Source of the DNA: a plasmid
Reading direction: 5' to 3' (one strand)
Sequence record: NZ_CP090008.1
Length of the DNA: 64,000 nt
The notes beneath the pieces were generated by a model. The model was given only the letters and a program-made list of their open reading frames with translations, was not told the DNA's origin and did no database searches. Positions 1 through 64,000 of the stretch are shown piece by piece. The position numbers and the translations under genes were made by a program. The first letter of the stretch is position 1. Every line of letters begins with the position of its first letter.

Positions 1-3000
1 CCCAAACGTGTCATAGGACGGACATTCTTGTACCCGTGGGCTTCGTCAACAAAGAGCATATCAATACCAAGGCTTTCAAAGTTGATAAACTCATCAATAC
101 CAGTCTTGTTCTCAAGCAACGTTTCTAAGTTTGCCTCAAGACTTCTACGCATAGATTGTGCTTGTTTGAATGTGATTCTGTCGTCATTAGCTTTTGCGTA
201 ACTAATGATCTCATCAAGTTCATCAATCTTTTCAGAAATAAAGGCTTGTTCACATTCTTGTGAGACACGAACTTTCTCAAATTGAGAATGGCCAATCACA
301 ATACCATCATAGTCACTCGTTAGAATACGAGAAACGAACAAGCGACGACGTGACTTTTCAAAGTCCTGCTCAGTCGTAACAAACACTTTCTTAGTCGGAT
401 AGAAACGCATAATTTCTTGACCAAATTGTGCTGTTAGACTAGACGGAACCACAAACAATGGTTTATGAATAAGCCCAAGCTCTTTCATCTTGAAAGCTGC
501 TGAAATCATGGTTAGTGTCTTACCAGTACCTACTTCGTGAGCGAGGAGTGCACGTCTCTCTTCAAGAATACGTTGGACTGCATTCTTTTGGTGAGGGCGA
601 AGCTCTACACCTTTAGCCAACCCATCAAATTCCAAGAGACTACCGTCATATTGACGTGTCACATAGCGATTAAAGACTTCATTGTAGGTATCTTCAATCA
701 CTTCTTGGACTGTTGGGTTTTCATGAATAAAGTTTTTAAAACTCTCTTGTAGAACACGTTCACACTCACGTAGGTTTGCTGTAGCCACTTCATCAACCTT
801 ACGTATCGGGTTTTCAGTCGTACCAAAGTTACGCATGATTGTTGGTTGATTACTTGTAAGCAAATGAGCCACAATATCTGTTGCGTGTGAGTAGCTTTTA
901 TTGTACTCATCACGTAGACCTAAACGAAGGTTAGATTGACGACTCATATAGCAGTTTAACAAGCGTTCGTTGAAACCTCTTCCGATTCTGGATTTCACTA
1001 ATAGTGATTTAGCTTCTTCAGAATGGAGACCAACCTTTTCATCCAACAATTCATTAAACACCCATTGAGAAACGACATTACTAGGAATCCAGCTAGAACC
1101 AATGCTGAAATCAATATCAGATAAGACAACTGGTTCTGGTACAACAGATAAAATCAATTCCAAATAACGTTCCCAATCCGCTTGTGTATCTCCGTCTTCA
1201 ATGAGAGATGTAATGCAATCACGTTTAGTAAGAACATCACCTGAAAGGAATTTATCCTTAGTAACATAGTGTACAGTCTTATCATCAATATAGCGTTCCA
1301 CATCAATCATCACAGTCTCACCTAGTTCAGAAATCATCATATCTTCTGAGACATCTGGATAGACAGAACTCATGAGGTTCAAATCAACGCCACGACCTTC
1401 TGAAAGTGACACATTCAAAGCTTCTACTGCTGACATCACTTGATGGAGGTGTTTTTTAGGACGAATAGTTGGCTTTTTAAAAGCATCTGACTTCACAAAG
1501 ACTACCTTTGAGCTGTCATTCTCGTCCAACTCCTCTAATTCAAGACTAGCGATAAGAGGGTAACGGTCATCTCGGTCAAAAAGGCGAGCATTCACCGCTT
1601 GATTGATATAACCATACTTCTTCTTGAAAGTATCGTAGACTTGATTAAGTGTTGCAAGCAGTTGTTTGAATTGTCCTTCATCATAGTCTGTTGTCATTTG
1701 AATATCAATAATTGCTTGATATGCATTTTTGATAGCAACCATGCCACGAATACGTTTGTTTTCTGTATCCGTAAGAGGTGTTTCATAGAAATAAATACCT
1801 TTATAAAGTCCTTTACTTTTAGCTGCTTTAGAAGGTGTTTGACTTACCCATGTATTCGTAACAATATTTGGGTCTCCTTCTACTGCTGCTTCAAAGTCTA
1901 AAATGGCCTCTTCTTTGTATTTATCATCATATTTTACGAACTGTCCTTGTTCGTCTTGATAAAAAATCATTTCAGCTGCGCGTGAGCTAGGACGGATAGA
2001 CGTGTTATCACGATAATAGACACGCCCATTTTTATCACAAGCATACTCGTTCAATCGAATATCAAGTGAAGCAAGTAAGTCTTGGTCAAGATGATTCACT
2101 TCTTCTTTAAGGATAATATCACGAGGTTCTAGTCTCTCCACTTCGAAAGGCACTGTTACTTTTGATAGTGCTTCTTGAAGCTCTGAAGCTAAGTCAAAAG
2201 AGCTATCTACCACAAGATCCAGTGTTCCACCATTGAAATTACGTACCTGATAATCACCTAGGACACAAGGATTTTTACAAATAGCATCCTGGAAGAAATA
2301 GGGATTGAGTGAGACACGTTTATCAAAGGGGAGTTTCTTTCTATCTGAAGACCAGAAGTCGATATTATTATCGGGAACAGGGATAAAAGCTCCTTTTTGG
2401 AAAAATAGGATATCTGTTACCACTCGTGTTCCAGCATCTTTAAAAGCAGTATTTGGTAAGCGGACACCACCTAAAAACTGAGTTCCGCTACGACGGAGTT
2501 CTGGCAGAATTGAACCAGCACTCTTATCTGCAGTACCAGTTGAAGTGATAGCAGCAACCATCCCATGATAGGGTACCAAATCGATAGCCTTCTTAAAGAA
2601 GTAATCATGAATACGATAAGGTTTATTATCATAAGCTTTATCGACAATGCGAACATCCGCAAATGGAACATTCGTAATGACCAAGTCAAATGGTGTCCCT
2701 TCAAAGTTTACTGTTTCAAATCCTTGGACTAAAACAGTAGCATCTTGATGAAGGTGTTTAGCAATAGCACCTGTAATGGTATCAAGTTCAATTCCATAAA
2801 GAGTAGAATTCTTCTTGATATCCTCTGGCATTGTTTCAAAGAAGATACCAGTACCCATTGATGGATCAAGAATATTACCTCCTTTAAACCCACTTTCTAC
2901 AATCTTATCCCACATTGCAGTAGCAATCTCTGGACTTGTGTAGTAAGCCGTAAGGGAGCTCATTTCCATCGCACGATATTCTTCTTTAGTGACAAGACTT

Positions 3001-3221
3001 TTTAGCTCATCACGTTCTTTTGCAAAACGATTAATCTTACTATCAAAGAAATCGTTAGCAAGCCCTCCCCAACCAACATAGTTAGAGAGAATTTCTTGTT
3101 CGGCACTATCGGCTAGACGGTTATCTGCTTCGAGTGCTTTCACAAGTTTAATGGCAGAAAGGTTAGCTTGAACCTTTTCTGCTTTTGTCATTGTTTTAGT
3201 ATTATTTTTTTGTTCTTCCAT
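1..3221 (-). CDS. N6-adenine DNA methyltransferase / SNF2-family helicase fusion protein. The N-terminal ~1073 aa lie in the window; the C-terminus is beyond the window start.
   Basis: It is missing from the ORF track because it runs off the edge. Manual minus-strand translation from ATG at 3219-3221 (AGGAGA RBS upstream) is open through position 1: MEEQKNNTKTMTKAEKVQANL... It has an amino-MTase motif NVPFAD...AYDNKPY, a Walker A LAHEVGTGKTLTMISAAF and a DEAH-type box VDEAHGYKN. Confidence 0.7.
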   Translation of the reverse strand, partial: MEEQKNNTKTMTKAEKVQANLSAIKLVKALEADNRLADSAEQEILSNYVGWGGLANDFFDSKINRFAKERDELKSLVTKEEYRAMEMSSLTAYYTSPEIATAMWDKIVESGFKGGNILDPSMGTGIFFETMPEDIKKNSTLYGIELDTITGAIAKHLHQDATVLVQGFETVNFEGTPFDLVITNVPFADVRIVDKAYDNKPYRIHDYFFKKAIDLVPYHGMVAAITSTGTADKSAGSILPELRRSGTQFLGGVRLPNTAFKDAGTRVVTDILFFQKGAFIPVPDNNIDFWSSDRKKLPFDKRVSLNPYFFQDAICKNPCVLGDYQVRNFNGGTLDLVVDSSFDLASELQEALSKVTVPFEVERLEPRDIILKEEVNHLDQDLLASLDIRLNEYACDKNGRVYYRDNTSIRPSSRAAEMIFYQDEQGQFVKYDDKYKEEAILDFEAAVEGDPNIVTNTWVSQTPSKAAKSKGLYKGIYFYETPLTDTENKRIRGMVAIKNAYQAIIDIQMTTDYDEGQFKQLLATLNQVYDTFKKKYGYINQAVNARLFDRDDRYPLIASLELEELDENDSSKVVFVKSDAFKKPTIRPKKHLHQVMSAVEALNVSLSEGRGVDLNLMSSVYPDVSEDMMISELGETVMIDVERYIDDKTVHYVTKDKFLSGDVLTKRDCITSLIEDGDTQADWERYLELILSVVPEPVVLSDIDFSIGSSWIPSNVVSQWVFNELLDEKVGLHSEEAKSLLVKSRIGRGFNERLLNCYMSRQSNLRLGLRDEYNKSYSHATDIVAHLLTSNQPTIMRNFGTTENPIRKVDEVATANLRECERVLQESFKNFIHENPTVQEVIEDTYNEVFNRYVTRQYDGSLLEFDGLAKGVELRPHQKNAVQRILEERRALLAHEVGTGKTLTMISAAFKMKELGLIHKPLFVVPSSLTAQFGQEIMRFYPTKKVFVTTEQDFEKSRRRLFVSRILTSDYDGIVIGHSQFEKVRVSQECEQAFISEKIDELDEIISYAKANDDRITFKQAQSMRRSLEANLETLLENKTGIDEFINFESLGIDMLFVDEAHGYKNVRPMTRL

Positions 3222-3245
3222 TGTTGTTCTTTCTCCTTAAAACTA

Positions 3246-3285
3246 AAAAAGACCTGGTATAAAACCAAGTCTTTCTTTTTAGTTA
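3246..3285 (-). terminator. Rho-independent terminator hairpin (agacctggt/accaagtct) with flanking T-runs.
   Basis: A GC-containing inverted repeat followed by a T-tract lies downstream of the 3367..3810 minus-strand gene. Confidence 0.5.
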
Positions 3286-3366
3286 TAGTATTTGTTAATA
3301 CGACTCAAGAATAAGTGAGTGCTTATCAAAGCTTTTGCTGACAGTCTGACTGTCATAGCTTTACTC

Positions 3367-3810
3367 TTATTTTCTATTTAAATTAGGATGATGGTCTTCT
3401 AAAACAAACTTTTCATCGTTGAGTTCTGGTATTGATACCCAATAAAAATCATCGGTATCAAAACCGTGTGTCATAGCAATTTCGTGCCAGACATCTGGAG
3501 CTGTATAGGTATAACCTAAAAGTTCCTTTCGGTTTTTTCGTCCAAAATCAATTTGACGCCCTTTTAGAAAATCAACCATACGTTCATAGGTGAATTCTGT
3601 GTTCAACAAAAAATCATCTTCCCTTTCAAACGTATCTAAGGTCTTACTGATTGTATCAACCAGGTATTTCCCAATCATCTTTTGATTGTTATAAAGAACA
3701 ATAGTCAACTTCATGACGTTTCTCCCTGAATTATACATGAAATCACGTATAGTGTTATCTCTAGTATAACATGAAAACGCAGTTGACTCATAATGAGTTC
3801 TAAGTTTCAT
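3367..3810 (-). CDS. Hypothetical acidic protein.
   Basis: 147-aa ORF in an operon with neighbours. I recognise no motif. Confidence 0.4.
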   Translation of the reverse strand: MKLRTHYESTAFSCYTRDNTIRDFMYNSGRNVMKLTIVLYNNQKMIGKYLVDTISKTLDTFEREDDFLLNTEFTYERMVDFLKGRQIDFGRKNRKELLGYTYTAPDVWHEIAMTHGFDTDDFYWVSIPELNDEKFVLEDHHPNLNRK

Positions 3811-3825
3811 TTTTTCTCCTTTTAT

Positions 3826-5373
3826 CTAAAACTCAATTTTAAGCTTTCCACAATGAGCTAAAAATTGTTCTGCTTCTTTCTTTGCCTCTTCATCTGCGGA
3901 TTTGTTCCTTTCTCCTTTCAATTGAATGATCCTATTGTTTTTCAATTCAAGAGTATAGAGAGGGGTTTCTCTGTCAGTTTTATCACGAACAAAGACAATA
4001 ATAGAAGTTCCGTAGACAAAGTGTTTTTTTGCATAACTTCCAACACAATGATGTAGGGTTTTGCCTTCTTTGACAATTTCACTTTCGTCTTTAGGAAAGA
4101 TAAAAGCATACTTGTCAAATGCGGTCTGAGCCTTCATCATGTTTGTCAAACGTTTAGCTGTTTCAATCTTCAACTTCGCCTCTTTCTTTTCGTCCTCAAG
4201 GCGTTGTTTCTCTTCTCTCAAATCTCTGACAGCATTAGTTACACGTAAATATGTACCACGTGCTTGTTGATTCTCGAGAAGAGCTGAATAATTTTCTACG
4301 ATCTCTGTATGTTTATTTTCCCAATTTTTTGGGATAACTACATAATCTCCATCAAATGGAATTCCCAGAGCTTCTACCATTTCTTGATAGTCCTCATAAT
4401 CACGAAGGGAGATATTGTTTTTCATCATCCAGTTAATAAAACGAATTGGTTTCACAGTGGATGGTATGATACTTTCCAAACGCTTAATTAGTGGCTTCTT
4501 GTCAGAAATCATAGCGTCTGTAATCAACTCGTATAACCCCTTGAAAGTTCGACCATATCGTCTACGCAAATCTTCCTCAAAAAATGCCTTTTCAACATTC
4601 ATATCCGTATTTTTTAGAAACGGTTTATTCCTTTTAAGAAAGTTCATGGTAACCTTACCCATATTTGCATGACCATGTCCTAGACTAGATGAGTAATAAG
4701 ACCTATAAAAAGTAGACCCTACCAAGTCTTTGACGATTCCACGCGCCTTGATTTTTTGAGCGAATTCAATACGTTCTCTATATTTATAGAGGTGAGGTAG
4801 TACTAAGTTTATCTCAAAATTATCTTTAATCACTTGTCCAAAATCTAAATATCTCAACTCAGACTTTGTTTGTAATTTCTGAATAAGACTTTCCATATCC
4901 CCATAAAGCGTATAGACACTAAATGCACCAGAACCAAAAAAGAGAGCATTCCTCTGATTTTGGAATCCACTTCTATAGATATCTTTACCTTTTTGGGCTG
5001 AAAGATATGGATCCCGGTGGGCTTTAACAATCTTATTGTTGGCAAGCTGATAAAAGTTGTAAAGTCTGACTTTGAACTTTTCTTTTCCTTTTTCGAAGGA
5101 TTGAGTCACAGAATACATCTGCATTTCAATGCGTTTCTTTGTAACTCCCATCCAGACATAGTAGAAAGTATCTCCTACAAAGGTCAAACGGCTATTAAGT
5201 GATAAGCGTTTTGTAACCTTTTCCGAAAATTTTTTTCGGTCTGAAGAGATAATTGTCCTGGACTTATTAGTCCATTCATAGATAGGAAAATCATTCATCG
5301 CCCACTTGAAAAATCCGTTAGGAACTTTTAGACGATTGTCAACGATTTCTTGAATAGTCATTTCTTTTGTCAT
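3826..5373 (-). CDS. Hypothetical protein, possibly PcfJ-like (conjugative-plasmid-associated family).
   Basis: 515-aa ORF. The C-terminal region KTLHHCVGSYAKKHFVYGTSIIVF...LELKNNRIIQLKGERN is reminiscent of PcfJ-like proteins of enterococcal and streptococcal conjugative elements. This is from memory, not verified. Confidence 0.35.
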   Translation of the reverse strand: MTKEMTIQEIVDNRLKVPNGFFKWAMNDFPIYEWTNKSRTIISSDRKKFSEKVTKRLSLNSRLTFVGDTFYYVWMGVTKKRIEMQMYSVTQSFEKGKEKFKVRLYNFYQLANNKIVKAHRDPYLSAQKGKDIYRSGFQNQRNALFFGSGAFSVYTLYGDMESLIQKLQTKSELRYLDFGQVIKDNFEINLVLPHLYKYRERIEFAQKIKARGIVKDLVGSTFYRSYYSSSLGHGHANMGKVTMNFLKRNKPFLKNTDMNVEKAFFEEDLRRRYGRTFKGLYELITDAMISDKKPLIKRLESIIPSTVKPIRFINWMMKNNISLRDYEDYQEMVEALGIPFDGDYVVIPKNWENKHTEIVENYSALLENQQARGTYLRVTNAVRDLREEKQRLEDEKKEAKLKIETAKRLTNMMKAQTAFDKYAFIFPKDESEIVKEGKTLHHCVGSYAKKHFVYGTSIIVFVRDKTDRETPLYTLELKNNRIIQLKGERNKSADEEAKKEAEQFLAHCGKLKIEF

Positions 5374-5431
5374 TGTTTTTCTCCTTAATCAATAAAAAAT
5401 GGCCCTAGGACCATTTTTTTCATCATTTTTG

Positions 5432-5986
5432 TTAAAATTCCCCTTCTTCAACAGATAAATCTGAAAAAAGATCTAACTGTTTCCCAACCTCTTTAGGCAT
5501 TTTCTTTGTTTTTGGGGGCTTTTTAGGCTTCTTGGTTGATTCTTTGCTACCAGTAGTCGTTTTACCTGCTACTGATTTAGTCTCAACTTTAGGGGGGTTC
5601 TTTTTAGTTTGGCTCTTCTTTTTGGGATTTTTTGTTGGTTTCTTACTACCAGTAGCCATCCTACCAAAAACAGAACCTATTTCTACTTCTTCCTCAGTAA
5701 AATACTCCTTAACCCAAGAAAAGACCGTATCATCATCAACCATGGCCCCTTGACCATTTTTATAGTCAGATTTACTGGCTTTTCTGATGCAGTAACGCAT
5801 AGCATTCTTAATCGTACGATCAAGGTGTGTTAGGATTCCAGAAATCAGCTCATCATCCTCTTGATGATCAACTATCCAATTATGAATAGCATCCTCAGTC
5901 GGCGTGTGAGCTTCCGCCATTTCATCATCAAAATGGCTTACTGCCATGAAGCGGTCAAAAGCATCAATCTTAATTTTATCTGTCAT
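5432..5986 (-). CDS. Hypothetical protein with lysine-rich basic tail and C-terminal QLDLF motif.
   Basis: 184-aa ORF. The tail is KKPTKNPKKKSQTKKNPPK...KKPKKPPKTKK. The C-terminus ...GKQLDLFSDLSVEEGEF matches the beta-clamp-binding consensus QL[SD]LF. Confidence 0.5.
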   Translation of the reverse strand: MTDKIKIDAFDRFMAVSHFDDEMAEAHTPTEDAIHNWIVDHQEDDELISGILTHLDRTIKNAMRYCIRKASKSDYKNGQGAMVDDDTVFSWVKEYFTEEEVEIGSVFGRMATGSKKPTKNPKKKSQTKKNPPKVETKSVAGKTTTGSKESTKKPKKPPKTKKMPKEVGKQLDLFSDLSVEEGEF

Positions 5987-6001
5987 TGTTTTTCTCCTCT
6001 T

Positions 6002-6826
6002 TTATTTAACTAAAGCTACGTTTCGTTTCCCATCTTGTCCTTGTTTCATTTCTAAAACATCATGTGGGATTAAAAAGTCATCTTGATAGGCTGTTGTAAC
6101 GACACTTAATCCTGCAGAAACAGCCTTAAGTACTGCTTCTACTTCTTCTTGTGTATTAGCTTCACCGATAAATAAGACATTGGGATTAAAGCGTGGGACT
6201 AAAGTGACCAGAGCATCATAGTCCATACGGTTAACCTCATTGACTTGTAGCTGGCCAAAAGATACATCCTTAATTTCGACATGTCTTTCAATTGTCATTA
6301 CTTGCCCTTCTTTAAAAGCTTCAGCAATTATCAAGTAGGCTAAAGTCGTTTTGCCAACACCTGCACGACCAGTAATGATGTGTAAGCCCGGAATGCGTAC
6401 TTGTTCAAGTACGTTTTCCAAGCTACTATCAAAATCAAAGTCACGTAAACAAACTCGATGCTCATCCCTATTGATACAATCTAATAGTCGTATAGCCATC
6501 GTTTCTAGTCCTCGAAAATCGCCTACCGTGGATATCCTGATGGTGATAACTCTCCCATCATCCAACGGATAGTCACAAGTACCTAGTTGCCCACGCCGTT
6601 TTTCGATCACAATCATATCAGCCGTAACTTTTATATGATTAAATAGAACATCCGCATCTTCTGATGAAATGTGGTCATAGACCTGTTTGACACCAGCTTT
6701 TCTAAATGCTACCTCGTATTCTTCACCATGTGGGAAGAAGGTAATATCTTGGATATTGTTATCGATAGCTTCTTTCAAAGCCTGTTTAATGTAAGTAATC
6801 ATTGTTTTTCTCCTCTCAGAACTCAA
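6002..6826 (-). CDS. PilT/VirB11-like secretion-family ATPase (small, 274 aa).
   Basis: Walker A TGRAGVGKTT. Asp-box-like VMTIERHVEI. Walker B-like PNVLFIGEANTQEE. His-box-like AVSAGLSVVTTAY. It overlaps the upstream gene by 11 nt (operon). Confidence 0.55.
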   Translation of the reverse strand: MSSERRKTMITYIKQALKEAIDNNIQDITFFPHGEEYEVAFRKAGVKQVYDHISSEDADVLFNHIKVTADMIVIEKRRGQLGTCDYPLDDGRVITIRISTVGDFRGLETMAIRLLDCINRDEHRVCLRDFDFDSSLENVLEQVRIPGLHIITGRAGVGKTTLAYLIIAEAFKEGQVMTIERHVEIKDVSFGQLQVNEVNRMDYDALVTLVPRFNPNVLFIGEANTQEEVEAVLKAVSAGLSVVTTAYQDDFLIPHDVLEMKQGQDGKRNVALVK

Positions 6827-8300
6827 ACAAGCTTAACTGCTCACCTTCAGTCGTTGGTTTATCGTCAAGTGGCTTTCGACAAGCTACTAGTGCTTTTGGC
6901 ACCTTCTCGACCTTATAAATAGGTTGCATGGCATAGTAGTTCTCAAAGAACGTATCAAAAAATGCAAACAAAAGGTGTCGACATTGCCTTAAAGCCCTAT
7001 ACTCTAATCGAGTATAGTAAGTTGTTTCATCAGATAGCAATTCTGAATCCTTGGTATAAGTTTCAAAAACCCACCATTCAAAGCCACGTGCAAACACCTC
7101 GGTTGGTGTCAAATAATAGTCCAACTTCTTCTTAATGTGAACAGCTTGAGCTAAGTCCGTTCTGGTTTCCTCAGCTATTTGAATTAACTTCAGCAAGCTA
7201 GCCTTGTAGATATATCGAATATCTTTAAAGCTATGTGACGTAGAACTAATGATTCCAGTTTTATCATACGTATAGTCTAAATAATGTCCATACTCATGTA
7301 TGAATGATGAGGAATCTCTTACATCAACTGCCATGATATTTAACCCTGGCACATAAAGTCCGCTTGCTTTATGTTTTCCTAGCTTTCGGAATTTGAGTTC
7401 AGGTTCTACAGTCGAATGAGGTAAGTGATTACACAACTTCTCCCATTCGTTCTCTAAAACTTTAAATTTCTCCTTGTCAAAATCACTACCTCGATAACGC
7501 TCAGTATCAACTTCAACTTTCGAAAACCCTAAATCAAGAAATGACGTGTTACTGTTCATTTCATTATCTTGAAAGATTTTATCCTCACGCACACTGGCTA
7601 TCGTCTTAGTTGACTGATTAACATATTGTGCATTAAGGTTGGCTGCAAGAGCATCTTCATACTCTCTTTTAAGAACGTTAGCTATCTTTTGGATATTTCC
7701 ATAATAACTACATTCCTTATAGATACCTTCACTATGGATAGACATCAATTCAAGAAAGCTAAAAGATACTAGTCCATACCTTGTTTGAGAACTTCTCTCT
7801 CTCCAAAAACTTAGGTTTTTCTTCAAAGGTACTCTAACCTTTGAATCGTCGACAATGAGAAGATACAAAGTGCGTTTGGTATTTTCTGCGCTTTTAGTAG
7901 CAGGTAATCTACTCCCATGGAGTGTGAGAAGAATCTGTTCACCGAAAAGGTGTTCGTGATTTTCTTCATCCCTCAAGCTCATGCTCTCGAACAGTCTTTT
8001 TAGCTTATTCGAAAAATGTGCTTGATCATAACCAATGGTTTCAATATCAGCCATGATGTCTTTGACTTTATAGGCTGTATAAACATTATCTTGTCCAAAT
8101 ACCTCTACTGCTAGTGCTCCGACTTCTTGAGATAAAAGTTCCTGACCTTGATATCTGCGAATATTCGCATAGTAAGTACAAAACTTTCTCACGATATCTG
8201 CAGCTTTATCAGTCTCTTTTATCTTAGGAAAAGTGACTTTTTTAGTCGTTTGCTGTGCTACTGCTAGTAAATTAGTCATTGTTTTTCTCCTTAATAGCAA
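6816..8300 (-). CDS. Putative Zn-metallopeptidase-motif protein (HExxH), ArdC-like candidate, with C-terminal QLSLF motif.
   Basis: 494-aa ORF. HEYGH in SSSFIHEYGHYLDYTYDK. The extreme C-terminus EGEQLSLFEF matches the beta-clamp-binding consensus. Confidence 0.45.
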   Translation of the reverse strand: MLLRRKTMTNLLAVAQQTTKKVTFPKIKETDKAADIVRKFCTYYANIRRYQGQELLSQEVGALAVEVFGQDNVYTAYKVKDIMADIETIGYDQAHFSNKLKRLFESMSLRDEENHEHLFGEQILLTLHGSRLPATKSAENTKRTLYLLIVDDSKVRVPLKKNLSFWRERSSQTRYGLVSFSFLELMSIHSEGIYKECSYYGNIQKIANVLKREYEDALAANLNAQYVNQSTKTIASVREDKIFQDNEMNSNTSFLDLGFSKVEVDTERYRGSDFDKEKFKVLENEWEKLCNHLPHSTVEPELKFRKLGKHKASGLYVPGLNIMAVDVRDSSSFIHEYGHYLDYTYDKTGIISSTSHSFKDIRYIYKASLLKLIQIAEETRTDLAQAVHIKKKLDYYLTPTEVFARGFEWWVFETYTKDSELLSDETTYYTRLEYRALRQCRHLLFAFFDTFFENYYAMQPIYKVEKVPKALVACRKPLDDKPTTEGEQLSLFEF

Positions 8301-8416
8301 AAAGGAAGGTAAAGCTTAAAGCTACTACCTTCCTCTTTCTCTTATATGTACTGTGTACGATACACTATGAACTATACATAGTATAACATGCAATTTATTG
8401 CGTAAAAAAAGGAAAC

Positions 8417-8989
8417 CTAATTATTGTTATCAAGTTTCCTTGCATAATCTCGTTTGTGACTCTCTATATTTCGAGAAATATCATTCTTATCCCAGATTTG
8501 TAACTCCCAAGGATAATAGAAATGACTCTTGTTTTTAAAGTAGAGATGGATGCCAGTATAGTCTTCAGTATCTTTTAAATACCAATTTTTTAGACCGTAT
8601 TCTTCCTTCCAATCATCTAAACGATCCATCACTTCAGTAATGACAGATGTTGGCAAAATGACACGTGCTCCAAAAATATCATTTAAAACCGAATTTACTG
8701 GATACCCTTCTGGTCTTTTAGTAAAACGCTCAATCTTATCTAAAATAGATTCAGATGTCTTCACTCTATAGAAGTAACTAATATCTCTGACATCTGCTAC
8801 CATCAAATAATCGTTGATAGATTCGTGCAGATTCAAACGATATTTTAGAATCTCATCAACTGGTACCTTCGCAAAAGTGTTATTAAGATTGACTTTAGCA
8901 AGTTTACCATTTTCAAAATACTCTTCTGAATACTTTATATGAATGGTGTTGATTTCAAAGATCAGTCGCTCTACTTTCTTGATATCCAA
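8417..8989 (-). CDS. RelA/SpoT-domain small alarmone-synthetase-like protein (toxSAS-like).
   Basis: 190 aa. Synthetase-fold motifs RVKTSESILDKIER, NDIFGARVILP and DYTGIHLYF match the RelA_SpoT nucleotidyltransferase domain. Confidence 0.6.
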   Translation of the reverse strand: MDIKKVERLIFEINTIHIKYSEEYFENGKLAKVNLNNTFAKVPVDEILKYRLNLHESINDYLMVADVRDISYFYRVKTSESILDKIERFTKRPEGYPVNSVLNDIFGARVILPTSVITEVMDRLDDWKEEYGLKNWYLKDTEDYTGIHLYFKNKSHFYYPWELQIWDKNDISRNIESHKRDYARKLDNNN

Positions 8990-9020
8990 CCCTTATACGT
9001 CTCCAAATAATTTTTCTTCA

Positions 9021-10361
9021 TTATACCATATCCTGTTTATTAAACGTTTTGAACTTAATCTTTTCTTCTGGGGAAGCTTTCAAAAGGAAATCATCAATTC
9101 CCTTTTCGTGAGGCCAGATTAGAGCACGAACCGTACAAGATTGCTTAGTAACTAGATCTTGAACCATGTCATACATACGTTCAAATACCGAGTCATTATC
9201 CTCAAAGTCTTGGTCAAATGCAAGATAAATTGGTTTAACCTTTTTGAGTTCAGTCTTTCCGATAAAGTCCGAGATAGGACGCCATGCTGCTACTCCTGCC
9301 ATAGAGATAACACAGATATTCCCCAATTGAAAAAGACGAGTGTTTTTCGCAACTGATGCAGTGATATCTCCTTTAAGCAAACCTTCCGTAACTAGAAGGT
9401 TATCAACTTTACTCATAAGGTTTACTTTAGCCTTACCTGCATCCGAAAAGCGTGCTTGTTTTAAAATATCATCGGAATAAGCAAAATGGGGAAAAGACTT
9501 AGCACTTGTTCCTTCTGGCTTATATGCTGACGAAACAAAGACATATTTTTGCCCTTTTTTAAATGTCAACTCAAGTCCAGAACGAAGTTTAACACTAGTT
9601 TCCTTAGTTGTCCCACTTGCTAGTTCGTGTGATGAACCTTTAGCAAACACATACCAATCGAAACTTCCATCGTCATTTTGGAAGACCTTAGCAGTACGTG
9701 CATTTCGTCCCTCTTGAAAGGCTTCGTTTACTTTGGCTTGATAACTAACGTTATCAAGACGTACTTGAAAACCTACAATTTGTCCCCAAGAATTGCGACA
9801 TGGAATTAGGATTCCATCTTTTGATTCAAAAATAGGACATTTTGCGTTTTCGTTCCAATAGAAACCAGGAACTCCACGCCAAGCGTCTTTAGGAAGTCCA
9901 TTTGCAACAAAAAGCTTTTCCCAAATAGTTGCTGGATGAGATACTGTTGTATCAACCTGCTTCTGGCGTGTTTGCTTTGTTGATGAAGCGTAGCCACGCA
10001 GTGCAATGGTCTCAACAGAAAGACCTCGTTCCGCACTTGTTAAGTGCTCTACATGTTCCTTAGTCAATCCCAACACATCAATAACAAGAGAATTTACTTT
10101 GTGAAGTGTTGAGATACTTGCCAAAGGTTGACTTTTCCAACTAGGTTCAAAAGTCACCTCTTTCGCTTTTTTAGGGTCCAAATCATAAATAGTCCCAGCA
10201 CTACCAAATTGTGGTTTGTCTAGGTCAATCTTTCTAGCACAGACAGCCTTAGTCTGATCTGCAAAAACCAGACACCAATCTGGTTTCCCACAAATAGGAC
10301 AAGGGTAATCACGTCCTACCCTAATCATTTCGGTTTGTCCAATCGTAATAATTTTTGTCAT
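9021..10361 (-). CDS. DNA primase (zinc-ribbon + TOPRIM), conjugative/plasmid type.
   Basis: N-terminal CPICGKPDWC...AVCARK zinc ribbon. C-terminal TOPRIM-like LLVTEGLLKGD and YLAFDQDFEDND. A GGAGA RBS precedes the ATG at 10361. Confidence 0.6.
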   Translation of the reverse strand: MTKIITIGQTEMIRVGRDYPCPICGKPDWCLVFADQTKAVCARKIDLDKPQFGSAGTIYDLDPKKAKEVTFEPSWKSQPLASISTLHKVNSLVIDVLGLTKEHVEHLTSAERGLSVETIALRGYASSTKQTRQKQVDTTVSHPATIWEKLFVANGLPKDAWRGVPGFYWNENAKCPIFESKDGILIPCRNSWGQIVGFQVRLDNVSYQAKVNEAFQEGRNARTAKVFQNDDGSFDWYVFAKGSSHELASGTTKETSVKLRSGLELTFKKGQKYVFVSSAYKPEGTSAKSFPHFAYSDDILKQARFSDAGKAKVNLMSKVDNLLVTEGLLKGDITASVAKNTRLFQLGNICVISMAGVAAWRPISDFIGKTELKKVKPIYLAFDQDFEDNDSVFERMYDMVQDLVTKQSCTVRALIWPHEKGIDDFLLKASPEEKIKFKTFNKQDMV

Positions 10362-10382
10362 TTTTTTCTCCTTATAAAATAT

Positions 10383-10880
10383 AACATTGTTGTTGTAAAG
10401 TGACCTTAGAAAGTCTCAAACACCTGTTCGAAGCCTTTCCTCCGTTTGCCGACAAGTTAGAGTTGGGAACACCTGTTCCTCACCTCTAATCATCGAGATG
10501 TCGCCTTCCTTTTTCGTCCGTCTACCCAAACTCAAAACAAAAAAAGCATAACAAAGAAGCCGGCAAGCCTTGTCTCAAAAAACAAGGTTGCGCGTGCCTA
10601 TGGCAAACCATAGGATAAACTTCTCGTTATGCTTAGTTGCTAATAACGTTTGTTGTAGCCTTTCAAAAAATTAAAGGCAAATTATCTCGTACCTGTTGTA
10701 AGCGTCAAGCCCCTTCTTCTGTCTGATGGCTTAACTGATAGCTAAAAGCGAGTACGCTCCCTTTTAACCCAATCAAACATGTGATACCTATTGCTGGGAC
10801 AGAACCAGTAATAGCATCTCCTCTTCCATGTTTACTTTTAAAATAGTCACTTGACTATGAATTCACCGTTAGAGGTAGTG
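10383..10880. repeat. Copy A of a ~500-bp structured element (inverted copy at 57041..57545), immediately 5-prime of the primase start.
   Basis: Read by eye, it is about 90% identical to the reverse complement of 57041-57545. It contains several perfect hairpins (cctatgg/ccatagg, ggaaca/tgttcc, gcttaac/gttaagc, ctattgct/agcaatag). Confidence 0.8.
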
Positions 10881-12022
10881 AAAAAAGATATAAATATAAT
10901 TATTTATGACTTTAGTATAGCAAAGAGAAACTAACATTACAAGTTAATCGTTATTCGAATTATAACTATATATACTACTCTTCATTGTATTATATACTAT
11001 ACATAGTCTATAGTTTACAACACATTATGTATAGCTCACCATTCGTAACAAACGTAGAACCAAACGTCATGAAATAAAGCATACAAGATACATTACTAAA
11101 CTATGTATCTTGTATCGTAAATCACCTATTACGCTCTTTATACTATTTTTTATATATAACTTATTAAACAATAAAATGTAATCATATATATAGTTTCAAA
11201 ATGTATCGTTCACTATACATCGTAGACTATCTACAATATACGATAAATAATAAACAATATATTATTTACACTACATATTGTATCGTGTATAGCAATGTAT
11301 GTTGATGTTCTTTATTTTCAGAAGTATTTAATAAAAGATATACGATACAATACTTAGTAATACATTATTTAACTATATACTCTACATCGTCTATAATATA
11401 CGATAAAAGATTTACAATTTGTTTCATTACTCATATATATAGTAATGCTATGTATAGTGTAGTGTGTAAATTGTATTACGTTTGAGTTAGAACTCGAATA
11501 TGATGCTATACACTATATATCAATACAGTATGTATAATATATAGTGGTAATATACATCGTCTAATATACATTATCTTATTTTATATAACATATAGTGTAT
11601 CGGGTATACTCTAGTTATGGTTTGATACTCTGTAATATTTTTTGTTATTGAATAGTATAAGGAATAGATGAAAGATATACGATATAATACTTAGCAATAC
11701 ATTATTTAATAATATATTTTACATCGTCTACCGTACATTCTTATATTTTATATAATATATAATGTATCGTGTATTATTCTTGCTGAGTTTTGATACTATG
11801 ATATATGCTTTTTTTCAAAACAGCATATAGTGAACGATACACTATGTATAACTTAATGCGTAACAATCAGGTTTTAAAAAGTTTTATATACTATACATAG
11901 TGTATCTTGTATTATTTACGATATATCTACATACTACTTGATATTCGATTTCTATATGGTATACTTTAAGTAGTTAATTACATGTATCGTTTTGTTATAC
12001 ATAGTGTATCGTATATATTGTA
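10881..12022. repeat. AT-rich non-coding block with many direct and inverted repeats and about 10 copies of a TGTATCG/CGATACA motif. Candidate partition, oriT or origin region.
   Basis: There is no ORF. 70-nt near-duplicates lie at 11337-11410 and 11677-11745. The motif recurs (gtgtatcgt, acgatacac, atgtatcg). It sits directly upstream of parA. Confidence 0.5.
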
Positions 12023-12037
12023 TTGAGAGGAGTAGAT

Positions 12038-12868
12038 ATGGTTGCAAATACAATCGTAGTAATGGATGAAAAAGGAGGAGCAGCCAAAACAACATTAAGT
12101 TTATTATTGGCTCAAGCTCTAGGAAATGCTGGCTATAAAACGTGTGCAGGTGACTTAGATGGACAGTGCAATCTAACTACAGCAGCAGGAGTGAACGAAG
12201 ACGAACAAGAAGGTATTTATTCTGTACTAAAAAAAGAAGTAGAAGTAGCTGATGCTATTGTCCCGGTTGACGGATATGATCTGCTTCCAGGTAGTAAGCT
12301 GATGAAGAACTGGGAGAGTGAAGCATCTGGTTTAAAAGATAGAGATTTTCGTTTAAGAAATGTTGTTCAAGATATCAATGACTACTATGATTTTGTTCTC
12401 TTTGATACCCCTCCTTTCTTTGGCGTTTCAACAACTAGTACGCTTTTTACTAATTCTAAAGTTTTTGTACTTATCCCTACAACACCTGATAAGTTTGGTA
12501 TCGAAGGTGTAAAGGATACAATCGAAGATATTGAAGCAGTTCAAGAAGGATTCTCTTTCTTTGGAATTGATATTGTTATAGCTGGGATCGTTATAACTCA
12601 GGTTGATAAAGGGCCAGGCTTTAGTAAAAAATCAATTAAACAAGTCAAAGCAAGAGAAGCAGTATCAACTCTTGAGAAAATTGCGGAAGAACATAATACT
12701 AAAGTTTTTGAGCAATACTTATTTAATAATAAACAATACAAAGATATGATTGCTAATCAAGCAAATGTTTTTACAAATAGTGGCTATAGCATCCCTCAAA
12801 AACAAATCACAAATGTTATGAATGAACTAATTAAGACGATTGGAGAACACGATGCCGAAAAAGCTTAA
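12038..12868 (+). CDS. parA: ParA/Soj-family partition ATPase.
   Basis: Deviant Walker A MDEKGGAAKTTLSLLLA. The RBS GAGAGGAG precedes ATG at 12038 (the ORF track starts 15 nt earlier). Confidence 0.75.
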   Translation: MVANTIVVMDEKGGAAKTTLSLLLAQALGNAGYKTCAGDLDGQCNLTTAAGVNEDEQEGIYSVLKKEVEVADAIVPVDGYDLLPGSKLMKNWESEASGLKDRDFRLRNVVQDINDYYDFVLFDTPPFFGVSTTSTLFTNSKVFVLIPTTPDKFGIEGVKDTIEDIEAVQEGFSFFGIDIVIAGIVITQVDKGPGFSKKSIKQVKAREAVSTLEKIAEEHNTKVFEQYLFNNKQYKDMIANQANVFTNSGYSIPQKQITNVMNELIKTIGEHDAEKA

Positions 12869-13376
12869 TACAATCCAACAAAGAAATTTTAATAACCTTT
12901 TATCAGCTGTTGAATCAAATGATCGCACAACAGCTAAAGAAGTATTTGACCGTTTTTTTAAAGGGAAAGAGATTGAAGAAGTAGTAATTGATAAACTTAA
13001 GGAGAAGCATGATATTGCTTTTCTAACTGAAGAAATTGTAGAACCCAAAAAGGCTGCTGTTTCTCCTAAAAAAGTAAACATTGTTACTCAGAAAAAAGAA
13101 AAAAACAAAATTCCTACTAAACTTGAACCAGCAAAAACCCCGGAAGAAAAAGTGCGTTCAAATCTAAACATGACACAATTATCAATGTCTCGTTTTAGTG
13201 CATTAAGAGCTGTTTTAAATAAAAAAGACCTCAAAGGAGAAAATGGCAATTATCCTAAACGTGGAGGATCTGATAAGCTATTCACTGAAATGTTAGATCA
13301 GATGTACCAACTTCTAGATGAAGAACAAAAAGAGTTGTTTAATACATTGGTAGAAACTGAGATGAGTTTTAAATAA
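12852..13376 (+). CDS. Small basic partition-partner protein (ParB-analogue candidate).
   Basis: Its start overlaps the parA stop. It is K/E-rich and has no recognisable catalytic motif. Position alone suggests a centromere-binding adaptor. Confidence 0.35.
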   Translation: MPKKLNTIQQRNFNNLLSAVESNDRTTAKEVFDRFFKGKEIEEVVIDKLKEKHDIAFLTEEIVEPKKAAVSPKKVNIVTQKKEKNKIPTKLEPAKTPEEKVRSNLNMTQLSMSRFSALRAVLNKKDLKGENGNYPKRGGSDKLFTEMLDQMYQLLDEEQKELFNTLVETEMSFK

Positions 13377-13394
13377 TCTAATTTAACATGTAGT

Positions 13395-13470
13395 TATCAT
13401 ACAAAAATGTAGGTAACTCGAATTGAAATCATTTTTTGCATACAAAAGTGTAGGTAATTACTACACTTTT
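13395..13470. repeat. Two 14-15-bp direct repeats (caaaaRtgtaggtaa) just downstream of the par operon.
   Basis: Copies at 13396-13410 and 13441-13455. Confidence 0.35.
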
Positions 13471-13629
13471 TGTTTTGTTGTGATTTTAAATATAGTTTAG
13501 AGAGAACATAGTGATGTTTTAAAGCTTATTATTACTAATTTTGTTTTAGTAATAATAGTTTAAATAGTATTAAGTAGTATTAAGTGGTTAATTATAGTTT
13601 AAGTAGTAGAACTCCTGAAACCCTTGCTA

Positions 13630-13890
13630 TTATTGAGCTAAGCCTACCTTTATCATATAAAAGTGTATGTATATCCTACATATTGGCAGGTATATCATAT
13701 AACTTTGCATGAAAGTCACACAAAGTTGTATGTTAAGTCTACAAAAATGTATGTATGTCATATAAAATTGCAGGCGTATCCTACAAAACGGTATGTATGT
13801 CCTATAAATTTGTATGTTAAGTCTACAAAAATGCATGTATGTCATATAAAATTGCATGTATATCCTACAAAATGGTTGTAAATTTAAAAA
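13630..13890. repeat. Iteron cluster upstream of the replication initiator gene.
   Basis: A ~79-bp periodic unit tgtatgttaagtctacaaaaatgYatgtatgtcatataaaattgca occurs twice, and gtatatcctacaaaa occurs three times. The overlapping ORFs 13630..13857(-) and 13663..13881(+) are repeat artefacts. Confidence 0.6.
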
Positions 13891-14064
13891 AATACTATGA
13901 AAATCAGAATATTAGTGATATAATGTCATACAAAAGGGTTGTAAATTAATATTTTTATACCCTGTCACATATTGCAGTAAGTAATTAGCTTGTAGTAAAA
14001 TAATTACTTTTATTTAAAATACAACCAAAATGTATGATGAATGAACTAAGAGAGGTAGAAGCAT

Positions 14065-15528
14065 TTGGTAGAGAATAGAGAGTTCAGAGAGATCATCAAA
14101 TATGATAATAAGTTTACCCAAATGTTCCAACTTGGAGACCTTTCTCCTCTTCAAGAAAACATGATTTATTCTATATTTGGTGAGTTGCGAGATGTTTATG
14201 ACGAAAACGAAGCAGCAATCTTTTCTTATTCGAGTCTGGCAATGCTAGCAGGAAATACATTTTACAGCTCTAGGGAACAAAAAATTGTTCCTAGGACTGG
14301 TAAACGCTTTGAAACTACAGTTGAGGAACTAGAGGAAAGAATGACTAAAATTGTATATCGACATCCCGAAAAGGTTGTCGATGGTAAGGTAGTCTCTTAC
14401 ACCTCCATCCCACTGTTCAAGACCTTTAGAGTAGACCACGAAAATAAACTCATTAAAATCCACTTGTCTGATGCGGAATATACTGAATATGATGAAGTAA
14501 CTACAGAAGATGGAACAAAAGTAAAAGTAGCGGTTAGGCGTACAGTTAAAGACCTTTTTAACAACCCAGAGTGGGGTAAAAAAGCTAAGTACATTCAGTA
14601 TGGTCGTGACTACCATAATCTATTGAAGAGTAAGTATTCTAAACGATTATTTAGACATTTAGCAGACTGGCGTAAAACAGGCTTTGTAAAAGATACAGCT
14701 CACGAGCTTGAGCAAGAAGTTTTGATTTTGGATAGTCCTAGTTTACTTCGTTCGAAAGGTACTAAGCTGCAACAAGCAATGGATGAAATCAATACGCTAT
14801 TGGTCGATGAGCATGGACTTCCTGTTATTCAAGATTTGACAGTCGAGCGAATCAAAAAAGGAAAATCAATTACCCACTATATATTTAGGTTTAAACCGTT
14901 CGATGACGATTTGAGACGTATTGTTGCAACAAACGATAAAGTCATTACCTTTGAGAAGAAGAAGGAGTTAGACTTCAAACGTAAGATGGCTATTGTCATG
15001 GAGAAATTCTACACTGTTTTTCCTAAAGGGAGCAAAGCTGACAACTACAATAATAAAAATCAACTCAAACGTTGGCTTGAAACAATGGACCATGAACTAG
15101 TTATTGAGGCGTTGGAAAGAACAGGAAGTGATGCAAACCGTACTTTTGGTTGGACAAGAACATTGCTCAATAAATGGGAAGTAGCGGGATACACAAAGCT
15201 TTCAGACTTGAGAGATAGTCACCCAACTAATAAGGATAATCGTCCTTCAAATGTTCCAGACTGGTCTGAGCCAAACTATGAAAATGGAACGGATGACAAA
15301 GACCGTTTAAGACTAGTAGTGGTAGCAGTAAAATCAGCAATTAAAATAGAACTCTCAAAGATTCCTGACGAAGATAATAAGTCGGATATTAAACATTTAG
15401 CAGAGAAACTGTTACAAGAGAAGCTGTGGGAACTTAAAGATAAAGGATTAGAGTCACTGTCTGATAGTCATTTTGAAGAGACAAGAGAACAACTTTTGAC
15501 TGAGATACTTGATTATTTTAAAGTATAA
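14065..15528 (+). CDS. repA: Replication initiator protein (RepA_N-type N-terminus with DnaD-like C-terminal domain).
   Basis: 487 aa directly after the iterons. The C-terminal segment TFGWTRTLLNKWEVAGYTKLSDL resembles the DnaD/DnaB-2 domain. Confidence 0.55.
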   Translation: MVENREFREIIKYDNKFTQMFQLGDLSPLQENMIYSIFGELRDVYDENEAAIFSYSSLAMLAGNTFYSSREQKIVPRTGKRFETTVEELEERMTKIVYRHPEKVVDGKVVSYTSIPLFKTFRVDHENKLIKIHLSDAEYTEYDEVTTEDGTKVKVAVRRTVKDLFNNPEWGKKAKYIQYGRDYHNLLKSKYSKRLFRHLADWRKTGFVKDTAHELEQEVLILDSPSLLRSKGTKLQQAMDEINTLLVDEHGLPVIQDLTVERIKKGKSITHYIFRFKPFDDDLRRIVATNDKVITFEKKKELDFKRKMAIVMEKFYTVFPKGSKADNYNNKNQLKRWLETMDHELVIEALERTGSDANRTFGWTRTLLNKWEVAGYTKLSDLRDSHPTNKDNRPSNVPDWSEPNYENGTDDKDRLRLVVVAVKSAIKIELSKIPDEDNKSDIKHLAEKLLQEKLWELKDKGLESLSDSHFEETREQLLTEILDYFKV

Positions 15529-15599
15529 CTTCAGTTGTATTTTTGTAAATAGATTATATATATAATAGCGATACACGATGTATCGCTATTTTGTTATGC

Positions 15600-16340
15600 G
15601 ATTTTAAGTCCGTTTCGCTCCAAAGGTGCGAAACAAATAAACGACCCGCTATGCGGATGCGCATCGAAGGTTATACCGTCATAACAAAAACACTCCAAAC
15701 GAGTTACAATATAGGTGTTCAAGCCAATTGTAAAACGAAAGGAGTTAAGACTATGGCGCAAAAAGCTCACAGTTTATCACATACAAAATGGATGTGTAAG
15801 TACCACATTGTATTTACACCTAAGTATAGACGAAAAATAATCTATAATCAATATAGGAGTAGTCTGGGAGAGATTTTTCATAGACTATACCACTATAAAG
15901 GTGTTGAAATAATTGAAGGCCACTTAATGCCAGATCATGTCCACATGTTAGTAAGTATTCCCCCACGAATGAGTGTGGCTAGTTTTATGGGATATTTAAA
16001 AGGTAAAAGTGCATTAATGATGTTTGAAAAACACGGCAATTTAAAATATAAATTTGGTAACAGACATTTTTGGGCAGAAGGTTATTATGTAAGTACAGTA
16101 GGACTTAATGAAGCCACAATTAAGAAATATATTCAGGAACAAGAGAAACATGATATCGCATTGGACAAATTAAGCGTTAAAGAATATGAAAATCCCTTTA
16201 GGGAAACGGTAAGTAATGCGAATGCCTCTTTGAGAGGCTTGTGACGAGTCAAAAGCAATAAAGCTTGAACAAAGTGAAAGCCAGCGTCTTTAGGCGCTGG
16301 CTGGTATTATGGGCTTATAGCCCTTGATCAAACCACCCGT
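15600..16340 (+). mobile_element. IS200/IS605-family insertion sequence (tnpA only).
   Basis: A Y1 transposase gene is flanked by subterminal hairpins (gtttcgc...gcgaaac at the left; gccagcg...cgctggc and aaccac...gtggtt at the right). Confidence 0.6.
15753..16244 (+). CDS. tnpA: IS200/IS605 family transposase TnpA (Y1 HUH).
   Basis: HUH motif HVHMLVSIP. Catalytic Tyr region EGYYVSTVG. The RBS GGAG precedes ATG at 15753. The ORF-track ORF starts upstream at 15591. Confidence 0.7.
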   Translation: MAQKAHSLSHTKWMCKYHIVFTPKYRRKIIYNQYRSSLGEIFHRLYHYKGVEIIEGHLMPDHVHMLVSIPPRMSVASFMGYLKGKSALMMFEKHGNLKYKFGNRHFWAEGYYVSTVGLNEATIKKYIQEQEKHDIALDKLSVKEYENPFRETVSNANASLRGL

Positions 16341-16481
16341 TAGACGCGTGGTTATGATTTAGAGATTATTTATACTAGTTAAATCTAAAAAAAACATACA
16401 ATTTTGTATGATATAATAGGTCTAAAAATATAAGTGGTAAACGTGTAGTTAATTACTATCAGTGTTGAGAGGAGGGAGAAT

Positions 16482-17465
16482 ATGTCGAAACAGAAAGATA
16501 AATATCTAACACTAAGAAGTCAATTACCAGAACTAATAGACGAATATATAGCTTACCTTCAAGTAGATGTTGAAGAACCTTCTCCCAAAATGGTCGAACG
16601 TTTGTCAGTGATTCAGAAATTTTTAAATAGCTATGCAATTACGATTGATAAAGAGGGTGTCTCACTATCATTGACAGACTTAGAAAAAATACCACGAGAA
16701 TTTGTTCAAAATTATTTGGCAAATTTACGTCTGAAACCAGCGGGAAAAAGATTTATTCTCTATACTTTGGCAGGATTTTGGAATTATCTTACGAATACCT
16801 CTTTTACAATTGAGAGAGGGATGCCGTTGTTTTATCGTAACGTGTTTAATGAATGGAAGATAGTTTATAAAGAGAGTTATCACAACATAATATATTCTGA
16901 ATCAAAGAAGAAGACTATTTTGTATACGCAGCAAGAGCTCGAAGAGTTGCTTGATTTCATGGCAAACAGTTATGTTACAACGCTACCAACTCAGAAGAAG
17001 GCTGATAATTGGGAAAAGGAGAAGGAGCGAAATATTGCTATATTTGCAATCATAATTGGTACTGGAGCAAGTACTCAAGAAGTTGTTAACTTGACAGTCA
17101 GGGATATTGATATGCGTAAAAAAGGAATTTGGGTTGTTAGAAACAACGAGAAACAGTTTATACGTTTTCTACCCTTCACAGTTCCTTACATAGCTCCATT
17201 TGTTAAGGAACGCCGGGGACGCTGGGATTTGGATCCTTCTATACCATCATTATTTTTAACCATGTTGAAAAAGCCTATGGGAAGAAATACAATAGGTCAT
17301 TTGGCAAAGAACATTGGACATGCTTATGGAAAGGTAATCACGCCTAGTATTTTAAAAGACAGCCACGCCTCTATTGTCTATAAAGAGACAGGTGATATTA
17401 AGAAAGTTGCTGAAATACAAGGCTATAGTTTAGACAAGAATCACCTCATAAGATTTATCGAATAA
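16482..17465 (+). CDS. Tyrosine site-specific recombinase (phage-integrase/Xer-like).
   Basis: 327 aa. C-terminal region LKDSHASIVYKETGDIKKVAEIQGYS resembles the R-H-R-Y catalytic domain box II. The catalytic Tyr is not confidently placed. Confidence 0.5.
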   Translation: MSKQKDKYLTLRSQLPELIDEYIAYLQVDVEEPSPKMVERLSVIQKFLNSYAITIDKEGVSLSLTDLEKIPREFVQNYLANLRLKPAGKRFILYTLAGFWNYLTNTSFTIERGMPLFYRNVFNEWKIVYKESYHNIIYSESKKKTILYTQQELEELLDFMANSYVTTLPTQKKADNWEKEKERNIAIFAIIIGTGASTQEVVNLTVRDIDMRKKGIWVVRNNEKQFIRFLPFTVPYIAPFVKERRGRWDLDPSIPSLFLTMLKKPMGRNTIGHLAKNIGHAYGKVITPSILKDSHASIVYKETGDIKKVAEIQGYSLDKNHLIRFIE

Positions 17466-17487
17466 TAATATTGATAAAATCCTATAT

Positions 17488-17516
17488 TAGTAAAAGGCCA
17501 CTTGAGGCCTTTTTGA
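17488..17516 (+). terminator. Rho-independent terminator (aggcc acttg aggcc + TTTTT).
   Basis: Perfect 5-6 bp GC stem followed by a T-run after the recombinase gene. Confidence 0.6.
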
Positions 17517-17582
17517 TGTCACTGGGTTACGAATAGAGACTCCTGTGTCTATAATGAATTTATAGAGATTTAAGGAGGTCTT

Positions 17583-18488
17583 ATGCTAAAAAAAAGCAAT
17601 GAAAAAAGAGGTTGTCTTGGCAATCTGATTTGGATACCGATATCTATTATTGTTATGTTTTGTATAGCTGGATATGGTATGTCCCAAGGAATTAATGTAC
17701 CTGGTATTTTATCTAGTGGCTTTAATGTTATTAGTAAAGGGGAGCATGCCAATTCAAGTGATGTCGGAAAATTATTTGGGAGATTTATTCCCAAGTCAGA
17801 ATCTTCGGAAACAGGAAACAGTTCTTCTAAAACAAGTGGTGTAAAGTCTGATGCTTTCAACTACAGTCCATTGCCTTTTGAAAACCATAAGCTAATGGTC
17901 AATGGAGATTTGGATAGTCTTGGTAGAGCAACATATGGTCACATCAGACTAAAGTATTCGGATAAACCACAAGATGATAGGGAAAGTAAAATTAATGTTG
18001 ATCCAGTCGGTTGGCATAACTATCGTTTTAAGTACGAAGATGAGTCTGGAAAAGTCAAAAAAGCTTATCTGATGAATCGTGGCCATCTTATTGGTTATCA
18101 GTTTTCTGGATTGAATTCTGAAATTAAAAATCTAGTACCTATGACACGCTATTTGAATGCAGGAACGATGTCTGATAGTAAAACGGATGCTAATAATCCA
18201 AACGGTATGCTATACTACGAAAATGCACTAGCCAAATGGTTGAAGAAAAACCAAAATATGTACTTAGATTATTGTGTTGTTGCAAACTATACTGACAATG
18301 AGTTAGTACCTAGGACTGTGACGCTTTACTGGACATCCTTTGATGAAAATGGGACTCAATATGGAGTTGAACTATCAGAAGCAGGATTAGCAACGAGTGA
18401 TGGAAATGTGAGTTCGGTCACACTTCAGAATGTTTCAAAGAATGCTAATATTAACTACTTAGATGGTACAGCCACAAGTAATTACTAA
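17583..18488 (+). CDS. Membrane-anchored or secreted DNA/RNA non-specific endonuclease (EndA/NucA-like).
   Basis: N-terminal TM segment. The active-site motif NRGHLIGYQFSG matches the DRGH motif of Endonuclease_NS. Confidence 0.6.
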   Translation: MLKKSNEKRGCLGNLIWIPISIIVMFCIAGYGMSQGINVPGILSSGFNVISKGEHANSSDVGKLFGRFIPKSESSETGNSSSKTSGVKSDAFNYSPLPFENHKLMVNGDLDSLGRATYGHIRLKYSDKPQDDRESKINVDPVGWHNYRFKYEDESGKVKKAYLMNRGHLIGYQFSGLNSEIKNLVPMTRYLNAGTMSDSKTDANNPNGMLYYENALAKWLKKNQNMYLDYCVVANYTDNELVPRTVTLYWTSFDENGTQYGVELSEAGLATSDGNVSSVTLQNVSKNANINYLDGTATSNY

Positions 18489-18688
18489 CATTGACTATAG
18501 AATGTTTTATGCTAAAATAAGAATCAGCGTAAGCGTTTGAACAACAAAAAGGGGGGGTATAGCCTCTTTTTTGTTGATATAATGGATTTTTAAAGATATC
18601 TCTTGATTTGTTGCTCTCTAGCCTTGCATTGATATCAAAAATCTATATAATAATAATTAAAACAGAGCCAGAAGAAAGGGTGAGAATT

Positions 18689-18832
18689 ATGTTTATGATC
18701 TTGGTTCTATTACTAACATTAGCGAGTTTCTTCTATGTTGCCATCGGTATTGCCAAGAAAATCTTTTCAATTTTCGCCTTAATTACACCAATTATAGTCT
18801 TGGGTGTTGGGCTTCTTATCGCTATGAATTAA
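18689..18832 (+). CDS. Small hydrophobic membrane peptide (47 aa).
   Basis: RBS AAAGGGTGAG upstream. Two predicted TM helices. It is followed by a strong terminator. Confidence 0.35.
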   Translation: MFMILVLLLTLASFFYVAIGIAKKIFSIFALITPIIVLGVGLLIAMN

Positions 18833-18849
18833 CAAAAGTCAAGGGGGGT

Positions 18850-18882
18850 CACTATCTTACAGGTAGTGACCTTTTTTGTTAT
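18850..18882 (+). terminator. Rho-independent terminator (ggtcacta...tagtgacc + TTTTTTG).
   Basis: Perfect 8-bp inverted repeat plus a T-run. Confidence 0.65.
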
Positions 18883-18919
18883 GCTTTTAATGTCAAAAAA
18901 GACATTAAAGGAGAAACAT

Positions 18920-20251
18920 ATGAAAGCACTTAAACTTATAAGAGAGGACGGTTATGAGAACGTCCATTATGCTAGTTTAGGGGAGCAAAAATTTAAAACA
19001 TTGGTTGTTGCTGATAGAAAAGATGAACAAGAACAATGGTTTGAGCAACCAGAAATTGAATGTGTCCCAGAGGAAGTCTCAGATATCATTCGAAACTACA
19101 CACTCCCATATATTGATCTTGGAAATACTGAAGATGAGTATTTGTTAGAACAAGCAACTAATAAGGTTGTATCAGTTGTGGTAGAGAATGTACTTGAAAC
19201 ACAGCCATTTATTCCGAGAAATAGAAATGGTCGCCCTATCGGTGAAGGTGTCGCTTTCTGCGATATGTTAGTAGGGCGTGTTCAGAATGGAGAACTTGCT
19301 GGAACAACAGTTTATATTAAGCAAACAGAATCTGGCTTCCGCCAACCAAAAGACTTCTTTAAAATGGTTGGGCGTATTTTCCCTTGCAAATTAACTGAAA
19401 TTCATATCCAAACTATCGACAATTATAAACTAACGATTAATAACCCATCAAACTATGTTGTTGAAGGTAGTATTGAGTTAGCTGAGTGGTTAACTAATTA
19501 CCAGCTTCTTCAGCAAATTGAAAAGAGTAAAGATAACTCTTCTCGTAATCGAGATAGAAAAAACATCTTGGAACGTACTCATGAAGGTATTGTATCTGCC
19601 GTGATTAACAATGGTAGCAATGCAGGTATCATGGTAATGACCAAAAAATTACAAACGGTATTTATTCCAAAACATAGGGTAAGTTATGAGTGTGATTCTT
19701 CATTTGTTAACCTAGACGAAGTAGTATCAGTCTTTGATAGGGTGGAATTTAAAATTACTGGGGCCAATACCCAAAAACCAAGTCCAAATCAAAGAGAACG
19801 TCACATTATTCATGACTATATTCGTATCGAGGGAGATATGAAAGTTCTCGAAGAAGCACCTCAAGATGCTTTGATTGAGATGATTGATAATAAGAAAGTC
19901 ATAGGACGATTGTTTAAAGTGCGATTTATCAGTTTTGATCCACAGAGTCTACATACAGTAGAGTTGGTTGACTTTCCAGGTATCAAAATAAAAATGAAGG
20001 ACTCAGGTTCTTTAAATCGAGTTCCTTTTAAGCAAGGAGATGAAATTTCAGTTGTTATTCAAGATGCTCATTATCGCTGGGTAGACGCAAATAGCAGGGG
20101 GCGTCGAGTGGCTAAAAAAACTGAAGAAGTGAGCAGTAATTCACAGAATACGGAAGAGAAAAAATGTCTGTTTCGTATCAAATCACGTTTCAATAGTTTC
20201 TATCCAAATCGTGTGAACAGTAAAATCTTATCAACATTTTTTACTAGTTGA
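18920..20251 (+). CDS. Hypothetical protein (444 aa), possibly with two OB/S1-like segments.
   Basis: The RBS AAAGGAGA precedes ATG at 18920. I have no firm motif assignment. Confidence 0.4.
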   Translation: MKALKLIREDGYENVHYASLGEQKFKTLVVADRKDEQEQWFEQPEIECVPEEVSDIIRNYTLPYIDLGNTEDEYLLEQATNKVVSVVVENVLETQPFIPRNRNGRPIGEGVAFCDMLVGRVQNGELAGTTVYIKQTESGFRQPKDFFKMVGRIFPCKLTEIHIQTIDNYKLTINNPSNYVVEGSIELAEWLTNYQLLQQIEKSKDNSSRNRDRKNILERTHEGIVSAVINNGSNAGIMVMTKKLQTVFIPKHRVSYECDSSFVNLDEVVSVFDRVEFKITGANTQKPSPNQRERHIIHDYIRIEGDMKVLEEAPQDALIEMIDNKKVIGRLFKVRFISFDPQSLHTVELVDFPGIKIKMKDSGSLNRVPFKQGDEISVVIQDAHYRWVDANSRGRRVAKKTEEVSSNSQNTEEKKCLFRIKSRFNSFYPNRVNSKILSTFFTS

Positions 20252-20325
20252 GTCGCATATAGTTCCCTCTGAAATGGGAACTTTTTGTTTACGTTCGGAA
20301 CAGAAAAATTTAACAAGGAGGGATC

Positions 20326-20814
20326 ATGAATCATCACAATATCAATGCTATTGTCTATTATCTGATAGTCTTTATTCGCTATGTCTTACCTATTACCTTG
20401 GTCTTCATCGGTATCGGTAGGTGGAGTTATGCTAAATCTATCAATAATCCAGAGAAACAAATTATGGGAGTAAATTTTGCTTTAAAATCAATTTTATTCT
20501 TATATATCGTTACATTTATCCCTATTTTCATCATCTATGGACTCGCAATGATATCAAAGGGAGGCACACATAGTGGTGACTTCTCTATGATTAGTTTCGT
20601 AGAGGTCTTTACCCTAATAGAAATTCTAGCAGTTGGAATATTACCTGCATATGGTTTCATACAGGGATACATATATCACTATCAATGGTTGATTACAGAA
20701 GGTAAGAAAACAACAAGCTTACCTCGACGAAATCTATTCATTAGACTTGGAATAATAAGTCCGATTGCTATTGTTGTATTTATGGAATTCTTGAAAAGAA
20801 TGTTTGCTTACTAG
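20326..20814 (+). CDS. Polytopic membrane protein.
   Basis: Four or five hydrophobic helices. It lies just upstream of the coupling protein gene. Confidence 0.45.
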   Translation: MNHHNINAIVYYLIVFIRYVLPITLVFIGIGRWSYAKSINNPEKQIMGVNFALKSILFLYIVTFIPIFIIYGLAMISKGGTHSGDFSMISFVEVFTLIEILAVGILPAYGFIQGYIYHYQWLITEGKKTTSLPRRNLFIRLGIISPIAIVVFMEFLKRMFAY

Positions 20815-20825
20815 AGAGGTGCTTT

Positions 20826-23800
20826 ATGCGGAAGATCTTGAAATTATTTTTTAATCGTTATTATACAAATGGTAAGCGAACTATAGATATCTTATTGTAT
20901 TGTTGGCGAAAATATATTGATTGGGTATATCATATATCTTTTGGATTATTTGCTTTCAATATTATTATGTTTATCTTTAGATGGCGTTTACCTAATTGGG
21001 TATTTATATCTTTATTTATATTTTTGTTCGTTAATATGGCTTTAGTTTTATACATTGGTGTATGGCACAGTAATGTTACAAGTCGTCAAATTTTCGTGTT
21101 ATTTAAAAAATATGATACCTTAAAACGAGCAGAACGAAAGAAGATTATTGGTAAGTATGCTATAAGAGCAGCACTAGCAGCAGTACTTATATCTTCTGGA
21201 TTATATGTATTAACAATCAATAACTTTATCTTATCCCTCATCAATCGTATGTATGATGTAGCAGATAATTATCTCAAATATATGCCCTGGTCAATACCAA
21301 ATGGAAGTCAGACAGGTATTGTATTAAGTTATCATACCCTCAAACCTTTAATAGGAGCTGACTGGTTTAACAGTTTATTATTGTTGACTCCGATTGGAGC
21401 AATTGGTCTTATTTTTTATAATAGTTATGCGACTGGGATTGCTGAAAAAACCTATGAGAAACTTGTTGAGCAATGGTTAGGAGGACGTTACTTCCAAGAC
21501 AGTGTATTAAGTAATATTGTTCATAATCAAGATGAAAAAGGTCAAGCGAATTTGGTTATGGGACTTAACTCTAAAACTGGAGAGCAAGTGATTTTACATG
21601 CTAATGAGAGGACTTATCACACTATTATCTTTGGTTTGATTGGTACTGGTAAATCGGCAACGATTCTGATTCCAGCAATGCTACAGGATATGGAAAATAT
21701 GAAATACTATCTATTATCCTATCGTAAGTATTTGATGAAAGTAGATGAAGAACTGGAACAAGAATTCTTTAGCACAGAGTTTGAACGTAAGAAAAAAAGA
21801 CGTGAATTGTTGGAGCAGTGGTATAACAATGGTTATGCTGCAGAGCTTACAAATGGTATTTATATGACTGAACCATCAGGTTCGATGTATGGCACAATTG
21901 TTAAGTATGCTCATAAAATGGGCTTTCCTGATGAAATGATTTGGACTCTAGATCCTACTAACCCAGGAACTGGTGCAATTAATATTTTGGATGGAGATAC
22001 TACTCAGGTAAAAGGGGCTGTTCGAGACTTATTTAAACGATTTAGTGATCCAAGTGGGACTGGTTCTTCTTTCTTCCTTAACCAAGAAGGGCAACTTACT
22101 GATAATATCATTACGGTCATTAAAGAGGTAGCGTTGATACCAGATGCTCCAATAAACTACATGTTAAAAGGTAAGTCTCCAACACTAACTGAATTCTCAA
22201 ATATGTTACGTTCTAGTGATTGGATTGAAGCCTATATTGTTGTTTTTGAACAATTACTCAATCGAAAGAAAAGGCTTTTTGAAGAAACGCTGAAAAAGCA
22301 TGAAGAGTTCTTAGAGCAGGAAAAAGAAAAGTGGTTAGAGGAATCAGAGTACAATCGTGAACACGAACAACTCTTTGATACTATCCTTAGACCAGAGAAT
22401 GTTCATGAAGCTATAAACGCATTTAATGATGAAAGAAATAAACTTGAAAACCTCCAAAGCTCTTATGATTATTTCATCAATGCTCATCAATTAAATTCGT
22501 ACACAGAGGAATATTATTATACCTTTGACGCTAACGTTTCTGGTCTAAAAGCAGTTATTGATGACCTATCATCTTCACCAGAAATTCGCCGTGTATTTTT
22601 CTCTCAAAGTACCAAAGATTTAGATATTGTTTTAAAAACGGGTGGAATGATTTTGGTCAATTCTGCTAAAGGTGTTCTTGGTAAAGAAAAGTCTCGAATG
22701 GTAGCACAGATGGTAACATTAGTAATGCAAAATGCTGCTCAAAGACGTCTTCCAGATAAGTCTCCTTTCTTTGCCTTTTATGAAGATGAAAAGAATGGTT
22801 ATTTGATGCCAGGTAATGATAGTAACTTCCTAGATGAGTCTCGTAAGTTCCATGTTCCAGTTATGCATGCTTATCAACATGACGAACAAATTAGAGATTC
22901 TATTGGCGAATCTGGGGCTGATGCAATCAAGATGTCTTATCGTAATGCCTTTACCTTCCAACAAACCTCAACAAAGGTTGTAGAGTTCATTAATCTACGT
23001 TCAGGAGGAAAACATTATGCTCTTAAAGAAACCAAACGTGCAGCAAACGATGATCTCTTAGCAGGAAATCAGGGGAACTCAAGTGCGACTTCAGAGGAAG
23101 TAGTAGAAGAAGATAACTTCACTGCTAGAGATGCAAATAACCTAGAGAAATTCCAAGTTGGTGGTGTTATCGTCAGTGATGATGAAGTATCAAATATGAT
23201 TTATTTGACAACATCTCCGCATTTTGAAATGGATATTTCAAAGGACTCTTTTGTCTCACATACACCTTTCAATAAGGTTTATGGGCTTGGAGAGGAAGAA
23301 CCGGAAATTGCAAAAGCATACAAGTTGTGGAGAGCAGAAGTGGTAGAATATTATGCTCAAAAAGAGTCTGAAAGCCACCTCTATGAAAGTGATTTTACTG
23401 AAGAAGAATGGCAAGCAATCATGGATGTTAGGGTGCCAAATGTTGATAGTAATGTAAATGATACAGTTGGTAAAAAAGATGATTCCCCATCAGTTAAAAG
23501 AACAATATTAGTCAACGAGAGTATAACAGAACATAGAGAAAGTACTTCAATTAGTGAAGTGGTAACAGAGGATATTGAGCAAAAAGAGGAGGTCAATAAC
23601 TCAGAAATTCCTCCATTTGTTGAAGAAAAACAAACTGTAAATAGCAAAAATGATATTGGTGAGTTAAAGGATAAAGAAATAACTCAAAGAGTGATCCTAG
23701 CTCCATCATCTACACCCGAAACAGTTGATACTCAAAATATTCAAGCACCTAATCAAGAGTTTGAATTACCTCAAGAACTCTCTCGTGTAGCTCGTGAGAA

Positions 23801-23864
23801 AGCAACTAGAACTTTAGAAAGTAATGTAGAACAAATGGATATTGATGAAGAAGAAGGGTTTTAG
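20826..23864 (+). CDS. Type IV secretion coupling protein (VirD4/TraG/TraD-like ATPase) with long acidic C-terminal tail.
   Basis: It has N-terminal TM helices, a Walker A GLIGTGKSAT and a C-terminal Glu/Ser-rich extension. Confidence 0.55.
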   Translation: MRKILKLFFNRYYTNGKRTIDILLYCWRKYIDWVYHISFGLFAFNIIMFIFRWRLPNWVFISLFIFLFVNMALVLYIGVWHSNVTSRQIFVLFKKYDTLKRAERKKIIGKYAIRAALAAVLISSGLYVLTINNFILSLINRMYDVADNYLKYMPWSIPNGSQTGIVLSYHTLKPLIGADWFNSLLLLTPIGAIGLIFYNSYATGIAEKTYEKLVEQWLGGRYFQDSVLSNIVHNQDEKGQANLVMGLNSKTGEQVILHANERTYHTIIFGLIGTGKSATILIPAMLQDMENMKYYLLSYRKYLMKVDEELEQEFFSTEFERKKKRRELLEQWYNNGYAAELTNGIYMTEPSGSMYGTIVKYAHKMGFPDEMIWTLDPTNPGTGAINILDGDTTQVKGAVRDLFKRFSDPSGTGSSFFLNQEGQLTDNIITVIKEVALIPDAPINYMLKGKSPTLTEFSNMLRSSDWIEAYIVVFEQLLNRKKRLFEETLKKHEEFLEQEKEKWLEESEYNREHEQLFDTILRPENVHEAINAFNDERNKLENLQSSYDYFINAHQLNSYTEEYYYTFDANVSGLKAVIDDLSSSPEIRRVFFSQSTKDLDIVLKTGGMILVNSAKGVLGKEKSRMVAQMVTLVMQNAAQRRLPDKSPFFAFYEDEKNGYLMPGNDSNFLDESRKFHVPVMHAYQHDEQIRDSIGESGADAIKMSYRNAFTFQQTSTKVVEFINLRSGGKHYALKETKRAANDDLLAGNQGNSSATSEEVVEEDNFTARDANNLEKFQVGGVIVSDDEVSNMIYLTTSPHFEMDISKDSFVSHTPFNKVYGLGEEEPEIAKAYKLWRAEVVEYYAQKESESHLYESDFTEEEWQAIMDVRVPNVDSNVNDTVGKKDDSPSVKRTILVNESITEHRESTSISEVVTEDIEQKEEVNNSEIPPFVEEKQTVNSKNDIGELKDKEITQRVILAPSSTPETVDTQNIQAPNQEFELPQELSRVAREKATRTLESNVEQMDIDEEEGF

Positions 23865-23871
23865 ACAACAT

Positions 23872-23900
23872 AATAAGCAACGGAAATTTCCGTTGCTTTT
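23872..23900. terminator. Bidirectional terminator hairpin (agcaacggaaatttccgttgct).
   Basis: Perfect palindrome between the convergent genes 20826..23864(+) and 23904..24212(-). Confidence 0.6.
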
Positions 23901-23903
23901 GTT

Positions 23904-24212
23904 CTAATTTTGAGAGTCATTATACGTTTCTTTATTAGTCTTCTCAGCATCCTTTCTTGCTTTTTCTTCTGCTCTTTTTCTCTTAATTTCCTCTTTTTCT
24001 TCTTTGACCTTATTTTGTGTTTCAACAACTAAATCATCAATAGATAAATCTGGATTTTCTAGTTTTTTCAATTCAAAATAGATTTGCCCTAGTTTATCAG
24101 TTTGTGATTTTTGATAAGCTTTAAGTTGCTCTGTAGCTTCTTTCTTTTGTTGTTCTAAGGCTTCAAGTTCCTTGATAAAATCTGATTCAGTTTTTTTGTT
24201 TTTTCCTGCCAT
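23904..24212 (-). CDS. Coiled-coil, K/E-rich hypothetical protein.
   Basis: 102-aa ORF with a good RBS (GGAGCAAATTATG on the reverse complement). Confidence 0.4.
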   Translation of the reverse strand: MAGKNKKTESDFIKELEALEQQKKEATEQLKAYQKSQTDKLGQIYFELKKLENPDLSIDDLVVETQNKVKEEKEEIKRKRAEEKARKDAEKTNKETYNDSQN

Positions 24213-24752
24213 AATTTGCTCCTTAATTATTAATTATGTCTAATAGTATAGAGCAAGAATATTAAAAGTCAACCCATGTCACTCCCTTGAAAATAACCTA
24301 TTCTAGGGTATACTGAACACTATAGCGACCTATTATAAATGAATCCTAAATGTAGTTATTAAGTGCTTAAAACCCCATAAAACCGGTTGTTACGAGTATT
24401 ATGTAATAACCAGATTTTATAAATGAAAGTACAGAGAGAACAAAAGTCTAAGAGTTTACTGTATTTATAGGGTTGATGACTAATATTAGAAACTCGTAAA
24501 TCATAAATGAGTAAATAGTGGCTACTATATAGCTAGAATAAACCATGTTTTTTAGGGATTATCGTTATAAAAATAAACTACGACGTTATGAATGAGAGGA
24601 GATGAAAGTATCAATCAACATTTTACGGGTACAAAGGAATGTTTGAGCAGGTCTATATCAAAGGCTAAGCATAACTTTAAAAATAATAGCTATACTCTTC
24701 GAAAAAAGACCAGACTATATACCCTATTGATTGACTATTTTAGGACTACAAA

Positions 24753-26021
24753 ATGCAAGATATAAAATATAGAGATTTTACCTCACTTATTTCAAATAAA
24801 AAAAATAAAATTCATTACACTCAGAGAGATAAAATAGCTTCTTATTTTGTTTCAAAAAAGCAAAATACCTCACTGTCGTTTTCAGAAGAGGAGCTTATCA
24901 TCTTTTATCATTTACTAAGGTTTAGTTATTTTGATAAGGAAATAGTAGACCTCATTTATACTGCAGTAACTCGAAAATCCAAAACCCCTAATTCATGGTT
25001 TTATCGTCTTGTTGGAAAGGTGAATCATCCTATTTCAGCATGTTCGGATGCTAGAAGCGGTAAGAGAAAGATATATTATCTGAACAAAGGTTTTAGTACC
25101 TGGTTGCTTACTATGATTAAGGGGATTGATAAAATACGGTTGCTAACGACAACGACAGAATATGATAGGTCAGTATATAGCATTGTCAGTAATAATCTTC
25201 TAGGAGGGAAACCTCAAACCGTAAATATTCATGATCTAGAGACCAGACGATTAGTTGCTAAAATCTTAAACAAGCTTTTCTTTAAAAACCAAGACAAGTC
25301 TGTATATGACCTAAACATACAAGTCGTATTTCCTATTAGTCGGGTTAATCTTTTATTGGTTCCTGATGCTGTTGTATTTGTGAACGATAACCCTTTTTTT
25401 ATTGAGTATGACCGAGCAACAGAACGTCAAACAATTCTACTTTCTAAAATATTTGGTTATGCAGAAGAACCAGCATTCGAAAATTCTAGTTTATTTTTCG
25501 TTTTCGAGAATAGTCGTAAAGATAATACGCAAGTATCTAAACGTTTAATGAACTTTTTGGAATATGTAAATGAGGTTGAGGTTGAAGGTGTGACTGGACA
25601 TGACATGTTAAAGCGTAAAAATATTTCTTTATTCAGTCAAACAACAACAAATGCTTCTGACGTTATTGTCGAAATCATTCAAGAAAAGATGTTTTCAAAT
25701 CATAAAGATTGGTGTGATTGCGAGGCTTATGATTTTTCTGAACTGCAGAAAATAGATTATCTTGTAAAGGAGATATCAGAACCTTTAGATGATGATAAAT
25801 TCCAGTTATCAGCTGTTGTTGAAACAGACTCTTGGGAATTGAAAGAGTACCCTATGGTACCTATGGCATATATCAAAAATGACTTGATTTCACACTTAAC
25901 TAGTCTCTATGAAGAATTCTCAATAGAGTATGAACATATGATCATTGTATTCCCAAAAGAAGTTCTACCAGAAAAAATAAAACTCCCTTTTGATGATTAT
26001 TTCTTGATTGTTTATAGATAG
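24753..26021 (+). CDS. Hypothetical protein (422 aa), possible PD-(D/E)xK-like or replication-relaxation-like core.
   Basis: Segment LLLVPDAVVFVNDNPFFIEYDRATE. I make no firm family assignment. Confidence 0.35.
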   Translation: MQDIKYRDFTSLISNKKNKIHYTQRDKIASYFVSKKQNTSLSFSEEELIIFYHLLRFSYFDKEIVDLIYTAVTRKSKTPNSWFYRLVGKVNHPISACSDARSGKRKIYYLNKGFSTWLLTMIKGIDKIRLLTTTTEYDRSVYSIVSNNLLGGKPQTVNIHDLETRRLVAKILNKLFFKNQDKSVYDLNIQVVFPISRVNLLLVPDAVVFVNDNPFFIEYDRATERQTILLSKIFGYAEEPAFENSSLFFVFENSRKDNTQVSKRLMNFLEYVNEVEVEGVTGHDMLKRKNISLFSQTTTNASDVIVEIIQEKMFSNHKDWCDCEAYDFSELQKIDYLVKEISEPLDDDKFQLSAVVETDSWELKEYPMVPMAYIKNDLISHLTSLYEEFSIEYEHMIIVFPKEVLPEKIKLPFDDYFLIVYR

Positions 26022-26038
26022 AGTAAAGGTATTTGTAA

Positions 26039-26401
26039 ATGGATTATTTGGAATACTTAGGAAGAAGACTTGTATGGTTAGTTGTTTCGCTTGTAGTTGT
26101 AATCGTAGTAAAAAGACCAAGAATTTTGAAAAGGCTAGCCATAGTTAGTGATGTAGCTATTGGAAAAATCAACTACTTTGTTTTTCCAGCAATTGCTTGT
26201 TTGGTTCTTGTCACTTATTTTATTTTGTACTTGTTTATGGTAGTTACTTTTTTCCTATCATGGCGTTCTCTATCACTGAATAACGTGATGGAAATTATTT
26301 TACAAACGGTATTAATCAGCCCAACACTCTATACTTTATTTGTCCCACATAACGAGGTTATCATGAGAGTTGATGAATTCATATCAGCGAAAGAAGAATA
26401 A
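26039..26401 (+). CDS. Small membrane protein.
   Basis: Three predicted TM helices. Confidence 0.35.
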   Translation: MDYLEYLGRRLVWLVVSLVVVIVVKRPRILKRLAIVSDVAIGKINYFVFPAIACLVLVTYFILYLFMVVTFFLSWRSLSLNNVMEIILQTVLISPTLYTLFVPHNEVIMRVDEFISAKEE

Positions 26402-26541
26402 ATAACGCGCAGCAACTGTAACACATAATCATTCTCTCAACTATTTAAAAGTATGTAAGAAAGTCACATGATAGTTTGAATTTGTTGTAAGTATCTGGTG
26501 GTGTTTTAAAGATAAAAAAGATTGAAAGGTAACGGTAATTA

Positions 26542-27339
26542 ATGACAATAAAAATTGAATCTGCTTGGGAAACCCTTTGTGATGCTTTCCCCAAGCTAAA
26601 GGATAATCCTCTTTACAAGGGTTGGTATATTAGCTATGCGATCCTTGTGACGTTTTCTATTTTGACGGTAGTTGTAGTGAACCATAGGGTTGTCTATGCT
26701 TTTCCGTTTGATTGGCTTGGTTTGCTTTTTGGAATTATCTTACCTTGGGTTTTTACAACCTTTTATATCGTATATCAAGGTGTGGACCATGCTCACCAGT
26801 TTACATCGACTAAAGTTGTTCTTGGGTTATTTATGTTACCAGTAATTCTGATTGGTTTTACTTCTAATTTTAAGAATGAATATAGTTATAGCAATCGTAT
26901 GGTTACTTCAGTTTTTGACCAAGAACTCACTCAACAAAGTTTCCACGCAACGAGGATTACATCAAACCAACTTGATTACTTTAAGAAAGATAATGTCATT
27001 TTTCCTTATAAGAAGAATACGGCTTCAGAGATATATGTGTTCTTTAGACCTGATTGCCCTTACTGTCAAAAATCAATTCCAGTACTCAACAAGAGCTTAA
27101 CTGAAAAAGAACGAAACAAGATTATCTATGTTAATGTTCTTGACGAAAGTGGCAAGAATTTAGCTAAAGCTATGGGGGTAGAGAAAGCAGCAACAGCAGT
27201 TATCTATCATAAGGATAAGACTTCTGGTGGATGGTCCAAACTAATTGAACGAATGGCAGGTGGGAAGCATGCTGCACCTCGTCTTGATGAGGATGCTATT
27301 CGTGATATCGTATCAGTCGCAAAGGAGGAAACAAAATAA
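26542..27339 (+). CDS. Membrane-anchored thioredoxin-fold thiol-disulfide oxidoreductase.
   Basis: N-terminal TM helices. CxxC active site FFRPDCPYCQKS. Confidence 0.6.
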   Translation: MTIKIESAWETLCDAFPKLKDNPLYKGWYISYAILVTFSILTVVVVNHRVVYAFPFDWLGLLFGIILPWVFTTFYIVYQGVDHAHQFTSTKVVLGLFMLPVILIGFTSNFKNEYSYSNRMVTSVFDQELTQQSFHATRITSNQLDYFKKDNVIFPYKKNTASEIYVFFRPDCPYCQKSIPVLNKSLTEKERNKIIYVNVLDESGKNLAKAMGVEKAATAVIYHKDKTSGGWSKLIERMAGGKHAAPRLDEDAIRDIVSVAKEETK

Positions 27340-27578
27340 TGTATTTATCAAAAACTCTAAGCAGGCTTAGCCTGCTAACTCATGACAGAAAAGAAAGTTC
27401 GGCTTATAATGAAGGTGAACAATACCAATCCGTTGTCTTTAATAGGGCTTTGCCTAGCCTGTATCAAAAACTGGATGAACAAGAGTCATGAGATAACTCG
27501 AATATGCCTTGAGCATGAAAATAAAATTACTAATAGCCTCTTGTTCTATTGTTCAATAGTTAACAGGAGGTTTTTGTA

Positions 27579-28746
27579 ATGGAAGTTATGATTGAAACTT
27601 GTTGTGGAATTGATGTCCACCAAAAGTCTATCGTTTGTTGTATTCTAGATGGTCCACTAGAAAGCAATAAACCTAAAAAGATTCAGAAAAAATTTGGTAC
27701 AACAACTATAGCTCTCCAAAACGCCTTAGATTGGTTATTGGAAAATCACGTCACACATGTCTTTTTTGAAAGCACTGGCCAATATTGGGTACCACTCTTT
27801 AATATATTCTCAGACTCAGAACTCAATTTGATATTAGCTAACCCCCAACATATTAAGAATGTGCCTGGTCGAAAAACAGACATGAAAGATGCCGAATGGA
27901 TTGCACAGCTCGGACGTTGTGGACTTATTGAGCCATCTTACATTCCAAGCCCTGAAGTGATGCAGTTACGTTTACTCACTCGTAGGTTACGTTCTTACAA
28001 ACAACGTCAAACTCAAATAAAGAATGAGATTCATAACCTCTTACAACGTGCTAATATCAAACTAACCAGCTATCTTTCTGATATCTTCTCTAAGACAGGA
28101 CAGTCTCTTTTAACGCTCTTTATCAATGGGGAACTCATTGATTATGACAATGTGACAGCTTGTATTCACAAGCATGTCAAAGCAAGTCCCGAAGAATTAA
28201 TGGAGGCCATGAATGGGAAGTTGTCACTGGAGGATCGATTTCTCTTGGAGCAAAGCCTAGAAGAATATCAATTGTATCAAAAACTCATGAATAAATTAAG
28301 GAGTGAAATAATAGCTTATATCGAAAAGGAGTTTCCCTGAAGAAAATAGATTACTTCAAATGATTCCTGGTGTGAGTGAAACTTGTGCAGCCACAATTTT
28401 AGCTGAGATTGGACCAGATGTGAAGGCTTTTCAATCAGACGCACACTTAGCTTCTTGGGCTGGGCTCTGCCCAGGATCTTATGAAAGTGCTGGCATTAAA
28501 AAATCCTCACATATCACGCAAGGAAATCGATATATCAAGCAGGCTTTGACCATGTCGGGATTGATTGCGGCTCACTCTAAAGACAATGCGTTTTCATCTT
28601 TTTATAGCAAAATTTCCCAAAGAGGAAGTAAGATGAAAGCCGTCATTGCTTGCGCACATAAGCTACTTCGTATCATTTACAAAATTCTCGCAACACACCA
28701 AGAATACGACAAAGAAAAAGTGCTAGGACTGAGGCAACAGTTCTAA
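27579..28746 (+). pseudogene. IS110-family transposase split by a frameshift into DEDD N-terminal and Transposase_20 C-terminal ORFs.
   Basis: ORF 27579..28340 (DEDD-type N-terminus CCGIDVHQKS) and ORF 28360..28746 (IPGVSETCAATILAEIGPD...SWAGLCPGSYESAG) join if the frame shifts by 1 nt near 28330-28338. Confidence 0.6.
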
Positions 28747-28810
28747 CACCAAAAATTTAAAAAATCTCAATTACAGTATAGCACAAGAAGAGTTTTTTGC
28801 GCTATTTTTA

Positions 28811-29446
28811 ATGTTTTTTTCAAATAAAAAAGACATTTCAGAATGGATTGCCAACCTAAATGCAGGTGACGAGGTTGCTATTCAGAGAACACGTATGGAT
28901 GGCATTGTAGTTTCTAGTGAGCGTTGTATTGTTGACAAGTGGTTAGGAAAGAGACTTATAGTTGTAGACGGAAAGCATTTTGTCCCTAGCACTGGTTTGA
29001 GACAAAGTAACTCTCTCGTATCAGGTCAAAAGACAATCGTGGAACAACTTTTCCCCTTAGATGCTTTACTTTTATATGAGGAAGAACTTGCCAAAAGAGA
29101 CACCATTATTCAAAATTTGAAAGAGTCTGCAGAACTTCTAGAGCACGCGCAGAATTATTCTTCTTTAGTTGTTTCTAGAGTGCTTCGTAAGTTGTCTGTA
29201 CTGGACGTTGGGGATGTTTATGATCTAAATGAACTACGTTCCTCTAGTAACACAGAAGACTTAGAAGATAGTGCTTTATTGGATAGACGGAAACTCTCAG
29301 AGAAGAAACGTTGTCTAAAGACCCTTGACCGTATGCTTACGAACTTGAGTCAAGATAATACCTTGGGTGCTTTTAAGTTAATCTCTCTTTTAGGAGAAGT
29401 AGCTTCTGAATTTACTGATTCTGAAAATGAGGTAAGTCAATGTTAG
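28811..29446 (+). CDS. Hypothetical protein.
   Basis: 211-aa ORF. It overlaps the next gene by 7 nt. Confidence 0.35.
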   Translation: MFFSNKKDISEWIANLNAGDEVAIQRTRMDGIVVSSERCIVDKWLGKRLIVVDGKHFVPSTGLRQSNSLVSGQKTIVEQLFPLDALLLYEEELAKRDTIIQNLKESAELLEHAQNYSSLVVSRVLRKLSVLDVGDVYDLNELRSSSNTEDLEDSALLDRRKLSEKKRCLKTLDRMLTNLSQDNTLGAFKLISLLGEVASEFTDSENEVSQC

Positions 29447-30108
29447 CCTATATCATTTTGTTTGTAGTTATGTTTGCTATCAAGTGTGTCACTCTTACTT
29501 TTGTAAAGAATAAAGAGTCTACAGTAGTCAGTACTTTTTTGAGTGGCACGAATCTGATTTTCCTTAATACTATTGTCTGGTTCCTACGATTAACAGCCAT
29601 GACCCAATTTTATCTTTTAGTTGTGGACAATAATCTAACTGTTATCCCTATAATTGTTGGTTTTATTCTTCCCAATATCTTGTTCTGGTTTAAGAGTATT
29701 AAAGCTTCCTTATCGGATTTGCTTGTACGTTGGTTAAAATCAGTCATTGGTCATAAGTATAGAACATGCCCATTTTGTCATGAATCACATTTATTCTTTC
29801 GATACACCGAGGACCGCACGGCTGCTTATTACTATCTCTTGACAGAGGATGATAGTCTTGTGGCCATTGGAGATTTTGATAATAGTGATCACCCTGCACG
29901 ATTCTTTTTAAGTAACGACGAATCGCATTTTGATGAACTGGCTGATACTATGCTACCTTATATGTTGCCTGGCATGGAAGAGGCGGTCTATGTAGGTGGG
30001 CGACAACAGCGATTGGCTAGAGCATTGTATTGTGTCGATTGCCAGGAACGAGTCAGTGAAGATAGTGGGGTACAATTTGGCGAAGTGTTATTGAACAAGG
30101 TAAGCTAG
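29440..30108 (+). CDS. Membrane protein with C-terminal Cys4 zinc-ribbon-like motif.
   Basis: N-terminal TM helices. CPFCHESH...CVDCQERV. Confidence 0.35.
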   Translation: MLAYIILFVVMFAIKCVTLTFVKNKESTVVSTFLSGTNLIFLNTIVWFLRLTAMTQFYLLVVDNNLTVIPIIVGFILPNILFWFKSIKASLSDLLVRWLKSVIGHKYRTCPFCHESHLFFRYTEDRTAAYYYLLTEDDSLVAIGDFDNSDHPARFFLSNDESHFDELADTMLPYMLPGMEEAVYVGGRQQRLARALYCVDCQERVSEDSGVQFGEVLLNKVS

Positions 30109-30118
30109 TTATTTCAAG

Positions 30119-30200
30119 TAGGAAATATAGTTGAAGTTCTCCTGAGACCATTTCACTAACTAGCGCTGCTTTTCTAGCTGTAAGGCTTCGTTACTATCCT
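30119..30200. mobile_element. Short internal fragment of an IS3-family element.
   Basis: About 80% identical to 33190-33255 (the orfA 3-prime region of the IS3 copy at 32.6-33.8 kb). Confidence 0.4.
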
Positions 30201-30228
30201 ATAACATATAGGTAAATCTCTGATCAAG

Positions 30229-30262
30229 CTACAAAAAAGCCAGCACTTTGAGTACTGGCTTT
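30229..30262 (+). terminator. Rho-independent terminator (agccagcactttgagtactggct + TTTTT).
   Basis: Inverted repeat plus a T-run. Confidence 0.55.
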
Positions 30263-30269
30263 TTTGTAC

Positions 30270-30597
30270 AATCTCTTTTAAATTATATTATTTGATTTTA
30301 ATAGAAGTTAATTAATGTCCTAAAAAAAATCTTGTCCAATTCCACATAATTGCTACCTCTTTTATTCTCTTATTTTTTATGGTGTTATTGTATCAAAACT
30401 AAATGTTTTAACCCTTTTTTGTCGTTATCGAACAATAATTTATCAGAATCGGTAAAAATAAAACTTAGATAAGCAAAAAGTGATTAATTTAAGACCTCTT
30501 GTGATAATTGTAAAAATGATGCTGTGGTTGAAATATAATAGTCGTGTCAGTTAGGGAAACTAATAAGTGACCCGAATAGAATGAAAGGAGTAATAAG
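30270..30597 (+). promoter_or_regulatory. Promoter/leader region of the precursor-peptide array (duplicated at 33800-34134).
   Basis: About 330 bp is nearly identical to 33800-34134. A candidate -10 tataat lies at about 30535 preceded by TG. The RBS AAAGGAG lies 8 nt before the TTG start. Confidence 0.45.
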
Positions 30598-30756
30598 TTG
30601 AAAAACGAAAAAAATTTGCTCGAAGAGCTTGAAATTGACATTTTGGAGTTGGACGATGTAGAAGGTATTCCAGCAACAGCTGCATCAAGTGGTAGCGGTG
30701 GTAGTAGTACGTGTGGGTCAACCTCATGTTCATCATGTTCATCAAGTTGTGCTTAA
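30598..30756 (+). CDS. RiPP precursor peptide copy 1 (TTG start; KNEKN variant).
   Basis: (M)KNEKNLLEELEIDILELDDVEGIPATAASSGSGGSSTCGSTSCSSCSSSCA. An acidic helical leader is followed by a Ser/Thr/Cys-rich core. Confidence 0.75.
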   Translation: MKNEKNLLEELEIDILELDDVEGIPATAASSGSGGSSTCGSTSCSSCSSSCA

Positions 30757-30806
30757 GGCATAGTGCAATCATCTCGTTAAAAAAAGAAAGGAACATAAAA
30801 TAAAGA

Positions 30807-30965
30807 ATGAAAGATGAAAAAAATTTGCTCGAAGAGCTTGAAATCGACATTTTGGAGTTGGACGATGTAGAAGGTATTCCAGCAACAGCTGCATCAAGTG
30901 GTAGCGGTGGTAGTAGTACGTGTGGGTCAACCTCATGTTCATCATGTTCATCAAGTTGTGCTTAA
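30807..30965 (+). CDS. RiPP precursor peptide copy 2.
   Basis: MKDEKNLLEELEIDILELDDVEGIPATAASSGSGGSSTCGSTSCSSCSSSCA (52 aa). Confidence 0.8.
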   Translation: MKDEKNLLEELEIDILELDDVEGIPATAASSGSGGSSTCGSTSCSSCSSSCA

Positions 30966-31015
30966 GGCATAGTGCAATCATCTCGTTAAAAAAAGAAAGG
31001 AACATAAAATAAAGA

Positions 31016-31174
31016 ATGAAAGATGAAAAAAATTTGCTCGAAGAGCTTGAAATCGACATTTTGAAGTTGGACGATGTAGAAGGTATTCCAGCAACAGCTG
31101 CATCAAGTGGTAGCGGTGGTAGTAGTACGTGTGGGTCAACCTCATGTTCATCATGTTCATCAAGTTGTGCTTAA
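31016..31174 (+). CDS. RiPP precursor peptide copy 3 (leader E17K variant).
   Basis: Same as copy 2 except ttgaagttg (ILKL) for ttggagttg (ILEL). Confidence 0.8.
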   Translation: MKDEKNLLEELEIDILKLDDVEGIPATAASSGSGGSSTCGSTSCSSCSSSCA

Positions 31175-31224
31175 GGCATAGTGCAATCATCTCGTTAAAA
31201 AAAGAAAGGAACATAAAATAAAGA

Positions 31225-31383
31225 ATGAAAGATGAAAAAAATTTGCTCGAAGAGCTTGAAATCGACATTTTGGAGTTGGACGATGTAGAAGGTATTCCAG
31301 CAACAGCTGCATCAAGTGGTAGCGGTGGTAGTAGTACGTGTGGGTCAACCTCATGTTCATCATGTTCATCAAGTTGTGCTTAA
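31225..31383 (+). CDS. RiPP precursor peptide copy 4.
   Basis: Identical 209-bp unit. Confidence 0.8.
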   Translation: MKDEKNLLEELEIDILELDDVEGIPATAASSGSGGSSTCGSTSCSSCSSSCA

Positions 31384-31433
31384 GGCATAGTGCAATCATC
31401 TCGTTAAAAAAAGAAAGGAACATAAAATAAAGA

Positions 31434-31592
31434 ATGAAAGATGAAAAAAATTTGCTCGAAGAGCTTGAAATCGACATTTTGGAGTTGGACGATGTAGAAG
31501 GTATTCCAGCAACAGCTGCATCAAGTGGTAGCGGTGGTAGTAGTACGTGTGGGTCAACCTCATGTTCATCATGTTCATCAAGTTGTGCTTAA
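31434..31592 (+). CDS. RiPP precursor peptide copy 5.
   Basis: Identical 209-bp unit. Confidence 0.8.
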   Translation: MKDEKNLLEELEIDILELDDVEGIPATAASSGSGGSSTCGSTSCSSCSSSCA

Positions 31593-31642
31593 GGCATAGT
31601 GCAATCATCTCGTTAAAAAAAGAAAGGAACATAAAATAAAGA

Positions 31643-31801
31643 ATGAAAGATGAAAAAAATTTGCTCGAAGAGCTTGAAATCGACATTTTGGAGTTGGACG
31701 ATGTAGAAGGTATTCCAGCAACAGCTGCATCAAGTGGTAGCGGTGGTAGTAGTACGTGTGGGTCAACCTCATGTTCATCATGTTCATCAAGTTGTGCTTA
31801 A
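31643..31801 (+). CDS. RiPP precursor peptide copy 6.
   Basis: Identical 209-bp unit. Confidence 0.8.
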   Translation: MKDEKNLLEELEIDILELDDVEGIPATAASSGSGGSSTCGSTSCSSCSSSCA

Positions 31802-31851
31802 GGCATAGTGCAATCATCTCGTTAAAAAAAGAAAGGAACATAAAATAAAGA

Positions 31852-32010
31852 ATGAAAGATGAAAAAAATTTGCTCGAAGAGCTTGAAATCGACATTTTGG
31901 AGTTGGACGATGTAGAAGGTATTCCAGCAACAGCTGCATCAAGTGGTAGCGGTGGTAGTAGTACGTGTGGGTCAACCTCATGTTCATCATGTTCATCAAG
32001 TTGTGCTTAA
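31852..32010 (+). CDS. RiPP precursor peptide copy 7.
   Basis: Identical 209-bp unit. Confidence 0.8.
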   Translation: MKDEKNLLEELEIDILELDDVEGIPATAASSGSGGSSTCGSTSCSSCSSSCA

Positions 32011-32060
32011 GGCATAGTGCAATCATCTCGTTAAAAAAAGAAAGGAACATAAAATAAAGA

Positions 32061-32219
32061 ATGAAAGATGAAAAAAATTTGCTCGAAGAGCTTGAAATCG
32101 ACATTTTGGAGTTGGACGATGTAGAAGGTATTCCAGCAACAGCTGCATCAAGTGGTAGCGGTGGTAGTAGTACGTGTGGGTCAACCTCATGTTCATCATG
32201 TTCATCAAGTTGTGCTTAA
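32061..32219 (+). CDS. RiPP precursor peptide copy 8.
   Basis: Identical 209-bp unit. Confidence 0.8.
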   Translation: MKDEKNLLEELEIDILELDDVEGIPATAASSGSGGSSTCGSTSCSSCSSSCA

Positions 32220-32269
32220 GGCATAGTGCAATCATCTCGTTAAAAAAAGAAAGGAACATAAAATAAAGA

Positions 32270-32428
32270 ATGAAAGATGAAAAAAATTTGCTCGAAGAGC
32301 TTGAAATCGACATTTTGGAGTTGGACGATGTAGAAGGTATTCCAGCAACAGCTGCATCAAGTGGTAGCGGTGGTAGTAGTACGTGTGGGTCAACCTCATG
32401 TTCATCATGTTCATCAAGTTGTGCTTAA
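32270..32428 (+). CDS. RiPP precursor peptide copy 9.
   Basis: Identical unit. It is followed by terminator-like hairpin ggacttagt...accaagtcc + TTTT at 32498-32540. Confidence 0.8.
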   Translation: MKDEKNLLEELEIDILELDDVEGIPATAASSGSGGSSTCGSTSCSSCSSSCA

Positions 32429-32497
32429 GGCATAGTGCAATCATCTCGTTAAAAAAGAAAGGAACATAAAATAAAAAAGGAAACAAGAGAAATAAGT

Positions 32498-32540
32498 AAA
32501 GGACTTAGTTCTGTATTTTACAGGACCAAGTCCTTTTAGT
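32498..32540 (+). terminator. Terminator after the precursor array.
   Basis: Imperfect 9-bp inverted repeat with a T-run. Confidence 0.45.
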
Positions 32541-32559
32541 TTTACCTTGATTCGTTAAT

Positions 32560-33790
32560 AAGAAAAATGGTCTAGCTTGTTCCAATTTACTTATTCGACT
32601 TAAATCTCTTTTCGGAATCGTTAAACATCTCAGACTTAAAGATGCCGAATAAGGTTTCCATCATACTATTATCTATACTATTTCTCTGTAATATTTTGTT
32701 CTAGCATAACTATCACTTGTAACAAGTTCGATGACGTAGAAAGATTATAGGTAATAATTTCGCTATTAACGTTATCTAAAATTAGCGACAAATAGAGTTT
32801 TTAGCTGTTTACTGGAATGGCAAATTCTGTCACATCTGAGTAGCATTCTTTTCATTGATTTTTGATGTTTCAAATAGGTGATGATTAAGATTCTATGCTT
32901 TCTTGCGAACCTATCTTTGGTAGGAATAATACTTCCGTTTACGACGTATTCTAGCGATTAAGCCAAGAACTTTCATCAAACGTTGGATCTTTTTATGATT
33001 TATCACAAAGCCATGTTTTCCCAATTTAAGAGTCATTCGACGATAACCATAATTTCCTTTATGCTCATAATAAATTGTCTGAATTTCGTCTTTAAACTAT
33101 TTCTCTTTGTCAAGCCCCTCCAGTTGCTTCAACTGATAGTAGTAAGTTGAGCGAGGTAAACGAGCCGTTTCAAGAAGCAAATCTAGTCGAAATCCTCCTG
33201 AAGCCATTTCTCTAATTGTCTCTGCTTTTCTCGCTGTAAGGCTTCGTCCCTGTCTTCTAGCTCTTTTAACTTTTTTAGGTAAGCCACCTCGGTACGTAAG
33301 CGTTCATTCTCCTCTTGGAGTCGCTCTAGTTCTGTCATTTCTTCCCAAGATTTCTTATGTTTACGTCCCATTTTAGGTGCTCCCCCTCTTGTTTTCTCAA
33401 CAATAGTATACCCATTTTTCTTGTATTGTGCTGTCCAATTTGTCAATAGCGAAGGATTCGGTAGAGCATAATCTAAAGATACACTTTTTCGTGAACGACC
33501 TTCAAGTAGGACTTTATCAATCATTTCTTGTTTTAGTTCTGGAGAATAGTAACAATTCTTACCTTTCTTGACAATTTCTACTCCGTAACGATCAATTAAT
33601 TTCACCATGTACTTTAGACCAGAAACATCCACATCAAATTTTTTTGAAAGCTGTTTGAAGCTTTGTCCTTGTTTTCTTAGTTCATAAATCTGAACTTTAT
33701 CGTCATAACTCAATTTCATAATAAAACACCCCAAAAGTTAGATTTTTTCTGTCTAACTTTTGGGGTGCAGTTCATCAGTGTATTAGGAGT
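32560..33790 (-). mobile_element. IS3-family element remnant (orfA intact, orfB region degraded).
   Basis: orfA lies at 33183..33734. The terminal inverted-repeat hairpin caccccaaaagttaga...tctaacttttggggtg lies at 33737-33778. The orfB-homologous segment 32560-33180 has no long ORF. Confidence 0.6.
33183..33734 (-). CDS. IS3-family transposase OrfA (HTH + leucine zipper).
   Basis: [40 protein letters not shown]... has an HTH and a C-terminal coiled coil, typical of IS3 OrfA. Confidence 0.7.
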
Positions 33791-34134
33791 CATTAATTTT
33801 TAACAATTTCTTTTAAGTTATATTATTTGATTTTAATAGAAGTTGATTAATGTCCTAAAAAAAATCTTGTCCAATTCCACATAATTGCTACCTCTTTTTA
33901 TTCTCTTATTTTTTATGGTGTTATTGTATCAAAACTAAATGTTTTAACCCTTTTTTGTCGTTATCGAACAATAATTTATCAGAATCGGTAAAAATAAAAC
34001 TTAGATAAGCAAAAAGTGATTAATTTAAGACCTCTTGTGATAATTGTAAAAATGATGCTGTGGTTGAAGTATAATAATCGTGTCAGTTAGGAGAGCTAAT
34101 AAATGACCCCAGATAGAATGAAAGGAGTAATAAG

Positions 34135-34271
34135 TTGAAGATCGAAAAAATTTACAAGAAGAGTTTGAAATCGACATTTTGGAGTTAGATGATATAGAAG
34201 GAATTCCATTAACAGATGTATCAAGTGGTAATTATTACGTATGGAATAACCTTATGCTCATCAAGTTTTGA
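34135..34271 (+). pseudogene. Divergent 10th precursor-like gene, out of frame by 1 nt in an A-homopolymer.
   Basis: It follows a duplicate of the array promoter. It begins TTGAAGATCGAAAAAA and has one fewer A than the array copies. With the frame restored it reads (M)KIEKNLQEEFEIDILELDDIEGIPLTDVSSGNYYVWNNLMLIKF. The leader is conserved and the C-terminal region is different and Cys-free. Confidence 0.5.
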
Positions 34272-34377
34272 AAAAAATAGGAAGATGGACGTGCGATAGA
34301 TAAACAGAAATATATATAATGTTCTTTAATTTTGAACAATTATATTTGTTTTCATAGTCATAGAGGAATAAGAACAG

Positions 34378-35154
34378 ATGAGAAATTTAAAATATGTCAT
34401 CCAAGAGGACAGTATGCTGCTATCATATTTTGGAAAAAGATGTAGGATTGCTTTACCTAAAAAGCTATCTAAGGATGAAGTTCTACAACTAGTTATTTCA
34501 AATATAAATGAAATTTTTGGATTAAAGCAAGAGTTTTCAAAATCACTCACCATGTTTAAGATTGGGGAACAAATCTTTCGACTTCCCAAGGAAGCCGAAA
34601 CTTCCTTAAAACGCTTTTTCCCAGCTATAAGATTACTTTCTGAGGAAGAAGAGTCTTTACTGAGACAAAATTTGCAGTTTCTAGGAAATTTGAAAGGAAC
34701 GTTCTACCTTAAAACAGATGGAAAGCAAATGATTCATCAATTAGAAGAAGGAATTTCTATTTATCACGTGCTGGACCAAGCAGACACTATATTTAAAACA
34801 CCAACTATTAATCGTCTTCTAGATATTAATATTTTGAAAAATATATATTTTGAGAGTTTAATAGACTCATTTGATATCATCAATCGTCAAGGAACATGTC
34901 ACTTAGAAATTTTTACTAATGAAAAAGAAAAATATAGTTTTGATGATACCAACATGGAGGATCTTGTTTTTAAAGCAGTCAAAAAAATAATGGAGTCTAA
35001 ACTAAGTTATAGATACGTAGGCATAGGGAGAAATAGAGGCGAATGCCTTGAGGATTATTTGATGAAACATGGTGCCTCTAGTACTCCTATATTTTGTCAA
35101 GATAGTTTATCGAAATTCTTGGGTCTTGTACTTGCTAAGAAGGAGAATCTATGA
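34378..35154 (+). CDS. Hypothetical protein, first gene of the RiPP biosynthetic operon.
   Basis: 258 aa. It is translationally coupled (ATGA) to the YcaO gene. Confidence 0.4.
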   Translation: MRNLKYVIQEDSMLLSYFGKRCRIALPKKLSKDEVLQLVISNINEIFGLKQEFSKSLTMFKIGEQIFRLPKEAETSLKRFFPAIRLLSEEEESLLRQNLQFLGNLKGTFYLKTDGKQMIHQLEEGISIYHVLDQADTIFKTPTINRLLDINILKNIYFESLIDSFDIINRQGTCHLEIFTNEKEKYSFDDTNMEDLVFKAVKKIMESKLSYRYVGIGRNRGECLEDYLMKHGASSTPIFCQDSLSKFLGLVLAKKENL

Positions 35155-36881
35155 ATATTCAGCAATACGTAAAAGTAATACTGTCAAAATCTTGTGAAAC
35201 ACAGCCAATAGAGCTAGTCTACCAAGGGATGAGGTTATATTTTGGAGAACTGGATTATTTTTACTCAAACAGAGTAGAAGAAGGGATAATCATTTTCTGG
35301 GATGAAGACAAACTGATTGTAAGTCCCGTATTTCATAAGAAAGAAAAAAATTGTAGCATCTGTTTCTTAGAACATCGGAGGAAATTTAAAATAGATGATT
35401 CTATTGGAAGAGATGGCGACACGATTGAAATAGAGGATAACAATTTATTTGAAGAAAAATTTCTTTACGTAATATCTAACCTGATACAGGTCAAATCGCA
35501 GCCTCCTTTATTTGATTATTTTATAATTGAGGATTGGAAAATTTCAAAGTGTCAATTCTTTCGAATTGCTAATTGTGACACCTGTATTTCTAATAGAGAA
35601 AGTGTAGAAGAGATCTTGGCTACAGGAAATAGTCGTTGCCAGGCATCCTCTTTGAGAGAAAAGTTGGGAGATTATTCTGCTTATATTCAATTGGGTAATT
35701 CTGATACTGGGATTTTCAATAGAGAGTTAACAACTCTACTAGATAATGGTGTAACGGTTGAACTACAATACTCACTTTCTAATAATGAGATTATTTCGGG
35801 AATTGGTATTGATAAAAGCTATAAAAGAGCAAAAGCTAAGGCATTTCTAGAAGCGATGGAACGTTATAGTGGCATTACCTCCAAGGGGCAGAAACGATAT
35901 TGGTTCTCCATAGAAGACTTGAGAGGGAAGTCAATCGATTTCCTAAATCCTAACGATTATTTTCTTGAACTTGAGAAAGAAGAGGTGGCTAGTACGAATA
36001 AATTTTTCTGGTTGCCAGCTTACAATTACCAAAGTAATGACTATGCTTTAATACCTGAAGATTTTATCATTTATAAAACAGAGAGAACTCCTGAAAGTAA
36101 AAAATTAATGAATATGAGTTCAAATGGACATGCAATTGGAAATAGCTATAAAGAAGCGGTTATTTTTTCACTTTTTGAAATGTACGAACGAGATCATTTT
36201 CTTGTTCATTGGTACGAGAAACAGCCACCTCAAGAAATAAATCAAGATAGCATTCTAGATGAAGATATTCACCATTATTTAAGTATGATTAAAAACTTAG
36301 GGTATGAGGTCTCGATTTATCAAATGCTTTCTAGCAAGGTGATAAGCATTTATTGGACCATCGCTAGAGGAAAAAATGGTAGCAAGTTTGCGACTTATTC
36401 AACAGCAGGTGCTCATCTTTTTGGAAAGACGGCAATTATTTCTGCATTAAAAGAGCTATATTTTGCACTTTATATTTATGATGAAGACGTCGAACATATT
36501 AAAGAAAATGGGCGACAAATGCAAGCTCAAGATGTTAAAACTGTGGCAGATCATGCAATTTATTATTCAATTGAGGATAGAAGTATACAGTTTAATTTTT
36601 TGAAAGGTGTAGAGGTTATCGATTTTGAAATAAAAGATGACTACTCTATCGAGTTAGATTCCTACTATTCAGATCTATTGGAGTTTACGAATAAGCTATT
36701 TGGGAATTTTTATATCGTAGATAATACCCCAAAAGGTTTGAAGGAAATTGGGTTATGCGAGGTGAAAGTGTTTGTTCCTGGTATGCAAGATATGAATTTT
36801 GGTTATGCAAATCAGTACATCAATCACCAGCGGATTCATCTGGACGGTAATCAGGAAGTACCAATTCACCCCTTCCCATAA
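35151..36881 (+). CDS. YcaO-domain cyclodehydratase (azoline-forming) with N-terminal Cys-rich/E1-like or RRE-type extension.
   Basis: YcaO signature MSSNGHAIGNSYKEAVIFSLFEMYERDH and the C-terminal proline-rich end ...VPIHPFP. Confidence 0.75.
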   Translation: MNIQQYVKVILSKSCETQPIELVYQGMRLYFGELDYFYSNRVEEGIIIFWDEDKLIVSPVFHKKEKNCSICFLEHRRKFKIDDSIGRDGDTIEIEDNNLFEEKFLYVISNLIQVKSQPPLFDYFIIEDWKISKCQFFRIANCDTCISNRESVEEILATGNSRCQASSLREKLGDYSAYIQLGNSDTGIFNRELTTLLDNGVTVELQYSLSNNEIISGIGIDKSYKRAKAKAFLEAMERYSGITSKGQKRYWFSIEDLRGKSIDFLNPNDYFLELEKEEVASTNKFFWLPAYNYQSNDYALIPEDFIIYKTERTPESKKLMNMSSNGHAIGNSYKEAVIFSLFEMYERDHFLVHWYEKQPPQEINQDSILDEDIHHYLSMIKNLGYEVSIYQMLSSKVISIYWTIARGKNGSKFATYSTAGAHLFGKTAIISALKELYFALYIYDEDVEHIKENGRQMQAQDVKTVADHAIYYSIEDRSIQFNFLKGVEVIDFEIKDDYSIELDSYYSDLLEFTNKLFGNFYIVDNTPKGLKEIGLCEVKVFVPGMQDMNFGYANQYINHQRIHLDGNQEVPIHPFP

Positions 36882-36906
36882 TCTTATAATTAAAAGAGGA
36901 TAAAAA

Positions 36907-37749
36907 ATGAATTTAATTGAAATTAACAATTTAAGAAAAAACTATGGCGTAAAAGAAGTCTTGAAAGGTTTGGATTTGTCCCTAAAGAATGGTCAAGTTT
37001 ATACATTGCTTGGAAAAAACGGTGCAGGGAAAACAACATTTATCAATATTTTACTTAGACTAATCAAGGAAGATTCTGGTAGCGTAGTCTCAAACGTTAG
37101 CGTAAAAAAAGAAGTTGGTGTAGTCTTTCAGGAAGACTATTTTCCAAAAGAGACAACAGTTTCGGATTTGATAAAGCTACAAGCTTCATTTTTCCATAAG
37201 AAGGTTAATGTTGATGAAGAATTAAAAATAATGGGATTAGAGAAAGAGAAGTTTCAAAAGGTAGGAACACTTTCGGGAGGACAAAAACGGAAACTTTCGT
37301 TCCTATTAGCGACCTTACATGATCCTAAACTTTTGATTTTGGATGAACCTACTGCTGGTATGGATTATGATAGTGTAGAAAAGTTTGTTCAACAGATTAA
37401 AAAATTAAAGGCAAAGGGAAAAACAATTCTCTTAATTACACACGATTTGTACCAAATTGAATCTTTTGCAGATTATATTCTGTTGCTAAATGAAGGTGTA
37501 TTCGAAGAGAAAATCTCAGTAAATGATATGTTTATGGAATCGTTGTATGAATTTCCCAAAGAGATGGTTATGAGTGGAGCTGCGAAGGAGCAATTGTTTT
37601 ATAAGAATGATCAAACTTATGTTTTCAGTAGTCCATACGCACAAAAAATAATTGAACAAAATGGTATTAGGAATCCAGAAAACTTTAAGCGTCATAAACA
37701 AGTAGTAGATATTTTCAAACGTATTTCATTTGTAGAAGGAGATAAATAA
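36907..37749 (+). CDS. ABC transporter ATP-binding protein.
   Basis: Walker A LLGKNGAGKTT. Signature LSGGQKRKLSF. Walker B LLILDEPTAGMD. Confidence 0.85.
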   Translation: MNLIEINNLRKNYGVKEVLKGLDLSLKNGQVYTLLGKNGAGKTTFINILLRLIKEDSGSVVSNVSVKKEVGVVFQEDYFPKETTVSDLIKLQASFFHKKVNVDEELKIMGLEKEKFQKVGTLSGGQKRKLSFLLATLHDPKLLILDEPTAGMDYDSVEKFVQQIKKLKAKGKTILLITHDLYQIESFADYILLLNEGVFEEKISVNDMFMESLYEFPKEMVMSGAAKEQLFYKNDQTYVFSSPYAQKIIEQNGIRNPENFKRHKQVVDIFKRISFVEGDK

Positions 37750-38468
37750 TGATTTCAATTGTTCAGCAGATAAAAAATAGTTTACAAAATAAGCGATTTA
37801 TCATTTTTACGATTTTATTCCCAGTGGTATTTTACGTTTTCTTTATAAAGCAACTTAAGTTTGTAAACACAGATGATAGTGGAATGATTGCATTGTTTTC
37901 TGCTATGTTTGGAATCGCAGGAAGTGGCTTGAACACCTTTAGTCAAAAAGTATCGAAAGACAAAGACTACTTCCGTATTATGGATAAAATCTCGCCCTAT
38001 TCTTATGCACATTATATGTTTGATAGTGTATTAGCACAAACGATCTTGAATATTTTAATTTTGTTCTCAGTTACTTTAGCTGGTGTATTGATTGGTAAAT
38101 TAAATGTAACAGGGTCTTACTTGTCAATTTCTAGTCTCCTGCTATACTTTGGCTTTTATTATATTGTTATTGGCTTCCTATTAGGAACAGTATTTAATGA
38201 TGAAACACTTGCTTCTGCCTCAATGCCAATCTTTTTCCTATTCATGATGCTTAATATTACTCCAAATATCATGACAACATTAAAAATGCCAGATATCATT
38301 GTAACGATTCAGAAATTTTTCCCGGGCTATTATTATAATGAAGTTTTATTGCATCAGACTCCAGAAAAGTTCTTACAAGCATGCTTGGTCATTACAATTT
38401 ATGTTTTTATCGCAGGGACTATCACAGTAATTGTAAATAAATTGTTACAAATTAATAGGAGAGACTAA
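37749..38468 (+). CDS. ABC-2 type transporter permease.
   Basis: Six hydrophobic helices. Its start overlaps the stop of the ATPase gene. Confidence 0.6.
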   Translation: MISIVQQIKNSLQNKRFIIFTILFPVVFYVFFIKQLKFVNTDDSGMIALFSAMFGIAGSGLNTFSQKVSKDKDYFRIMDKISPYSYAHYMFDSVLAQTILNILILFSVTLAGVLIGKLNVTGSYLSISSLLLYFGFYYIVIGFLLGTVFNDETLASASMPIFFLFMMLNITPNIMTTLKMPDIIVTIQKFFPGYYYNEVLLHQTPEKFLQACLVITIYVFIAGTITVIVNKLLQINRRD

Positions 38469-39562
38469 TGGTAGAAATGACTTCAGATAGGTTGTTTTCA
38501 CACTATGAACAATTACATAGGCGACCTGAGCCAGGTTTTTCAGAAGAAAAAACTAAGTGTTATATTAAAGACTTCTTAAGTCCATATCCAGAACTAAAAA
38601 AAATTTCGGAAGGTAAGATGGGATTGATTTATCAATACGTAGGGCGAAAGGAAGAAAAACATCATTATGATTTAGCTTTTCGTGCTGAATTAGATGCTGT
38701 AGAAATGGATGAATTCTATGGAACCTACTATCATGGTTGTGGACATGATGCACATACAAGTATCCAACTGGAATTAATCACCTATGTTTGTCGTAACAAA
38801 CCAAAGCTAAATGTACTTTTCATTTTTCAAGCAAGTGAAGAAAAGTATGGTGGTGCAAAAGAAGTTTGTAAGTTTTTGAAAGACAAAAGGATTACTTTAT
38901 CGAGAATATATGCTTTACACGTTACCTCGGATTTGTATCCCAATTATGTATCAATCAATAAGGGAGACATTCTAGCTGCTGGTTTGACTTGCCATTTAAA
39001 ACTTTCATTAAAGAATAGTGGACATGTCAGTAATCATGGGGACAGTGCAGCGAGTTTATTTTCTAAATTAGTTTTACTATCAGAAAGCCTAGATGAACTG
39101 GATTGTCAGTGTAGAATTACTAACTTTTTCACCAATGGCTCTCATAATGTATCTCCTACAGAAATAAAATTTAATATTACGTTTAGAGGAAAAAGTAGTG
39201 ATATTTGCAAGCAGCAACATCAGAAATTTTTAGATCAGTTAAACCTAGAATATCAAAAGGAAGTTATTATGGATTATCCTTTATTACATAATAATACAAT
39301 GCTATATGAATGGGTTGAACAAGTATTATCTCAAAGTAAAGTAGTAAAGACTCTAAAAACTCCATTTTTGTTTTCTTGTGATGATTTTGCCTTCTATGGA
39401 AAAGAGCTAGATGTACCGACATGTTATTTCTTTATTGGTGCATATAGTCAGGGTCATCCGATTCATTCGAATGAATTTATTACACCGAAGGCTAGCTTAT
39501 TAAGAGGTTTGTATGTGATGACATTATTGATAGAAAAGGAGAATGAGCGAATTAATGGTTAA
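38468..39562 (+). CDS. M20-family amidohydrolase/peptidase.
   Basis: Metal-binding motif YHGCGHDAHTS, typical of M20D aminoacylase-like enzymes. Confidence 0.55.
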   Translation: MVEMTSDRLFSHYEQLHRRPEPGFSEEKTKCYIKDFLSPYPELKKISEGKMGLIYQYVGRKEEKHHYDLAFRAELDAVEMDEFYGTYYHGCGHDAHTSIQLELITYVCRNKPKLNVLFIFQASEEKYGGAKEVCKFLKDKRITLSRIYALHVTSDLYPNYVSINKGDILAAGLTCHLKLSLKNSGHVSNHGDSAASLFSKLVLLSESLDELDCQCRITNFFTNGSHNVSPTEIKFNITFRGKSSDICKQQHQKFLDQLNLEYQKEVIMDYPLLHNNTMLYEWVEQVLSQSKVVKTLKTPFLFSCDDFAFYGKELDVPTCYFFIGAYSQGHPIHSNEFITPKASLLRGLYVMTLLIEKENERING

Positions 39563-42074
39563 AAATGTATATTATAGAAAAACAAATTTTTCGAATGGCG
39601 AATTTTCTAAGTTTTTTCAAAAAGAAATATTTGAAAAAATACGAAATAATCAAAAATATCGCCTCAATTTGTTAAAACAAGTGAGTTCTATTCGAGAATC
39701 GGGAATTGAACAATTAAATCAAGTTATTCAGGAATGTCCGGAAGGTAAAGATAAGAAGCAATTGTTAAAGTTCTCGCATGACTTCTACAATAATAGAGGA
39801 GATTTAGGAAAGAAATTTCAAAAAATAGTATTTCTACTTCCACCAGATTTAGCATCAGAATTTGATTCTTATTTTAAAATGAAAGAACAAATTTTGATGA
39901 TTGATAATAGAATTGAAGAACAGGTAGATCAACAATATTTAAATGAGAAACAAATGATGCTACAGGGACTTCGTGATAATCTAGATTTTGTTCAGAACAC
40001 AAAGATGATTGGGCAGACTCTCTATCAAAAGTTAGAAAAGCTACTCAAAACAGATGTTAAAAATCATAATAAGAAGCAACGGCAAATGGATGGTTTTTTG
40101 TACAATTATTATACTCGTATTGCTACAAAGACAAGTCCCTTGGGGTTATTAGGCACAACAAGTGTTTATGGGCAAGAAGAATTTCATTTAGATAGAGAGA
40201 TTTTTATGTCGGTGAACTCTTCAATCATTTTAAAGATATTTGATAGGCTTTATCAAAACCCAAAAAATCAGCCAGTTTTGAACTTCAAACTAAATGAGAC
40301 ACTAATTTTAAAAGAGAATAAGTATTACGTAACGGTTTTCAATGATATCAAAGGAAAAAGTTTATACCGTAATCGTCAGGAATTGGTTACACTCCCTGAA
40401 AGTAAAATCTTAAATGAGATTTTACAGCTTTTCAAAGGAAAAGGGCAGTTATCGGGACGTGACATCTTAGATAAACTCTCTCAAAAAGGGCAAGAAAATC
40501 TTCTTACAAAATTGTTGGAGAATTGTATTTTACTTCCAGCTGATCAATTAACTATTGAAGGTAAGCAAAGTATGTCAGAAGCGTTTCTGCAGAAATTAAA
40601 GGGTATTTCTTCGGTTATGTTTTCAAATGAAATTGAGATTTTCGAAAGAATAGTTGCATTTGAGCAAGAAGAGTTTTCTTGGGAGATATATGATCGATTG
40701 ACGGAAGAAGTTCATAATCTTGTTCTGTATTATGGCATTGAAGGATTTGACAAATCATCGTATGTTTCGATAGATAAGCTTGCTTCTAATACTGAGAATG
40801 ATTTAGAAAAAGAGGTTCAAGTTGTAAAAGAACAACAGAAGTGTTTCAATGATCTATCAAAATTTATTTCTATTTTTGATATTTCAACACGCAGTAAGTA
40901 TTTAGCCTATGAGATGCTTCGAAAAAAATATGGTGGAGAATTCAAGCCTCGAAACGCTCGAGAAATGAGTAAATTTTTGCGAGATCTATCAACTACGCTT
41001 TTTCAAAGAGATGGCTATTGGATGGAATCATTTGGCTATTTAGGAGAAAAGTACCAGCATAAAATTGATAATCAACTCTTGAAGTTGAAGAAGGAAATTC
41101 TTGAGCAATTGCTTGGTCAAGATTCGGGGGATGGATCAGAACTATTGATTTCAACCGAATTGTTGAATAGTTCAACGAAACAATTAGAGAAACTTGTTGG
41201 ACAAAGCCATAAATCTCGTGCTTATTTTTTACAAGTTAGTCCAAGTAATCAAATAGTCTTTAATCATATTTATAAAGGCTATGGAGTCTACCGTAGACGG
41301 TTTAATCATTATCTTCCAACAGATCAAGAAAGTTATAGATTAGATGGAGCTTTAGTAGATATTCCAATGACATTTGGTTTCAATGCAAATATTCGAGAAA
41401 GTACAGATAAGACCTTATCCTTACCATTAGGTGAACGAGCTTTTGCCAGCTCTGAACAATTGAACTGGTTAGATTTAGGTTTTCGACTTTCAAAACAATC
41501 AAAGGAAATCGAAGTGTTCGAAAAGGCAACGGGTGCTATTATTTATCCACACTTCTTAGGAAGTTTAATAACAGTCGCCCTCCCTTCATTAGTTGCGGTT
41601 TTTAATTCAATTACTCTCAATGATTCTATTTATTTTGATTTTGGAGAATTGTTACTCAGACAGAAAATAAAAAATCATTCTCAGGAAAAAGTAGTGGTCC
41701 CAAGACTTTGCTTTGAAAAAGTTGATTTTATATTATCTCGAAAAAAATGGTATCTTGCTTGTGAAAAATTACATACCATTTTACAGGAAGATACGTCAAT
41801 GGGTCAAAAATGGTTAGAAGTTATCGAGTATTTTGAAGAAGAAGAGTTGCCATTATCTTTCTTTGTAAAAGACTTTTTCGAGTCTTATAATCAGGACTCG
41901 GAGTTACTAAAAACAAAACCACTATACATCAATTTTGAATCTTTTTTAAGCTTTAAAGCATTTGTAGGTTTGGTGAAGAAGAAGGATAGAATTTTAATCG
42001 AAGAGGTCTTGCCAGAATGTACTGATACGGAAACAGATATGATTACAGAGTTAATTGTTGAAACAAATGATTGA
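39543..42074 (+). CDS. Large LanB-like dehydratase, glutamylation-domain type (putative).
   Basis: 843 aa. Its size and its position before two SpaB_C-like genes suggest this. I make no motif-level confirmation. Confidence 0.4.
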   Translation: MSELMVKNVYYRKTNFSNGEFSKFFQKEIFEKIRNNQKYRLNLLKQVSSIRESGIEQLNQVIQECPEGKDKKQLLKFSHDFYNNRGDLGKKFQKIVFLLPPDLASEFDSYFKMKEQILMIDNRIEEQVDQQYLNEKQMMLQGLRDNLDFVQNTKMIGQTLYQKLEKLLKTDVKNHNKKQRQMDGFLYNYYTRIATKTSPLGLLGTTSVYGQEEFHLDREIFMSVNSSIILKIFDRLYQNPKNQPVLNFKLNETLILKENKYYVTVFNDIKGKSLYRNRQELVTLPESKILNEILQLFKGKGQLSGRDILDKLSQKGQENLLTKLLENCILLPADQLTIEGKQSMSEAFLQKLKGISSVMFSNEIEIFERIVAFEQEEFSWEIYDRLTEEVHNLVLYYGIEGFDKSSYVSIDKLASNTENDLEKEVQVVKEQQKCFNDLSKFISIFDISTRSKYLAYEMLRKKYGGEFKPRNAREMSKFLRDLSTTLFQRDGYWMESFGYLGEKYQHKIDNQLLKLKKEILEQLLGQDSGDGSELLISTELLNSSTKQLEKLVGQSHKSRAYFLQVSPSNQIVFNHIYKGYGVYRRRFNHYLPTDQESYRLDGALVDIPMTFGFNANIRESTDKTLSLPLGERAFASSEQLNWLDLGFRLSKQSKEIEVFEKATGAIIYPHFLGSLITVALPSLVAVFNSITLNDSIYFDFGELLLRQKIKNHSQEKVVVPRLCFEKVDFILSRKKWYLACEKLHTILQEDTSMGQKWLEVIEYFEEEELPLSFFVKDFFESYNQDSELLKTKPLYINFESFLSFKAFVGLVKKKDRILIEEVLPECTDTETDMITELIVETND

Positions 42075-43168
42075 GAAAAGAGGAGGAGATTATGGTATAT
42101 AAATTATCTGTATTTATCAATGATTTAGCTTTTTCAAACAGTCTAATCATTAAGATTTATAGTTTTTTAAATAATAAAGCAATTAAAGAAATTTGGGTGA
42201 AGAAATCAATTCAGCGTGGCCACCATCTTGAATTGTTTTCTCTCAATAAAGAGTATTTGAAGACAATGGAAGATTTTATTGTTGGAGAACTGTCAAGTTA
42301 TTCCCCAGTTAATGTTCCTGAAATGAAATTAAAGAAGCAAATCATGAGTGTTGCAGCTGCAGAAAACACGGAGGCTGACTTAAATATTCAACCGGATGGG
42401 ACAATTCTGTTTGAAGAAGTTGAAGAACTATATCAAGATAAAGTTAGGTTAAATTCCTATGAGACTGAGTTGGTTGTGGAAAAGAAAAAGATGGAGTTGA
42501 TTCTCTATCTTGAAAGTATAGGATTCTTCAACGAGCCTGAAAATCAGCAAAATATTTTATTGGTTAAACTATTCTTAAATTTAGGGTTACTTTTTAATAA
42601 CAATTTAAAAATGGGTTATCTATCTATGAAGTCAAATATTCTATTCTTTAACTTACAACTGGAGAAGTTGAAGGGTACAATGTCGCCGGAGAAGTATAAA
42701 CGGTATCATCACTTAGTTAATTTTCTAGATGAGACAGAACAGAGTTATATCAATGAGAATATTGAAATCTTTCTGAATGAAAATAAAAGTTCATTCTATA
42801 AGCAATTTGTAGAAGAACTTTATCAATTTTTTAGTGATGAATTTGAAAAAGGAAACCTTTATTATGAAAACCTAAGTGATGCAGAGAGTTTTGTTCAGAA
42901 ATCACGAAAGAATGGTCAGATAACAGATTTTCACAAAAAATTCTTTACGAATCAAGCTTTTCTTTCCCATCATGCTTCGGAACCCTTTGTGATTTATCGT
43001 TATACAGTTGATGTTCTTTATCAAATTATGCCGTTGTTAAACGTTAATCCGCTTCGAAAACAGAAAATTACAAAAATGGTAAGTGATAAGGTTGAGACAG
43101 GCTATGATATGACCTGGGAAGACAGTTATGCTGACATGCAAGAATTATTTAACAAGAAGGTACAATAA
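42071..43168 (+). CDS. SpaB_C-like domain protein (LanB elimination domain or pyridine synthase candidate).
   Basis: The N-terminal pattern YKLSVFINDL...IKEIWVKKSIQRGHHLELFSL parallels the Lant_dehydr_C signature (W...FIRY..GPHLRLR). Confidence 0.45.
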   Translation: MRKEEEIMVYKLSVFINDLAFSNSLIIKIYSFLNNKAIKEIWVKKSIQRGHHLELFSLNKEYLKTMEDFIVGELSSYSPVNVPEMKLKKQIMSVAAAENTEADLNIQPDGTILFEEVEELYQDKVRLNSYETELVVEKKKMELILYLESIGFFNEPENQQNILLVKLFLNLGLLFNNNLKMGYLSMKSNILFFNLQLEKLKGTMSPEKYKRYHHLVNFLDETEQSYINENIEIFLNENKSSFYKQFVEELYQFFSDEFEKGNLYYENLSDAESFVQKSRKNGQITDFHKKFFTNQAFLSHHASEPFVIYRYTVDVLYQIMPLLNVNPLRKQKITKMVSDKVETGYDMTWEDSYADMQELFNKKVQ

Positions 43169-43696
43169 ATGCATATTTTACTTGAAAATGGAGAAAAATA
43201 TATTTTTGATGGAGTCTACTATAGAAAATTAAATTCAAAGACTAGGCACTTATATTTTCATCAGTTAAAACATAACCATTCCATTTGTTTAGTTAAGAGT
43301 CAGCGTGTGAAGTGTCCGTCTCTTACTTTTGAATTGGTGGATGTGGACAATATTGGTGATCTTCCTGTATTGGATAAAAATGATTGTAAGAAAATAGTTG
43401 AATTCTTTGCCAAAAACATGACAAAAACTTTTGATAAAGTGATGGAAGTTAGTCAAACAATGAATCAGCTTGGATCTCCGACTTTTTCAGATGGTATCGA
43501 CACAACAGTAGGAAAATCAATTGTAAAAGTATTAGCTGCACAGTTATTACGCACCTACTTGAGAGAGCAGGGGTGGATAGTACGAGTAGATTTTGAAAAT
43601 TACCCTAGTAGAAAGGGACAGTTTTTAAAAGTAGATCTCCTCGAAGGCAAAGATATTTATTGTGGGGTAGTAAATGAATACGAACTTAATTACTAA
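43169..43696 (+). CDS. Hypothetical protein in the RiPP operon.
   Basis: 175 aa and translationally coupled. No motif. Confidence 0.35.
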   Translation: MHILLENGEKYIFDGVYYRKLNSKTRHLYFHQLKHNHSICLVKSQRVKCPSLTFELVDVDNIGDLPVLDKNDCKKIVEFFAKNMTKTFDKVMEVSQTMNQLGSPTFSDGIDTTVGKSIVKVLAAQLLRTYLREQGWIVRVDFENYPSRKGQFLKVDLLEGKDIYCGVVNEYELNY

Positions 43697-45353
43697 TGAC
43701 TCTTTTTTTCATAAAAAGTATTTAGAAAGTCTGGAAGAAGGACGTAAATATGCTATTTTGGTAGTAGATCACCTCTTCTTTTTCAAGAAAGAGGAAGGAT
43801 TCCTTGAGGATTTTTTATATACAGTTTCTTTATACAATAGGACTAAAACAAAAAATGTATTAGCTAGCATGTTCTCAACAAATTACCAAAATAGCGAGTT
43901 GGAGATAGAAAAAGCAAAACATCTTATGGACAGGCTAGTCTTTAAAAAGGGACAGATAGGAGTACTGTATCTAGAAAATCAAGCCCTCTCCTATGTTTGT
44001 ATTAAGAAAAAAAGAACATCTCAAACCAAAAGTAAAATGGAGCTTGGGACTTTATTAGATAAGGTCACTATTGGTGAATCGGATGGCTTTCGAGAAAAAA
44101 CTGTGAGTGAACTGTCAAAATATGCACAAGGTTTTTTAGACAAAACGGTAGCCTATCGTAAATTTTTCGATTTAGATTCAGATTATTTTCCAGGAGTGGG
44201 CATTGAATATGCTGTAACAGACAAATATACAGAATGTGGTTATGGTCGTTCTGCATCTTTTCATGATTCTACTAATATTGCTCTCCTAGAAGCGATTGAA
44301 AGATATTCCTCCCTTTTTTACCCCTATCAAAATAAAGATATTTATGCTAAGTTCTCAGACTTGGACAATGCTATTCACCCCAAGAATTTCATTCTCCCAT
44401 CTTCTGAAAAAAATCCTTTTATGCAGTACCATGATAATTTGGAGATTTATTGGACAGAGGCGGAATCTCTGAGAGATAAGAAAACAGTACTAGTGCCTGA
44501 ACAATTAGCAGTATATGGAGATTCTTTCTTTAGAGATAAAAAGAAACAGCATCGATTCATATATGATAGTTCAAATGGTGTTTCTTTAGGAGGATCATTT
44601 GAGGAAGCTGTATTATATGGACTATTGGAGTTAATTGAGAGGGATAATTTTTTAATGACATGGTATGGTAGGATTCCAATCAATGAAGTTAGACTGGAAT
44701 CTCTGGGCTTGTCTGAAGATACTTTAAATACAGTTCATCGTGCTCAACGAGACGGTTTTGATGTCAAAGTTTACGATATTTCAATGGAGTTAGGAGTTCC
44801 TTCTTTTTGGGCCTTAGTAAGAAGTTTGAAAGGGCATAAAATGTATTCTTATACAGCTGCAGGGAGCAACCCAATCCCTCATAAAGCAGCGGAGTCAGCA
44901 TTGCTAGAAGCTCTGGTTGGAATTAAAATCCATGATAATATAAACGCTGAATTTGGGACAACGGTTCCGACTGAGGTTATTGAGATGGAGGATCACGTCA
45001 ACTATTATTCAAGTGATCAGCATAAAGGTGCCTATGATTTTCTGCAAGATTCCCATGTAACTGACTTATCGACAGAAAATTACATTAAAGCCTTTAATAC
45101 GAAGACTTATTTGAAAAAACTAATTAATAAAGTATTAAAAGAATATGAAGATATCTATGTCGTTAATTTAACTTCAAAAGAAATGGAGAAACTAGGAATC
45201 TATACTGTGAAAGTTATTGTTCCAGGACTTCTTCCAATGACTTTTGGTGTACAAAATGAAAGAATATCTGAACCTCGTATCAATAGAGAAAGGAGTAGGA
45301 GAGGTCTTGAGGAAGTGAAACAGATTAGTTGCTATCCTCACCCTTTCCCTTAA
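43674..45353 (+). CDS. Second YcaO-domain protein.
   Basis: YDSSNGVSLGGSFEEAVLYGLLELIERDNF and the C-terminal CYPHPFP. Confidence 0.75.
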   Translation: MNTNLITNDSFFHKKYLESLEEGRKYAILVVDHLFFFKKEEGFLEDFLYTVSLYNRTKTKNVLASMFSTNYQNSELEIEKAKHLMDRLVFKKGQIGVLYLENQALSYVCIKKKRTSQTKSKMELGTLLDKVTIGESDGFREKTVSELSKYAQGFLDKTVAYRKFFDLDSDYFPGVGIEYAVTDKYTECGYGRSASFHDSTNIALLEAIERYSSLFYPYQNKDIYAKFSDLDNAIHPKNFILPSSEKNPFMQYHDNLEIYWTEAESLRDKKTVLVPEQLAVYGDSFFRDKKKQHRFIYDSSNGVSLGGSFEEAVLYGLLELIERDNFLMTWYGRIPINEVRLESLGLSEDTLNTVHRAQRDGFDVKVYDISMELGVPSFWALVRSLKGHKMYSYTAAGSNPIPHKAAESALLEALVGIKIHDNINAEFGTTVPTEVIEMEDHVNYYSSDQHKGAYDFLQDSHVTDLSTENYIKAFNTKTYLKKLINKVLKEYEDIYVVNLTSKEMEKLGIYTVKVIVPGLLPMTFGVQNERISEPRINRERSRRGLEEVKQISCYPHPFP

Positions 45354-45359
45354 TATAAT

Positions 45360-46268
45360 ATGAAAGAAACTGACAAATGGTTGTCCTACCATATCTTTTG
45401 CCATAATCTTCTTCATCATGACCGTATCATTTGTAAGTTAAATAAATGGACCTCTGAGAAACATCTTTACCCTTATTTCTTCATTCGCTACTGGGAAGGG
45501 GGGCCTCATATCCGTTTTAGGATAAAGAGGAAAGATACCATTCGGGATGACTATTACAATACTCTCGTTGACCTCTTAGAATCGGAATTATCTGATGAGA
45601 GTATCATTCTGACAAAAGAAGAGTATTATCAAGGTCATAAGTTAGATGGAGAGAAAATTCCTATTGAGGAATTGCCTTGGTATGAGAATAACACTATTGT
45701 CCCGATTACCTATGTTCGAGAGAATGAGAGGTACGGGGGAAAAGAAGCAATTGAGCATGCGGAATATGTTTTTTACCGCTCTAGTCAATTAGTCTCAACT
45801 ATGTTAGAAGGTTGTATGAACTGCCACATGATGATTCGGATGCTATTTTATGTCCATATTTATGAGAAAGTAAATGCAGCAATTAAAGAGTGTGGTATAA
45901 ACTTTGATTTCCCCCAATTCTATGCCAATTGTTTCTCGTATTGGAATGAACTTTATGACTTGAAAGATGCAGAATATATAAGAGACATTGCTAATGCTAT
46001 CAAACACTCATTTGAGGACAAAGAAGAAAAAATAAATACTGTCTTTTCATTTATTCAGCCACAAATTCAGAACAATTTTATTGACTCTTTAGTAGAGTAT
46101 TTAAAAAATGTTTCTCAATTAAAGGGAAACAAGATGATGCGTTCTGTCCTGTTTTCTCAAATGCATATGTTCGCGAACCGTCTCGGAATTCCGATTGAAT
46201 ATGAATGTGCCATATACAGTTATTATAACCAGAAAAATACAAATTTAACTTGCCAGAAGGGAGCATAA
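45360..46268 (+). CDS. SpaB_C (Lant_dehydr_C) domain protein; thiopeptide-type [4+2] cyclase or eliminase candidate.
   Basis: WLSYHIFCH...LYPYFFIRYWEGGPHIRFRIK matches the FIRY..GPHLRLR signature. Confidence 0.6.
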   Translation: MKETDKWLSYHIFCHNLLHHDRIICKLNKWTSEKHLYPYFFIRYWEGGPHIRFRIKRKDTIRDDYYNTLVDLLESELSDESIILTKEEYYQGHKLDGEKIPIEELPWYENNTIVPITYVRENERYGGKEAIEHAEYVFYRSSQLVSTMLEGCMNCHMMIRMLFYVHIYEKVNAAIKECGINFDFPQFYANCFSYWNELYDLKDAEYIRDIANAIKHSFEDKEEKINTVFSFIQPQIQNNFIDSLVEYLKNVSQLKGNKMMRSVLFSQMHMFANRLGIPIEYECAIYSYYNQKNTNLTCQKGA

Positions 46269-47081
46269 ATGAAAAAAGTACTGCTTAATGAAGAAATGTA
46301 TTATACGCCTAACTTTGATTATGATCAATTAAAGAATCGTAGAAAGAAGTTTGCAACCAATCGTATCAATTGGTTTATGAACAATAGTCCTAAACAAGAC
46401 TATCAATTTCCTAAAGACAACCCAACAGATTTTGATTCCAACAAACAGTATAGTTACTATCAAGAAAATAATGCAGATGATCCGATTCGAAAATTATTTG
46501 AAAATCGACGCTCAACGCTTTTAAATTCTTTTGATGGGAAATGGAGTCGTGAAGAACTATTTAATTTATTGACAATAGCTGTTGGACCCAATCCACGAAA
46601 AAGATTTTATCATGGAGAGGAATTAATTTTAAGAAACTATCCATCTGGTGGAGCTTTGTTTCCAGTAAAACTTTATCTTTTTATCAAGGATGTGGAAGGT
46701 ATGGAACCGGGTGTTTACTATATTAGTTCTCAGTTGAAAAAATTGATTAAAGTTGAAAGCAAGGAAAATCTGGTCTGGGACAATCTCTTTCCAATGACTC
46801 TTTACAAATTAGACGCATTGAGCAATTCAACAGAAAAAATTAGTTTTGCTGTATTCATGGTTGTTGATTTTAAGGAATCTTTTAAAAAATATGGAGAACT
46901 TTCCGAACGTTTAGCTTTCTTTGAGGCTGGACATGTTGCCCAAAATCTTCAGTTGGTTTCGAGTCATCTCAACAAAAAATCACTACCCATTTGTGGTCTC
47001 TTTCCAGAAGAAGTTGAAAAACAAATTAATATCCAGAACAACGATAGCCAATATTGTGTTTACGGTATCCTATTTGGATAA
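46269..47081 (+). CDS. SagB-type FMN-dependent dehydrogenase (azoline to azole).
   Basis: LRNYPSGGALFPVKLYLFIKDVEGMEPGVYYIS matches the SagB-type dehydrogenase domain signature. Confidence 0.7.
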   Translation: MKKVLLNEEMYYTPNFDYDQLKNRRKKFATNRINWFMNNSPKQDYQFPKDNPTDFDSNKQYSYYQENNADDPIRKLFENRRSTLLNSFDGKWSREELFNLLTIAVGPNPRKRFYHGEELILRNYPSGGALFPVKLYLFIKDVEGMEPGVYYISSQLKKLIKVESKENLVWDNLFPMTLYKLDALSNSTEKISFAVFMVVDFKESFKKYGELSERLAFFEAGHVAQNLQLVSSHLNKKSLPICGLFPEEVEKQINIQNNDSQYCVYGILFG

Positions 47082-47098
47082 AAGCAAGGAGAATTGTT

Positions 47099-47845
47099 AT
47101 GCTAATAAATCCATTCCTAACAGTTGAAAATCATAACGGTGTTTATTATTTTTCTGAAAAATACGGTAAAACAAAAAAGCCTTTTCTAACTTTACAATCA
47201 AAAAGAGAACTGGCTGATTTGATAAATGATAGAGAGCTAAATAAAAAAATTAGTAAGCATCTTAATTATTCATTTGCAATTCCAGAACATCATAAGGAAC
47301 TTTTTTCTATATTGGAAGAAAATGTAGCGTTTTGCTCTGAGCTTGTTAACAAAACAATGCTTGCTAAGTTCTTAATGTACAGATTACATTCTGCGACAAT
47401 TGAATTCTACAATTACAGTGATTTGAATTTGCAGCATTTAAAAAAGATGTTAGAGTTGGAAAATGGGACTGAGAGTCGAGTACAAGTTGTTATCTATGAC
47501 AAAAACAGTCATATTCAGGACTTCCAGCCTACATATAATCAAGGATTGCTTCTATTTTTTGAAGTATGTGGTGGAAAATTACGTGGGATAGGTCCTTTTG
47601 TAGAAGTATCAGCAGATGGCACTAAAATGAGCCATTTTCAGGAAGAGAAAAACGTAGAGAGAAAAGTCGAGAAAGAAGATAGTTACTGGAATCGATCAAT
47701 TGAGGAAGTTGTCTTAGATACAGTACTTTCAGCTATTACAGATTATTTTTCAGATTATATTACTGTCTCTTCACCTTTTATGTACCGTAGAGCTATCTTG
47801 AATGAAGATACAGTTTGTCTTTGTGAAGCATTTTCTCGTCAATGA
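47099..47845 (+). CDS. Hypothetical protein, possible ocin-ThiF-like/E1-like leader-binding partner of YcaO.
   Basis: The RBS AAGGAG precedes ATG at 47099. Its size and position are typical for TOMM docking proteins. I have no motif proof. Confidence 0.35.
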   Translation: MLINPFLTVENHNGVYYFSEKYGKTKKPFLTLQSKRELADLINDRELNKKISKHLNYSFAIPEHHKELFSILEENVAFCSELVNKTMLAKFLMYRLHSATIEFYNYSDLNLQHLKKMLELENGTESRVQVVIYDKNSHIQDFQPTYNQGLLLFFEVCGGKLRGIGPFVEVSADGTKMSHFQEEKNVERKVEKEDSYWNRSIEEVVLDTVLSAITDYFSDYITVSSPFMYRRAILNEDTVCLCEAFSRQ

Positions 47846-47899
47846 GTTTCTTAAGACAAGATTTATAAATTGTTTGGACTGAGGGTTTTCTCGGTTCTT

Positions 47900-48300
47900 T
47901 TTTTATGGTAAGTTCAAAAATCAGCTGAGCACTCTAGAACCATCATAAAGTATATGAGTATGGAGGAGCTCAGGAGTAAGATTATTGAGGAAAAGACATG
48001 ATTTAATAGGATTGAAAAACAGTCAGACCAACTAATTTCGTAAGCTTTTATACGACTTGTGCAAAGTGAAGGCTGATAGATTTTGTAGCATTTTTCCATG
48101 GACTAAAATATCCAATTCAGCAGTCTTAAAATTCCTTTGTCAAACCAATATCCTTTCTAGACTGCTACCTTTATAAATGCTCTCTATTTCGTAACGATCA
48201 ATTAATCACGACATGAACTTTGTCCTCATAAGTTAATTTAATGAGAAAAGCACCCCAAAAGTTAGATTTATTTGTCTAACTTTTGGGGTGCAGTTCAAAA
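47900..48300 (-). mobile_element. IS3-family left-end fragment (same family as 32560-33790).
   Basis: 48180-48300 is about 85% identical to 33610-33790, including the terminal hairpin caccccaaaagttaga...tctaacttttggggtg. Confidence 0.5.
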
Positions 48301-48352
48301 ATTATTTGCACACGGAGAAGATAATATTATTTTAGTAACTAATTTTTTATGA

Positions 48353-48727
48353 TTATTCGCTCTTTATTTCTATGAAATCATCGATGTATCCTTTTATTAA
48401 TTCTAGTAGTGTTGTATAGCTGTAATTTGAAGATAAGTCAATAATTCCTAGAAGTTCAAGGTGATTTTCGAAAATATAATTATAGTCAACATCCGACGTT
48501 AGTAGTACGATTTGTGCAGAGTTCTCATTGTTTCGAATAGCTTTCACCATGGTTCTGTAATTGCTTTTTTGAGTAATTATGATAAAATATAGACTAAGAA
48601 ATTCATGAGAGATTTTAATAGTTTTTAATGGGCTATCCATCTTGCATTGAATTTTTTTCTGTTTACAGTAATGTTTGATGGACAGGTATAGTCTTAGCGA
48701 CGTTAATAACTGCCGAAATAATTTCAA
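48353..48727 (-). CDS. Hypothetical protein.
   Basis: 124-aa ORF upstream of and divergent from the two-component system. Confidence 0.3.
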   Translation of the reverse strand: MKLFRQLLTSLRLYLSIKHYCKQKKIQCKMDSPLKTIKISHEFLSLYFIIITQKSNYRTMVKAIRNNENSAQIVLLTSDVDYNYIFENHLELLGIIDLSSNYSYTTLLELIKGYIDDFIEIKSE

Positions 48728-48857
48728 TATATATTCCTTCTATTCTATGAGATTTGACTTTATTATAATATTTTAGAAGAGGAAATATTGGGTTTATCAA
48801 AAACGGTCTGTATATTGTCATTAACAGTCATCATTTTTAATAGTTTAGGAGAAAAGG

Positions 48858-49589
48858 ATGATTAACATCTTTGTTCTAGAAGACGAAATTTTACAGCAAT
48901 CTCGTATTGAAAATACGATAACAGAAGTTCTAACAAAGCATTCTTGGAAATGTAAGGGACCTGAGATTTTTGGGAAACCCTCTCAAATGCTAGAAGCAAT
49001 AGTTGAACGTGGTTCCCATCAACTATTCTTTCTAGATATTGAAATAAGGGGAGAAGAGAAAAAAGGATTAGATATTGCTAGACAAATACGTGAACAAGAT
49101 CCACATGCCACAATCGTATTTGTAACGACGCATTCAGAGTTTATGCCTATAACTTTTAAATACAAAGTAGCTGCTTTAGACTTTGTTGATAAAGCCCTAG
49201 GAAACGAACAATTTACTTATCGGATTGAATCTATTATCGAGTATGCCATGGAAAAAGAAGGACAGGCAGTCTCTCAAGATGCCTTTAAGTTTGAAACATC
49301 TTTGGCACAAGTTCAGGTTCCTTTTAATAAAGTATTGTATTTTGAGACTTCCCCAACGGTTCACAAAGTAATTCTACATACGACAGATGAACGTCTTGAG
49401 TTTTATGCAAGTATATCGGAAGTTGAAAGGGCAGATGAACGACTATATCGTTGTCATAAGTCTTTTGTTGTCAATCCGGAAAATATTGAAAAAATAGATA
49501 AAGAACAAAGAATTGTTTATTTTGATGGGGACCAAAATTGTTTAATCTCTCGTTCAAAAATGAAGGGCTTGAAAGAACGGATTAAATAG
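48858..49589 (+). CDS. LytTR-family response regulator.
   Basis: N-terminal receiver domain (FLDIEI...) and a C-terminal LytTR DNA-binding domain. Confidence 0.75.
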   Translation: MINIFVLEDEILQQSRIENTITEVLTKHSWKCKGPEIFGKPSQMLEAIVERGSHQLFFLDIEIRGEEKKGLDIARQIREQDPHATIVFVTTHSEFMPITFKYKVAALDFVDKALGNEQFTYRIESIIEYAMEKEGQAVSQDAFKFETSLAQVQVPFNKVLYFETSPTVHKVILHTTDERLEFYASISEVERADERLYRCHKSFVVNPENIEKIDKEQRIVYFDGDQNCLISRSKMKGLKERIK

Positions 49590-49625
49590 CAAAGTATACC
49601 AGAAAAGTAATGGAAAGGTCAGCTT

Positions 49626-50939
49626 ATGGAAATGTTATTTGAACATTTGACATTTGTCGCCCACATAATTGTTGTCTTATTGCTGTATCAACACATTAGT
49701 GGAAATAAATTCAAGTGGTATTGGTTTATCATTTTTCCAATAACATTTAGGATTCTTTTCCTGCTGGTTCCACCACTAGCTTATTTTGCCTATATATTCT
49801 TCCTGCCCGTCTATTCTCTATATCGAAATAAGTATGGTAGTAGGTTGTTGGATGTTTTTTATAGTTTTTATCCCATTGTAGTAGAAAGCTTGATTGGACG
49901 TGTATTAGCTTTCTATCTGTTTCCTATACTTGGATTTAACCAAGTTATGATTAACACACATTATTGGATAAATTTTATAATAGAAGTTTCAATTTACCCA
50001 CTATACTTCTATTTTACGAAGTTTGTGAAAATTGATTTTTACAATTTACAAAAAGGAGTTAAGAAAAATTATTTAAGCCGCTACTTTGTTCTCATGAATG
50101 TATCGATGTTTTTTTACATAATTTTGTTGCAGGTACTGGTGATAGGAGAAGGTTTTATTCCAAATGCAGTAGAACATCGTGAACATTTAGTAGGGATTTA
50201 TGTTGTCATATTTTTTGTAATGCTGATTTATTTAAACTCAACTCTTACTGAGAAATTAGAGTTAGAGTTGCTTTATCAAAAAAACAAACAATTAGAAGAA
50301 TTGTCAGTTTATAGCAAGCATGTTGAATCCTTATATAACGAAATCAGAAGCTTCAGACATGACTATATCAATGTTCTGACGAGTATACAAGAAGGAATTG
50401 AACTTAAAGATATCGAGGCTATCCAAGAAGTTTATGATAATGTCTTGTCTAAGACAAAAGAGAATTTTTCAAATAGTAAGTACGACTTCGCTAATCTTTC
50501 TAATATTACGAATACTGCAATTAAAAGTGTTGTTTCTGCCAAATTGTTAGAAGCTCAAAGTAAGAACGTAGAAGTGCATATCGAAGTTGAAAGCCTAGTA
50601 AGTCTTTCCAACATGGACGCTTTGGATATAATAACGATATTATCTATTCTTTTAGATAATGCTATCGAAGCAGCCTGCTTGGCAGAAAAGCCATGTTTAA
50701 CTTTGGCTATTTTCCAAGAAAAAGATAGTGATATTATTGTTGTAGAAAACTCTATTCGAGAAGAAAAAATCAATATTTCTAAAATCTTTGACCTGGGGTA
50801 CTCTTCAAAAGGAGAGAATAGGGGAATTGGATTATCAAACGTGCATGACATTTTGGATAAATATCCTGCGGCCTTTATTAAAACAAGTAGCCGAAAACAT
50901 TTATTTAGACAAACTATTGAAATCAAAAGAGTTTGTTAA
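49626..50939 (+). CDS. AgrC/ComD/BlpH-like sensor histidine kinase (HPK10).
   Basis: Six or seven TM helices. His box SFRHDYINVL. A GHKL ATPase with LLDNAIEA and GIGLSNV. Confidence 0.7.
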   Translation: MEMLFEHLTFVAHIIVVLLLYQHISGNKFKWYWFIIFPITFRILFLLVPPLAYFAYIFFLPVYSLYRNKYGSRLLDVFYSFYPIVVESLIGRVLAFYLFPILGFNQVMINTHYWINFIIEVSIYPLYFYFTKFVKIDFYNLQKGVKKNYLSRYFVLMNVSMFFYIILLQVLVIGEGFIPNAVEHREHLVGIYVVIFFVMLIYLNSTLTEKLELELLYQKNKQLEELSVYSKHVESLYNEIRSFRHDYINVLTSIQEGIELKDIEAIQEVYDNVLSKTKENFSNSKYDFANLSNITNTAIKSVVSAKLLEAQSKNVEVHIEVESLVSLSNMDALDIITILSILLDNAIEAACLAEKPCLTLAIFQEKDSDIIVVENSIREEKINISKIFDLGYSSKGENRGIGLSNVHDILDKYPAAFIKTSSRKHLFRQTIEIKRVC

Positions 50940-51637
50940 CTTTAGTGAGTTAGTGTCAGGAATTGCCTAGACGTAACTAATTGTAAGTCCACTAAAAAGT
51001 GAACTTGGTAGTTAAAATAAAAAAGGAGGAATCTATCTTATATTTGGGTAGGTTCCTCCTTTTAAGTTTCTTTGGCTCTTAGTCAACTGTAGTGAGTGAC
51101 GAAAAGCTATCAATAAAGAGCTAAAAAAACTAGGGCCATTGCCCTAGTTGTAAGGAGGTTAGTTCACATCTTGGTTTATAGGAGATTATGATGTGAACTG
51201 GATTGGATTAGGAGTCTCTGTTTCTGTTAGGAGGATTAGAGACTGAAAGGATTAATTTTCGAGTGTAGTTTCATCGAACTACAAGAAAATTATAGCAGTT
51301 TATGAGAAAGGACACAATGGACTTAGGGGGGGTCACATCTCTTATTATTAGAGAATTAGGTTAGTAGAATTTGATGGATCCGTAAAAGAGCTTACTACGC
51401 AATCTGTGGAGAAAAAATCAGATATGTTATTACAGGCAGTTTTGAGGAACGATCAAGGAAGCTCTGTCTTAAACATAAAGAAATACTTTAATAGGTTATA
51501 TTTTTATAGTGAACCTACCATCATGGAGTGCTATAATGTCAATCGAAGAGAATAGTCTTAATGACATAATGTATCCAACAACAATACCTCATTATCTCTC
51601 TTCATTGTAGTCTTTTGTTATTCAAAGAGGTAGAATT

Positions 51638-52531
51638 ATGAATTATGTAGCTAGAATCAACTTAAAAACGGGTACATCCTATCGTAACGAATTAATTGAT
51701 TTTTGTTTAAAAGGAGAACAACAGTATTTGGCTATTGGTTGGAGTCGAATATATGGTGAGGGAGAAGTATTAACTTATTCTGAATTTTATGAACGACTTC
51801 GTCAAGAGCCTGGTCGATTAAATACTGTGCTGAATATTTTTAAGAATACACATGAAGATAATTTGTTTTGGACACGTGATTTAGATGGTAATTATTGGAT
51901 ATGTAGAGCTAAAGGCGAGGTGCTTACAAGGTGTAATAAAAGGTTAGACGTAGGAGCACTTTTACCGATAGATGCTTATAAATTTGGTATGCAAGTGCCA
52001 GGACAAATCAAGGCAGCATTCAACAGAGCTAATGCTGGAACGGCACAGAAAATTTATGATGCTATTATAGTTGAGTACTCAAAAGCTATTTATAATAAAC
52101 TCTCTCAAACGAATCACTATGAGGTTGCTCGTTTAGAAGGTAGTTTATTGGATAACCTGCCTGATTTTGATTTGGAAGAGCTAGTGATTTCCTATATACA
52201 GGTAAATTATGACTATTATGTTCTTTCGAATTCTATTGCAAGCAAATCGACGACAATAAAAGTAGAATGCGAGTTTTTATCTAGAGATCCTAAACGGGTG
52301 AGAAAGGCAGTTGTTCAAGTAAAGGGTAGAAAAGCCGAAGCACTTGATGCATTACAATTTGAAGATTTTACCCAGAATGGTTACGAGGTGTTCCTCTTTG
52401 CACCAGAAGTATTAAATGCTGATAAGGTGGATAATATTGTCGTTATTACGCCAAATGAATTAATTGACTTTTACGAGAATTATAAAGTAATACTTCCAGA
52501 CTCCATCACACAGTGGGAGAATTTATACTAA
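51638..52531 (+). CDS. Hypothetical protein.
   Basis: 297-aa ORF with an RBS. Confidence 0.35.
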   Translation: MNYVARINLKTGTSYRNELIDFCLKGEQQYLAIGWSRIYGEGEVLTYSEFYERLRQEPGRLNTVLNIFKNTHEDNLFWTRDLDGNYWICRAKGEVLTRCNKRLDVGALLPIDAYKFGMQVPGQIKAAFNRANAGTAQKIYDAIIVEYSKAIYNKLSQTNHYEVARLEGSLLDNLPDFDLEELVISYIQVNYDYYVLSNSIASKSTTIKVECEFLSRDPKRVRKAVVQVKGRKAEALDALQFEDFTQNGYEVFLFAPEVLNADKVDNIVVITPNELIDFYENYKVILPDSITQWENLY

Positions 52532-52843
52532 TCTAGTTTACTATTTGTGAATCTTCAATTATGAGTAATGATTGAACTCATTTTCTTTGACACATATGGC
52601 ACTATTAGGTACTTGATGTTAGTCTGATTTCCTAGACACGTTTTGGTAGGATAATATCAACCCAAAGAGATATCTAAGAGTTACAAAAATATACTAAAGA
52701 ATTCAAAGAAACCATTACTTAATTGCATGAGTCAGGAAAGCCAGTCTCAGAGCTTGTTAAGGATGGGATTGAATAGCCACAAGCTCTTTTATAGGGAAGA
52801 AGTAACTCGTCTCTAATGATTTACAACAAGGGAAGGAGAATAA

Positions 52844-53590
52844 TTGGAAACAATCAAAGATAACTTGAAGCGTTGTGATGCATTTTATAAAAGCGATTTT
52901 TACCAATTTCTAGAGAAACATCATCCAAACTATATTGCGAATATTTTTGACCACTTATGTGAGGATCCAGATGCTGGAGATGTTAGTTTATACCAAGATT
53001 TAAGCAATAAATTTCAATTATCGGCTAGAAAAGATCACTTGATAGATGTAGTTGAAGGACGGAAGATTCGACTCGCAGCCGATATAATTTGTGGTAGAAA
53101 GCAAATTGCCGATTTTCATAACAATGATTATGAAAAGTGGAGAAAAGATTATGAGCTTGTTCGTTCTAATTTAAACCTTCATTTTTTGTGGCCTAAGCAT
53201 AAGCCTCCAACGATTAATACTTATCGCTACACTAAATATTTAGATAGAATTGATTATTTACTTTTTGATTTAAAATGTTATTTTAAAGGACAAGAGAATC
53301 AAGAGAATCTGAATACTCCGATGAAGGATGCCTATGAAAGTGAAGAAACAGCGATTTGGTTAGGGCAGTTTAATAGAGATTTCAAGTACTTTATTGATAA
53401 AATGAAGTTACAGGCATTTGTTAATGACAACTATGATGTTTTAGATATCAGTACAGGTCAAACTGAGATTATACAAGGTATCATTTCTCTAAAAGAGATA
53501 TCAGAGACACTAAATCTATATATGGAAAATCTATTAAGGTTAAATAGCCAAAATGTCTTTAATAAAGAGTGTCCCCCAACCCAAGATTAA
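52844..53590 (+). CDS. Hypothetical protein.
   Basis: 248-aa ORF. Confidence 0.35.
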   Translation: METIKDNLKRCDAFYKSDFYQFLEKHHPNYIANIFDHLCEDPDAGDVSLYQDLSNKFQLSARKDHLIDVVEGRKIRLAADIICGRKQIADFHNNDYEKWRKDYELVRSNLNLHFLWPKHKPPTINTYRYTKYLDRIDYLLFDLKCYFKGQENQENLNTPMKDAYESEETAIWLGQFNRDFKYFIDKMKLQAFVNDNYDVLDISTGQTEIIQGIISLKEISETLNLYMENLLRLNSQNVFNKECPPTQD

Positions 53591-53637
53591 TGTGATGATA
53601 TTTATGTGTTAAAAAATTAAGCTAGGAAGTTAAGAAT

Positions 53638-54144
53638 ATGGAAATCAAAAATCACTTTGGTGTATATGGTATTTGTTTTGAGAATGGGAAATTGCTATGC
53701 ATTGAGAAAACGAGAGGACCTTATCAGCATCGTTTTGATTTACCGGGTGGTAGTCAAGAACTAGGTGAGGGACTGACAGAAACCCTCGAACGAGAGGTTC
53801 TAGAAGAGACGGGCTATACGCTTAGCCGTTATTCAAATCCTAGGATTTATGATGTAATGGTTCAAGAAGGTGGGCAAGACTTCGCAGTACATCACATCAT
53901 GGCCTTTTATGATATCGTGCTCGATTTTGAGCGCTCTCAAAAATCCCTTCCTCAAGAGGTTCTTGATGGAAGCAATGATTCAGCAAATGCAATTTGGGTT
54001 CCTTTCGAGCAGATTACCGAAGAAAATGCCTCACCCTTAGTATTGAAGGTGAAGGCAGAGTTAGTAGGAATTCCAGAATTACAACTGACAAGCTATAGAA
54101 ATTGGAAGGTAAAAGTAAAGAAGGAGAACACACGACACCTCTAG
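53638..54144 (+). CDS. NUDIX hydrolase.
   Basis: Nudix box GGSQELGEGLTETLEREVLEETG. Confidence 0.75.
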   Translation: MEIKNHFGVYGICFENGKLLCIEKTRGPYQHRFDLPGGSQELGEGLTETLEREVLEETGYTLSRYSNPRIYDVMVQEGGQDFAVHHIMAFYDIVLDFERSQKSLPQEVLDGSNDSANAIWVPFEQITEENASPLVLKVKAELVGIPELQLTSYRNWKVKVKKENTRHL

Positions 54145-54320
54145 AGATGAGGAATGCCAAAAAGCAAATCAAACCCTCTATTTTGTGTTACACAACTTAT
54201 TTTATATTACCCGAAGACTTGGAATATGAGATTTATATTGATTTAAAGCTTGTTTCGGAGTATATTTTAGATGATACAATTTTTATACACCCTCAAATTA
54301 AGAGTCTCAAAAGGTGAAAT

Positions 54321-55610
54321 ATGGTTATGGATACTTCAAATGATAAATATAAATTAACAAAAACTCGTGATTACGAAGATAAAGAAGGAAAAACTAAAGA
54401 CATGGAATCCAATTCACAAGCTTCAACGACAGAGCCTCATATTAATAGTTATTCAGAACTCTTATTATCTGTAAAAAATTTAGTATTTCGTGGGGCACCA
54501 GGAACTGGAAAAACGTATCTTTCTAAGCAAATTGCAGCGAACATTGTTTCTAATGGTAGAACGAGTGAGATAAGTCAGTTGTCAGAGGAGGAAATGAACC
54601 AAATTGATTTTGTCCAATTTCATCCTTCATATGATTATACTGACTTTGTTGAAGGCTTCCGTCCTTCGGAAGTTGAAAATAATCAAATTGGTTTTACTCT
54701 AAAACCAGGAAAGTTTAAAAGATTTATTGCAAAAGCTCAAAAAGTTGAGACGGTTGATCGGCAAGATAATTTTGCTCAAGCATGGGAAAAATTTTTTGAG
54801 GCAGTGACTGAAGCTGAAGAAACATCTCAAGGATATAATGAACTGAAAACATTGACGGGTAAGCCAATGACAAATATGGTGTCTTATGATAACAATGGTG
54901 TGCAAGGAATCTATAAAAAAGATACAAAACAGTATCTTAATTATAATCAAATATATAATGTTTATAGAGGTTTGCCTGGGGTTCCCGAGGGTGGATTTGA
55001 TACCTATAGAAAAGCAGTTGTTAAGCACTTGAAAGAAAAATTTGGCCTAAAGGATTATGTTGCTGGTGAAGAAAAAAATGATAAAGATAAGTTTGTTTTT
55101 ATCATTGATGAAATCAACCGTGGTGAGATCTCGAAGATTTTTGGAGAGTTATTTTTCTCTGTTGATCCTGACTATAGAGGAATTAAAGGTGCAGTAAATA
55201 CACAGTATAACTCTAAGGAAAAATTATATATACCTGAAAATGTTTATATTATTGGGACAATGAATGACATTGACCGATCAGTTGAAACCTTCGATTTCGC
55301 AATGAGAAGGAGATTCACCTTTGTTGAAGTTACTGCCGAGGAGTCGGCTCAAAATATGCACCTTAATGATGAAACGAAAAGAATCATGTACAGATTAAAT
55401 AATGCAATTATTGAGGAGGGCCATTTAAATCAAGACTATCAGATTGGTGCAAGTTACTTCAAGGGTCTTGATAAAGGAACAATTTCAATAGAAAATTTAT
55501 GGGACTACAAGTTAAACCCGTTATTAAAGGATTATTTTCGTGGTGAGAGATTAGCTGATGAAAAGATGAAAGCTTTGGAAAAAGCTTACTTTGGTACTAG
55601 TGAGGACTAG
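54321..55610 (+). CDS. mcrB: McrB-like AAA+ GTPase subunit of a type IV (modification-dependent) restriction system.
   Basis: Walker A FRGAPGTGKTY. Walker B FIIDEINRGE. McrB signature GTMNDIDRSVETFDFAMRRRFTF. Confidence 0.7.
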   Translation: MVMDTSNDKYKLTKTRDYEDKEGKTKDMESNSQASTTEPHINSYSELLLSVKNLVFRGAPGTGKTYLSKQIAANIVSNGRTSEISQLSEEEMNQIDFVQFHPSYDYTDFVEGFRPSEVENNQIGFTLKPGKFKRFIAKAQKVETVDRQDNFAQAWEKFFEAVTEAEETSQGYNELKTLTGKPMTNMVSYDNNGVQGIYKKDTKQYLNYNQIYNVYRGLPGVPEGGFDTYRKAVVKHLKEKFGLKDYVAGEEKNDKDKFVFIIDEINRGEISKIFGELFFSVDPDYRGIKGAVNTQYNSKEKLYIPENVYIIGTMNDIDRSVETFDFAMRRRFTFVEVTAEESAQNMHLNDETKRIMYRLNNAIIEEGHLNQDYQIGASYFKGLDKGTISIENLWDYKLNPLLKDYFRGERLADEKMKALEKAYFGTSED

Positions 55611-55613
55611 TCT

Positions 55614-56915
55614 ATGATCAAAATTAGTGATAACACAGAAATTACACTAAGTGAGATAAATCATCCGGTTATTAATGAATTAACGAATAAATCCTTGTCA
55701 ACTTTGGATCAAGAAAGGTTTATTATCTTTCCGCCATTATTAAAGGATTCTGATGACTTAGATGAGGGTAATTGTATCTTTCGCACATTTAATGGTAAAA
55801 CGAGGACTTGTAATATAGTAGGTTTTCTAAGTGATGGGAATAATGAAATTTATATTCATAGTCGTTTTTTTGAAACGGAAGATGAAGATTATTTTCTAGA
55901 TTACATGTTGCAAAAAGTACTTCATTACAATGTTACGGTAAACGAAATTGCATCTTCAGAAGAAACCACCTATTATGATTTATTAGTCTACTTGTTTCCT
56001 TACTATTTGGAGGAGGCTATGCGAAAGGGACTATATAAGGAGTATGCTTCTCATTCTTATAATGATAGTAATGTTCGAGGTCAGATGGATATCAATCGTC
56101 ATTTTAAGGAGAATGTGCCTTTTGTCGGTAAAGTTGCTTACAATACACGGGAGTTTTCATTCGATAATAAAATAAATCAATTGATTCGTCATACCATTGA
56201 AAAAATCGAAATTACAAAACCATTTTTACTTGAAGAAAACCCAGTTGTTCAAAAAAATGTAAAGATGATAAAGGAAATAACCCCAAGTTACTCTCATTAT
56301 GAACTGGAAAAAGTGTTATATGAGAATATAAGTAATACCATAAAACATGGATTTTTTGAAGAATACACACAGTTACAGACGTTGTGTCTTAAAATTTTGA
56401 CGGATGAGAGAATTAGTTACGGAGCATCCAGTCAGAAAGTACATGGTATCGTTATTGATATTGCTTGGTTGTGGGAAGAATATCTAAACTTATTGATTAA
56501 AGAACACTTTTATCATCCTCAAAATAAGTTAGGTACCATGGCTCATTATTATTTTCAAAATGGTAATGGTAAAATTTATCCCGATTTCATAGGGAGAGAT
56601 GTAACTAATAGAGTTATTGCAGATGCAAAATATAAACCAGAGAAGAATATAAAGAGCAGCGACTATTCTCAAATTTTGTCGTATATGTTTCGATTTGACA
56701 GTAAATTAGCGTACTTTTTACATCCTACAAAAGAAGAATCACAAAGTATATTTTATTTAATGGAGGGAGTAAGTGCGGAACATACTCCCCAAAAAAGAAT
56801 GGATATACGAGTAGAAAAAATAGGTTTGAAGATTCCACGAGCGACAAGTTATTCGGAATTTGTTATGTTGATGGAAGAAAGCGAGAAGAGTTTTCTGACT
56901 AAATTGAAACGTTGA
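55614..56915 (+). CDS. mcrC: McrC-like PD-(D/E)xK nuclease subunit.
   Basis: It lies 4 nt after mcrB. It has the catalytic motif IYPDFIGRD...IADAKYK. Confidence 0.6.
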   Translation: MIKISDNTEITLSEINHPVINELTNKSLSTLDQERFIIFPPLLKDSDDLDEGNCIFRTFNGKTRTCNIVGFLSDGNNEIYIHSRFFETEDEDYFLDYMLQKVLHYNVTVNEIASSEETTYYDLLVYLFPYYLEEAMRKGLYKEYASHSYNDSNVRGQMDINRHFKENVPFVGKVAYNTREFSFDNKINQLIRHTIEKIEITKPFLLEENPVVQKNVKMIKEITPSYSHYELEKVLYENISNTIKHGFFEEYTQLQTLCLKILTDERISYGASSQKVHGIVIDIAWLWEEYLNLLIKEHFYHPQNKLGTMAHYYFQNGNGKIYPDFIGRDVTNRVIADAKYKPEKNIKSSDYSQILSYMFRFDSKLAYFLHPTKEESQSIFYLMEGVSAEHTPQKRMDIRVEKIGLKIPRATSYSEFVMLMEESEKSFLTKLKR

Positions 56916-57040
56916 AAGTTTCCTTATTCTTAGCACGTTAATATTTAGGAGGACAAATAGCTTATCGATTAATGTTAACTTGCTATCTTCTAATATGTTT
57001 GCTATACTAATGTCATAAATTATTTAATTTATATCTTTAT

Positions 57041-57545
57041 TCACCACACCTCTAACGGTGAACCTTTGGTCACGTGACTAAAGAAAACAGAAATATGGAG
57101 GAGGAGATGCTATTGCTGGTTCTGTCCTAGCAATAGGCATCCCATGTTTGATTGGGTTAAAAGGGAGCGTACTCGCTTTTAGCTATCAGTTAAGCCATCA
57201 GACAGAAGAAGAGGCTTAACGCTTTGAAACACGTACGAGATAATTTGCCTAATTGATTGAAAGGCTACAACAAACGTTATTAGCAACTAAGCATAACGAG
57301 AAGTTTTTCCTATGGTTTTCCATAGGCACGCGCAACCTTGTTTTTTGAGACAAGGCTTGTCGGCTTCTTTGTTATGCTTTTTTTGTTTTGAGTTTGGGTA
57401 GATGGACAAAAAAGGAAGGCGACATCTCGATGAATAGGGCAGAGGAACAGGTGTTCCCAACTCTAAACTATCGGCATGCGGAGGAAAGACTACGAACAGG
57501 TGTTTGAGACTTTCCAAGGTTACTTTACAACAACAATTTTTTAAA
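57041..57545. repeat. Copy B of the ~500-bp structured element (inverted relative to 10383..10880), immediately 5-prime of ssb.
   Basis: Its reverse complement aligns with copy A over the full length at about 90% identity. It ends at the ssb RBS AAAGGAGAAAAG. Confidence 0.8.
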
Positions 57546-57557
57546 GGAGAAAAGCTT

Positions 57558-57986
57558 ATGCTTAACAAAGTCATTATTACTGGTCGTTTGGTCGCAGATC
57601 CGGAACTTCGCTACACACCTTCTAACAAGGCGGTAGCAACGGCTCGAATCGCCTCTCCACGTGATTTTAAAAATCAAAACGGAGAACGAGAGACCGATTT
57701 TATTAACCTCGTCATTTGGGGTAAATATGCAGAGAATTTCTCAACTTGGATCAAGAAGGGATATCTTGTGACAGTTGAGGGACGGTTACAAACTCGTTCT
57801 TATGAAAACCAACAAGGTCAAAAGGTCTATGTGACTGAGGTTAATGTGTCAAACTTTGACAACTTACAGCCTCGTGACCATAGTAACACTTCTTCGCAAA
57901 GTCAAGATTTTGGACCTGCAGAAGGGGGCTTTCCTGGAGGTGGAGAACCTCTAGATGATTCTATGTTTGAGAATATTCCTTTCTAG
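57558..57986 (+). CDS. ssb: Single-stranded DNA-binding protein.
   Basis: OB-fold [27 protein letters not shown]. Acidic C-terminal tail [10 protein letters not shown]. The ATG at 57558 is preferred over the ORF-track start. Confidence 0.85.
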
Positions 57987-58047
57987 TACATAGTTCAAGG
58001 TTTTAAGAAGAAAGTAGAGAGTTCAGTTATACTGAGCTCTTTTTGTT

Positions 58048-58911
58048 TTGGAAGGAGAAAGAATGATAAAAGAAGTAGAGATACTTCCTCCATTGACAGA
58101 GGATAATTACTACCAAGATAGGTATTATATGTCCACTTCTCGTCTGAAGGAGTACATCAAATGTCCCTTAAGGCAGGAAGTTGTCGATTTGGGCTTTTGG
58201 CCTGAGAAGACGGAGACAGAAAGCCTACTTGTTGGTAATTATGTCCATTCTTATTTTGACACTAAAGAAGCTCATGAAGCTTTCTTGGAAATGAATCGAG
58301 ATAAGATCATTAGTCAACGAGGAAAAACTGCTGGCCAGGTAAAAGCCTCTTTCAAACAAGCAGATAAGATGATTGCTGCTTTAGAAAAAGAGGAGCTTTT
58401 TAATCGTTTGTATCATGGTACAGATGATGAACTGGTGGAGAAAGAACGGATTATCACTGGTACGTTAGAAGGGATTCCCTTCAAATGCAAAATTGATAGT
58501 CTGAATCTTTCAGGAGGCTATTTCGTTGACCTGAAGACGATGGAGAGTCTTCAGTCAGAAAAATATTCGACGACACTTCATCGTTTTACGAAGTCTCTTC
58601 TCTATAACATTGTAGAATATCAGTATACGCTACAAATGTACGTATATCAGGAGTTGCTGAAGCAAACCTACGGTTATGAGTTTACACCATATATTATGGC
58701 AGTTTCAAAGGAACCTGTTCCCGATAAGGAGTTAATTCTAATCGATGATACTATCATTGAAATGGGGAGAGACATCTTCTATGGACATGTTGAAGCACTT
58801 AAAGATGCTTTGGCACATAAGTCTGTCGAAGGATGTGGTCATTGTGATTACTGTTTAACGAATAAGTCGTTAGTTACAGCAAAAACAGTGGCAGAATTTT
58901 TACAACAATAA
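58048..58911 (+). CDS. PD-(D/E)xK exonuclease with Cas4-like Cys4 cluster.
   Basis: KCP at the N-terminus and CGHCDYC at the C-terminus. Nuclease-core residues YFVDLKT. Confidence 0.5.
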   Translation: MEGERMIKEVEILPPLTEDNYYQDRYYMSTSRLKEYIKCPLRQEVVDLGFWPEKTETESLLVGNYVHSYFDTKEAHEAFLEMNRDKIISQRGKTAGQVKASFKQADKMIAALEKEELFNRLYHGTDDELVEKERIITGTLEGIPFKCKIDSLNLSGGYFVDLKTMESLQSEKYSTTLHRFTKSLLYNIVEYQYTLQMYVYQELLKQTYGYEFTPYIMAVSKEPVPDKELILIDDTIIEMGRDIFYGHVEALKDALAHKSVEGCGHCDYCLTNKSLVTAKTVAEFLQQ

Positions 58912-58967
58912 TAAATAGGAAATAAAGTGGTCAAAAGACCACTTTTTATATTAAGGAGAAAAGAACA

Positions 58968-59975
58968 ATGACTGAAACAATTGCAAACACAAATGAAAAA
59001 AACCTAGTAGCTGAACTAATTGAAGCTAAAGTGGCTCTTGCTAAGGCTGAAATGCAATTAGAATGGCAAAAGGCTGAACAAGTAAAAAAAGACCATTCTA
59101 AACCGGAGCCAGAGCTTATGGCTCCACTGTTTGAGGCTTTGGCCAAGGCTCAAGCTGAGTTCGAGTCTGTAACAGCAACAAGTAGAGTCACGTTTAAGAA
59201 CGTGGACTTTAAGTTCGCCCCTCTCTCAGAGATTTTAGGGGCTGTACGTCCAGCACTTAACAAGTACGGCCTGACATTGACGCAACAAACCAAACATATT
59301 CCGTTTGGTAATGCCAATGGAATCAAAGTTGTGACGACACTACTTCATGAAAGTGGTGTCTCTTACGACATTGAGTCGGTTCCTGTATTCTATAATGTCA
59401 ATGACATTAAGAACCTAGGAGCTCAAGTAACCTATCTGCGACGCTACGAGGTGAAAACCTTGCTGGGTATTGAGGCTGATAGCGAAGAACTAGATATGGA
59501 CAATGTGCCAAATCATTCGCAATCAGCTCAACAGACTTGTAATTATGATGGTAACCATAATTATCAATCAAATGCCCAAACGAAAACACCTCGCAAGCCA
59601 ACAGGTGCCCGCTATGGAAAGACTGCTCAGTCAGCGTCGCCTGCTACTTCTTTGAGTAGCAGTGAACAGACATCACTTAGTGAGGTGACATCAGATAACA
59701 AAGTGGCAAGTGATAGTGTCTCACAAGCAACTAGCGAGTCTGAAGTAGCTCCACAAAAGAGTGAAACAGCTACAAAAGGGATAAAAGCTGCTTGTAACGA
59801 TGATCAACTGATTCAAATGGTTGCTCGTGGTGAAGAAGCTGCATTGTCTCTTGGAGCAACAGAAAGCCAGTTGCTTGAGTGGTCTCAGCTAGGAGAAAGC
59901 CAAGGGTTGACTGTTCAACTCAAAGCTTTATCTGATTTTGTTTCTAAACAACGTCAGCAGGCACAACAACAATAG
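58968..59975 (+). CDS. Hypothetical protein; possible single-strand annealing protein (ERF/Sak-like) with disordered S/T/Q-rich C-terminus.
   Basis: It is adjacent to ssb and the exonuclease in a recombination-module-like arrangement. I have no motif proof. Confidence 0.3.
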   Translation: MTETIANTNEKNLVAELIEAKVALAKAEMQLEWQKAEQVKKDHSKPEPELMAPLFEALAKAQAEFESVTATSRVTFKNVDFKFAPLSEILGAVRPALNKYGLTLTQQTKHIPFGNANGIKVVTTLLHESGVSYDIESVPVFYNVNDIKNLGAQVTYLRRYEVKTLLGIEADSEELDMDNVPNHSQSAQQTCNYDGNHNYQSNAQTKTPRKPTGARYGKTAQSASPATSLSSSEQTSLSEVTSDNKVASDSVSQATSESEVAPQKSETATKGIKAACNDDQLIQMVARGEEAALSLGATESQLLEWSQLGESQGLTVQLKALSDFVSKQRQQAQQQ

Positions 59976-60627
59976 TAGTAGAACAAAAAGTGGTCAGACT
60001 TTATTACGGCAACAAAATAAGAGAAATGTTAATTAGAGGCGTTTACCTGATCGGCATTAATTGAACATTATCCAGAGGGTAGAACTATCCCTGGGTAAGA
60101 AGGAGTATGATATAATAGGATAAGAATTATGCAACATGATATTATAACGACTAAGGTAGGAATGGGTATGCAAAATATTAATGATCTTTTTGAAGCATAT
60201 ATAGCAGAAGAGGACCCTATTAAGAAGGCGTTTTTGCTAAATATGTACAACCATGCTTTGCAACAGAAACAAAAAGAGGTGATTAGTCGTGACTTTGTCA
60301 GATAAACAATCACCAGTATTTTAGATCTTTTCCATTCAAACCGAACATATGTCGAACAACAAGTTTGGTACACTTTCTTTAAACAGACACTTCCAGAGCT
60401 GTTGTTTATTGGGGTTGTGGCCTTTCTAGGCTATTTTTCCCTATGCAACTTGCTTCGCAACAAATTGGTTTTTAAACTATTAGTTGCCGTAGTATTTCTA
60501 ATCCCTATTCTTTTGATAGAAGGGATTCAACACTTCTTTCGTAGTTGAACAAAGGAAGGAGACGTCTATTATTAATATACTGTGTTTTTTAGAGGGTGCC
60601 CACAAGCCAAAAAAACATAGGCAATGT

Positions 60628-60936
60628 ATGGCTAAAGTGTGTACTTATCTAAAGAACGATGGGCATAAGGTTCGAGTAGGGTATGTTTCACTAGCAGGTC
60701 TTGAAGCTTTGGATAACAGAGGAGTCAATTCAATGAGTGAAGCCGTTCCCGGAAAAAGAGTCTGGTTAATCGTTTATGATGAAAATCGTCCCTGTAAGTC
60801 CTATACAAATGAAGATATTCATTACTATAAGGAATTTGTGGATTTGTTTTCGTCACGTCTGAAACGTAGGCTTTATTACGAAGGCATGCTTAACGAACTG
60901 ACAGCCCTCAAAACAAGAACAGAAAAATGGTCCTAG
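60628..60936 (+). CDS. Hypothetical protein.
   Basis: 102-aa ORF. Confidence 0.3.
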   Translation: MAKVCTYLKNDGHKVRVGYVSLAGLEALDNRGVNSMSEAVPGKRVWLIVYDENRPCKSYTNEDIHYYKEFVDLFSSRLKRRLYYEGMLNELTALKTRTEKWS

Positions 60937-60946
60937 GGGCCATTTT

Positions 60947-61279
60947 TTGTTTTATAAAGGAGAAAAAACAATGACAAAAAGAGAAAAAGCCTTGTGGTTA
61001 CACGAGCACTACAAGAACTACTCCCTTAAATGGTACCTAGAGAATGATGCCAGATTAAATGCGATGTTTAGGAAAGTTTATCATCGCTATATGACTGACC
61101 TCAATGCACGCGCTTCGAAAGCGCAATTGTCTCATATTGAGGACCTAGGCAAACGTATGAGAGAAGTATACGAAGATGTCTATGGTACTAATTTTGATAG
61201 CGATTGTCGCTTAGACCGTGCAGAGACGAATCGAAAGGTGCAAGCTATCCGCGCTATGTGGGTAGTAGCGCCAGCCTAG
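60947..61279 (+). CDS. Hypothetical protein.
   Basis: 110 aa. An RBS precedes the internal ATG at 60968. Confidence 0.3.
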   Translation: MFYKGEKTMTKREKALWLHEHYKNYSLKWYLENDARLNAMFRKVYHRYMTDLNARASKAQLSHIEDLGKRMREVYEDVYGTNFDSDCRLDRAETNRKVQAIRAMWVVAPA

Positions 61280-61487
61280 GACGAGGTAGTTATGGATAGA
61301 ATTATGATTTTGACCAATACGCTACCTCACGAAAGTAACATTTCGGTTATCTATAAGGGTGACGTTGCTGTTGTAGTTGCAAGAGATAACCAGGAGCGTT
61401 TGCTTTTTAAAGTAACCACAACCGTAGCAGTCGCTATGCAACTGCAGGCAAAATGGCTTGTGGTTTAAGAGGTAAAGGAGAAAAACA

Positions 61488-62132
61488 ATGACAGAAACAA
61501 TTACTAGGAGACAAGTAAGACATCCTAAAGACTTTGGTGATAGAGAGCTATTCAAAAGGGCTTTCACTCACTGGATTCCTTCGGAAAAGGTCGATGCCTT
61601 GTATTCTGAATTGCAAGGAGATTTTAAGAAGGTCTGTGAGTTAAGTATCGAGGAGTTAAAACATTATGGCTTAACTCAGAGAGATGCTATTGCCTTTCTT
61701 TCAATGCTTGAACTTTTCAAACGTTCAGAAGGTGAGGAAGAAAAGCCAACTTGTGTCACTGGGACTGGATATTTTGCTCAAAGTATCCAAAAAGCCTATG
61801 GACATAAGAAACAAGAGCATCTTGTAGTGTGGTACTTGGATGTGCATTATAACGTTATCGAGGAGCGAGTAGTTTTCATCGGTAGCGTTCATCGTAGTAT
61901 GGCATGTCCAAGAGAGATTTTACACTATGCAGTGAAGAATTTAGCTCGCTACGTGCTGGTAGCTCATAACCATCCCTCTGGAAGTGTATATCCTTCCAGT
62001 AATGATATTAATGTTACTGAGGCCCTTGAAGATGCTGCAAAACTCTTTGAGATGGAGGTCTTAGACCATGTTATCGTAACGAAGGATAATTACTATTCTT
62101 TTAGAGATAACGGAAGAATGCGTTGTTTCTAG
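61488..62132 (+). CDS. RadC-like JAB/MPN-domain protein.
   Basis: JAMM motif VLVAHNHPSGSVYPSSND. Confidence 0.7.
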   Translation: MTETITRRQVRHPKDFGDRELFKRAFTHWIPSEKVDALYSELQGDFKKVCELSIEELKHYGLTQRDAIAFLSMLELFKRSEGEEEKPTCVTGTGYFAQSIQKAYGHKKQEHLVVWYLDVHYNVIEERVVFIGSVHRSMACPREILHYAVKNLARYVLVAHNHPSGSVYPSSNDINVTEALEDAAKLFEMEVLDHVIVTKDNYYSFRDNGRMRCF

Positions 62133-62147
62133 GAAAGGAGAAAAAGA

Positions 62148-62636
62148 ATGGGAAATATTTCTGATGCCTTTGGAAAGGTAACTATTTCCGCACCAACATT
62201 TTCAGATATTGAGGTGCTTGTGGCTACTCATAGGGTAATCAATGCCAAAGCTTGGACCCCAACGACTCTAAAAGGTCATCCAAGAAAAGCAGATTGTATC
62301 ACAACTGAAGAAGGACTTGTCTCAGTGACACTTCCTTTTACAGCTTGTGGGAATTGGAATATTCGAGAGAATATCGATAGCTTTTTGCCTTACATCTTAA
62401 AGCAAGATAGCACTCTTAGTGATATCCCAGTGTCAGTCACATTTGATTATGTGGATGCAGAGTCTGGCGTAAACTTTATTTATAAAGCAACCGTTATGAC
62501 TCGCAATGTCCCAGGTAAAGGGGTAACCACTGAACTCTTAATAGATGAAGACCTTGGAGATTATTCAGAGTCTTATCTAAAAGAGCTAGAGGAAGCCTAT
62601 GACCAAGAGCTTGCTTTAGGCCGACTGTCTATCTAA
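62148..62636 (+). CDS. Hypothetical protein.
   Basis: 162-aa ORF with an RBS. Confidence 0.35.
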   Translation: MGNISDAFGKVTISAPTFSDIEVLVATHRVINAKAWTPTTLKGHPRKADCITTEEGLVSVTLPFTACGNWNIRENIDSFLPYILKQDSTLSDIPVSVTFDYVDAESGVNFIYKATVMTRNVPGKGVTTELLIDEDLGDYSESYLKELEEAYDQELALGRLSI

Positions 62637-62687
62637 AAATGGTGTTATAATAGGTATAAAGAAAAAGATGTAGCGAGGAGACAAAGC

Positions 62688-63131
62688 ATGAAAGAGACCT
62701 TCTTTTGGACCTTTAGTTCAGATGAGATTTCGACCTTATCTGATTTGACGTCAGAAGGTTTTGAAGTCGATTGGACGGTAAGGAGTTCATCTGATGCTAT
62801 GACCAGTGGTTTTGTGATTCAAGGGGAGATTTCTGGAATGATTGAGTTCACTCCAGAACCTAGAGATGCTTACACCTTTGTTCATAAGCTAGAGGTTCGT
62901 ATGGACAAGAAAAACCAGGGGATAGCAGGGCGTTTGTTAGCACATGTTGCCCAAGATGCTTTCAATCGTGGTTTTGAGGGGGTCATGATGTGTCTTTCAA
63001 AGACTGCTCTTTTAGATTACTACGTGCGTCGCTATGGTTGCAGTCGTATTGCAAACACCAATCGTGTGATGTTTCATACGGCAGCATGCCAGTTGCTTAT
63101 TGACCGATTTTTGAAGGGAGGCGAAAGCTAA
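62688..63131 (+). CDS. GNAT-like acetyltransferase-fold protein (putative).
   Basis: QGIAGRLLAHVAQDAFNRGFEGVMMC resembles the GNAT motif A region. Confidence 0.35.
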   Translation: MKETFFWTFSSDEISTLSDLTSEGFEVDWTVRSSSDAMTSGFVIQGEISGMIEFTPEPRDAYTFVHKLEVRMDKKNQGIAGRLLAHVAQDAFNRGFEGVMMCLSKTALLDYYVRRYGCSRIANTNRVMFHTAACQLLIDRFLKGGES

Positions 63132-63133
63132 CC

Positions 63134-63313
63134 ATGAGGATAGTTGAACAATTTAAGTCAGACTGGAAGTCTTCAGGTTTACCGAATAAACCTTACAAGA
63201 CACCAGAGGAGATTGAAATGATTAAGAATGGGAATCTTGTCTGGGCTGCGCGTGTTGAAGAAAAATTGGGGCGTAAGTTAAGCCCACGAGAACTTGATGA
63301 AATGCAGTGGTGA
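63134..63313 (+). CDS. Small hypothetical protein (59 aa), not in the ORF track.
   Basis: ATG at 63134 with the RBS AAGGGAGG upstream. Confidence 0.3.
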   Translation: MRIVEQFKSDWKSSGLPNKPYKTPEEIEMIKNGNLVWAARVEEKLGRKLSPRELDEMQW

Positions 63314-63430
63314 GTTACTGCTATAAATAGTGTATCGTGCAAGATACATCGCATATTTGATATATAAGAGAAAGAGGAAGGTATTAGCCCTAGGCTACAC
63401 CTTCCTCTTTTTCTATGGAGGAGAAAAACA

Positions 63431-63784
63431 ATGACAAAACAAATTTTCGTTTATAAAAACAAAAAAACACAGGAAGTCTTTGCAGATCTTTTTGCCAAAG
63501 ATCTTCTTGAAGGCGTTACAACTTTCCCTCGGATTGATAACGCACAATCCTGTTCATTCTTGGAACTCTCTTGTCTTTATCTCAAGAGAATTTTAGAAAT
63601 GAAGCATCGTAGGGTTCAAACCCTATTCGTTGAGGGAAAACCCGAACCAGCACTTGCTTCAGCATTGTTACAAGCACGTGCTATGGGACTGAATGTTGTC
63701 ATCAAATTGAAGACAACTGAAAGCAATAGCGAGACACAAGAAGAGTTCAAGGAGCTCGGTCTTGACGATGTTGTAATCGCTTGA
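63431..63784 (+). CDS. Hypothetical protein.
   Basis: 117 aa. A TGTATC(N7)GATACA operator-like palindrome lies about 90 bp upstream. Confidence 0.35.
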   Translation: MTKQIFVYKNKKTQEVFADLFAKDLLEGVTTFPRIDNAQSCSFLELSCLYLKRILEMKHRRVQTLFVEGKPEPALASALLQARAMGLNVVIKLKTTESNSETQEEFKELGLDDVVIA

Positions 63785-63807
63785 CCTGAATAAAAAAGGA
63801 GAAAACA

Positions 63808-64000
63808 ATGACAATCACTCAAGGACTCTATTATATTGAAAAGGTTCACCAATATAATAGTAATATTGCTGGCTTTCCGTCAGACCTAATTGATGACCGG
63901 ATTGCGTCGATTATTGATAGCAACAAGGCGGATATGCAACAAAGTTTGCTATGCCGACCAGTTAGGAACGTGGTTTTGAATAGAGAGGGAGTATCTAACC
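63808..64000 (+). CDS. Hypothetical protein, 5-prime partial (continues beyond window).
   Basis: The RBS AAAGGAGAAAACA precedes the ATG. It is open to the window end. Confidence 0.3.
   Translation, partial: MTITQGLYYIEKVHQYNSNIAGFPSDLIDDRIASIIDSNKADMQQSLLCRPVRNVVLNREGVSN

Follow-up and report, generated by a model that had tools for sequence, protein, structure and literature searches.

Thiopeptides are sulfur-rich, heavily modified peptide antibiotics, and their gene clusters are told apart from those of linear azole peptides (LAPs) and lanthipeptides by a dedicated [4+2] pyridine synthase encoded beside a YcaO protein, a dehydrogenase and a split LanB. In low-GC Firmicutes, they are exemplified by the thiocillin/micrococcin (Tcl) clusters of Bacillus cereus, Macrococcus and Staphylococcus, which carry several identical tandem precursor genes (four for thiocillin), encode these enzymes separately, with a small partner protein ahead of YcaO, and are plasmid-borne in the case of micrococcin. 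A plasmid cluster of Lactobacillus johnsonii (CP016630.1; human and pig isolates) is presumably similar to the one for lactocillin in L. gasseri. Thiopeptides from actinobacteria include thiomuracin and GE2270, which are 29-membered and have cores of the SCNC type. The laz cluster of Streptomyces lactacystinaeus encodes one cyclodehydratase pair among five enzymes, the dehydrogenase and elimination domains being fused in LazF. In its product, lactazole A, four Ser/Cys residues are indispensable for macrocyclisation and Ala14 is important for efficient maturation (PMC7210931).

The region 30262–47845 of the window (the whole 64,000-nucleotide stretch of NZ_CP090008.1 that was analysed) is, with high probability and as judged from sequence and predicted structures, a functional-looking thiopeptide (pyridine-containing thiazolyl peptide) biosynthetic gene cluster, which lies complete within a cargo island of a Streptococcus salivarius megaplasmid (Table 1). 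All the hallmarks looked for were found: a precursor, two YcaO proteins, a SagB-type dehydrogenase, a split LanB, a pyridine-synthase-like protein and an E1-like partner. A sequence-only reading of the window had implied novelty, but as an annotation the locus is already known: the precursors go by the name "thiazolylpeptide-type bacteriocin" in RefSeq, and the presence of the locus on megaplasmid pIKMIN-B501 was reported in a genome announcement of 2020. Neither the core sequence nor any product description was found in the searchable papers. What goes beyond annotation is the conservation of the core against the divergence of the enzymes, its SSSCA ending and the duplicated promoter.

Table 1. 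Features of the thiopeptide island and its surroundings (positions in the window)
Feature	Position	Strand	Remarks
Split IS110	27579–28746
21-kb cargo island	30087–51122	.	Precursor array, operon, two-component system; limits from backbone break points
IS3-related relic, left island edge	30091–30191	.	79% identical over 101 bp to 33147–33247 in IS3 remnant
Promoter region P1 of precursor array	30262–30597	+	Duplicated as P2
Nine tandem precursor genes	30598–32428	+	159 nt each, 52 aa, period 209
Intrinsic terminator 3' of array	32498–32546	+	Long hairpin, then T-run
Truncated IS3-family element	32698–33774	-	orfA intact (33183–33734); orfB in broken pieces (32911–33207)
Promoter copy P2 ahead of operon	33797–34135	+	Same candidate LytTR box at 34016–34045
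Decayed precursor gene	34136–34270	+	77% identical to array units; 1-nt deletion (frameshift) and internal deletion; Cys codons lost
ORF1, 258 aa	34378–35154	+	Translationally coupled to YcaO-1; kept in all seven syntenic clusters compared
ORF2, YcaO-1, 576 aa, divergent azoline-type	35151–36881	+	PF02624, 147.8 bits
ORF3, ABC transporter ATPase, DrrA-like	36907–37749	+	PF00005, 98 bits
ORF4, ABC-2 type permease	37749–38468	+	PF01061, 28.9 bits
ORF5, M20 family metallopeptidase	38468–39562	+	PF01546, 75.7 bits
ORF6, split-LanB glutamylation protein, TbtB/TclK-like, 843 aa	39543–42074	+	TbtB match, PGAP name
ORF7, candidate [4+2] pyridine synthase	42071–43168	+	365 aa from TTG; 358 aa from ATG at 42092
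ORF8, 175 aa	43169–43696	+	Coupled to YcaO-2; kept across family
ORF9, YcaO-2, 559 aa, SagD-type cyclodehydratase	43674–45353	+	PF02624, 222.9 bits
ORF10, split-LanB elimination domain, TclL/TbtC-like, 302 aa	45360–46268	+	PF14028 (Lant_dehydr_C), 123.8 bits
ORF11, SagB/McbC-type FMN dehydrogenase (azoline to azole)	46269–47081	+	PF00881, 36.3 bits
ORF12, 248 aa (263 aa from TTG at 47054)	47099–47845	+	E1/ThiF-like
IS3 end fragment 3' of operon	48214–48297	.	88% identical to 33691–33774
LytTR-family response regulator	48858–49589	+	PF04397, 76.4 bits; PF00072
Multi-pass membrane GHKL histidine kinase, AgrC/ComD type	49626–50939	+	PF14501, 66.7 bits

The locus resembles the Tcl clusters in its low-GC host, its plasmid location, its tandem precursor genes and its separately encoded enzymes with a small protein ahead of YcaO. 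It differs from them by an unrelated core (STCGSTSCSSCSSSCA vs SCTTCVCTCSCCTT), nine precursor copies, a second YcaO, an M20 peptidase, ORF1 and ORF8 (without detectable homologues; no match in Pfam, NCBIfam or PDB for ORF1, nor in Pfam or NCBIfam for ORF8) and the lack of C-terminal decarboxylase/reductase genes. The L. johnsonii cluster, also plasmid-borne in a host-associated lactic acid bacterium, shares a ...TAASSGS... precursor junction and LanB-N, YcaO, SpaB_C and dehydrogenase homologues, but at only 23–29% protein identity; it has one YcaO, a single precursor gene, another core (SCNSCSCCASTSCCSVHIHL region) and no match above chance to the M20 or ABC proteins. The core here ends in Ser-Ser-Ser-Cys-Ala, like Ser10-Ser11-Ser12-Cys13-Ala14 of lactazole, residue 2 is not Cys in either and Ser-derived oxazole chemistry is plausible, whereas lactazole has few modifiable residues in its core and Laz, compared by description rather than by sequence, lacks the second YcaO and the separate ORF10 and ORF11. 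Among the thiomuracin/GE2270 enzymes, at about 15% identity, TbtB is the only solved match of ORF6 and PbtD/TbtD those of ORF7, which supports glutamylation and [4+2] roles.

The nine precursor genes upstream of a coupled operon, as originally described, are all intact (Tandem Repeats Finder: period 209, 9.0 copies, 99% matches, score 3721). Copies 2 and 4–8 are identical at every nucleotide, copy 1 has a TTG start and N3, and copy 3 carries E16K. The precursor matches Pfam PF19409 Thiopep_pre (46.9 bits, gathering score 23.5) and comprises a leader (M..LEELEIDILELDDVEGIPATAASSGSGGS) and a 16-residue core, whose previously proposed boundary agrees with a variable residue -1 (S, H, Y, F, R) followed by 16 constant residues. 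Ser, Thr and Cys make up 14 of the 16 positions of the core, whose consensus is STCGS(T/S)SCSSCSSSCA; the core encoded in the window has four Cys and eight Ser. Residue 2 is Thr, as against Cys in thiocillin-type cores, a point against the thiopeptide reading. The IS3 remnant that separates the array from the operon is another such point. The precursor relic and second promoter copy at 33797–34270 were absent from the earlier reading.

The operon (34378–47845) consists of 12 intact same-strand ORFs whose stops and starts overlap or abut. HMM searches bear out the two YcaO proteins, the SagB-type dehydrogenase, the M20 peptidase and the ABC exporter that had been proposed. YcaO-2 passes TIGR03604 (246.3 bits, cut-off 219.25) and ends in YPHPFP, a PxPxP motif; YcaO-1 stays under this cut-off (166 bits vs 219), has an N-terminal extension of roughly 220 aa with two CxxC motifs and ends in ..PIHPFP. 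ORF11 exceeds the TIGR03605 cut-off (92 vs 78.4 bits). ORF12, described earlier as an ocin-ThiF-like candidate, keeps this status by fold only, its model pointing to an E1/ThiF-like (LynD-like) leader-binding partner of the cyclodehydratase. The M20 peptidase is kept in every cluster of the family, although leader removal is the task of pyridine synthases and no such conserved enzyme would be expected; it may trim the C-terminus or residual leader.

The large LanB-like protein falls just short of the Pfam model Lant_dehydr_N (PF04738; 26.8 bits, gathering score 28), and its assignment stands on its match to the thiomuracin dehydratase TbtB (PDB 6EC7; E = 1.7e-4 with the single sequence, 1.9e-4 with the profile) and the PGAP name of a homologue, 'lantibiotic dehydratase'. 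Two SpaB_C proteins had been predicted. ORF10 is one by PF14028 and TIGR03891 (85.9 bits, cut-off 48.45), and among PDB entries its profile best matches the elimination region of MibB (E = 0.0025; TbtD only 0.74). ORF7 has no match to the Pfam SpaB_C/Lant_dehydr_C model and, by structure and transitive homology, is instead a candidate pyridine synthase.

In a Foldseek search of the PDB with the AlphaFold model of ORF7 (pLDDT 88.6), the 12 best matches are PbtD, TbtD and [4+2] aza-cyclase (E = 1e-8 to 9e-6, TM 0.57–0.76), ahead of LanB dehydratases and their elimination domains, found only at E-values of at least 1e-3. Of the distant relatives of the ORF7 profile, ten were sampled; all of them match only NCBIfam TbtD_PbtD_pyrid (NF045556), at full length, and the relatives grade continuously into TbtD/PbtD-type proteins. 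This fold and these relatives, together with the Thiopep_pre precursor, support a thiopeptide rather than a plain LAP or lanthipeptide, as had been argued, with a catalytic activity of ORF7 that is predicted. ORF7 itself shares only about 15% identity with pyridine synthases of known structure and scores far under the NF045556 equivalog cut-off (E = 8e-6, 25 bits vs 325), and the conserved peptidase is not strictly required for making a thiopeptide. Both points would suit a linear azole/dehydroalanine peptide like goadsporin (a LAP made with split LanB), in which ORF7 would be a non-catalytic or leader-binding protein of SpaB_C fold and the M20 enzyme would remove the leader. Such a product is very improbable given the ranking of the fold matches, the separate presence of a bona fide elimination protein (ORF10) and the precursor family; furthermore, most M20 enzymes act as exopeptidases or amidohydrolases rather than as endopeptidases on leaders.

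Antibiotic activity would be expected of the predicted thiopeptide. A signalling or other ecological role, as for lactazole A, a thiopeptide devoid of antibacterial activity, is unlikely but deserves consideration: the core has the SSSCA ending essential in lactazole and no Cys at residue 2, a LytTR/HPK system of the quorum-sensing type lies next to the cluster, and domain searches found no extra L11 or EF-Tu resistance gene among the 12 genes. Against this role stand the density and Cys spacing of the modifiable residues, the enzyme set, which is not Laz-like, the conserved DrrA-type ABC pair, typical of self-protection, and the location of the island in what may be the region reported to encode lantibiotic bacteriocins in other S. 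salivarius megaplasmids. The IS3 and IS110 insertions in and around the locus, the frameshifted precursor relic, S. thermophilus records with truncated precursors only and the S. salivarius DB-B5 array, in which one copy is frameshifted and one has an in-frame deletion, might also evoke a silent or decaying remnant. This is improbable for the locus in the window, where all 12 enzyme ORFs and nine precursor copies are intact and the IS3 insertion left the operon with a promoter copy of its own; moreover, unchanged copies of the 843-aa protein occur in 1209 blocks of the assembly collection.

P1 contains a candidate LytTR box (GTGATTAAT-N12-GTGATAATT, 30480–30509) and TATAAT (30534–30539), and is 90% identical to its copy at 33797–34138. 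The box is present twice because the promoter was duplicated, and its count does not exceed that in shuffled sequences; its repeats are kept in an S. hyointestinalis locus (L010), with a diverged spacer. The LytTR regulator also adjoins the cluster in L010, L011 and L017, and, with the kinase, would probably switch on both promoters through this 9-12-9 direct-repeat box. The terminator is strongly folded (132 nt, z = -3.9, none of 200 shuffles folding as well). Two transcription units can be proposed, P1 driving the nine precursor genes up to this terminator and P2 the precursor relic and the twelve coupled genes, a layout that would supply a large excess of substrate over enzymes.

The pathway that we infer, with its step order taken from what is established for thiomuracin, thiocillin and lactazole, can be drawn as follows. 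ORF12, and possibly ORF1 and ORF8, would bind the acidic leader. The two YcaO proteins would then carry out cyclodehydration at all four Cys of the core and probably at part of its Ser/Thr, one or the other acting on given residues, and the SagB dehydrogenase would convert azolines to azoles. The remaining Ser/Thr would be glutamylated by the 843-aa protein with Glu-tRNA, and ORF10 would eliminate glutamate to give Dha/Dhb. ORF7 would join Dha1 and a downstream Dha by [4+2] cycloaddition, producing the pyridine macrocycle and expelling the leader. The M20 peptidase would trim one end, and the ABC pair is proposed to export the product and/or protect the producer.

The cluster had been considered as cargo of a conjugative element. 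Its cargo status is confirmed: backbone homology to the S. salivarius ICDC2 plasmid NZ_CP018188.1 extends up to 30086 and starts again at 51123, that plasmid having about 660 bp in place of the island, and the megaplasmids MN480762/3, CP015284 and CP020429 share the flanks without the island. The neighbouring ssb is also confirmed (57504–57986), but the supposed coupling protein (1012 aa, 20826–23864) matches TrwB_AAD_bind only in the P-loop and below threshold (E = 0.032, 13.6 bits, gathering score 20.5), and the carrier is typed as non-mobilizable by MOB-suite, so that neither a coupling protein nor a conjugative element is supported. The IS3 fragments, described earlier as bracketing the cluster, lie at the left edge of the island, inside it and about 2.8 kb within its right edge; the truncated element is 86–87% identical to annotated IS3 transposases of streptococcal plasmids and matches HTH_Tnp_1. 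By sequence, the backbone is that of an S. salivarius megaplasmid (Rep3, ParA), 91–95% identical on both sides of the island to those of K12, M18, ICDC2 and others, which are all typed as non-mobilizable and in which nothing matches the thiopeptide operon. Transferability and lantibiotic loci have been reported for megaplasmids of this species (PMC3681767, as related by a citing paper), and the island site is proposed to be their variable bacteriocin region.

The same 12-gene order is found in seven divergent clusters from Streptococcus and Staphylococcus-plasmid contigs, and the array is absent altogether from one metagenome contig. Across the clusters compared, 15–16 of the 16 core residues are identical, whereas identity falls to 58% in the leader and to 23–48% in the enzymes. 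A core that stays constant while leader and enzymes diverge argues for selection on a real product. If its SSSCA motif were used as in lactazole, this product would contain a 38-membered rather than a 32-membered ring.

The cluster belongs to the thiopeptide class and is chemically uncharacterised, and its core peptide is unusual and highly conserved. It lies where the sequence-only reading had located it and has the described organisation, a nine-copy precursor array followed by an operon of 12 same-strand ORFs whose stops and starts overlap or abut. The positions of these and neighbouring features are collected in the table, together with the scores of the operon proteins against Pfam and NCBIfam models.

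Features of the window and assignments of operon proteins
Feature	Position	Strand	Remarks
DUF3854 gene	9021-10361	minus	
598-bp inverted repeat, arms	10364-10958 / 56965-57553		87% identical
Direct repeats	11331-11813 and 13656-13880		offset
ParA	12023		
Rep3 initiator	14065		
IS200-like Y1 transposase	15591-16244		adjoins replication gene
Tyrosine recombinase	16482-17465		
IS110 transposase	27579-28746		two ORFs (DEDD_Tnp_IS110, Transposase_20)
Cargo island	30087-51122		
IS3-related fragments	30091-30191, 32698-33774, 48214-48297		
Promoter region P1	30262-30597		336 bp, 5' of array
Precursor array	30599-32483		unit 209 bp, 9.0 copies, 99% matches, score 3721 (Tandem Repeats Finder)
Terminator hairpin	32498-32546		z = -3.9
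P2, copy of P1	33797-34135		5' of operon
Precursor-gene relic	34136-34270		frameshifted, Cys-less
Operon, ORF1-ORF12	34378-47845		
ORF2 (YcaO-1)			YcaO, PF02624 147.8 bits; under SagD subfamily cut-off
YcaO-1 N-terminus	35151-35810		two CxxC motifs
ORF3/ORF4			DrrA-like ABC ATPase and ABC-2 permease; model thresholds passed
ORF5			M20 peptidase; model threshold passed
ORF6 (843 aa)			Lant_dehydr_N PF04738 26.8 bits, marginally under gathering score of 28
ORF9 (YcaO-2)			YcaO, TIGR03604 246.3 bits (cut-off 219.25)
ORF10			Lant_dehydr_C PF14028 123.8 bits, TIGR03891 thiopep_ocin 85.9 bits; cut-offs exceeded
ORF11			SagB, TIGR03605 92 bits (cut-off 78.4)
124-aa ORF	48353-48727	minus	no family match
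LytTR response regulator	48858-49589		inside island
GHKL histidine kinase	49626-50939		inside island
McrBC-type restriction pair	54321-56915		AAA_5 and McrBC, 180 bits
ssb	57504-57986		

The assignment of a pyridine synthase depends on ORF7 (365 aa), which has no Pfam match and only a weak one to the NCBIfam model TbtD_PbtD_pyrid (NF045556; E = 8e-6, far under the equivalog cut-off). Its homologues amount to 12 clusters. As a single sequence it finds no relative in the PDB, and its profile reaches PbtD only at E = 1.1. Each of the 12 best PDB matches of its AlphaFold model (pLDDT 88.6, pTM 0.87) is a pyridine synthase or a [4+2] aza-cyclase (PbtD, TbtD, 8EJZ/8EJY; E = 1.3e-8 to 8.8e-6, TM 0.57-0.76), the matches to LanB dehydratases ranking below them with E values of at least 1e-3. 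Among 1.84 billion representative proteins, the profile retrieves only 69 relatives at E < 1e-3; all ten of those sampled have NF045556 as their sole match, with the entire NF045556 model covered (E = 1e-10 to 1.6e-73). The PDB matches of the model and the NF045556 matches of the relatives place ORF7 remotely within the pyridine-synthase family. By fold and family it fits a dedicated [4+2] pyridine synthase of the TclM/TbtD type with a SpaB_C-like fold, and its catalytic role is predicted.

ORF11 supplies the SagB/McbC-type azoline dehydrogenase expected of a thiopeptide cluster, and ORF9 and ORF2 supply the ATP-dependent cyclodehydratases. In all seven compared clusters, the C-terminus of YcaO-2 is PHPFP, a PxPxP motif, and that of YcaO-1 is the near-match ..PIHPFP; YcaOs that form azolines typically end in PxPxP. 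The two CxxC motifs at the N-terminus of YcaO-1, 74 residues apart, occur in all streptococcal versions and in no staphylococcal one, and may make up a zinc site in what is left of an E1-like domain. Among solved structures, ORF6 matches only the thiomuracin split-LanB TbtB (6EC7; E ~2e-4, 1.7e-4 for the single sequence), whether alone or as a 7-sequence profile, and its homologue in Streptococcus hyointestinalis (L010) has a precomputed, unmarked PF04738 match at E <= 1e-5. These similarities weakly suggest that ORF6 is a split-LanB glutamylation protein. ORF10 has no PDB relative as a single sequence, and its profile matches the MibB elimination region best in the PDB (E = 0.0025), TbtD reaching only E = 0.74; it is a separate elimination protein.

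This gene content rules out a plain LAP (TOMM), as the operon adds a split LanB and a homologue of pyridine synthases to the YcaOs and the dehydrogenase. It also rules out a class I lanthipeptide: LANC_like is absent from the 12 operon proteins and the LanB is split. The thiopeptide class proposed in the sequence-only reading is upheld because ORF7 falls in the pyridine-synthase family by fold and sequence, ORF10 is a separate elimination protein, and the precursor scores 46.9 bits against the Pfam model Thiopep_pre (PF19409), well past the gathering score of 23.5. The outcomes that would have refuted the class, as named in that reading, did not occur.

The operon also encodes proteins outside known families. 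Each YcaO gene is directly preceded by a gene translationally coupled to it, ORF1 (258 aa) or ORF8 (175 aa), and both of these are kept in every cluster. Neither they nor ORF12 match Pfam, NCBIfam or the PDB as single sequences or 7-sequence profiles, and profile-profile comparison finds the three mutually unrelated; ORF12 has an E1-like fold with no sequence-family match and is a candidate for the leader-binding Ocin-ThiF-like/E1-like partner (RRE). It may be guessed, from position alone, that ORF1 and ORF8 bind the substrate or act as partners of the YcaO. ORF1, ORF8, ORF12 and the M20 peptidase may be new components of thiopeptide maturation. The 124-aa ORF separates the operon from the two-component system, and in the other loci this position is taken by ORFs of 95-158 aa.

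Each unit of the array carries a 52-codon ORF, MKDEKNLLEELEIDILELDDVEGIPATAASSGSGGSSTCGSTSCSSCSSSCA. Copies 2 and 4-8 are identical in nucleotide sequence, copy 1 has a TTG start and N3, copy 3 carries E16K, and a strong terminator hairpin closes the array. The promoter region preceding the array is duplicated before the operon, where a precursor-gene relic follows it; this duplication is a previously unreported architectural detail. S. hyointestinalis and other relatives have one to three precursor genes directly 5' of ORF1 without any IS in between, and the ancestral order is therefore promoter, precursor, operon. In S. salivarius this promoter-precursor unit has undergone duplication and amplification, with decay of the proximal copy. 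In a metagenome contig (L003, 4090-4840), the array is missing and the left flank of P1 runs straight into the P2 relic, reflecting either a deletion by recombination between the promoter copies or an assembly collapse of the repeat. The precursor genes of records P0018 and P0020, both from Streptococcus thermophilus, and of P0022 are truncated or frameshifted and are named thiazolylpeptide-type bacteriocin, which suggests that S. thermophilus, a dairy species, holds a decayed copy of the locus. Staphylococcal clusters contain a conserved hydrophobic 47-aa ORF whose transcription diverges from that of the precursor (L012 1959-2102, L013 1348-1491, L014 1947-2090 (minus)). This ORF, possibly an immunity peptide, had no visible counterpart in the window.

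Both promoter copies contain the repeats GTGATTAAT-N12-GTGATAATT about 25 bp 5' of a TATAAT, and these are kept in S. hyointestinalis with a different spacer. The 9-12-9 spacing is the geometry of a LytTR box. The count of this pattern is not above that of shuffled sequence, and it is position and conservation across species that argue for a candidate LytTR box, through which the adjacent two-component system would control both promoters. A 5'-UTR hairpin hinted at by the promoter alignment was not significant in the one 5'-truncated segment folded (z = -1.55), and Rfam identified no RNA family in the window.

The core comprises the last 16 residues of the precursor, as position -1 is variable (S, H, Y, F, R), and reads S1-T2-C3-G4-S5-T6-S7-C8-S9-S10-C11-S12-S13-S14-C15-A16. 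Fourteen of these 16 residues are modifiable Ser, Thr or Cys, eight of them Ser. Across seven clusters, 15-16 of the 16 are identical, while leader identity falls to 58% and that of the enzymes to 23-48%; a variant core, STCAACSCSSCSSSCA (P0017), is also on record. Thiocillin/micrococcin-type peptides have a 26-membered ring and the arrangement Ser1-Cys2 ... Cys9-Ser10-Cys11. They require Cys2 and a Cys on either side of the second pyridine Ser, whereas Thr2 and Ser9-Ser10-Cys11 are found here. The likeness to lactazole A, the Streptomyces lactacystinaeus thiopeptide, is one of sequence: the core begins with Ser and ends in C-S-S-S-C-A, its C-terminal five residues being the same string as Ser10-Ser11-Ser12-Cys13-Ala14 of lactazole. 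LazF, of the laz pathway, is a dehydrogenase/elimination fusion protein. In contrast, ORF10 and ORF11 are separate here, and the two YcaOs and the additional M20 peptidase, ORF1 and ORF8 also depart from the laz-type minimal set. The laz pathway comprises five enzymes including one cyclodehydratase, and the Ser-Ser-Ser-Cys-Ala residues of lactazole are essential or important for macrocyclisation (PMC7210931).

Ring size and target are not readable from the sequence, because the core, with Thr2, eight Ser and an SSSCA end, misfits the thiocillin, GE2270 and berninamycin templates. Two closures would fit the 'oxazole-Dha-thiazole' recognition pattern, Ser1-Ser10 (26-membered, with a Dha-rich Dha3-Thz-Ala tail) and Ser1-Ser14 (38-membered), and the sequence alone does not decide between them; natural thiopeptide rings have 26-35 members (PMC7210931), outside which a ring of 38 would fall. 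Over plausible modification states, the predicted [M+H]+ of the product is 1089-1286, from a mass formula that gives 701.203 for lactazole A (published, 701.20); full processing would yield 1160.20 if Ala16 stays and 1089.16 if it is lost. As a thiopeptide, the mature product would carry a six-membered nitrogen heterocycle built from two Dha. It is rather unlikely that the product is a structurally new thiopeptide, rich in Ser-derived oxazoles and Dha, with a 38-membered Ser1-Ser14 ring closed at SSSCA, newly recruited ORF1 and ORF8, trimming by the M20 peptidase and LytTR quorum control. If this were true, the invariant core on Streptococcus megaplasmids and Staphylococcus plasmids would mean that one target is conserved across the oral and skin communities of humans.

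The region shares 96% identity over 93% of its length with pIKMIN-B501, the megaplasmid of S. salivarius DB-B5. Homology to the backbone of NZ_CP018188.1 ends at 30086 and restarts at 51123, with about 660 bp there instead, and this break delimits the cargo island. Outside it, the window is megaplasmid backbone (ParA, Rep3 initiator, PcfJ/PcfK, T2SSE ATPase, Replic_Relax, ssb, ERF, McrBC), with 91-97% identity to a number of S. salivarius megaplasmids, and the rep_cluster_199 plasmids pIKMIN-B501 and ICDC2 match it to the left and right of the island. A 2.25-Mb replicon (L004) carries this cluster too. The proposal that the cluster is mobile-element cargo holds for a megaplasmid island; its attribution to a conjugative element is unsupported, as the 1012-aa protein taken for a coupling protein matches TrwB only at E = 0.032, below the cut-off. 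PcfJ, PcfK, the T2SSE ATPase and the Replic_Relax protein are the only recognisable conjugation-type genes, and these plasmids are typed as non-mobilizable (MOB-suite, PLSDB). In the literature, S. salivarius megaplasmids are reported to be transferred.

Several other features of the backbone were observed. The IS110 transposase lies between thioredoxin/TraF-like and 211-aa genes; the related loci L001-L003 lack it at this site, and L004 has an intact IS110 between array and operon. The arms of the 598-bp inverted repeat, one 5' of the DUF3854 gene and the other overlapping the start of ssb, enclose the thiopeptide island together with the rep/par region. The direct repeats just 5' of ParA and Rep3 are probably centromere-like repeats and iterons. 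The Y1 transposase is followed by the tyrosine recombinase. The McrBC-type pair has its counterpart at 36868-38169 of L008, and the RefSeq record of DB-B5 calls its McrC-like gene '3-isopropylmalate dehydrogenase', probably a misannotation.

The novelty suggested by the sequence-only reading was overstated, the locus having already been flagged by automatic annotation: RefSeq names for DB-B5 genes include 'thiazolylpeptide-type bacteriocin', 'thiopeptide-type bacteriocin biosynthesis protein' and 'SagB/ThcOx family dehydrogenase', the first being also the PGAP label on precursor homologues. No publication containing the core or leader sequence, or characterising a thiopeptide of S. salivarius or Staphylococcus, was found in a search that left aside the human-microbiome thiopeptide survey of Donia et al. 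2014. The cluster is widespread in human-associated cocci. In the public assembly collection, 1209 blocks contain exact copies of the 843-aa dehydratase, and a scan of species-representative genomes added a single locus, in Streptococcus sp. UMB0029. GC content is 24% in the clusters that diverge most, and the flanks of L012, the contig checked, match Staphylococcus plasmids. Outside the family, a thiopeptide cluster of Lactobacillus johnsonii comes closest among annotated plasmid relatives, with 23-29% identity. That the core is nearly invariant between plasmids of Streptococcus and of Staphylococcus points to a product that would be strongly constrained and horizontally shared.

Current understanding is not overturned by this cluster, which is a well-defined isolation target rather than a surprise. 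Little of the lactazole-like sequence space has been explored, and the product would contribute one more data point to it. In the human mouth S. salivarius is a dominant commensal, and it is marketed as a probiotic; given this host and the number of assembly blocks with the exact dehydratase, the product could rank among the commoner antibiotics made there.

Follow-up and report, generated by a model that had tools for sequence, protein, structure and literature searches.

The window, a stretch of 64,000 nucleotides from a Streptococcus salivarius megaplasmid (sequence record NZ_CP090008.1), carries on its plus strand one tandem array of nine 209-bp units (30598..32478), which Tandem Repeats Finder places at 30599-32483 with a period of 209, 9.0 copies, 99% matches, 0 indels and a score of 3721. 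Each of the nine units consists of a 159-nt ORF encoding 52 amino acids, followed by a 50-nt spacer, and the repeat search and the ORF list agree on the nine tandem copies described in the earlier note. Unit-by-unit comparison found zero differences across 209 nt among the units that carry copy 2 (30807..30965), copy 4 (31225..31383), copy 5 (31434..31592), copy 6 (31643..31801), copy 7 (31852..32010) and copy 8 (32061..32219), which we take as the canonical sequence. The edge copy, copy 1 (30598..30756), lies in a unit with four changed nucleotides, comprising a TTG start, GAT to AAC (D3N) and a synonymous change at Ile13, while copy 3 (31016..31174) has a single G to A change that yields E17K. 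The CDS of copy 9 (32270..32428) is canonical, and the 3' spacer of this unit is one A shorter in its A-run and diverges from the repeat after about 47 nt. The whole array thus deviates from a perfect repeat by five substitutions and one indel across 1.9 kb, and the earlier description of copy 1 (TTG and N3), of copy 3 (E17K) and of otherwise identical coding sequences is confirmed. Chance is not a viable source of such an array.

Each copy has its own ribosome-binding site, as had been claimed before, with a spacing that differs between the first copy and the others. Unit 1 has AAAGGAG (30584-30590), 7 nt upstream of the TTG, whereas units 2-9 have GAAAGGAA 14 nt upstream of the ATG, an unusually long distance; in relatives with a 191-bp period the spacing is 7 nt. 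The 14-nt spacing in copies 2-9 suggests that the nine cistrons may be unequally translated. The arrangement is that of the tclE-H type of multicopy precursor set, with nine head-to-tail ORFs that share one core, have individual start codons and Shine-Dalgarno sequences, and are served by a single set of enzymes. A reading of the array as a polyprotein gene was rejected, since 209 is not divisible by 3 and a TAA closes every unit. Minus-strand ORFs of 96 aa that run across the unit junctions were likewise set aside as repeat artefacts, being of low complexity and unsupported. A consensus scan for promoters and terminators inside each unit found none. A small hairpin lies over each stop codon (z -0.6, not significant alone); between lineages its Watson-Crick pairs change to wobble pairs, and it is absent in Streptococcus sp. 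UMB0029.

The peptide encoded by copy 2 scores 43.2 bits with the model NF033400 (cut-off 30) and 40.6 bits with TIGR03892 (cut-off 25), and these matches above curated cut-offs, together with the enzyme neighbourhood, support the assignment of the array ORFs as predicted thiazolylpeptide-type bacteriocin precursors, in agreement with the earlier note. Each precursor consists of an acidic leader, MKDEKNLLEELEIDILELDDVEGIPATAASSGSGGS, followed by a C-terminal core rich in Cys, Ser and Thr that includes two Ser for [4+2] closure. The core is predicted to comprise 16 residues, STCGSTSCSSCSSSCA; it is the same across the species compared, with a variable residue (S/H/Y/F/R) at position -1. Ring closure between Ser1 and Ser10 would produce a 26-membered ring. 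In the family alignment E17 does not vary; it belongs to the leader motif LEIDILELDD, which is itself invariant apart from copy 3. The substitution in copy 3 is a charge reversal at this residue, and the E17K allele also occurs in five other metagenome contigs.

A full set of thiopeptide enzymes adjoins the array, as supported by Pfam, NCBIfam and AlphaFold2 with Foldseek. The maturation operon (34378..47845, plus strand) begins 1.9 kb downstream of the array and encodes, in order, a conserved 258-aa protein, a first YcaO protein, an ABC ATPase, an ABC permease, an M20 peptidase, a dehydratase of LanB-N type, the pyridine synthase discussed below (42071-43168), a 175-aa protein, a second YcaO protein of SagD type, a LanB-C/thiopep_ocin protein, a SagB dehydrogenase and a 263-aa protein. 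The azole-forming set is present, with a YcaO cyclodehydratase and an FMN-dependent SagB-type dehydrogenase: the two YcaO proteins match PF02624 (E 6e-43 and 8e-66), the second YcaO also matches TIGR03604 (246 bits against a cut-off of 219), and the dehydrogenase matches TIGR03605 (92 bits against 78). Both parts of a split LanB dehydratase, for glutamylation and for elimination, were found as well. The 302-aa LanB-C protein exceeds the cut-offs of Lant_dehydr_C (123.8 bits) and TIGR03891 (85.9 bits), and the 843-aa LanB-N protein scores 26.8 bits with Lant_dehydr_N, just under the 28-bit cut-off; the RefSeq name of its orthologue in strain DB-B5 is 'lantibiotic dehydratase'.

The [4+2] aza-cyclase, or pyridine synthase, is the class-defining thiopeptide enzyme. 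At the sequence level the signals for the 365-aa protein encoded at 42071-43168 were weak: it matched NF045556 at E 8e-6, a profile search of the PDB gave PbtD at E 1.1, and a single-sequence search against the PDB gave no match. Its AlphaFold2 model (pLDDT 88.6) was compared with the PDB by Foldseek, and all of the best 12 matches were PbtD, TbtD or [4+2] aza-cyclase, with E-values from 1.3e-8 to 8.8e-6 and TM-scores of 0.57-0.76. The modelled fold thus clearly identifies the protein as a putative pyridine synthase of the PbtD/TbtD fold. Taken together, the array would encode an uncharacterised thiopeptide.

Upstream of the array, a region containing a promoter and the 5' UTR (P1, 30262..30597, plus strand) is duplicated in front of the enzyme operon (P2, 33797..34134, plus strand), where the same repeats, TATAAT and ribosome-binding site recur. 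P1 contains the direct repeats GTGATTAATT-N11-GTGATAATT at 30480-30509, with a 21-bp spacing, and a TATAAT at 30534-30539 with a poor -35 element; because of this poor -35, a sigma-70 consensus scan did not pick up the array promoter. The corresponding elements of P2 are the direct repeats at 34016-34045 and the TATAAT at 34070-34075. Within the window, the direct-repeat pattern occurs at P1 and P2 only (0 expected by chance), and a comparable pair lies upstream of the precursor genes of S. hyointestinalis. Some variants in the 5' UTR are specific to one of the two paralogous regions and common to lineages, and others are specific to a lineage and common to P1 and P2, which points to an old promoter duplication with gene conversion since.

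After copy 9, a hairpin with a U tract resembles an intrinsic terminator (32498..32543, plus strand; RNA fold -37.5 kcal/mol, z = -4.0), and a scan of 30100-34400, the array included, showed no other site that resembles a terminator. On this evidence the array would form a separate transcription unit that runs from P1 to the terminator, probably as a polycistronic transcript. LytTR response regulators bind direct repeats of the 21-bp-spaced kind seen at P1 and P2. Pfam matches identify a LytTR-type response regulator (48858-49589, plus strand) and a GHKL histidine kinase (49626-50939, plus strand), which are candidate regulators of P1 and P2; this regulator/kinase pair also adjoins the homologous cluster in S. 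hyointestinalis.

Between P2 and the enzyme genes lies a tenth, decayed precursor gene (34135..34271, plus strand), whose leader is 85% identical at the nucleotide level. The loss of 1 nt after codon 5 leads to a stop at codon 18, a further 8 nt are deleted in the core, and no Cys-rich segment remains. A sequencing error behind this frameshift was considered and rejected, as the same frameshift is present in 11 of 11 other loci that have the relic, Illumina assemblies and the divergent lineage among them. The hairpin expected 3' of the relic is also lost (z +0.2, against -1.9 to -3.9 for the equivalent in relatives). A transposase remnant (33183..33734, minus strand; domain match to HTH_Tnp_1) lies in the 1.3 kb that separate the array from P2, and in other strains (L004 and L011) an intact IS110 occupies its position. 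The duplicated promoter, the decayed tenth copy and the array as a separate transcription unit were absent from the earlier note.

The earlier note had proposed comparing related strains for copy-number variation, and the three resolved records indeed differ, with 9 units in the window, 8 in CP145864.1 (a complete chromosome) and 7 in DB-B5, whose plasmid record is a PacBio/Illumina hybrid assembly with about 1000x coverage. The same cluster, 97.5% identical across 13.5 kb, is found on the DB-B5 megaplasmid pIKMIN-B501 (NZ_CP054154.1), where the array lies at the same position, the duplicated promoter and the relic gene recur, and the seven units measure 205-208 bp. Two of them are damaged, one by a frameshift and one by a 3-nt deletion in the leader, so individual copies are dispensable; the charge reversal in copy 3 of the window points the same way. 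Some of the differences between units in A-run length (units of 208 against 209 bp) could be homopolymer errors of long reads.

Units of the same array differ from each other by 0-2 nt and those of the window differ from those of CP145864.1 by 1-3 nt, whereas 18-27 of 209 nt separate the units of the window from those of DB-B5. The mean number of differences per unit is 1.8 within the window, 7.5 within DB-B5 when damaged and edge units are included, and 21.3 between the two. DB-B5-specific bases are present in every DB-B5 unit: about 18 differences from the window are common to all of them, of which four fall in the CDS and all four are synonymous. Between the coding sequences of the window and DB-B5, 0 of about 122 non-synonymous sites are changed, and the 60 nt that encode the core are identical. 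Likeness within an array therefore exceeds likeness between lineages, and lineage variants are fixed in all units. The edge units are, by contrast, divergent and orthologous: the first unit, with its TTG start, corresponds in all three arrays, the first approximately 40 nt of copy 1 lying outside the homogenised zone, and the variant 3' spacer of the last unit is common to the window and CP145864.1. The near-identical units, the differences shared across DB-B5 and the orthologous first unit together argue for concerted evolution of an old array and not for a fresh burst, and they indicate that the array is kept uniform by recombination between its units, bearing out the ongoing homogenisation that had been proposed. 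In CP145864.1, the interior units show a G/A pattern of G-A-A-G-A-A-G, which suggests that exchanges may span several units.

Since the array is a repeat, we asked how far its copy number can be trusted. The longest stretch of the array that offers no distinguishing base measures about 1.4 kb (31064 to about 32456) and is out of the reach of short reads. The earlier warning of an assembly hazard was well founded, as short-read assemblies of the locus collapse to 2-3 units, contain 100-N gaps or end a contig inside the array. It could be argued that the true count is one or two, or far from nine in some other way, and that the nine units arose by mis-assembly of a repeat with six identical units. 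We consider this very improbable, because two independent complete records, one of them a PacBio/Illumina hybrid, resolve 7 and 8 units, because position-specific markers (unit 1, E17K in unit 3 and the spacer of unit 9) appear in a consistent order, and because a collapse would yield fewer units, not more. That the locus is not multicopy at all is very unlikely, while a true count other than exactly nine has a modest chance of being correct. For genome mining, this means that the array is systematically collapsed or broken in short-read assemblies, that copy number is lost in most public data, and that the link between precursor and enzymes is sometimes lost there too.

When species-representative genomes were scanned with an alignment of the precursors, a single relative came up, Streptococcus sp. 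UMB0029. Clusters in S. hyointestinalis, UMB0029 and metagenomic streptococci share the gene order, the core peptide and the adjacent LytTR/kinase pair with the window. In these related streptococci, 1-3 precursor genes, perhaps more where short contigs end inside an array, lie directly upstream of the enzyme genes, from which a terminator-like hairpin (z -1.9 to -3.9) separates them, a layout that looks ancestral.

The reading that we consider probable as a whole is that the locus holds a genuine multicopy precursor set that was detached, expanded, homogenised and co-regulated with the enzymes, and that raises the ratio of precursor to enzyme. A promoter and precursor gene would have been duplicated away from the enzyme operon in the S. 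salivarius megaplasmid lineage; the detached copy would then have expanded into the tandem array, and the copy in the operon would have decayed to the pseudogene. Transcription of the array would start at P1, pass through nine cistrons and end at the strong terminator, and P2, the duplicate of P1, would drive the enzyme operon. With the repeats common to P1 and P2 and the LytTR regulator and kinase nearby, a single signal would induce substrate and enzymes at the same time, and having nine cistrons would increase the amount of precursor relative to enzyme. Unequal crossing-over and gene conversion among the 209-bp units would hold the copies identical and also shift their number between strains (7, 8, 9). 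The array thus probably raises precursor supply, with a dosage benefit suggested by this layout, and selection for precursor dosage, which the earlier note had raised, is plausible.

The near-zero divergence could instead be a sign of youth, if a gene of one or two copies had been amplified to nine shortly before sampling. Six nucleotide-identical units would fit such an event, as would the 8 and 9 copies of close relatives whose promoters are 99.7% identical, a comparison which suggests that copy number changes quickly. Nevertheless, a lineage about 9-10% divergent in its units has a seven-unit array with private variants in every unit, the edges of the array are shared between records as described above, and the variant units spread through the arrays (E17K here; elsewhere the G/A pattern and the damaged units) fit turnover better than one burst. 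A very recent expansion of a single copy is therefore improbable, and among the explanations in the earlier note it is the least favoured, although repeated contraction and re-expansion would look the same as continuous homogenisation in the present data. The array might also be a neutral by-product, in which RecA-mediated unequal exchange makes the number of units drift and a high copy number brings no benefit; copy number is in fact variable, damaged units are tolerated, and the homologous streptococcal clusters presumably work with 1-3 copies. All three resolved arrays nonetheless fall in a narrow range of 7-9 units and none is near two, even if a sample of three leaves room for drift. Moreover, the in-operon copy decayed while the array ORFs stayed intact with synonymous change only, and the loss of the hairpin that followed the in-operon copy fits a split into transcription units for substrate and for enzymes. 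On balance we regard neutral drift as unlikely. Homogenisation alone can preserve intact ORFs without selection on each copy.

Beyond the genuine multicopy set that we favour, we put forward tentatively, as a possibility that falls short of being probable, that the detached array is a selected and rapidly adjustable dosage device, in which S. salivarius megaplasmids make substrate and enzymes from two transcription units under copies of one quorum-sensing promoter, and recombination tunes thiopeptide output by adding or removing identical precursor cistrons. If so, the cistron number may offset weak translation initiation at the internal cistrons.

Comparison with known systems places the array at the extreme end of a known arrangement and does not make it a new kind of system. 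The thiocillin cluster of Bacillus cereus ATCC 14579 contains tclE-H, four identical genes for 52-residue precursors (PMC5100339). Both loci combine tandem identical genes for a 52-aa precursor with a C-terminal core rich in Cys, Ser and Thr, and both encode YcaO, a dehydrogenase, a split LanB and a pyridine synthase (PMC5100339). They differ in that the present array has nine copies (7-9 across strains) against four, stands apart from the enzyme operon under a promoter copy and before a terminator of its own, and is accompanied by a decayed tenth copy in the operon; its core is also different (STCGSTSCSSCSSSCA), and the cluster, located on a streptococcal megaplasmid, encodes an M20 peptidase and two YcaO proteins. 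Several identical precursor genes beside a single set of modifying enzymes are also described for thurincin H, a sactipeptide with three copies (thnA1-A3; PMC8172795), and for blauticin, a class I lanthipeptide with four copies (bpcA1-A4) and one divergent copy (PMC10877564). These belong to other RiPP classes and have fewer copies, and the available excerpts of the reports do not mention copy-number polymorphism or concerted evolution (PMC8172795, PMC10877564). Among the precedents found, which have 3-4 copies, the array of 7-9 copies would be the largest set of identical RiPP precursor genes.

Tandem arrays of the rDNA type are homogenised by unequal crossing-over and gene conversion. The present array resembles them in that its units are more alike within one array than between lineages, its edge units escape homogenisation and its copy number is polymorphic, but its unit is a 209-bp cistron for an antibiotic precursor on a plasmid and not a housekeeping RNA gene. 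Multicopy precursor genes are a known and little-studied means of setting the ratio of precursor to enzyme in peptide antibiotic pathways. The related streptococci with 1-3 in-operon copies and S. salivarius with 7-9 detached copies form a natural series, which suits testing whether cistron number limits yield.

A literature search for the product or the array returned a single match, a one-line mention in the DB-B5 genome announcement, which states that a thiazolyl peptide locus exists and passes over the array without comment; at this locus RefSeq annotates six genes as 'thiazolylpeptide-type bacteriocin'. A paper on Carnobacterium presents a core that is related, yet different. S. salivarius, a common commensal, also serves as an oral probiotic. 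In a public assembly collection, 420 blocks list the exact precursor sequence, and many of the contigs sampled are human metagenome assemblies; this distribution, in a species with probiotic use, makes the predicted antibiotic and its regulation of practical interest.

The nine 209-bp tandem copies of a 52-aa thiopeptide precursor gene described in the earlier note are confirmed by two approaches. Tandem Repeats Finder places one array at 30599-32483 (period 209, 9.0 copies, 99% matches, free of indels), and the ORF list contains nine plus-strand ORFs of 52 aa, spaced every 209 bp from 30598 to 32428. In a base-by-base comparison, units 2 and 4-8 show zero differences across 209 nt, as had been claimed, while unit 9 matches them in its coding sequence, has a spacer A-run short by one A, and diverges from the repeat roughly 47 nt past the stop codon. 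The TTG start and Asn3 of copy 1 and the E17K substitution of copy 3 also hold: unit 1 carries four differences (the TTG start, a two-base change producing D3N, and a synonymous change at Ile13), and E17K is the single difference in unit 3. About 1.4 kb of the array is without any distinguishing base. Copy 1 is preceded by the ribosome-binding site AAAGGAG, 7 nt ahead of its TTG, and copies 2-9 by GAAAGGAA, 14 nt ahead of the ATG, whereas relatives with a shorter unit show the usual 7-nt Shine-Dalgarno spacing. Long spacing in the internal copies might partly explain why extra copies would pay off.

Two further features of the units deserve mention. E17K (31064) inverts the charge at a leader position conserved without exception among the aligned family members, and may impair recognition by the enzymes; its recurrence in five unrelated metagenome contigs indicates that the allele circulates. 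Every unit also contains an 8-bp hairpin with the stop codon in its loop (30955-30978 in one of them), which has Watson-Crick pairs in units of S. salivarius strain DB-B5 where the window has G-U wobbles. This hairpin is not significant by itself (z -0.6) and is absent in Streptococcus sp. UMB0029.

The array had also been flagged as an assembly hazard, and public short-read data bear this out. Most short-read metagenome and draft assemblies hold only the distinct first copy and one or two others (2-3 copies), several of those inspected have a 100-N scaffold gap within the array, and one draft contig stops within copy 2; this is the appearance of a collapsed repeat. Three resolved records carry 7 units (DB-B5, a PacBio/Illumina hybrid assembly at ~1000x coverage), 8 units (the complete chromosome CP145864.1) and 9 units (the window, as assembled), which establishes the multicopy state independently of the window assembly. 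The locus is a warning that such loci are misrepresented by short-read data.

The near identity of the copies had been taken to suggest very recent amplification, homogenisation by gene conversion or selection for precursor dosage, and an alignment of all 24 units of the three resolved arrays speaks against a single very recent burst and supports homogenisation. Interior units of one array are 0-2 nt apart and window and CP145864.1 units 1-3 nt apart, whereas window and DB-B5 units differ at 18-27 of 209 nt, with DB-B5-specific bases in every DB-B5 unit. The first unit, with its TTG start and Asn3 codon, is recognisable as one gene in all three arrays, and the 3' variant of the last unit is common to the window and CP145864.1. 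Within CP145864.1, an interior G/A polymorphism follows the order G-A-A-G-A-A-G, which suggests that multi-unit blocks have been exchanged. These patterns are signatures of concerted evolution, with unequal crossing-over and gene conversion acting on an array that predates the lineage split. A history of repeated contraction and re-expansion is a conceivable alternative. Alongside concerted evolution, the peptide itself is under purifying selection: interior units of the window and of DB-B5 differ at four coding positions, all of them synonymous and none within the 60 nt encoding the core, and the remaining differences lie in the spacer. Damage to single units is tolerated in DB-B5, where one unit is frameshifted and another lacks 3 nt of the leader.

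Homologous clusters were found in S. hyointestinalis, Streptococcus sp. UMB0029 and several metagenomic streptococci, and their gene order and core, STCGSTSCSSCSSSCA, match those of the window. A sister cluster (L015:158-519, also L016-L020) has at least two tandem precursor copies and a variant core, STCAACSCSSCSSSCA, preceded by ALPFR, which represents natural variation at core positions 4-6. Since the residue before the core varies across relatives (S, H, Y, F, R), the leader/core boundary likely lies directly after it. The relatives carry one to three precursor genes immediately upstream of the first enzyme gene, whereas the window array is detached. Their last precursor gene is separated from the enzymes by a terminator-like hairpin and U tract (L027:10345-10456, L038:2196-2295, L040:2224-2320, L015:517-615; z -1.9 to -3.9), whereas the corresponding window site (34265-34380) has no more folding stability than shuffled controls (z +0.2); the hairpin has been lost there.

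That window site follows a tenth, precursor-like gene (34135-34271), whose leader is 85% identical at the nucleotide level and which lies behind a second promoter. A segment of ~340 bp preceding copy 1 (P1, 30262-30597) recurs at 33797-34134 (P2), immediately ahead of the enzyme operon, and both share the AAAGGAG ribosome-binding site. The tenth gene has lost one base after codon 5 and 8 nt within the core, and nothing of a Cys-rich core remains. Its frameshift is present in all 11 other loci having this relic, including Illumina assemblies and the DB-B5 lineage, which rules out sequencing error and identifies an old pseudogene. Across strains, paralog-specific 5' UTR variants of the promoter copies are common to lineages, placing the duplication before the lineage split, while lineage-specific variants common to P1 and P2 indicate gene conversion between the two copies.

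Within the window, direct repeats of the form GTGATTAATT-N11-GTGATAATT are confined to 30480-30509 in P1 and 34016-34045 in P2, and the number expected by chance is zero; in both promoters a TATAAT box lies 24 nt downstream and the -35 is poor. Spaced by 21 bp, these repeats are of the type that LytTR regulators bind. Because a LytTR response regulator and a GHKL kinase are encoded nearby, downstream of the cluster (48858-50939), and are kept with it in S. hyointestinalis, it is reasonable to infer that substrate and enzymes are co-induced by one signal. No autoinducer gene was identified. The regulator genes are preceded by a conserved minus-strand ORF of 124 aa (48353-48727), matched in position and orientation by a 129-aa ORF in S. 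hyointestinalis. The array ends after copy 9 in a strong terminator (z -4.0), and no terminator-like site was found within it.

We propose that the ancestral design would have relied on a single promoter for the precursor genes, and for the enzymes through a leaky terminator. In S. salivarius, promoter and precursor would have been duplicated, the detached copy growing to 7-9 cistrons as a separate transcription unit, and the in-operon copy and its hairpin decaying, leaving P2 dedicated to the enzymes. One signal, acting via the LytTR regulator and kinase, would induce P1 and P2 together, and, with nine cistrons, the ratio of precursor to enzyme would be set high. Identical multicopy precursor genes of the same kind are found for thiocillin (four), thurincin H (three) and blauticin (four plus one); unlike these, the present locus has 7-9 copies, shows concerted evolution and a documented polymorphism in copy number, and has a rewired layout with detached array, duplicated promoter and pseudogenised in-operon copy. 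It thereby offers a natural test of precursor dosage.

The peptide, MKDEKNLLEELEIDILELDDVEGIPATAASSGSGGSSTCGSTSCSSCSSSCA, scores above the curated cut-offs of both NCBIfam thiazolylpeptide precursor models. The enzyme operon downstream of the array (34378-47845) encodes, in order, a conserved 258-aa protein, a YcaO protein, an ABC ATPase, an ABC permease, an M20 peptidase, a LanB-N-type dehydratase, a 365-aa protein, a 175-aa protein, a second YcaO (SagD-type), a LanB-C/'thiopep_ocin' protein, a SagB dehydrogenase and a 263-aa protein. By sequence, the 365-aa protein resembles pyridine synthases only faintly (NF045556, E 8e-6; PbtD profile, E 1.1). Its AlphaFold2 model (pLDDT 88.6, from a 12-sequence alignment) has PbtD, TbtD or a [4+2] aza-cyclase as all of its top twelve PDB matches (E 1e-8 to 9e-6, TM up to 0.76), so that, by predicted fold, the class-defining thiopeptide enzyme is present. 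The first YcaO protein (35151-36881), the M20 metallopeptidase (38468-39562) and the second YcaO (43674-45353), together with a very Ser/Thr-rich core, hint at formation of both oxazoles and thiazoles and at trimming of a C-terminal Ala or of the leader. The thiopeptide is uncharacterised: a literature search found no paper on product or array, and the pIKMIN-B501 genome announcement mentions only 'a thiazolyl peptide bacteriocin locus'.

Among PLSDB plasmids the cluster occurs only on pIKMIN-B501 of DB-B5 (97.5% identity), while the exact 52-aa protein is found in 420 blocks of a public assembly collection; the window flanks match the S. salivarius megaplasmid backbone at 92-95% identity. The gap between array and P2 consists of insertion-sequence debris, with a transposase remnant on the minus strand (33183-33734), and an intact IS110 directly follows the array in other strains (L004:10445-11797, L011:11903-13105). 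Upstream of the array, an IS110-type transposase is split over two ORFs (27579-28746). In CP145864.1 the whole locus lies on the 2.25-Mb chromosome (445004-465162) rather than on a megaplasmid, which hints that the segment is mobile or has integrated there; its neighbours are relaxase-like and thioredoxin-like genes, and an alanyl-tRNA-synthetase-like gene is nearby. GC and AT skew both switch from negative to positive near 12 kb of the window, coinciding with a coding-strand change; the megaplasmid may have a replication-related switch at this point. Streptococcus thermophilus records contain truncated or frameshifted forms of the precursor (proteins P0006 and P0008) in which the leader is intact but the core is gone, which suggests decayed cluster remnants in this dairy species.

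Follow-up and report, generated by a model that had tools for sequence, protein, structure and literature searches.

An ordinary pseudogene, probably the remnant of the original structural gene, in front of a plasmid-borne thiopeptide operon

Overview

The frame-broken reading frame at 34135–34271 of plasmid record NZ_CP090008.1 – numbered here within the 64,000-nucleotide stretch that was analysed, hereafter the window – is most probably an ordinary pseudogene, the remnant of the original structural gene of a thiopeptide cluster, and the promoter in front of it likely serves the enzyme operon that follows. We put the probability of this reading, which rests on sequence comparison, at about 0.82.

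On either side of the pseudogene lie the two functional parts of the cluster. Upstream, at 30598–32428, nine thiopeptide precursor genes, each encoding 52 aa, are arranged in tandem with a period of 209 bp; they were recognised from their ORFs, from matches to NF033400 and with Tandem Repeats Finder, which reports 9.0 copies with 99% matches. An array gene scores 43.2 and 40.6 bits against the NCBIfam models for thiazolylpeptide-type bacteriocins (cut-offs 30 and 25), and all of the array genes carry a run of seven A's (A7) and a core ending in ...STCGSTSCSSCSSSCA. Downstream, at 34378–47845, ORFs, profile searches and the annotation of the record delimit the biosynthetic operon, which encodes a 258-aa protein, a YcaO protein, an ABC ATPase and permease, an M20 peptidase, a LanB-like dehydratase (assigned by Pfam and by the record annotation), a second YcaO protein, a protein with a thiopeptide-type bacteriocin biosynthesis domain and a nitroreductase-like protein; a further operon protein gives only a weak match to a pyridine-synthase model, far below its cut-off. 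The 258-aa first biosynthetic protein (34378–35154) has no match in Pfam or NCBIfam. Its exact sequence is indexed in 2492 blocks of a public assembly collection, so the thiopeptide element must be very common in human-associated metagenomes. Array, operon and pseudogene, together with the promoter copies, hairpins and regulatory genes discussed below, are all on the plus strand.

Further downstream of the cluster, the window holds an AAA_5 ATPase and McrBC-family gene pair, that is, a restriction-type system (54321–56915), as well as SSB and PD-(D/E)XK nuclease genes (57504–58911) consistent with a mobile element backbone.

The pseudogene and its lesions

The pseudo-precursor begins with a TTG codon (34135–34137), preceded by a ribosome-binding site, GAAAGGAG (34120–34127), that is the same as that of the array genes. 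Nucleotide alignment with an array gene reveals three indels, of −1, −8 and about −9 nt. The first falls in an A run (34145–34150) that counts six bases here (A6) and seven in nine of nine array genes; the first-pass annotation of this DNA had correctly recognised the difference, but it placed the run at 34146–34151 and took the missing A for the sole lesion. The 8-nt deletion sits after about position 34232, in the stretch corresponding to a GSGGSS linker, and the deletion of about 9 nt is in the core, between two copies of a 9-nt repeat.

Read unaltered from the TTG codon, the frame stops after 17 codons (TAG, 34186–34188) and encodes the peptide MKIEKIYKKSLKSTFWS. With one A added, it gives a 45-aa product, MKIEKNLQEEFEIDILELDDIEGIPLTDVSSGNYYVWNNLMLIKF, which ends at TGA 34269–34271 and whose last 13 residues (NYYVWNNLMLIKF) include no Cys, Ser or Thr. 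That tail had previously been described as a completely different C-terminal segment, yet it turns out to be homologous DNA read in a shifted frame: the −1 and −8 indels sum to −9, so that raw frame 0 re-enters the old core frame, where the window reads TYGITLCSSSF and the lineage of strain DB-B5 (introduced below) TYGLTSCLSSF, as against TCGSTSCSSCSSSCA in the array. Compared with the array core, TYGITLCSSSF has lost two Cys and two Ser residues. Because of the 8-nt and about 9-nt deletions, restoring the seventh A still does not produce a thiopeptide core.

Profile searches agree with the alignment. The A7-corrected 45-aa product reaches 19 bits against the NF033400/TIGR03892 profile (cut-off 30), and does so over profile positions 3–31 only, that is, in the leader. 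The pseudo-precursor thus adjoins the thiopeptide maturation genes, lying 107 bp upstream of their operon, and has neither the uninterrupted ORF, nor the score, nor the Cys/Ser/Thr-rich core of a thiazolylpeptide precursor. What it does have is what defines a pseudogene – clear homology to a functional gene combined with disabling lesions, which are inherited across lineages and to which more are being added in individual strains.

There was no match to the locus in a phage collection or among viral contigs. A set of 5.8 billion proteins queried with the 45-aa product returned no candidates, a negative that is uninformative because the array precursors, which share the sequence EIDILELDD with it, were missed too.

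The site of the gene in related clusters

Relatives of the cluster were found through homologues of the 258-aa first biosynthetic protein (54–71% identity), which were traced to their contigs. Five were examined: Streptococcus equinus ATCC 33317 (L016), Streptococcus sp. UMB0029 (L028), Enterococcus cecorum (L029) and two further contigs (L014 and L017). In five of five, the orthologue of the 258-aa gene is preceded, at a distance of 87–105 bp, by an intact precursor gene ending in …STCGSTSCSSCSSSCA; in UMB0029, two tandem precursor copies occupy the site. Homology extends well beyond the gene itself. The upstream flank of the pseudogene is 67% identical to that of UMB0029 over 405 nt (E = 7e-22) and 66% identical to that of E. 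cecorum over 260 nt, and its downstream spacer is 73–82% identical to those of UMB0029, L014 and E. cecorum. L014 has no comparable upstream flank since its contig begins inside the precursor gene, and in S. equinus and L017 the match to the pseudogene locus is confined to the gene itself and the beginning of the first biosynthetic gene.

As an intact precursor is found at this position in all five relatives, three of them with homologous flanks, we conclude that the pseudogene site is the ancestral site of the structural gene and that the nine-copy array with its promoter is the derived duplicate. Comparison of orthologous loci had been suggested by the first-pass annotation as a check; carried out in these diverged relatives, it reverses the polarity of that annotation's own headline, which had the array promoter duplicated to an off-frame gene at 33800–34271.

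The hairpin behind the gene tells a similar story. In both relatives whose sequences were folded, the precursor is followed by a strong hairpin and U-run (z = −4.4 in L014 and −2.6 in S. equinus). The corresponding segment of the window (34307–34352) is the decayed remnant of such an attenuator or terminator, with z = −0.03 in the window and −1.2 in DB-B5.

Decay across lineages and strains

The closest annotated record is the megaplasmid pIKMIN-B501 of Streptococcus salivarius DB-B5, with 93.5% identity, and a chromosome-sized NCBI record, CP145864.1, contains a copy that is 99.7% identical to the window. All three indels are common to the window and DB-B5 lineages, which are about 6–7% diverged; the gene therefore died before they split. 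Between these lineages, nucleotide identity is 85% in the pseudogene compared with 94% in the array genes and 93–94% in the upstream promoter region. The rate of nonsynonymous change follows the same pattern: pN is 0.090 for the pseudogene in the A7-corrected frame, 0–0.017 for the array genes and 0.024–0.026 for the enzyme genes, which means that the hypothetical peptide has changed its amino acids about four times faster than the neighbouring enzymes. The pN/pS ratio of the pseudogene, 0.43 in the A7-corrected frame, is based on only 15 differences and is in itself no proof of neutrality.

Variation within the population was surveyed in 31 sequences – the window and 30 contigs and records carrying the locus, among them metagenome assemblies of short reads from many studies, one finished plasmid and one finished record of chromosome size. 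The run is A6 in 23 of them (the window, L001, L003, L006, L008–L011, L018–L027 and L030–L034), two of which (L018 and L024) have also had their start codon changed from TTG to TTA. In seven others (L005 and L035–L040), the run is interrupted and reads AATAAA, which creates a TAA stop at codon 5. The run is thus six bases long in 30 of the 31 sequences, either fixed as A6 or replaced by AATAAA, and A7 appears once, in L004 (BNJU01001323.1, a public 161-kb contig). Over 7.9 kb aligned to window positions 32534–40433, L004 shows 8 substitutions and about 18 homopolymer indels, and several of these A/T indels would shift the reading frames of the M20 and LanB-like genes, both of them intact everywhere else. 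Given this load of homopolymer indels and of frameshifts in essential genes, the A7 of L004 is treated here as probable assembly noise, judged by the error profile of the contig rather than by reads, and single A7 or A6 calls in assemblies of this kind should be considered unreliable.

Of the interpretations offered by the first-pass annotation, it is the decayed paralogue that these data support, through the indels common to two lineages, the TTA (two sequences) and AATAAA (seven) alleles and the roughly fourfold faster amino-acid change.

Other readings of the remnant

The best surviving alternative, which we nevertheless regard as unlikely, is that the remnant has been kept as a cis-acting 5′ leader, whose upstream ORF or RNA structure would tune the translation or stability of the enzyme mRNA. 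The segment does sit between the promoter and the first enzyme gene, has been deleted in neither lineage and retains its ribosome-binding site and short ORF in most contigs. It is, however, the fastest-evolving stretch of the locus when compared with its neighbours, its upstream ORF is disrupted in 9 of the 31 sequences, no Rfam family matches it, and its 3′ part (34268–34377) folds no better than shuffled sequence (z = −0.03).

Considerably less probable is a phase-variable second substrate, or a leader-only decoy, in which slippage on the A run would switch on a leader-bearing peptide recognised by the enzymes. The leader is indeed still recognisable, as its 19 bits to thiazolyl_B attest, the ribosome-binding site and start codon are retained in most contigs, and, judging from the sequence, tRNA-Lys slipping by −1 on A-AAA-AAT would bring the leader back into frame. 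Low-level −1 slippage may occur on the A run of the A6 allele. Yet the 31 sequences contain no credible length polymorphism, and a run of six is below the tract lengths typical of contingency loci. The AATAAA substitution destroys the slippery run altogether in seven contigs, and in two others the start codon has gone; it is the existence of these alleles that makes even a decoy leader unlikely. In the peptide itself, the last 13 residues offer no Cys, Ser or Thr for modification, and between the lineages it has undergone 9 amino-acid changes and the loss of its stop codon. The phase-variable substrate proposed earlier accordingly finds no support.

Slightly weaker still is the case for a signalling peptide – either the 45-aa A7 product or the 17-aa MKIEKIYKKSLKSTFWS – acting on the regulator and kinase pair downstream of the operon, a LytTR response regulator (48858–49589) and a GHKL histidine kinase, which profile searches place together at 48858–50939. 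The idea, first put forward for a peptide sharing the leader, draws on the fact that no convincing pheromone gene was found near this pair and that the 17-codon ORF, with its strong ribosome-binding site, is closed by the same TAG in each lineage. Pheromones of LytTR/HPK10-type systems come from a conserved small ORF with a double-glycine leader, exported by a dedicated ABC exporter with a C39 peptidase. Neither candidate peptide here has a double-glycine (GG) motif, and no C39 peptidase-type exporter was detected among the cluster genes scanned; the two ABC genes at 36907–38468 are covered by their orthologues, which match ABC_tran and ABC2_membrane only. At the S. equinus locus, by contrast, a C39 exporter is present. 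Nor is the ORF conserved in any frame: the 17-aa version differs at 3 of 17 residues between the lineages, is reduced to 4 codons by the AATAAA allele and has no start in L018 and L024. It is, moreover, the frameshifted leader of a gene that is intact as a thiopeptide precursor in all five relatives.

Finally, a homopolymer sequencing error hiding an intact A7 gene can be dismissed, even though A6 versus A7 is a classic error site and one contig does read A7, because 30 of 31 sequences have a six-base run (A6 itself in 23), the exception, L004, has about 18 further miscalled A/T runs within 7.9 kb, and the A7-restored product would still be without a thiopeptide core.

The two promoter copies

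The region upstream of the pseudogene (33802–34134) is a copy of the region upstream of the array (30268–30597), the two being about 96% identical by nucleotide alignment within the window. This bears out the near copy noted in the first pass, at 33800–34134 and 30270–30597, and refines its limits. The similarity is unevenly distributed: upstream of the −10 box, 262 of 267 aligned columns are identical (98%), compared with 57 of 65 between the −10 box and the start codon. On the strength of its alignment to the array copy and its homology to the regions upstream of the precursors in UMB0029 and E. cecorum, the copy in front of the pseudogene is assigned to the ancestral position and is the putative driver of the biosynthetic operon.

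Both copies have the layout of a LytTR-regulated promoter – two imperfect direct repeats of 9–10 bp with a period of about 21 bp, a −10 box and a poor −35. In the copy in front of the pseudogene, the repeats GTGATTAATT-N11-GTGATAATTG (21-bp period) occupy 34016–34046, with the −10 box TATAAT at 34070–34075, 24 nt downstream; in the array copy, the repeats are at 30480–30510 and TATAAT at 30534–30539. The repeats, a candidate site for a LytTR-type activator, escaped a general repeat search and were recovered by a pattern search, which found this arrangement solely at the two promoter copies in the 64 kb. Repeats, −10 box and a TGTCAGTTAGG box are kept across genera, in Streptococcus sp. UMB0029 and E. 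cecorum; the −10 box reads TATAAT in UMB0029, as it does in the copies of the window and DB-B5, and TATATT in E. cecorum. For lack of a −35 box, the TATAAT at 34070 was missed by a promoter consensus scan. The LytTR regulator and kinase described above would be the candidate regulators of both copies; such control, like the activity of the promoter and transcription through into 34378, is predicted from sequence.

Rfam returned only two sub-threshold matches, both to Thr_leader, on the two strands of 30208–30304, with 37 and 29.6 bits against a gathering score of 55. As they coincide with the terminator hairpin behind a 222-aa gene, they were set aside as chance matches.

In S. equinus, the related cluster is preceded (L016, 214–5481) by genes for a LytTR protein, a LytTR response regulator, a histidine kinase and a C39-peptidase ABC exporter, and an ATTCAT…N15…ATTCAT box, its period 21 bp, occurs twice, at about 5185–5230 and 5350–5390. 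This layout points to pheromone-type control of the thiopeptide cluster family.

The history of the two promoter copies can be read from the sites that distinguish copies and strains. Between 33830 and 34034, 12 of 12 informative sites group by strain. From 34069 on, all of them group by copy and none by strain (4 sites between the −10 box and the start codon, and 22 coding columns). The upstream 240 bp or so of the two copies (33830–34069 and 30296–30533) thus bear the signature of homogenisation by gene conversion, and the tract has a sharp boundary, which lies in the interval 34034–34069, immediately ahead of the −10 box.

The array and its surroundings

Behind the array, a strong hairpin and U-run (32498–32545) are read as its terminator; the fold of 32425–32560 has −29.3 kcal/mol and z = −3.1. 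The interval that separates the array from the pseudogene's promoter copy holds a degenerate IS3-family element on the minus strand (32698–33774), identified by IS3-family transposase matches, HTH_Tnp_1 and HTH_21 domains and broken ORFs; it retains helix-turn-helix fragments only and contains no intact transposase.

The copy number and integrity of the array vary by strain (window 30599–32483; L001 6000–7401; L026 19–1426). The window has nine intact copies, the third of which (31016–31174) carries an E17K substitution. The DB-B5 array comprises seven units, one of them unannotated as a gene and apparently frameshifted and another of 51 aa, and that of CP145864.1 at least seven; in short-read contigs, the array is collapsed.

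An IS110-family transposase is also present upstream, at 27355–28808, split into two ORFs (27579–28340 and 28360–28746). Other contigs are without this insertion, their alignments skipping from 27354 to 28809. The window is 94–97% identical over 26.5–30.7 kb to contigs that match it at 99.7% over 32.1–34.4 kb, and the element is therefore a mosaic.

One metagenome contig, L023 (4267–5001), has neither array nor IS: its 222-aa gene leads into a single chimeric promoter, with array-type SNPs at the 5′ end and pseudogene-type SNPs at the 3′ end, followed by the pseudogene and the operon. This may be a real recombination between the 330-bp repeats that deleted every functional precursor or, equally likely, a collapse by the assembler, which worked with a k of 141 while the stretch of identity is longer, at 173 bp. 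In L010, a scaffold gap occurs at the place of the L023 junction.

A more speculative reading, which we consider doubtful, is that gene conversion keeps the promoter copies identical on purpose, placing array and operon under one upstream activating sequence, and that the 330-bp repeats would at the same time allow a RecA-mediated, one-way excision of the array (compare the L023 promoter), turning producers into immune non-producing ‘cheaters’ in oral populations.

A possible history of the locus

Under the pseudogene reading, the promoter and precursor gene would have been duplicated about 3.5 kb upstream in the S. salivarius lineage, and the displaced copy amplified into a tandem array – of nine genes in the window – with a strong terminator of its own. 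The in-operon copy, then redundant, would have decayed: the A run shrank from A7 to A6, deletions removed 8 nt and about 9 nt, core codons for Cys and Ser were replaced, and the attenuator hairpin behind the gene eroded. Its promoter (33802–34134) would have been retained because it now drives the enzyme operon (34378–47845). The pseudogene would simply be transcribed as part of a 5′ leader of about 300 nt, in which the eroded hairpin no longer attenuates. Transcription of the nine array genes, as far as the array terminator, would start from the twin promoter. As the upstream 240 bp or so have been homogenised, precursor supply and enzymes would answer the same input, for which a LytTR-type activator binding to the conserved direct repeats with their 21-bp period is a plausible candidate.

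Implications

The main value of the analysis lies in annotation: the label that the frameshifted ORF should carry is pseudogene, rather than second substrate, pheromone or assembly error. The pseudogene is an ordinary one whose history is well resolved and, beyond annotation, a small case of promoter duplication with concerted evolution. It also offers a small and clean example of how a peptide-antibiotic cluster may be reorganised, with precursor dosage raised by an amplified, displaced copy, the original copy and its attenuator left to decay, and the promoter kept for the enzymes and evolving in concert with its twin. For the expression or engineering of the S. salivarius thiopeptide, the two control regions and the real structural genes have been identified. 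Literature searches found no paper on the S. salivarius cluster, the core sequence or the pseudogene.

Comparison with known systems

A precursor gene, a hairpin and then the enzymes is the standard layout for ribosomal peptide antibiotics, and in lantibiotic-type operons (e.g. nisA–nisB) a structural gene is likewise followed by a leaky terminator and the enzyme genes. The relatives folded here (L014 and S. equinus) show this order of precursor, hairpin with U-run and enzymes, and the locus in the window appears to derive from it; the difference is that in the window both structural gene and hairpin have decayed, so that the promoter would feed the enzymes directly.

The in-operon precursors of S. 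equinus, UMB0029 and E. cecorum are the closest counterparts of the pseudogene. They share its position and its leader (…LEIDILELDDVEG(I/V)PATAASSG…), and UMB0029 and E. cecorum additionally have an upstream promoter region and a downstream spacer homologous to those of the window. They are, however, intact and terminate in …STCGSTSCSSCSSSCA, with a strong hairpin behind the gene in S. equinus, the one of the three that was folded, whereas the window copy has three indels, has lost Cys and Ser codons and retains only a decayed hairpin.

Homopolymer contingency genes, which are phase-variable, resemble the pseudogene in having a frameshift in a mononucleotide run near the 5′ end of the ORF, and their tracts are typically longer than A6. 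Here, by contrast, the tract is short (A6) and either fixed in length or broken by a substitution, and the ON length gives a coreless product that is neither functional nor conserved, with 9 amino-acid changes and a lost stop codon between lineages.

The four tclE–H genes of the thiocillin cluster were reportedly found to be identical by Wieland Brown et al. in 2009. These genes of Bacillus cereus ATCC 14579, referred to as prepeptide genes (PMC10704990), are similar to the array in that several tandem genes encode the precursor of one thiopeptide. The array in the window differs from them in having nine copies, in the IS debris that lies between these copies and the enzymes, in its own promoter copy and terminator, and in the dead tenth copy that remains at the original site.
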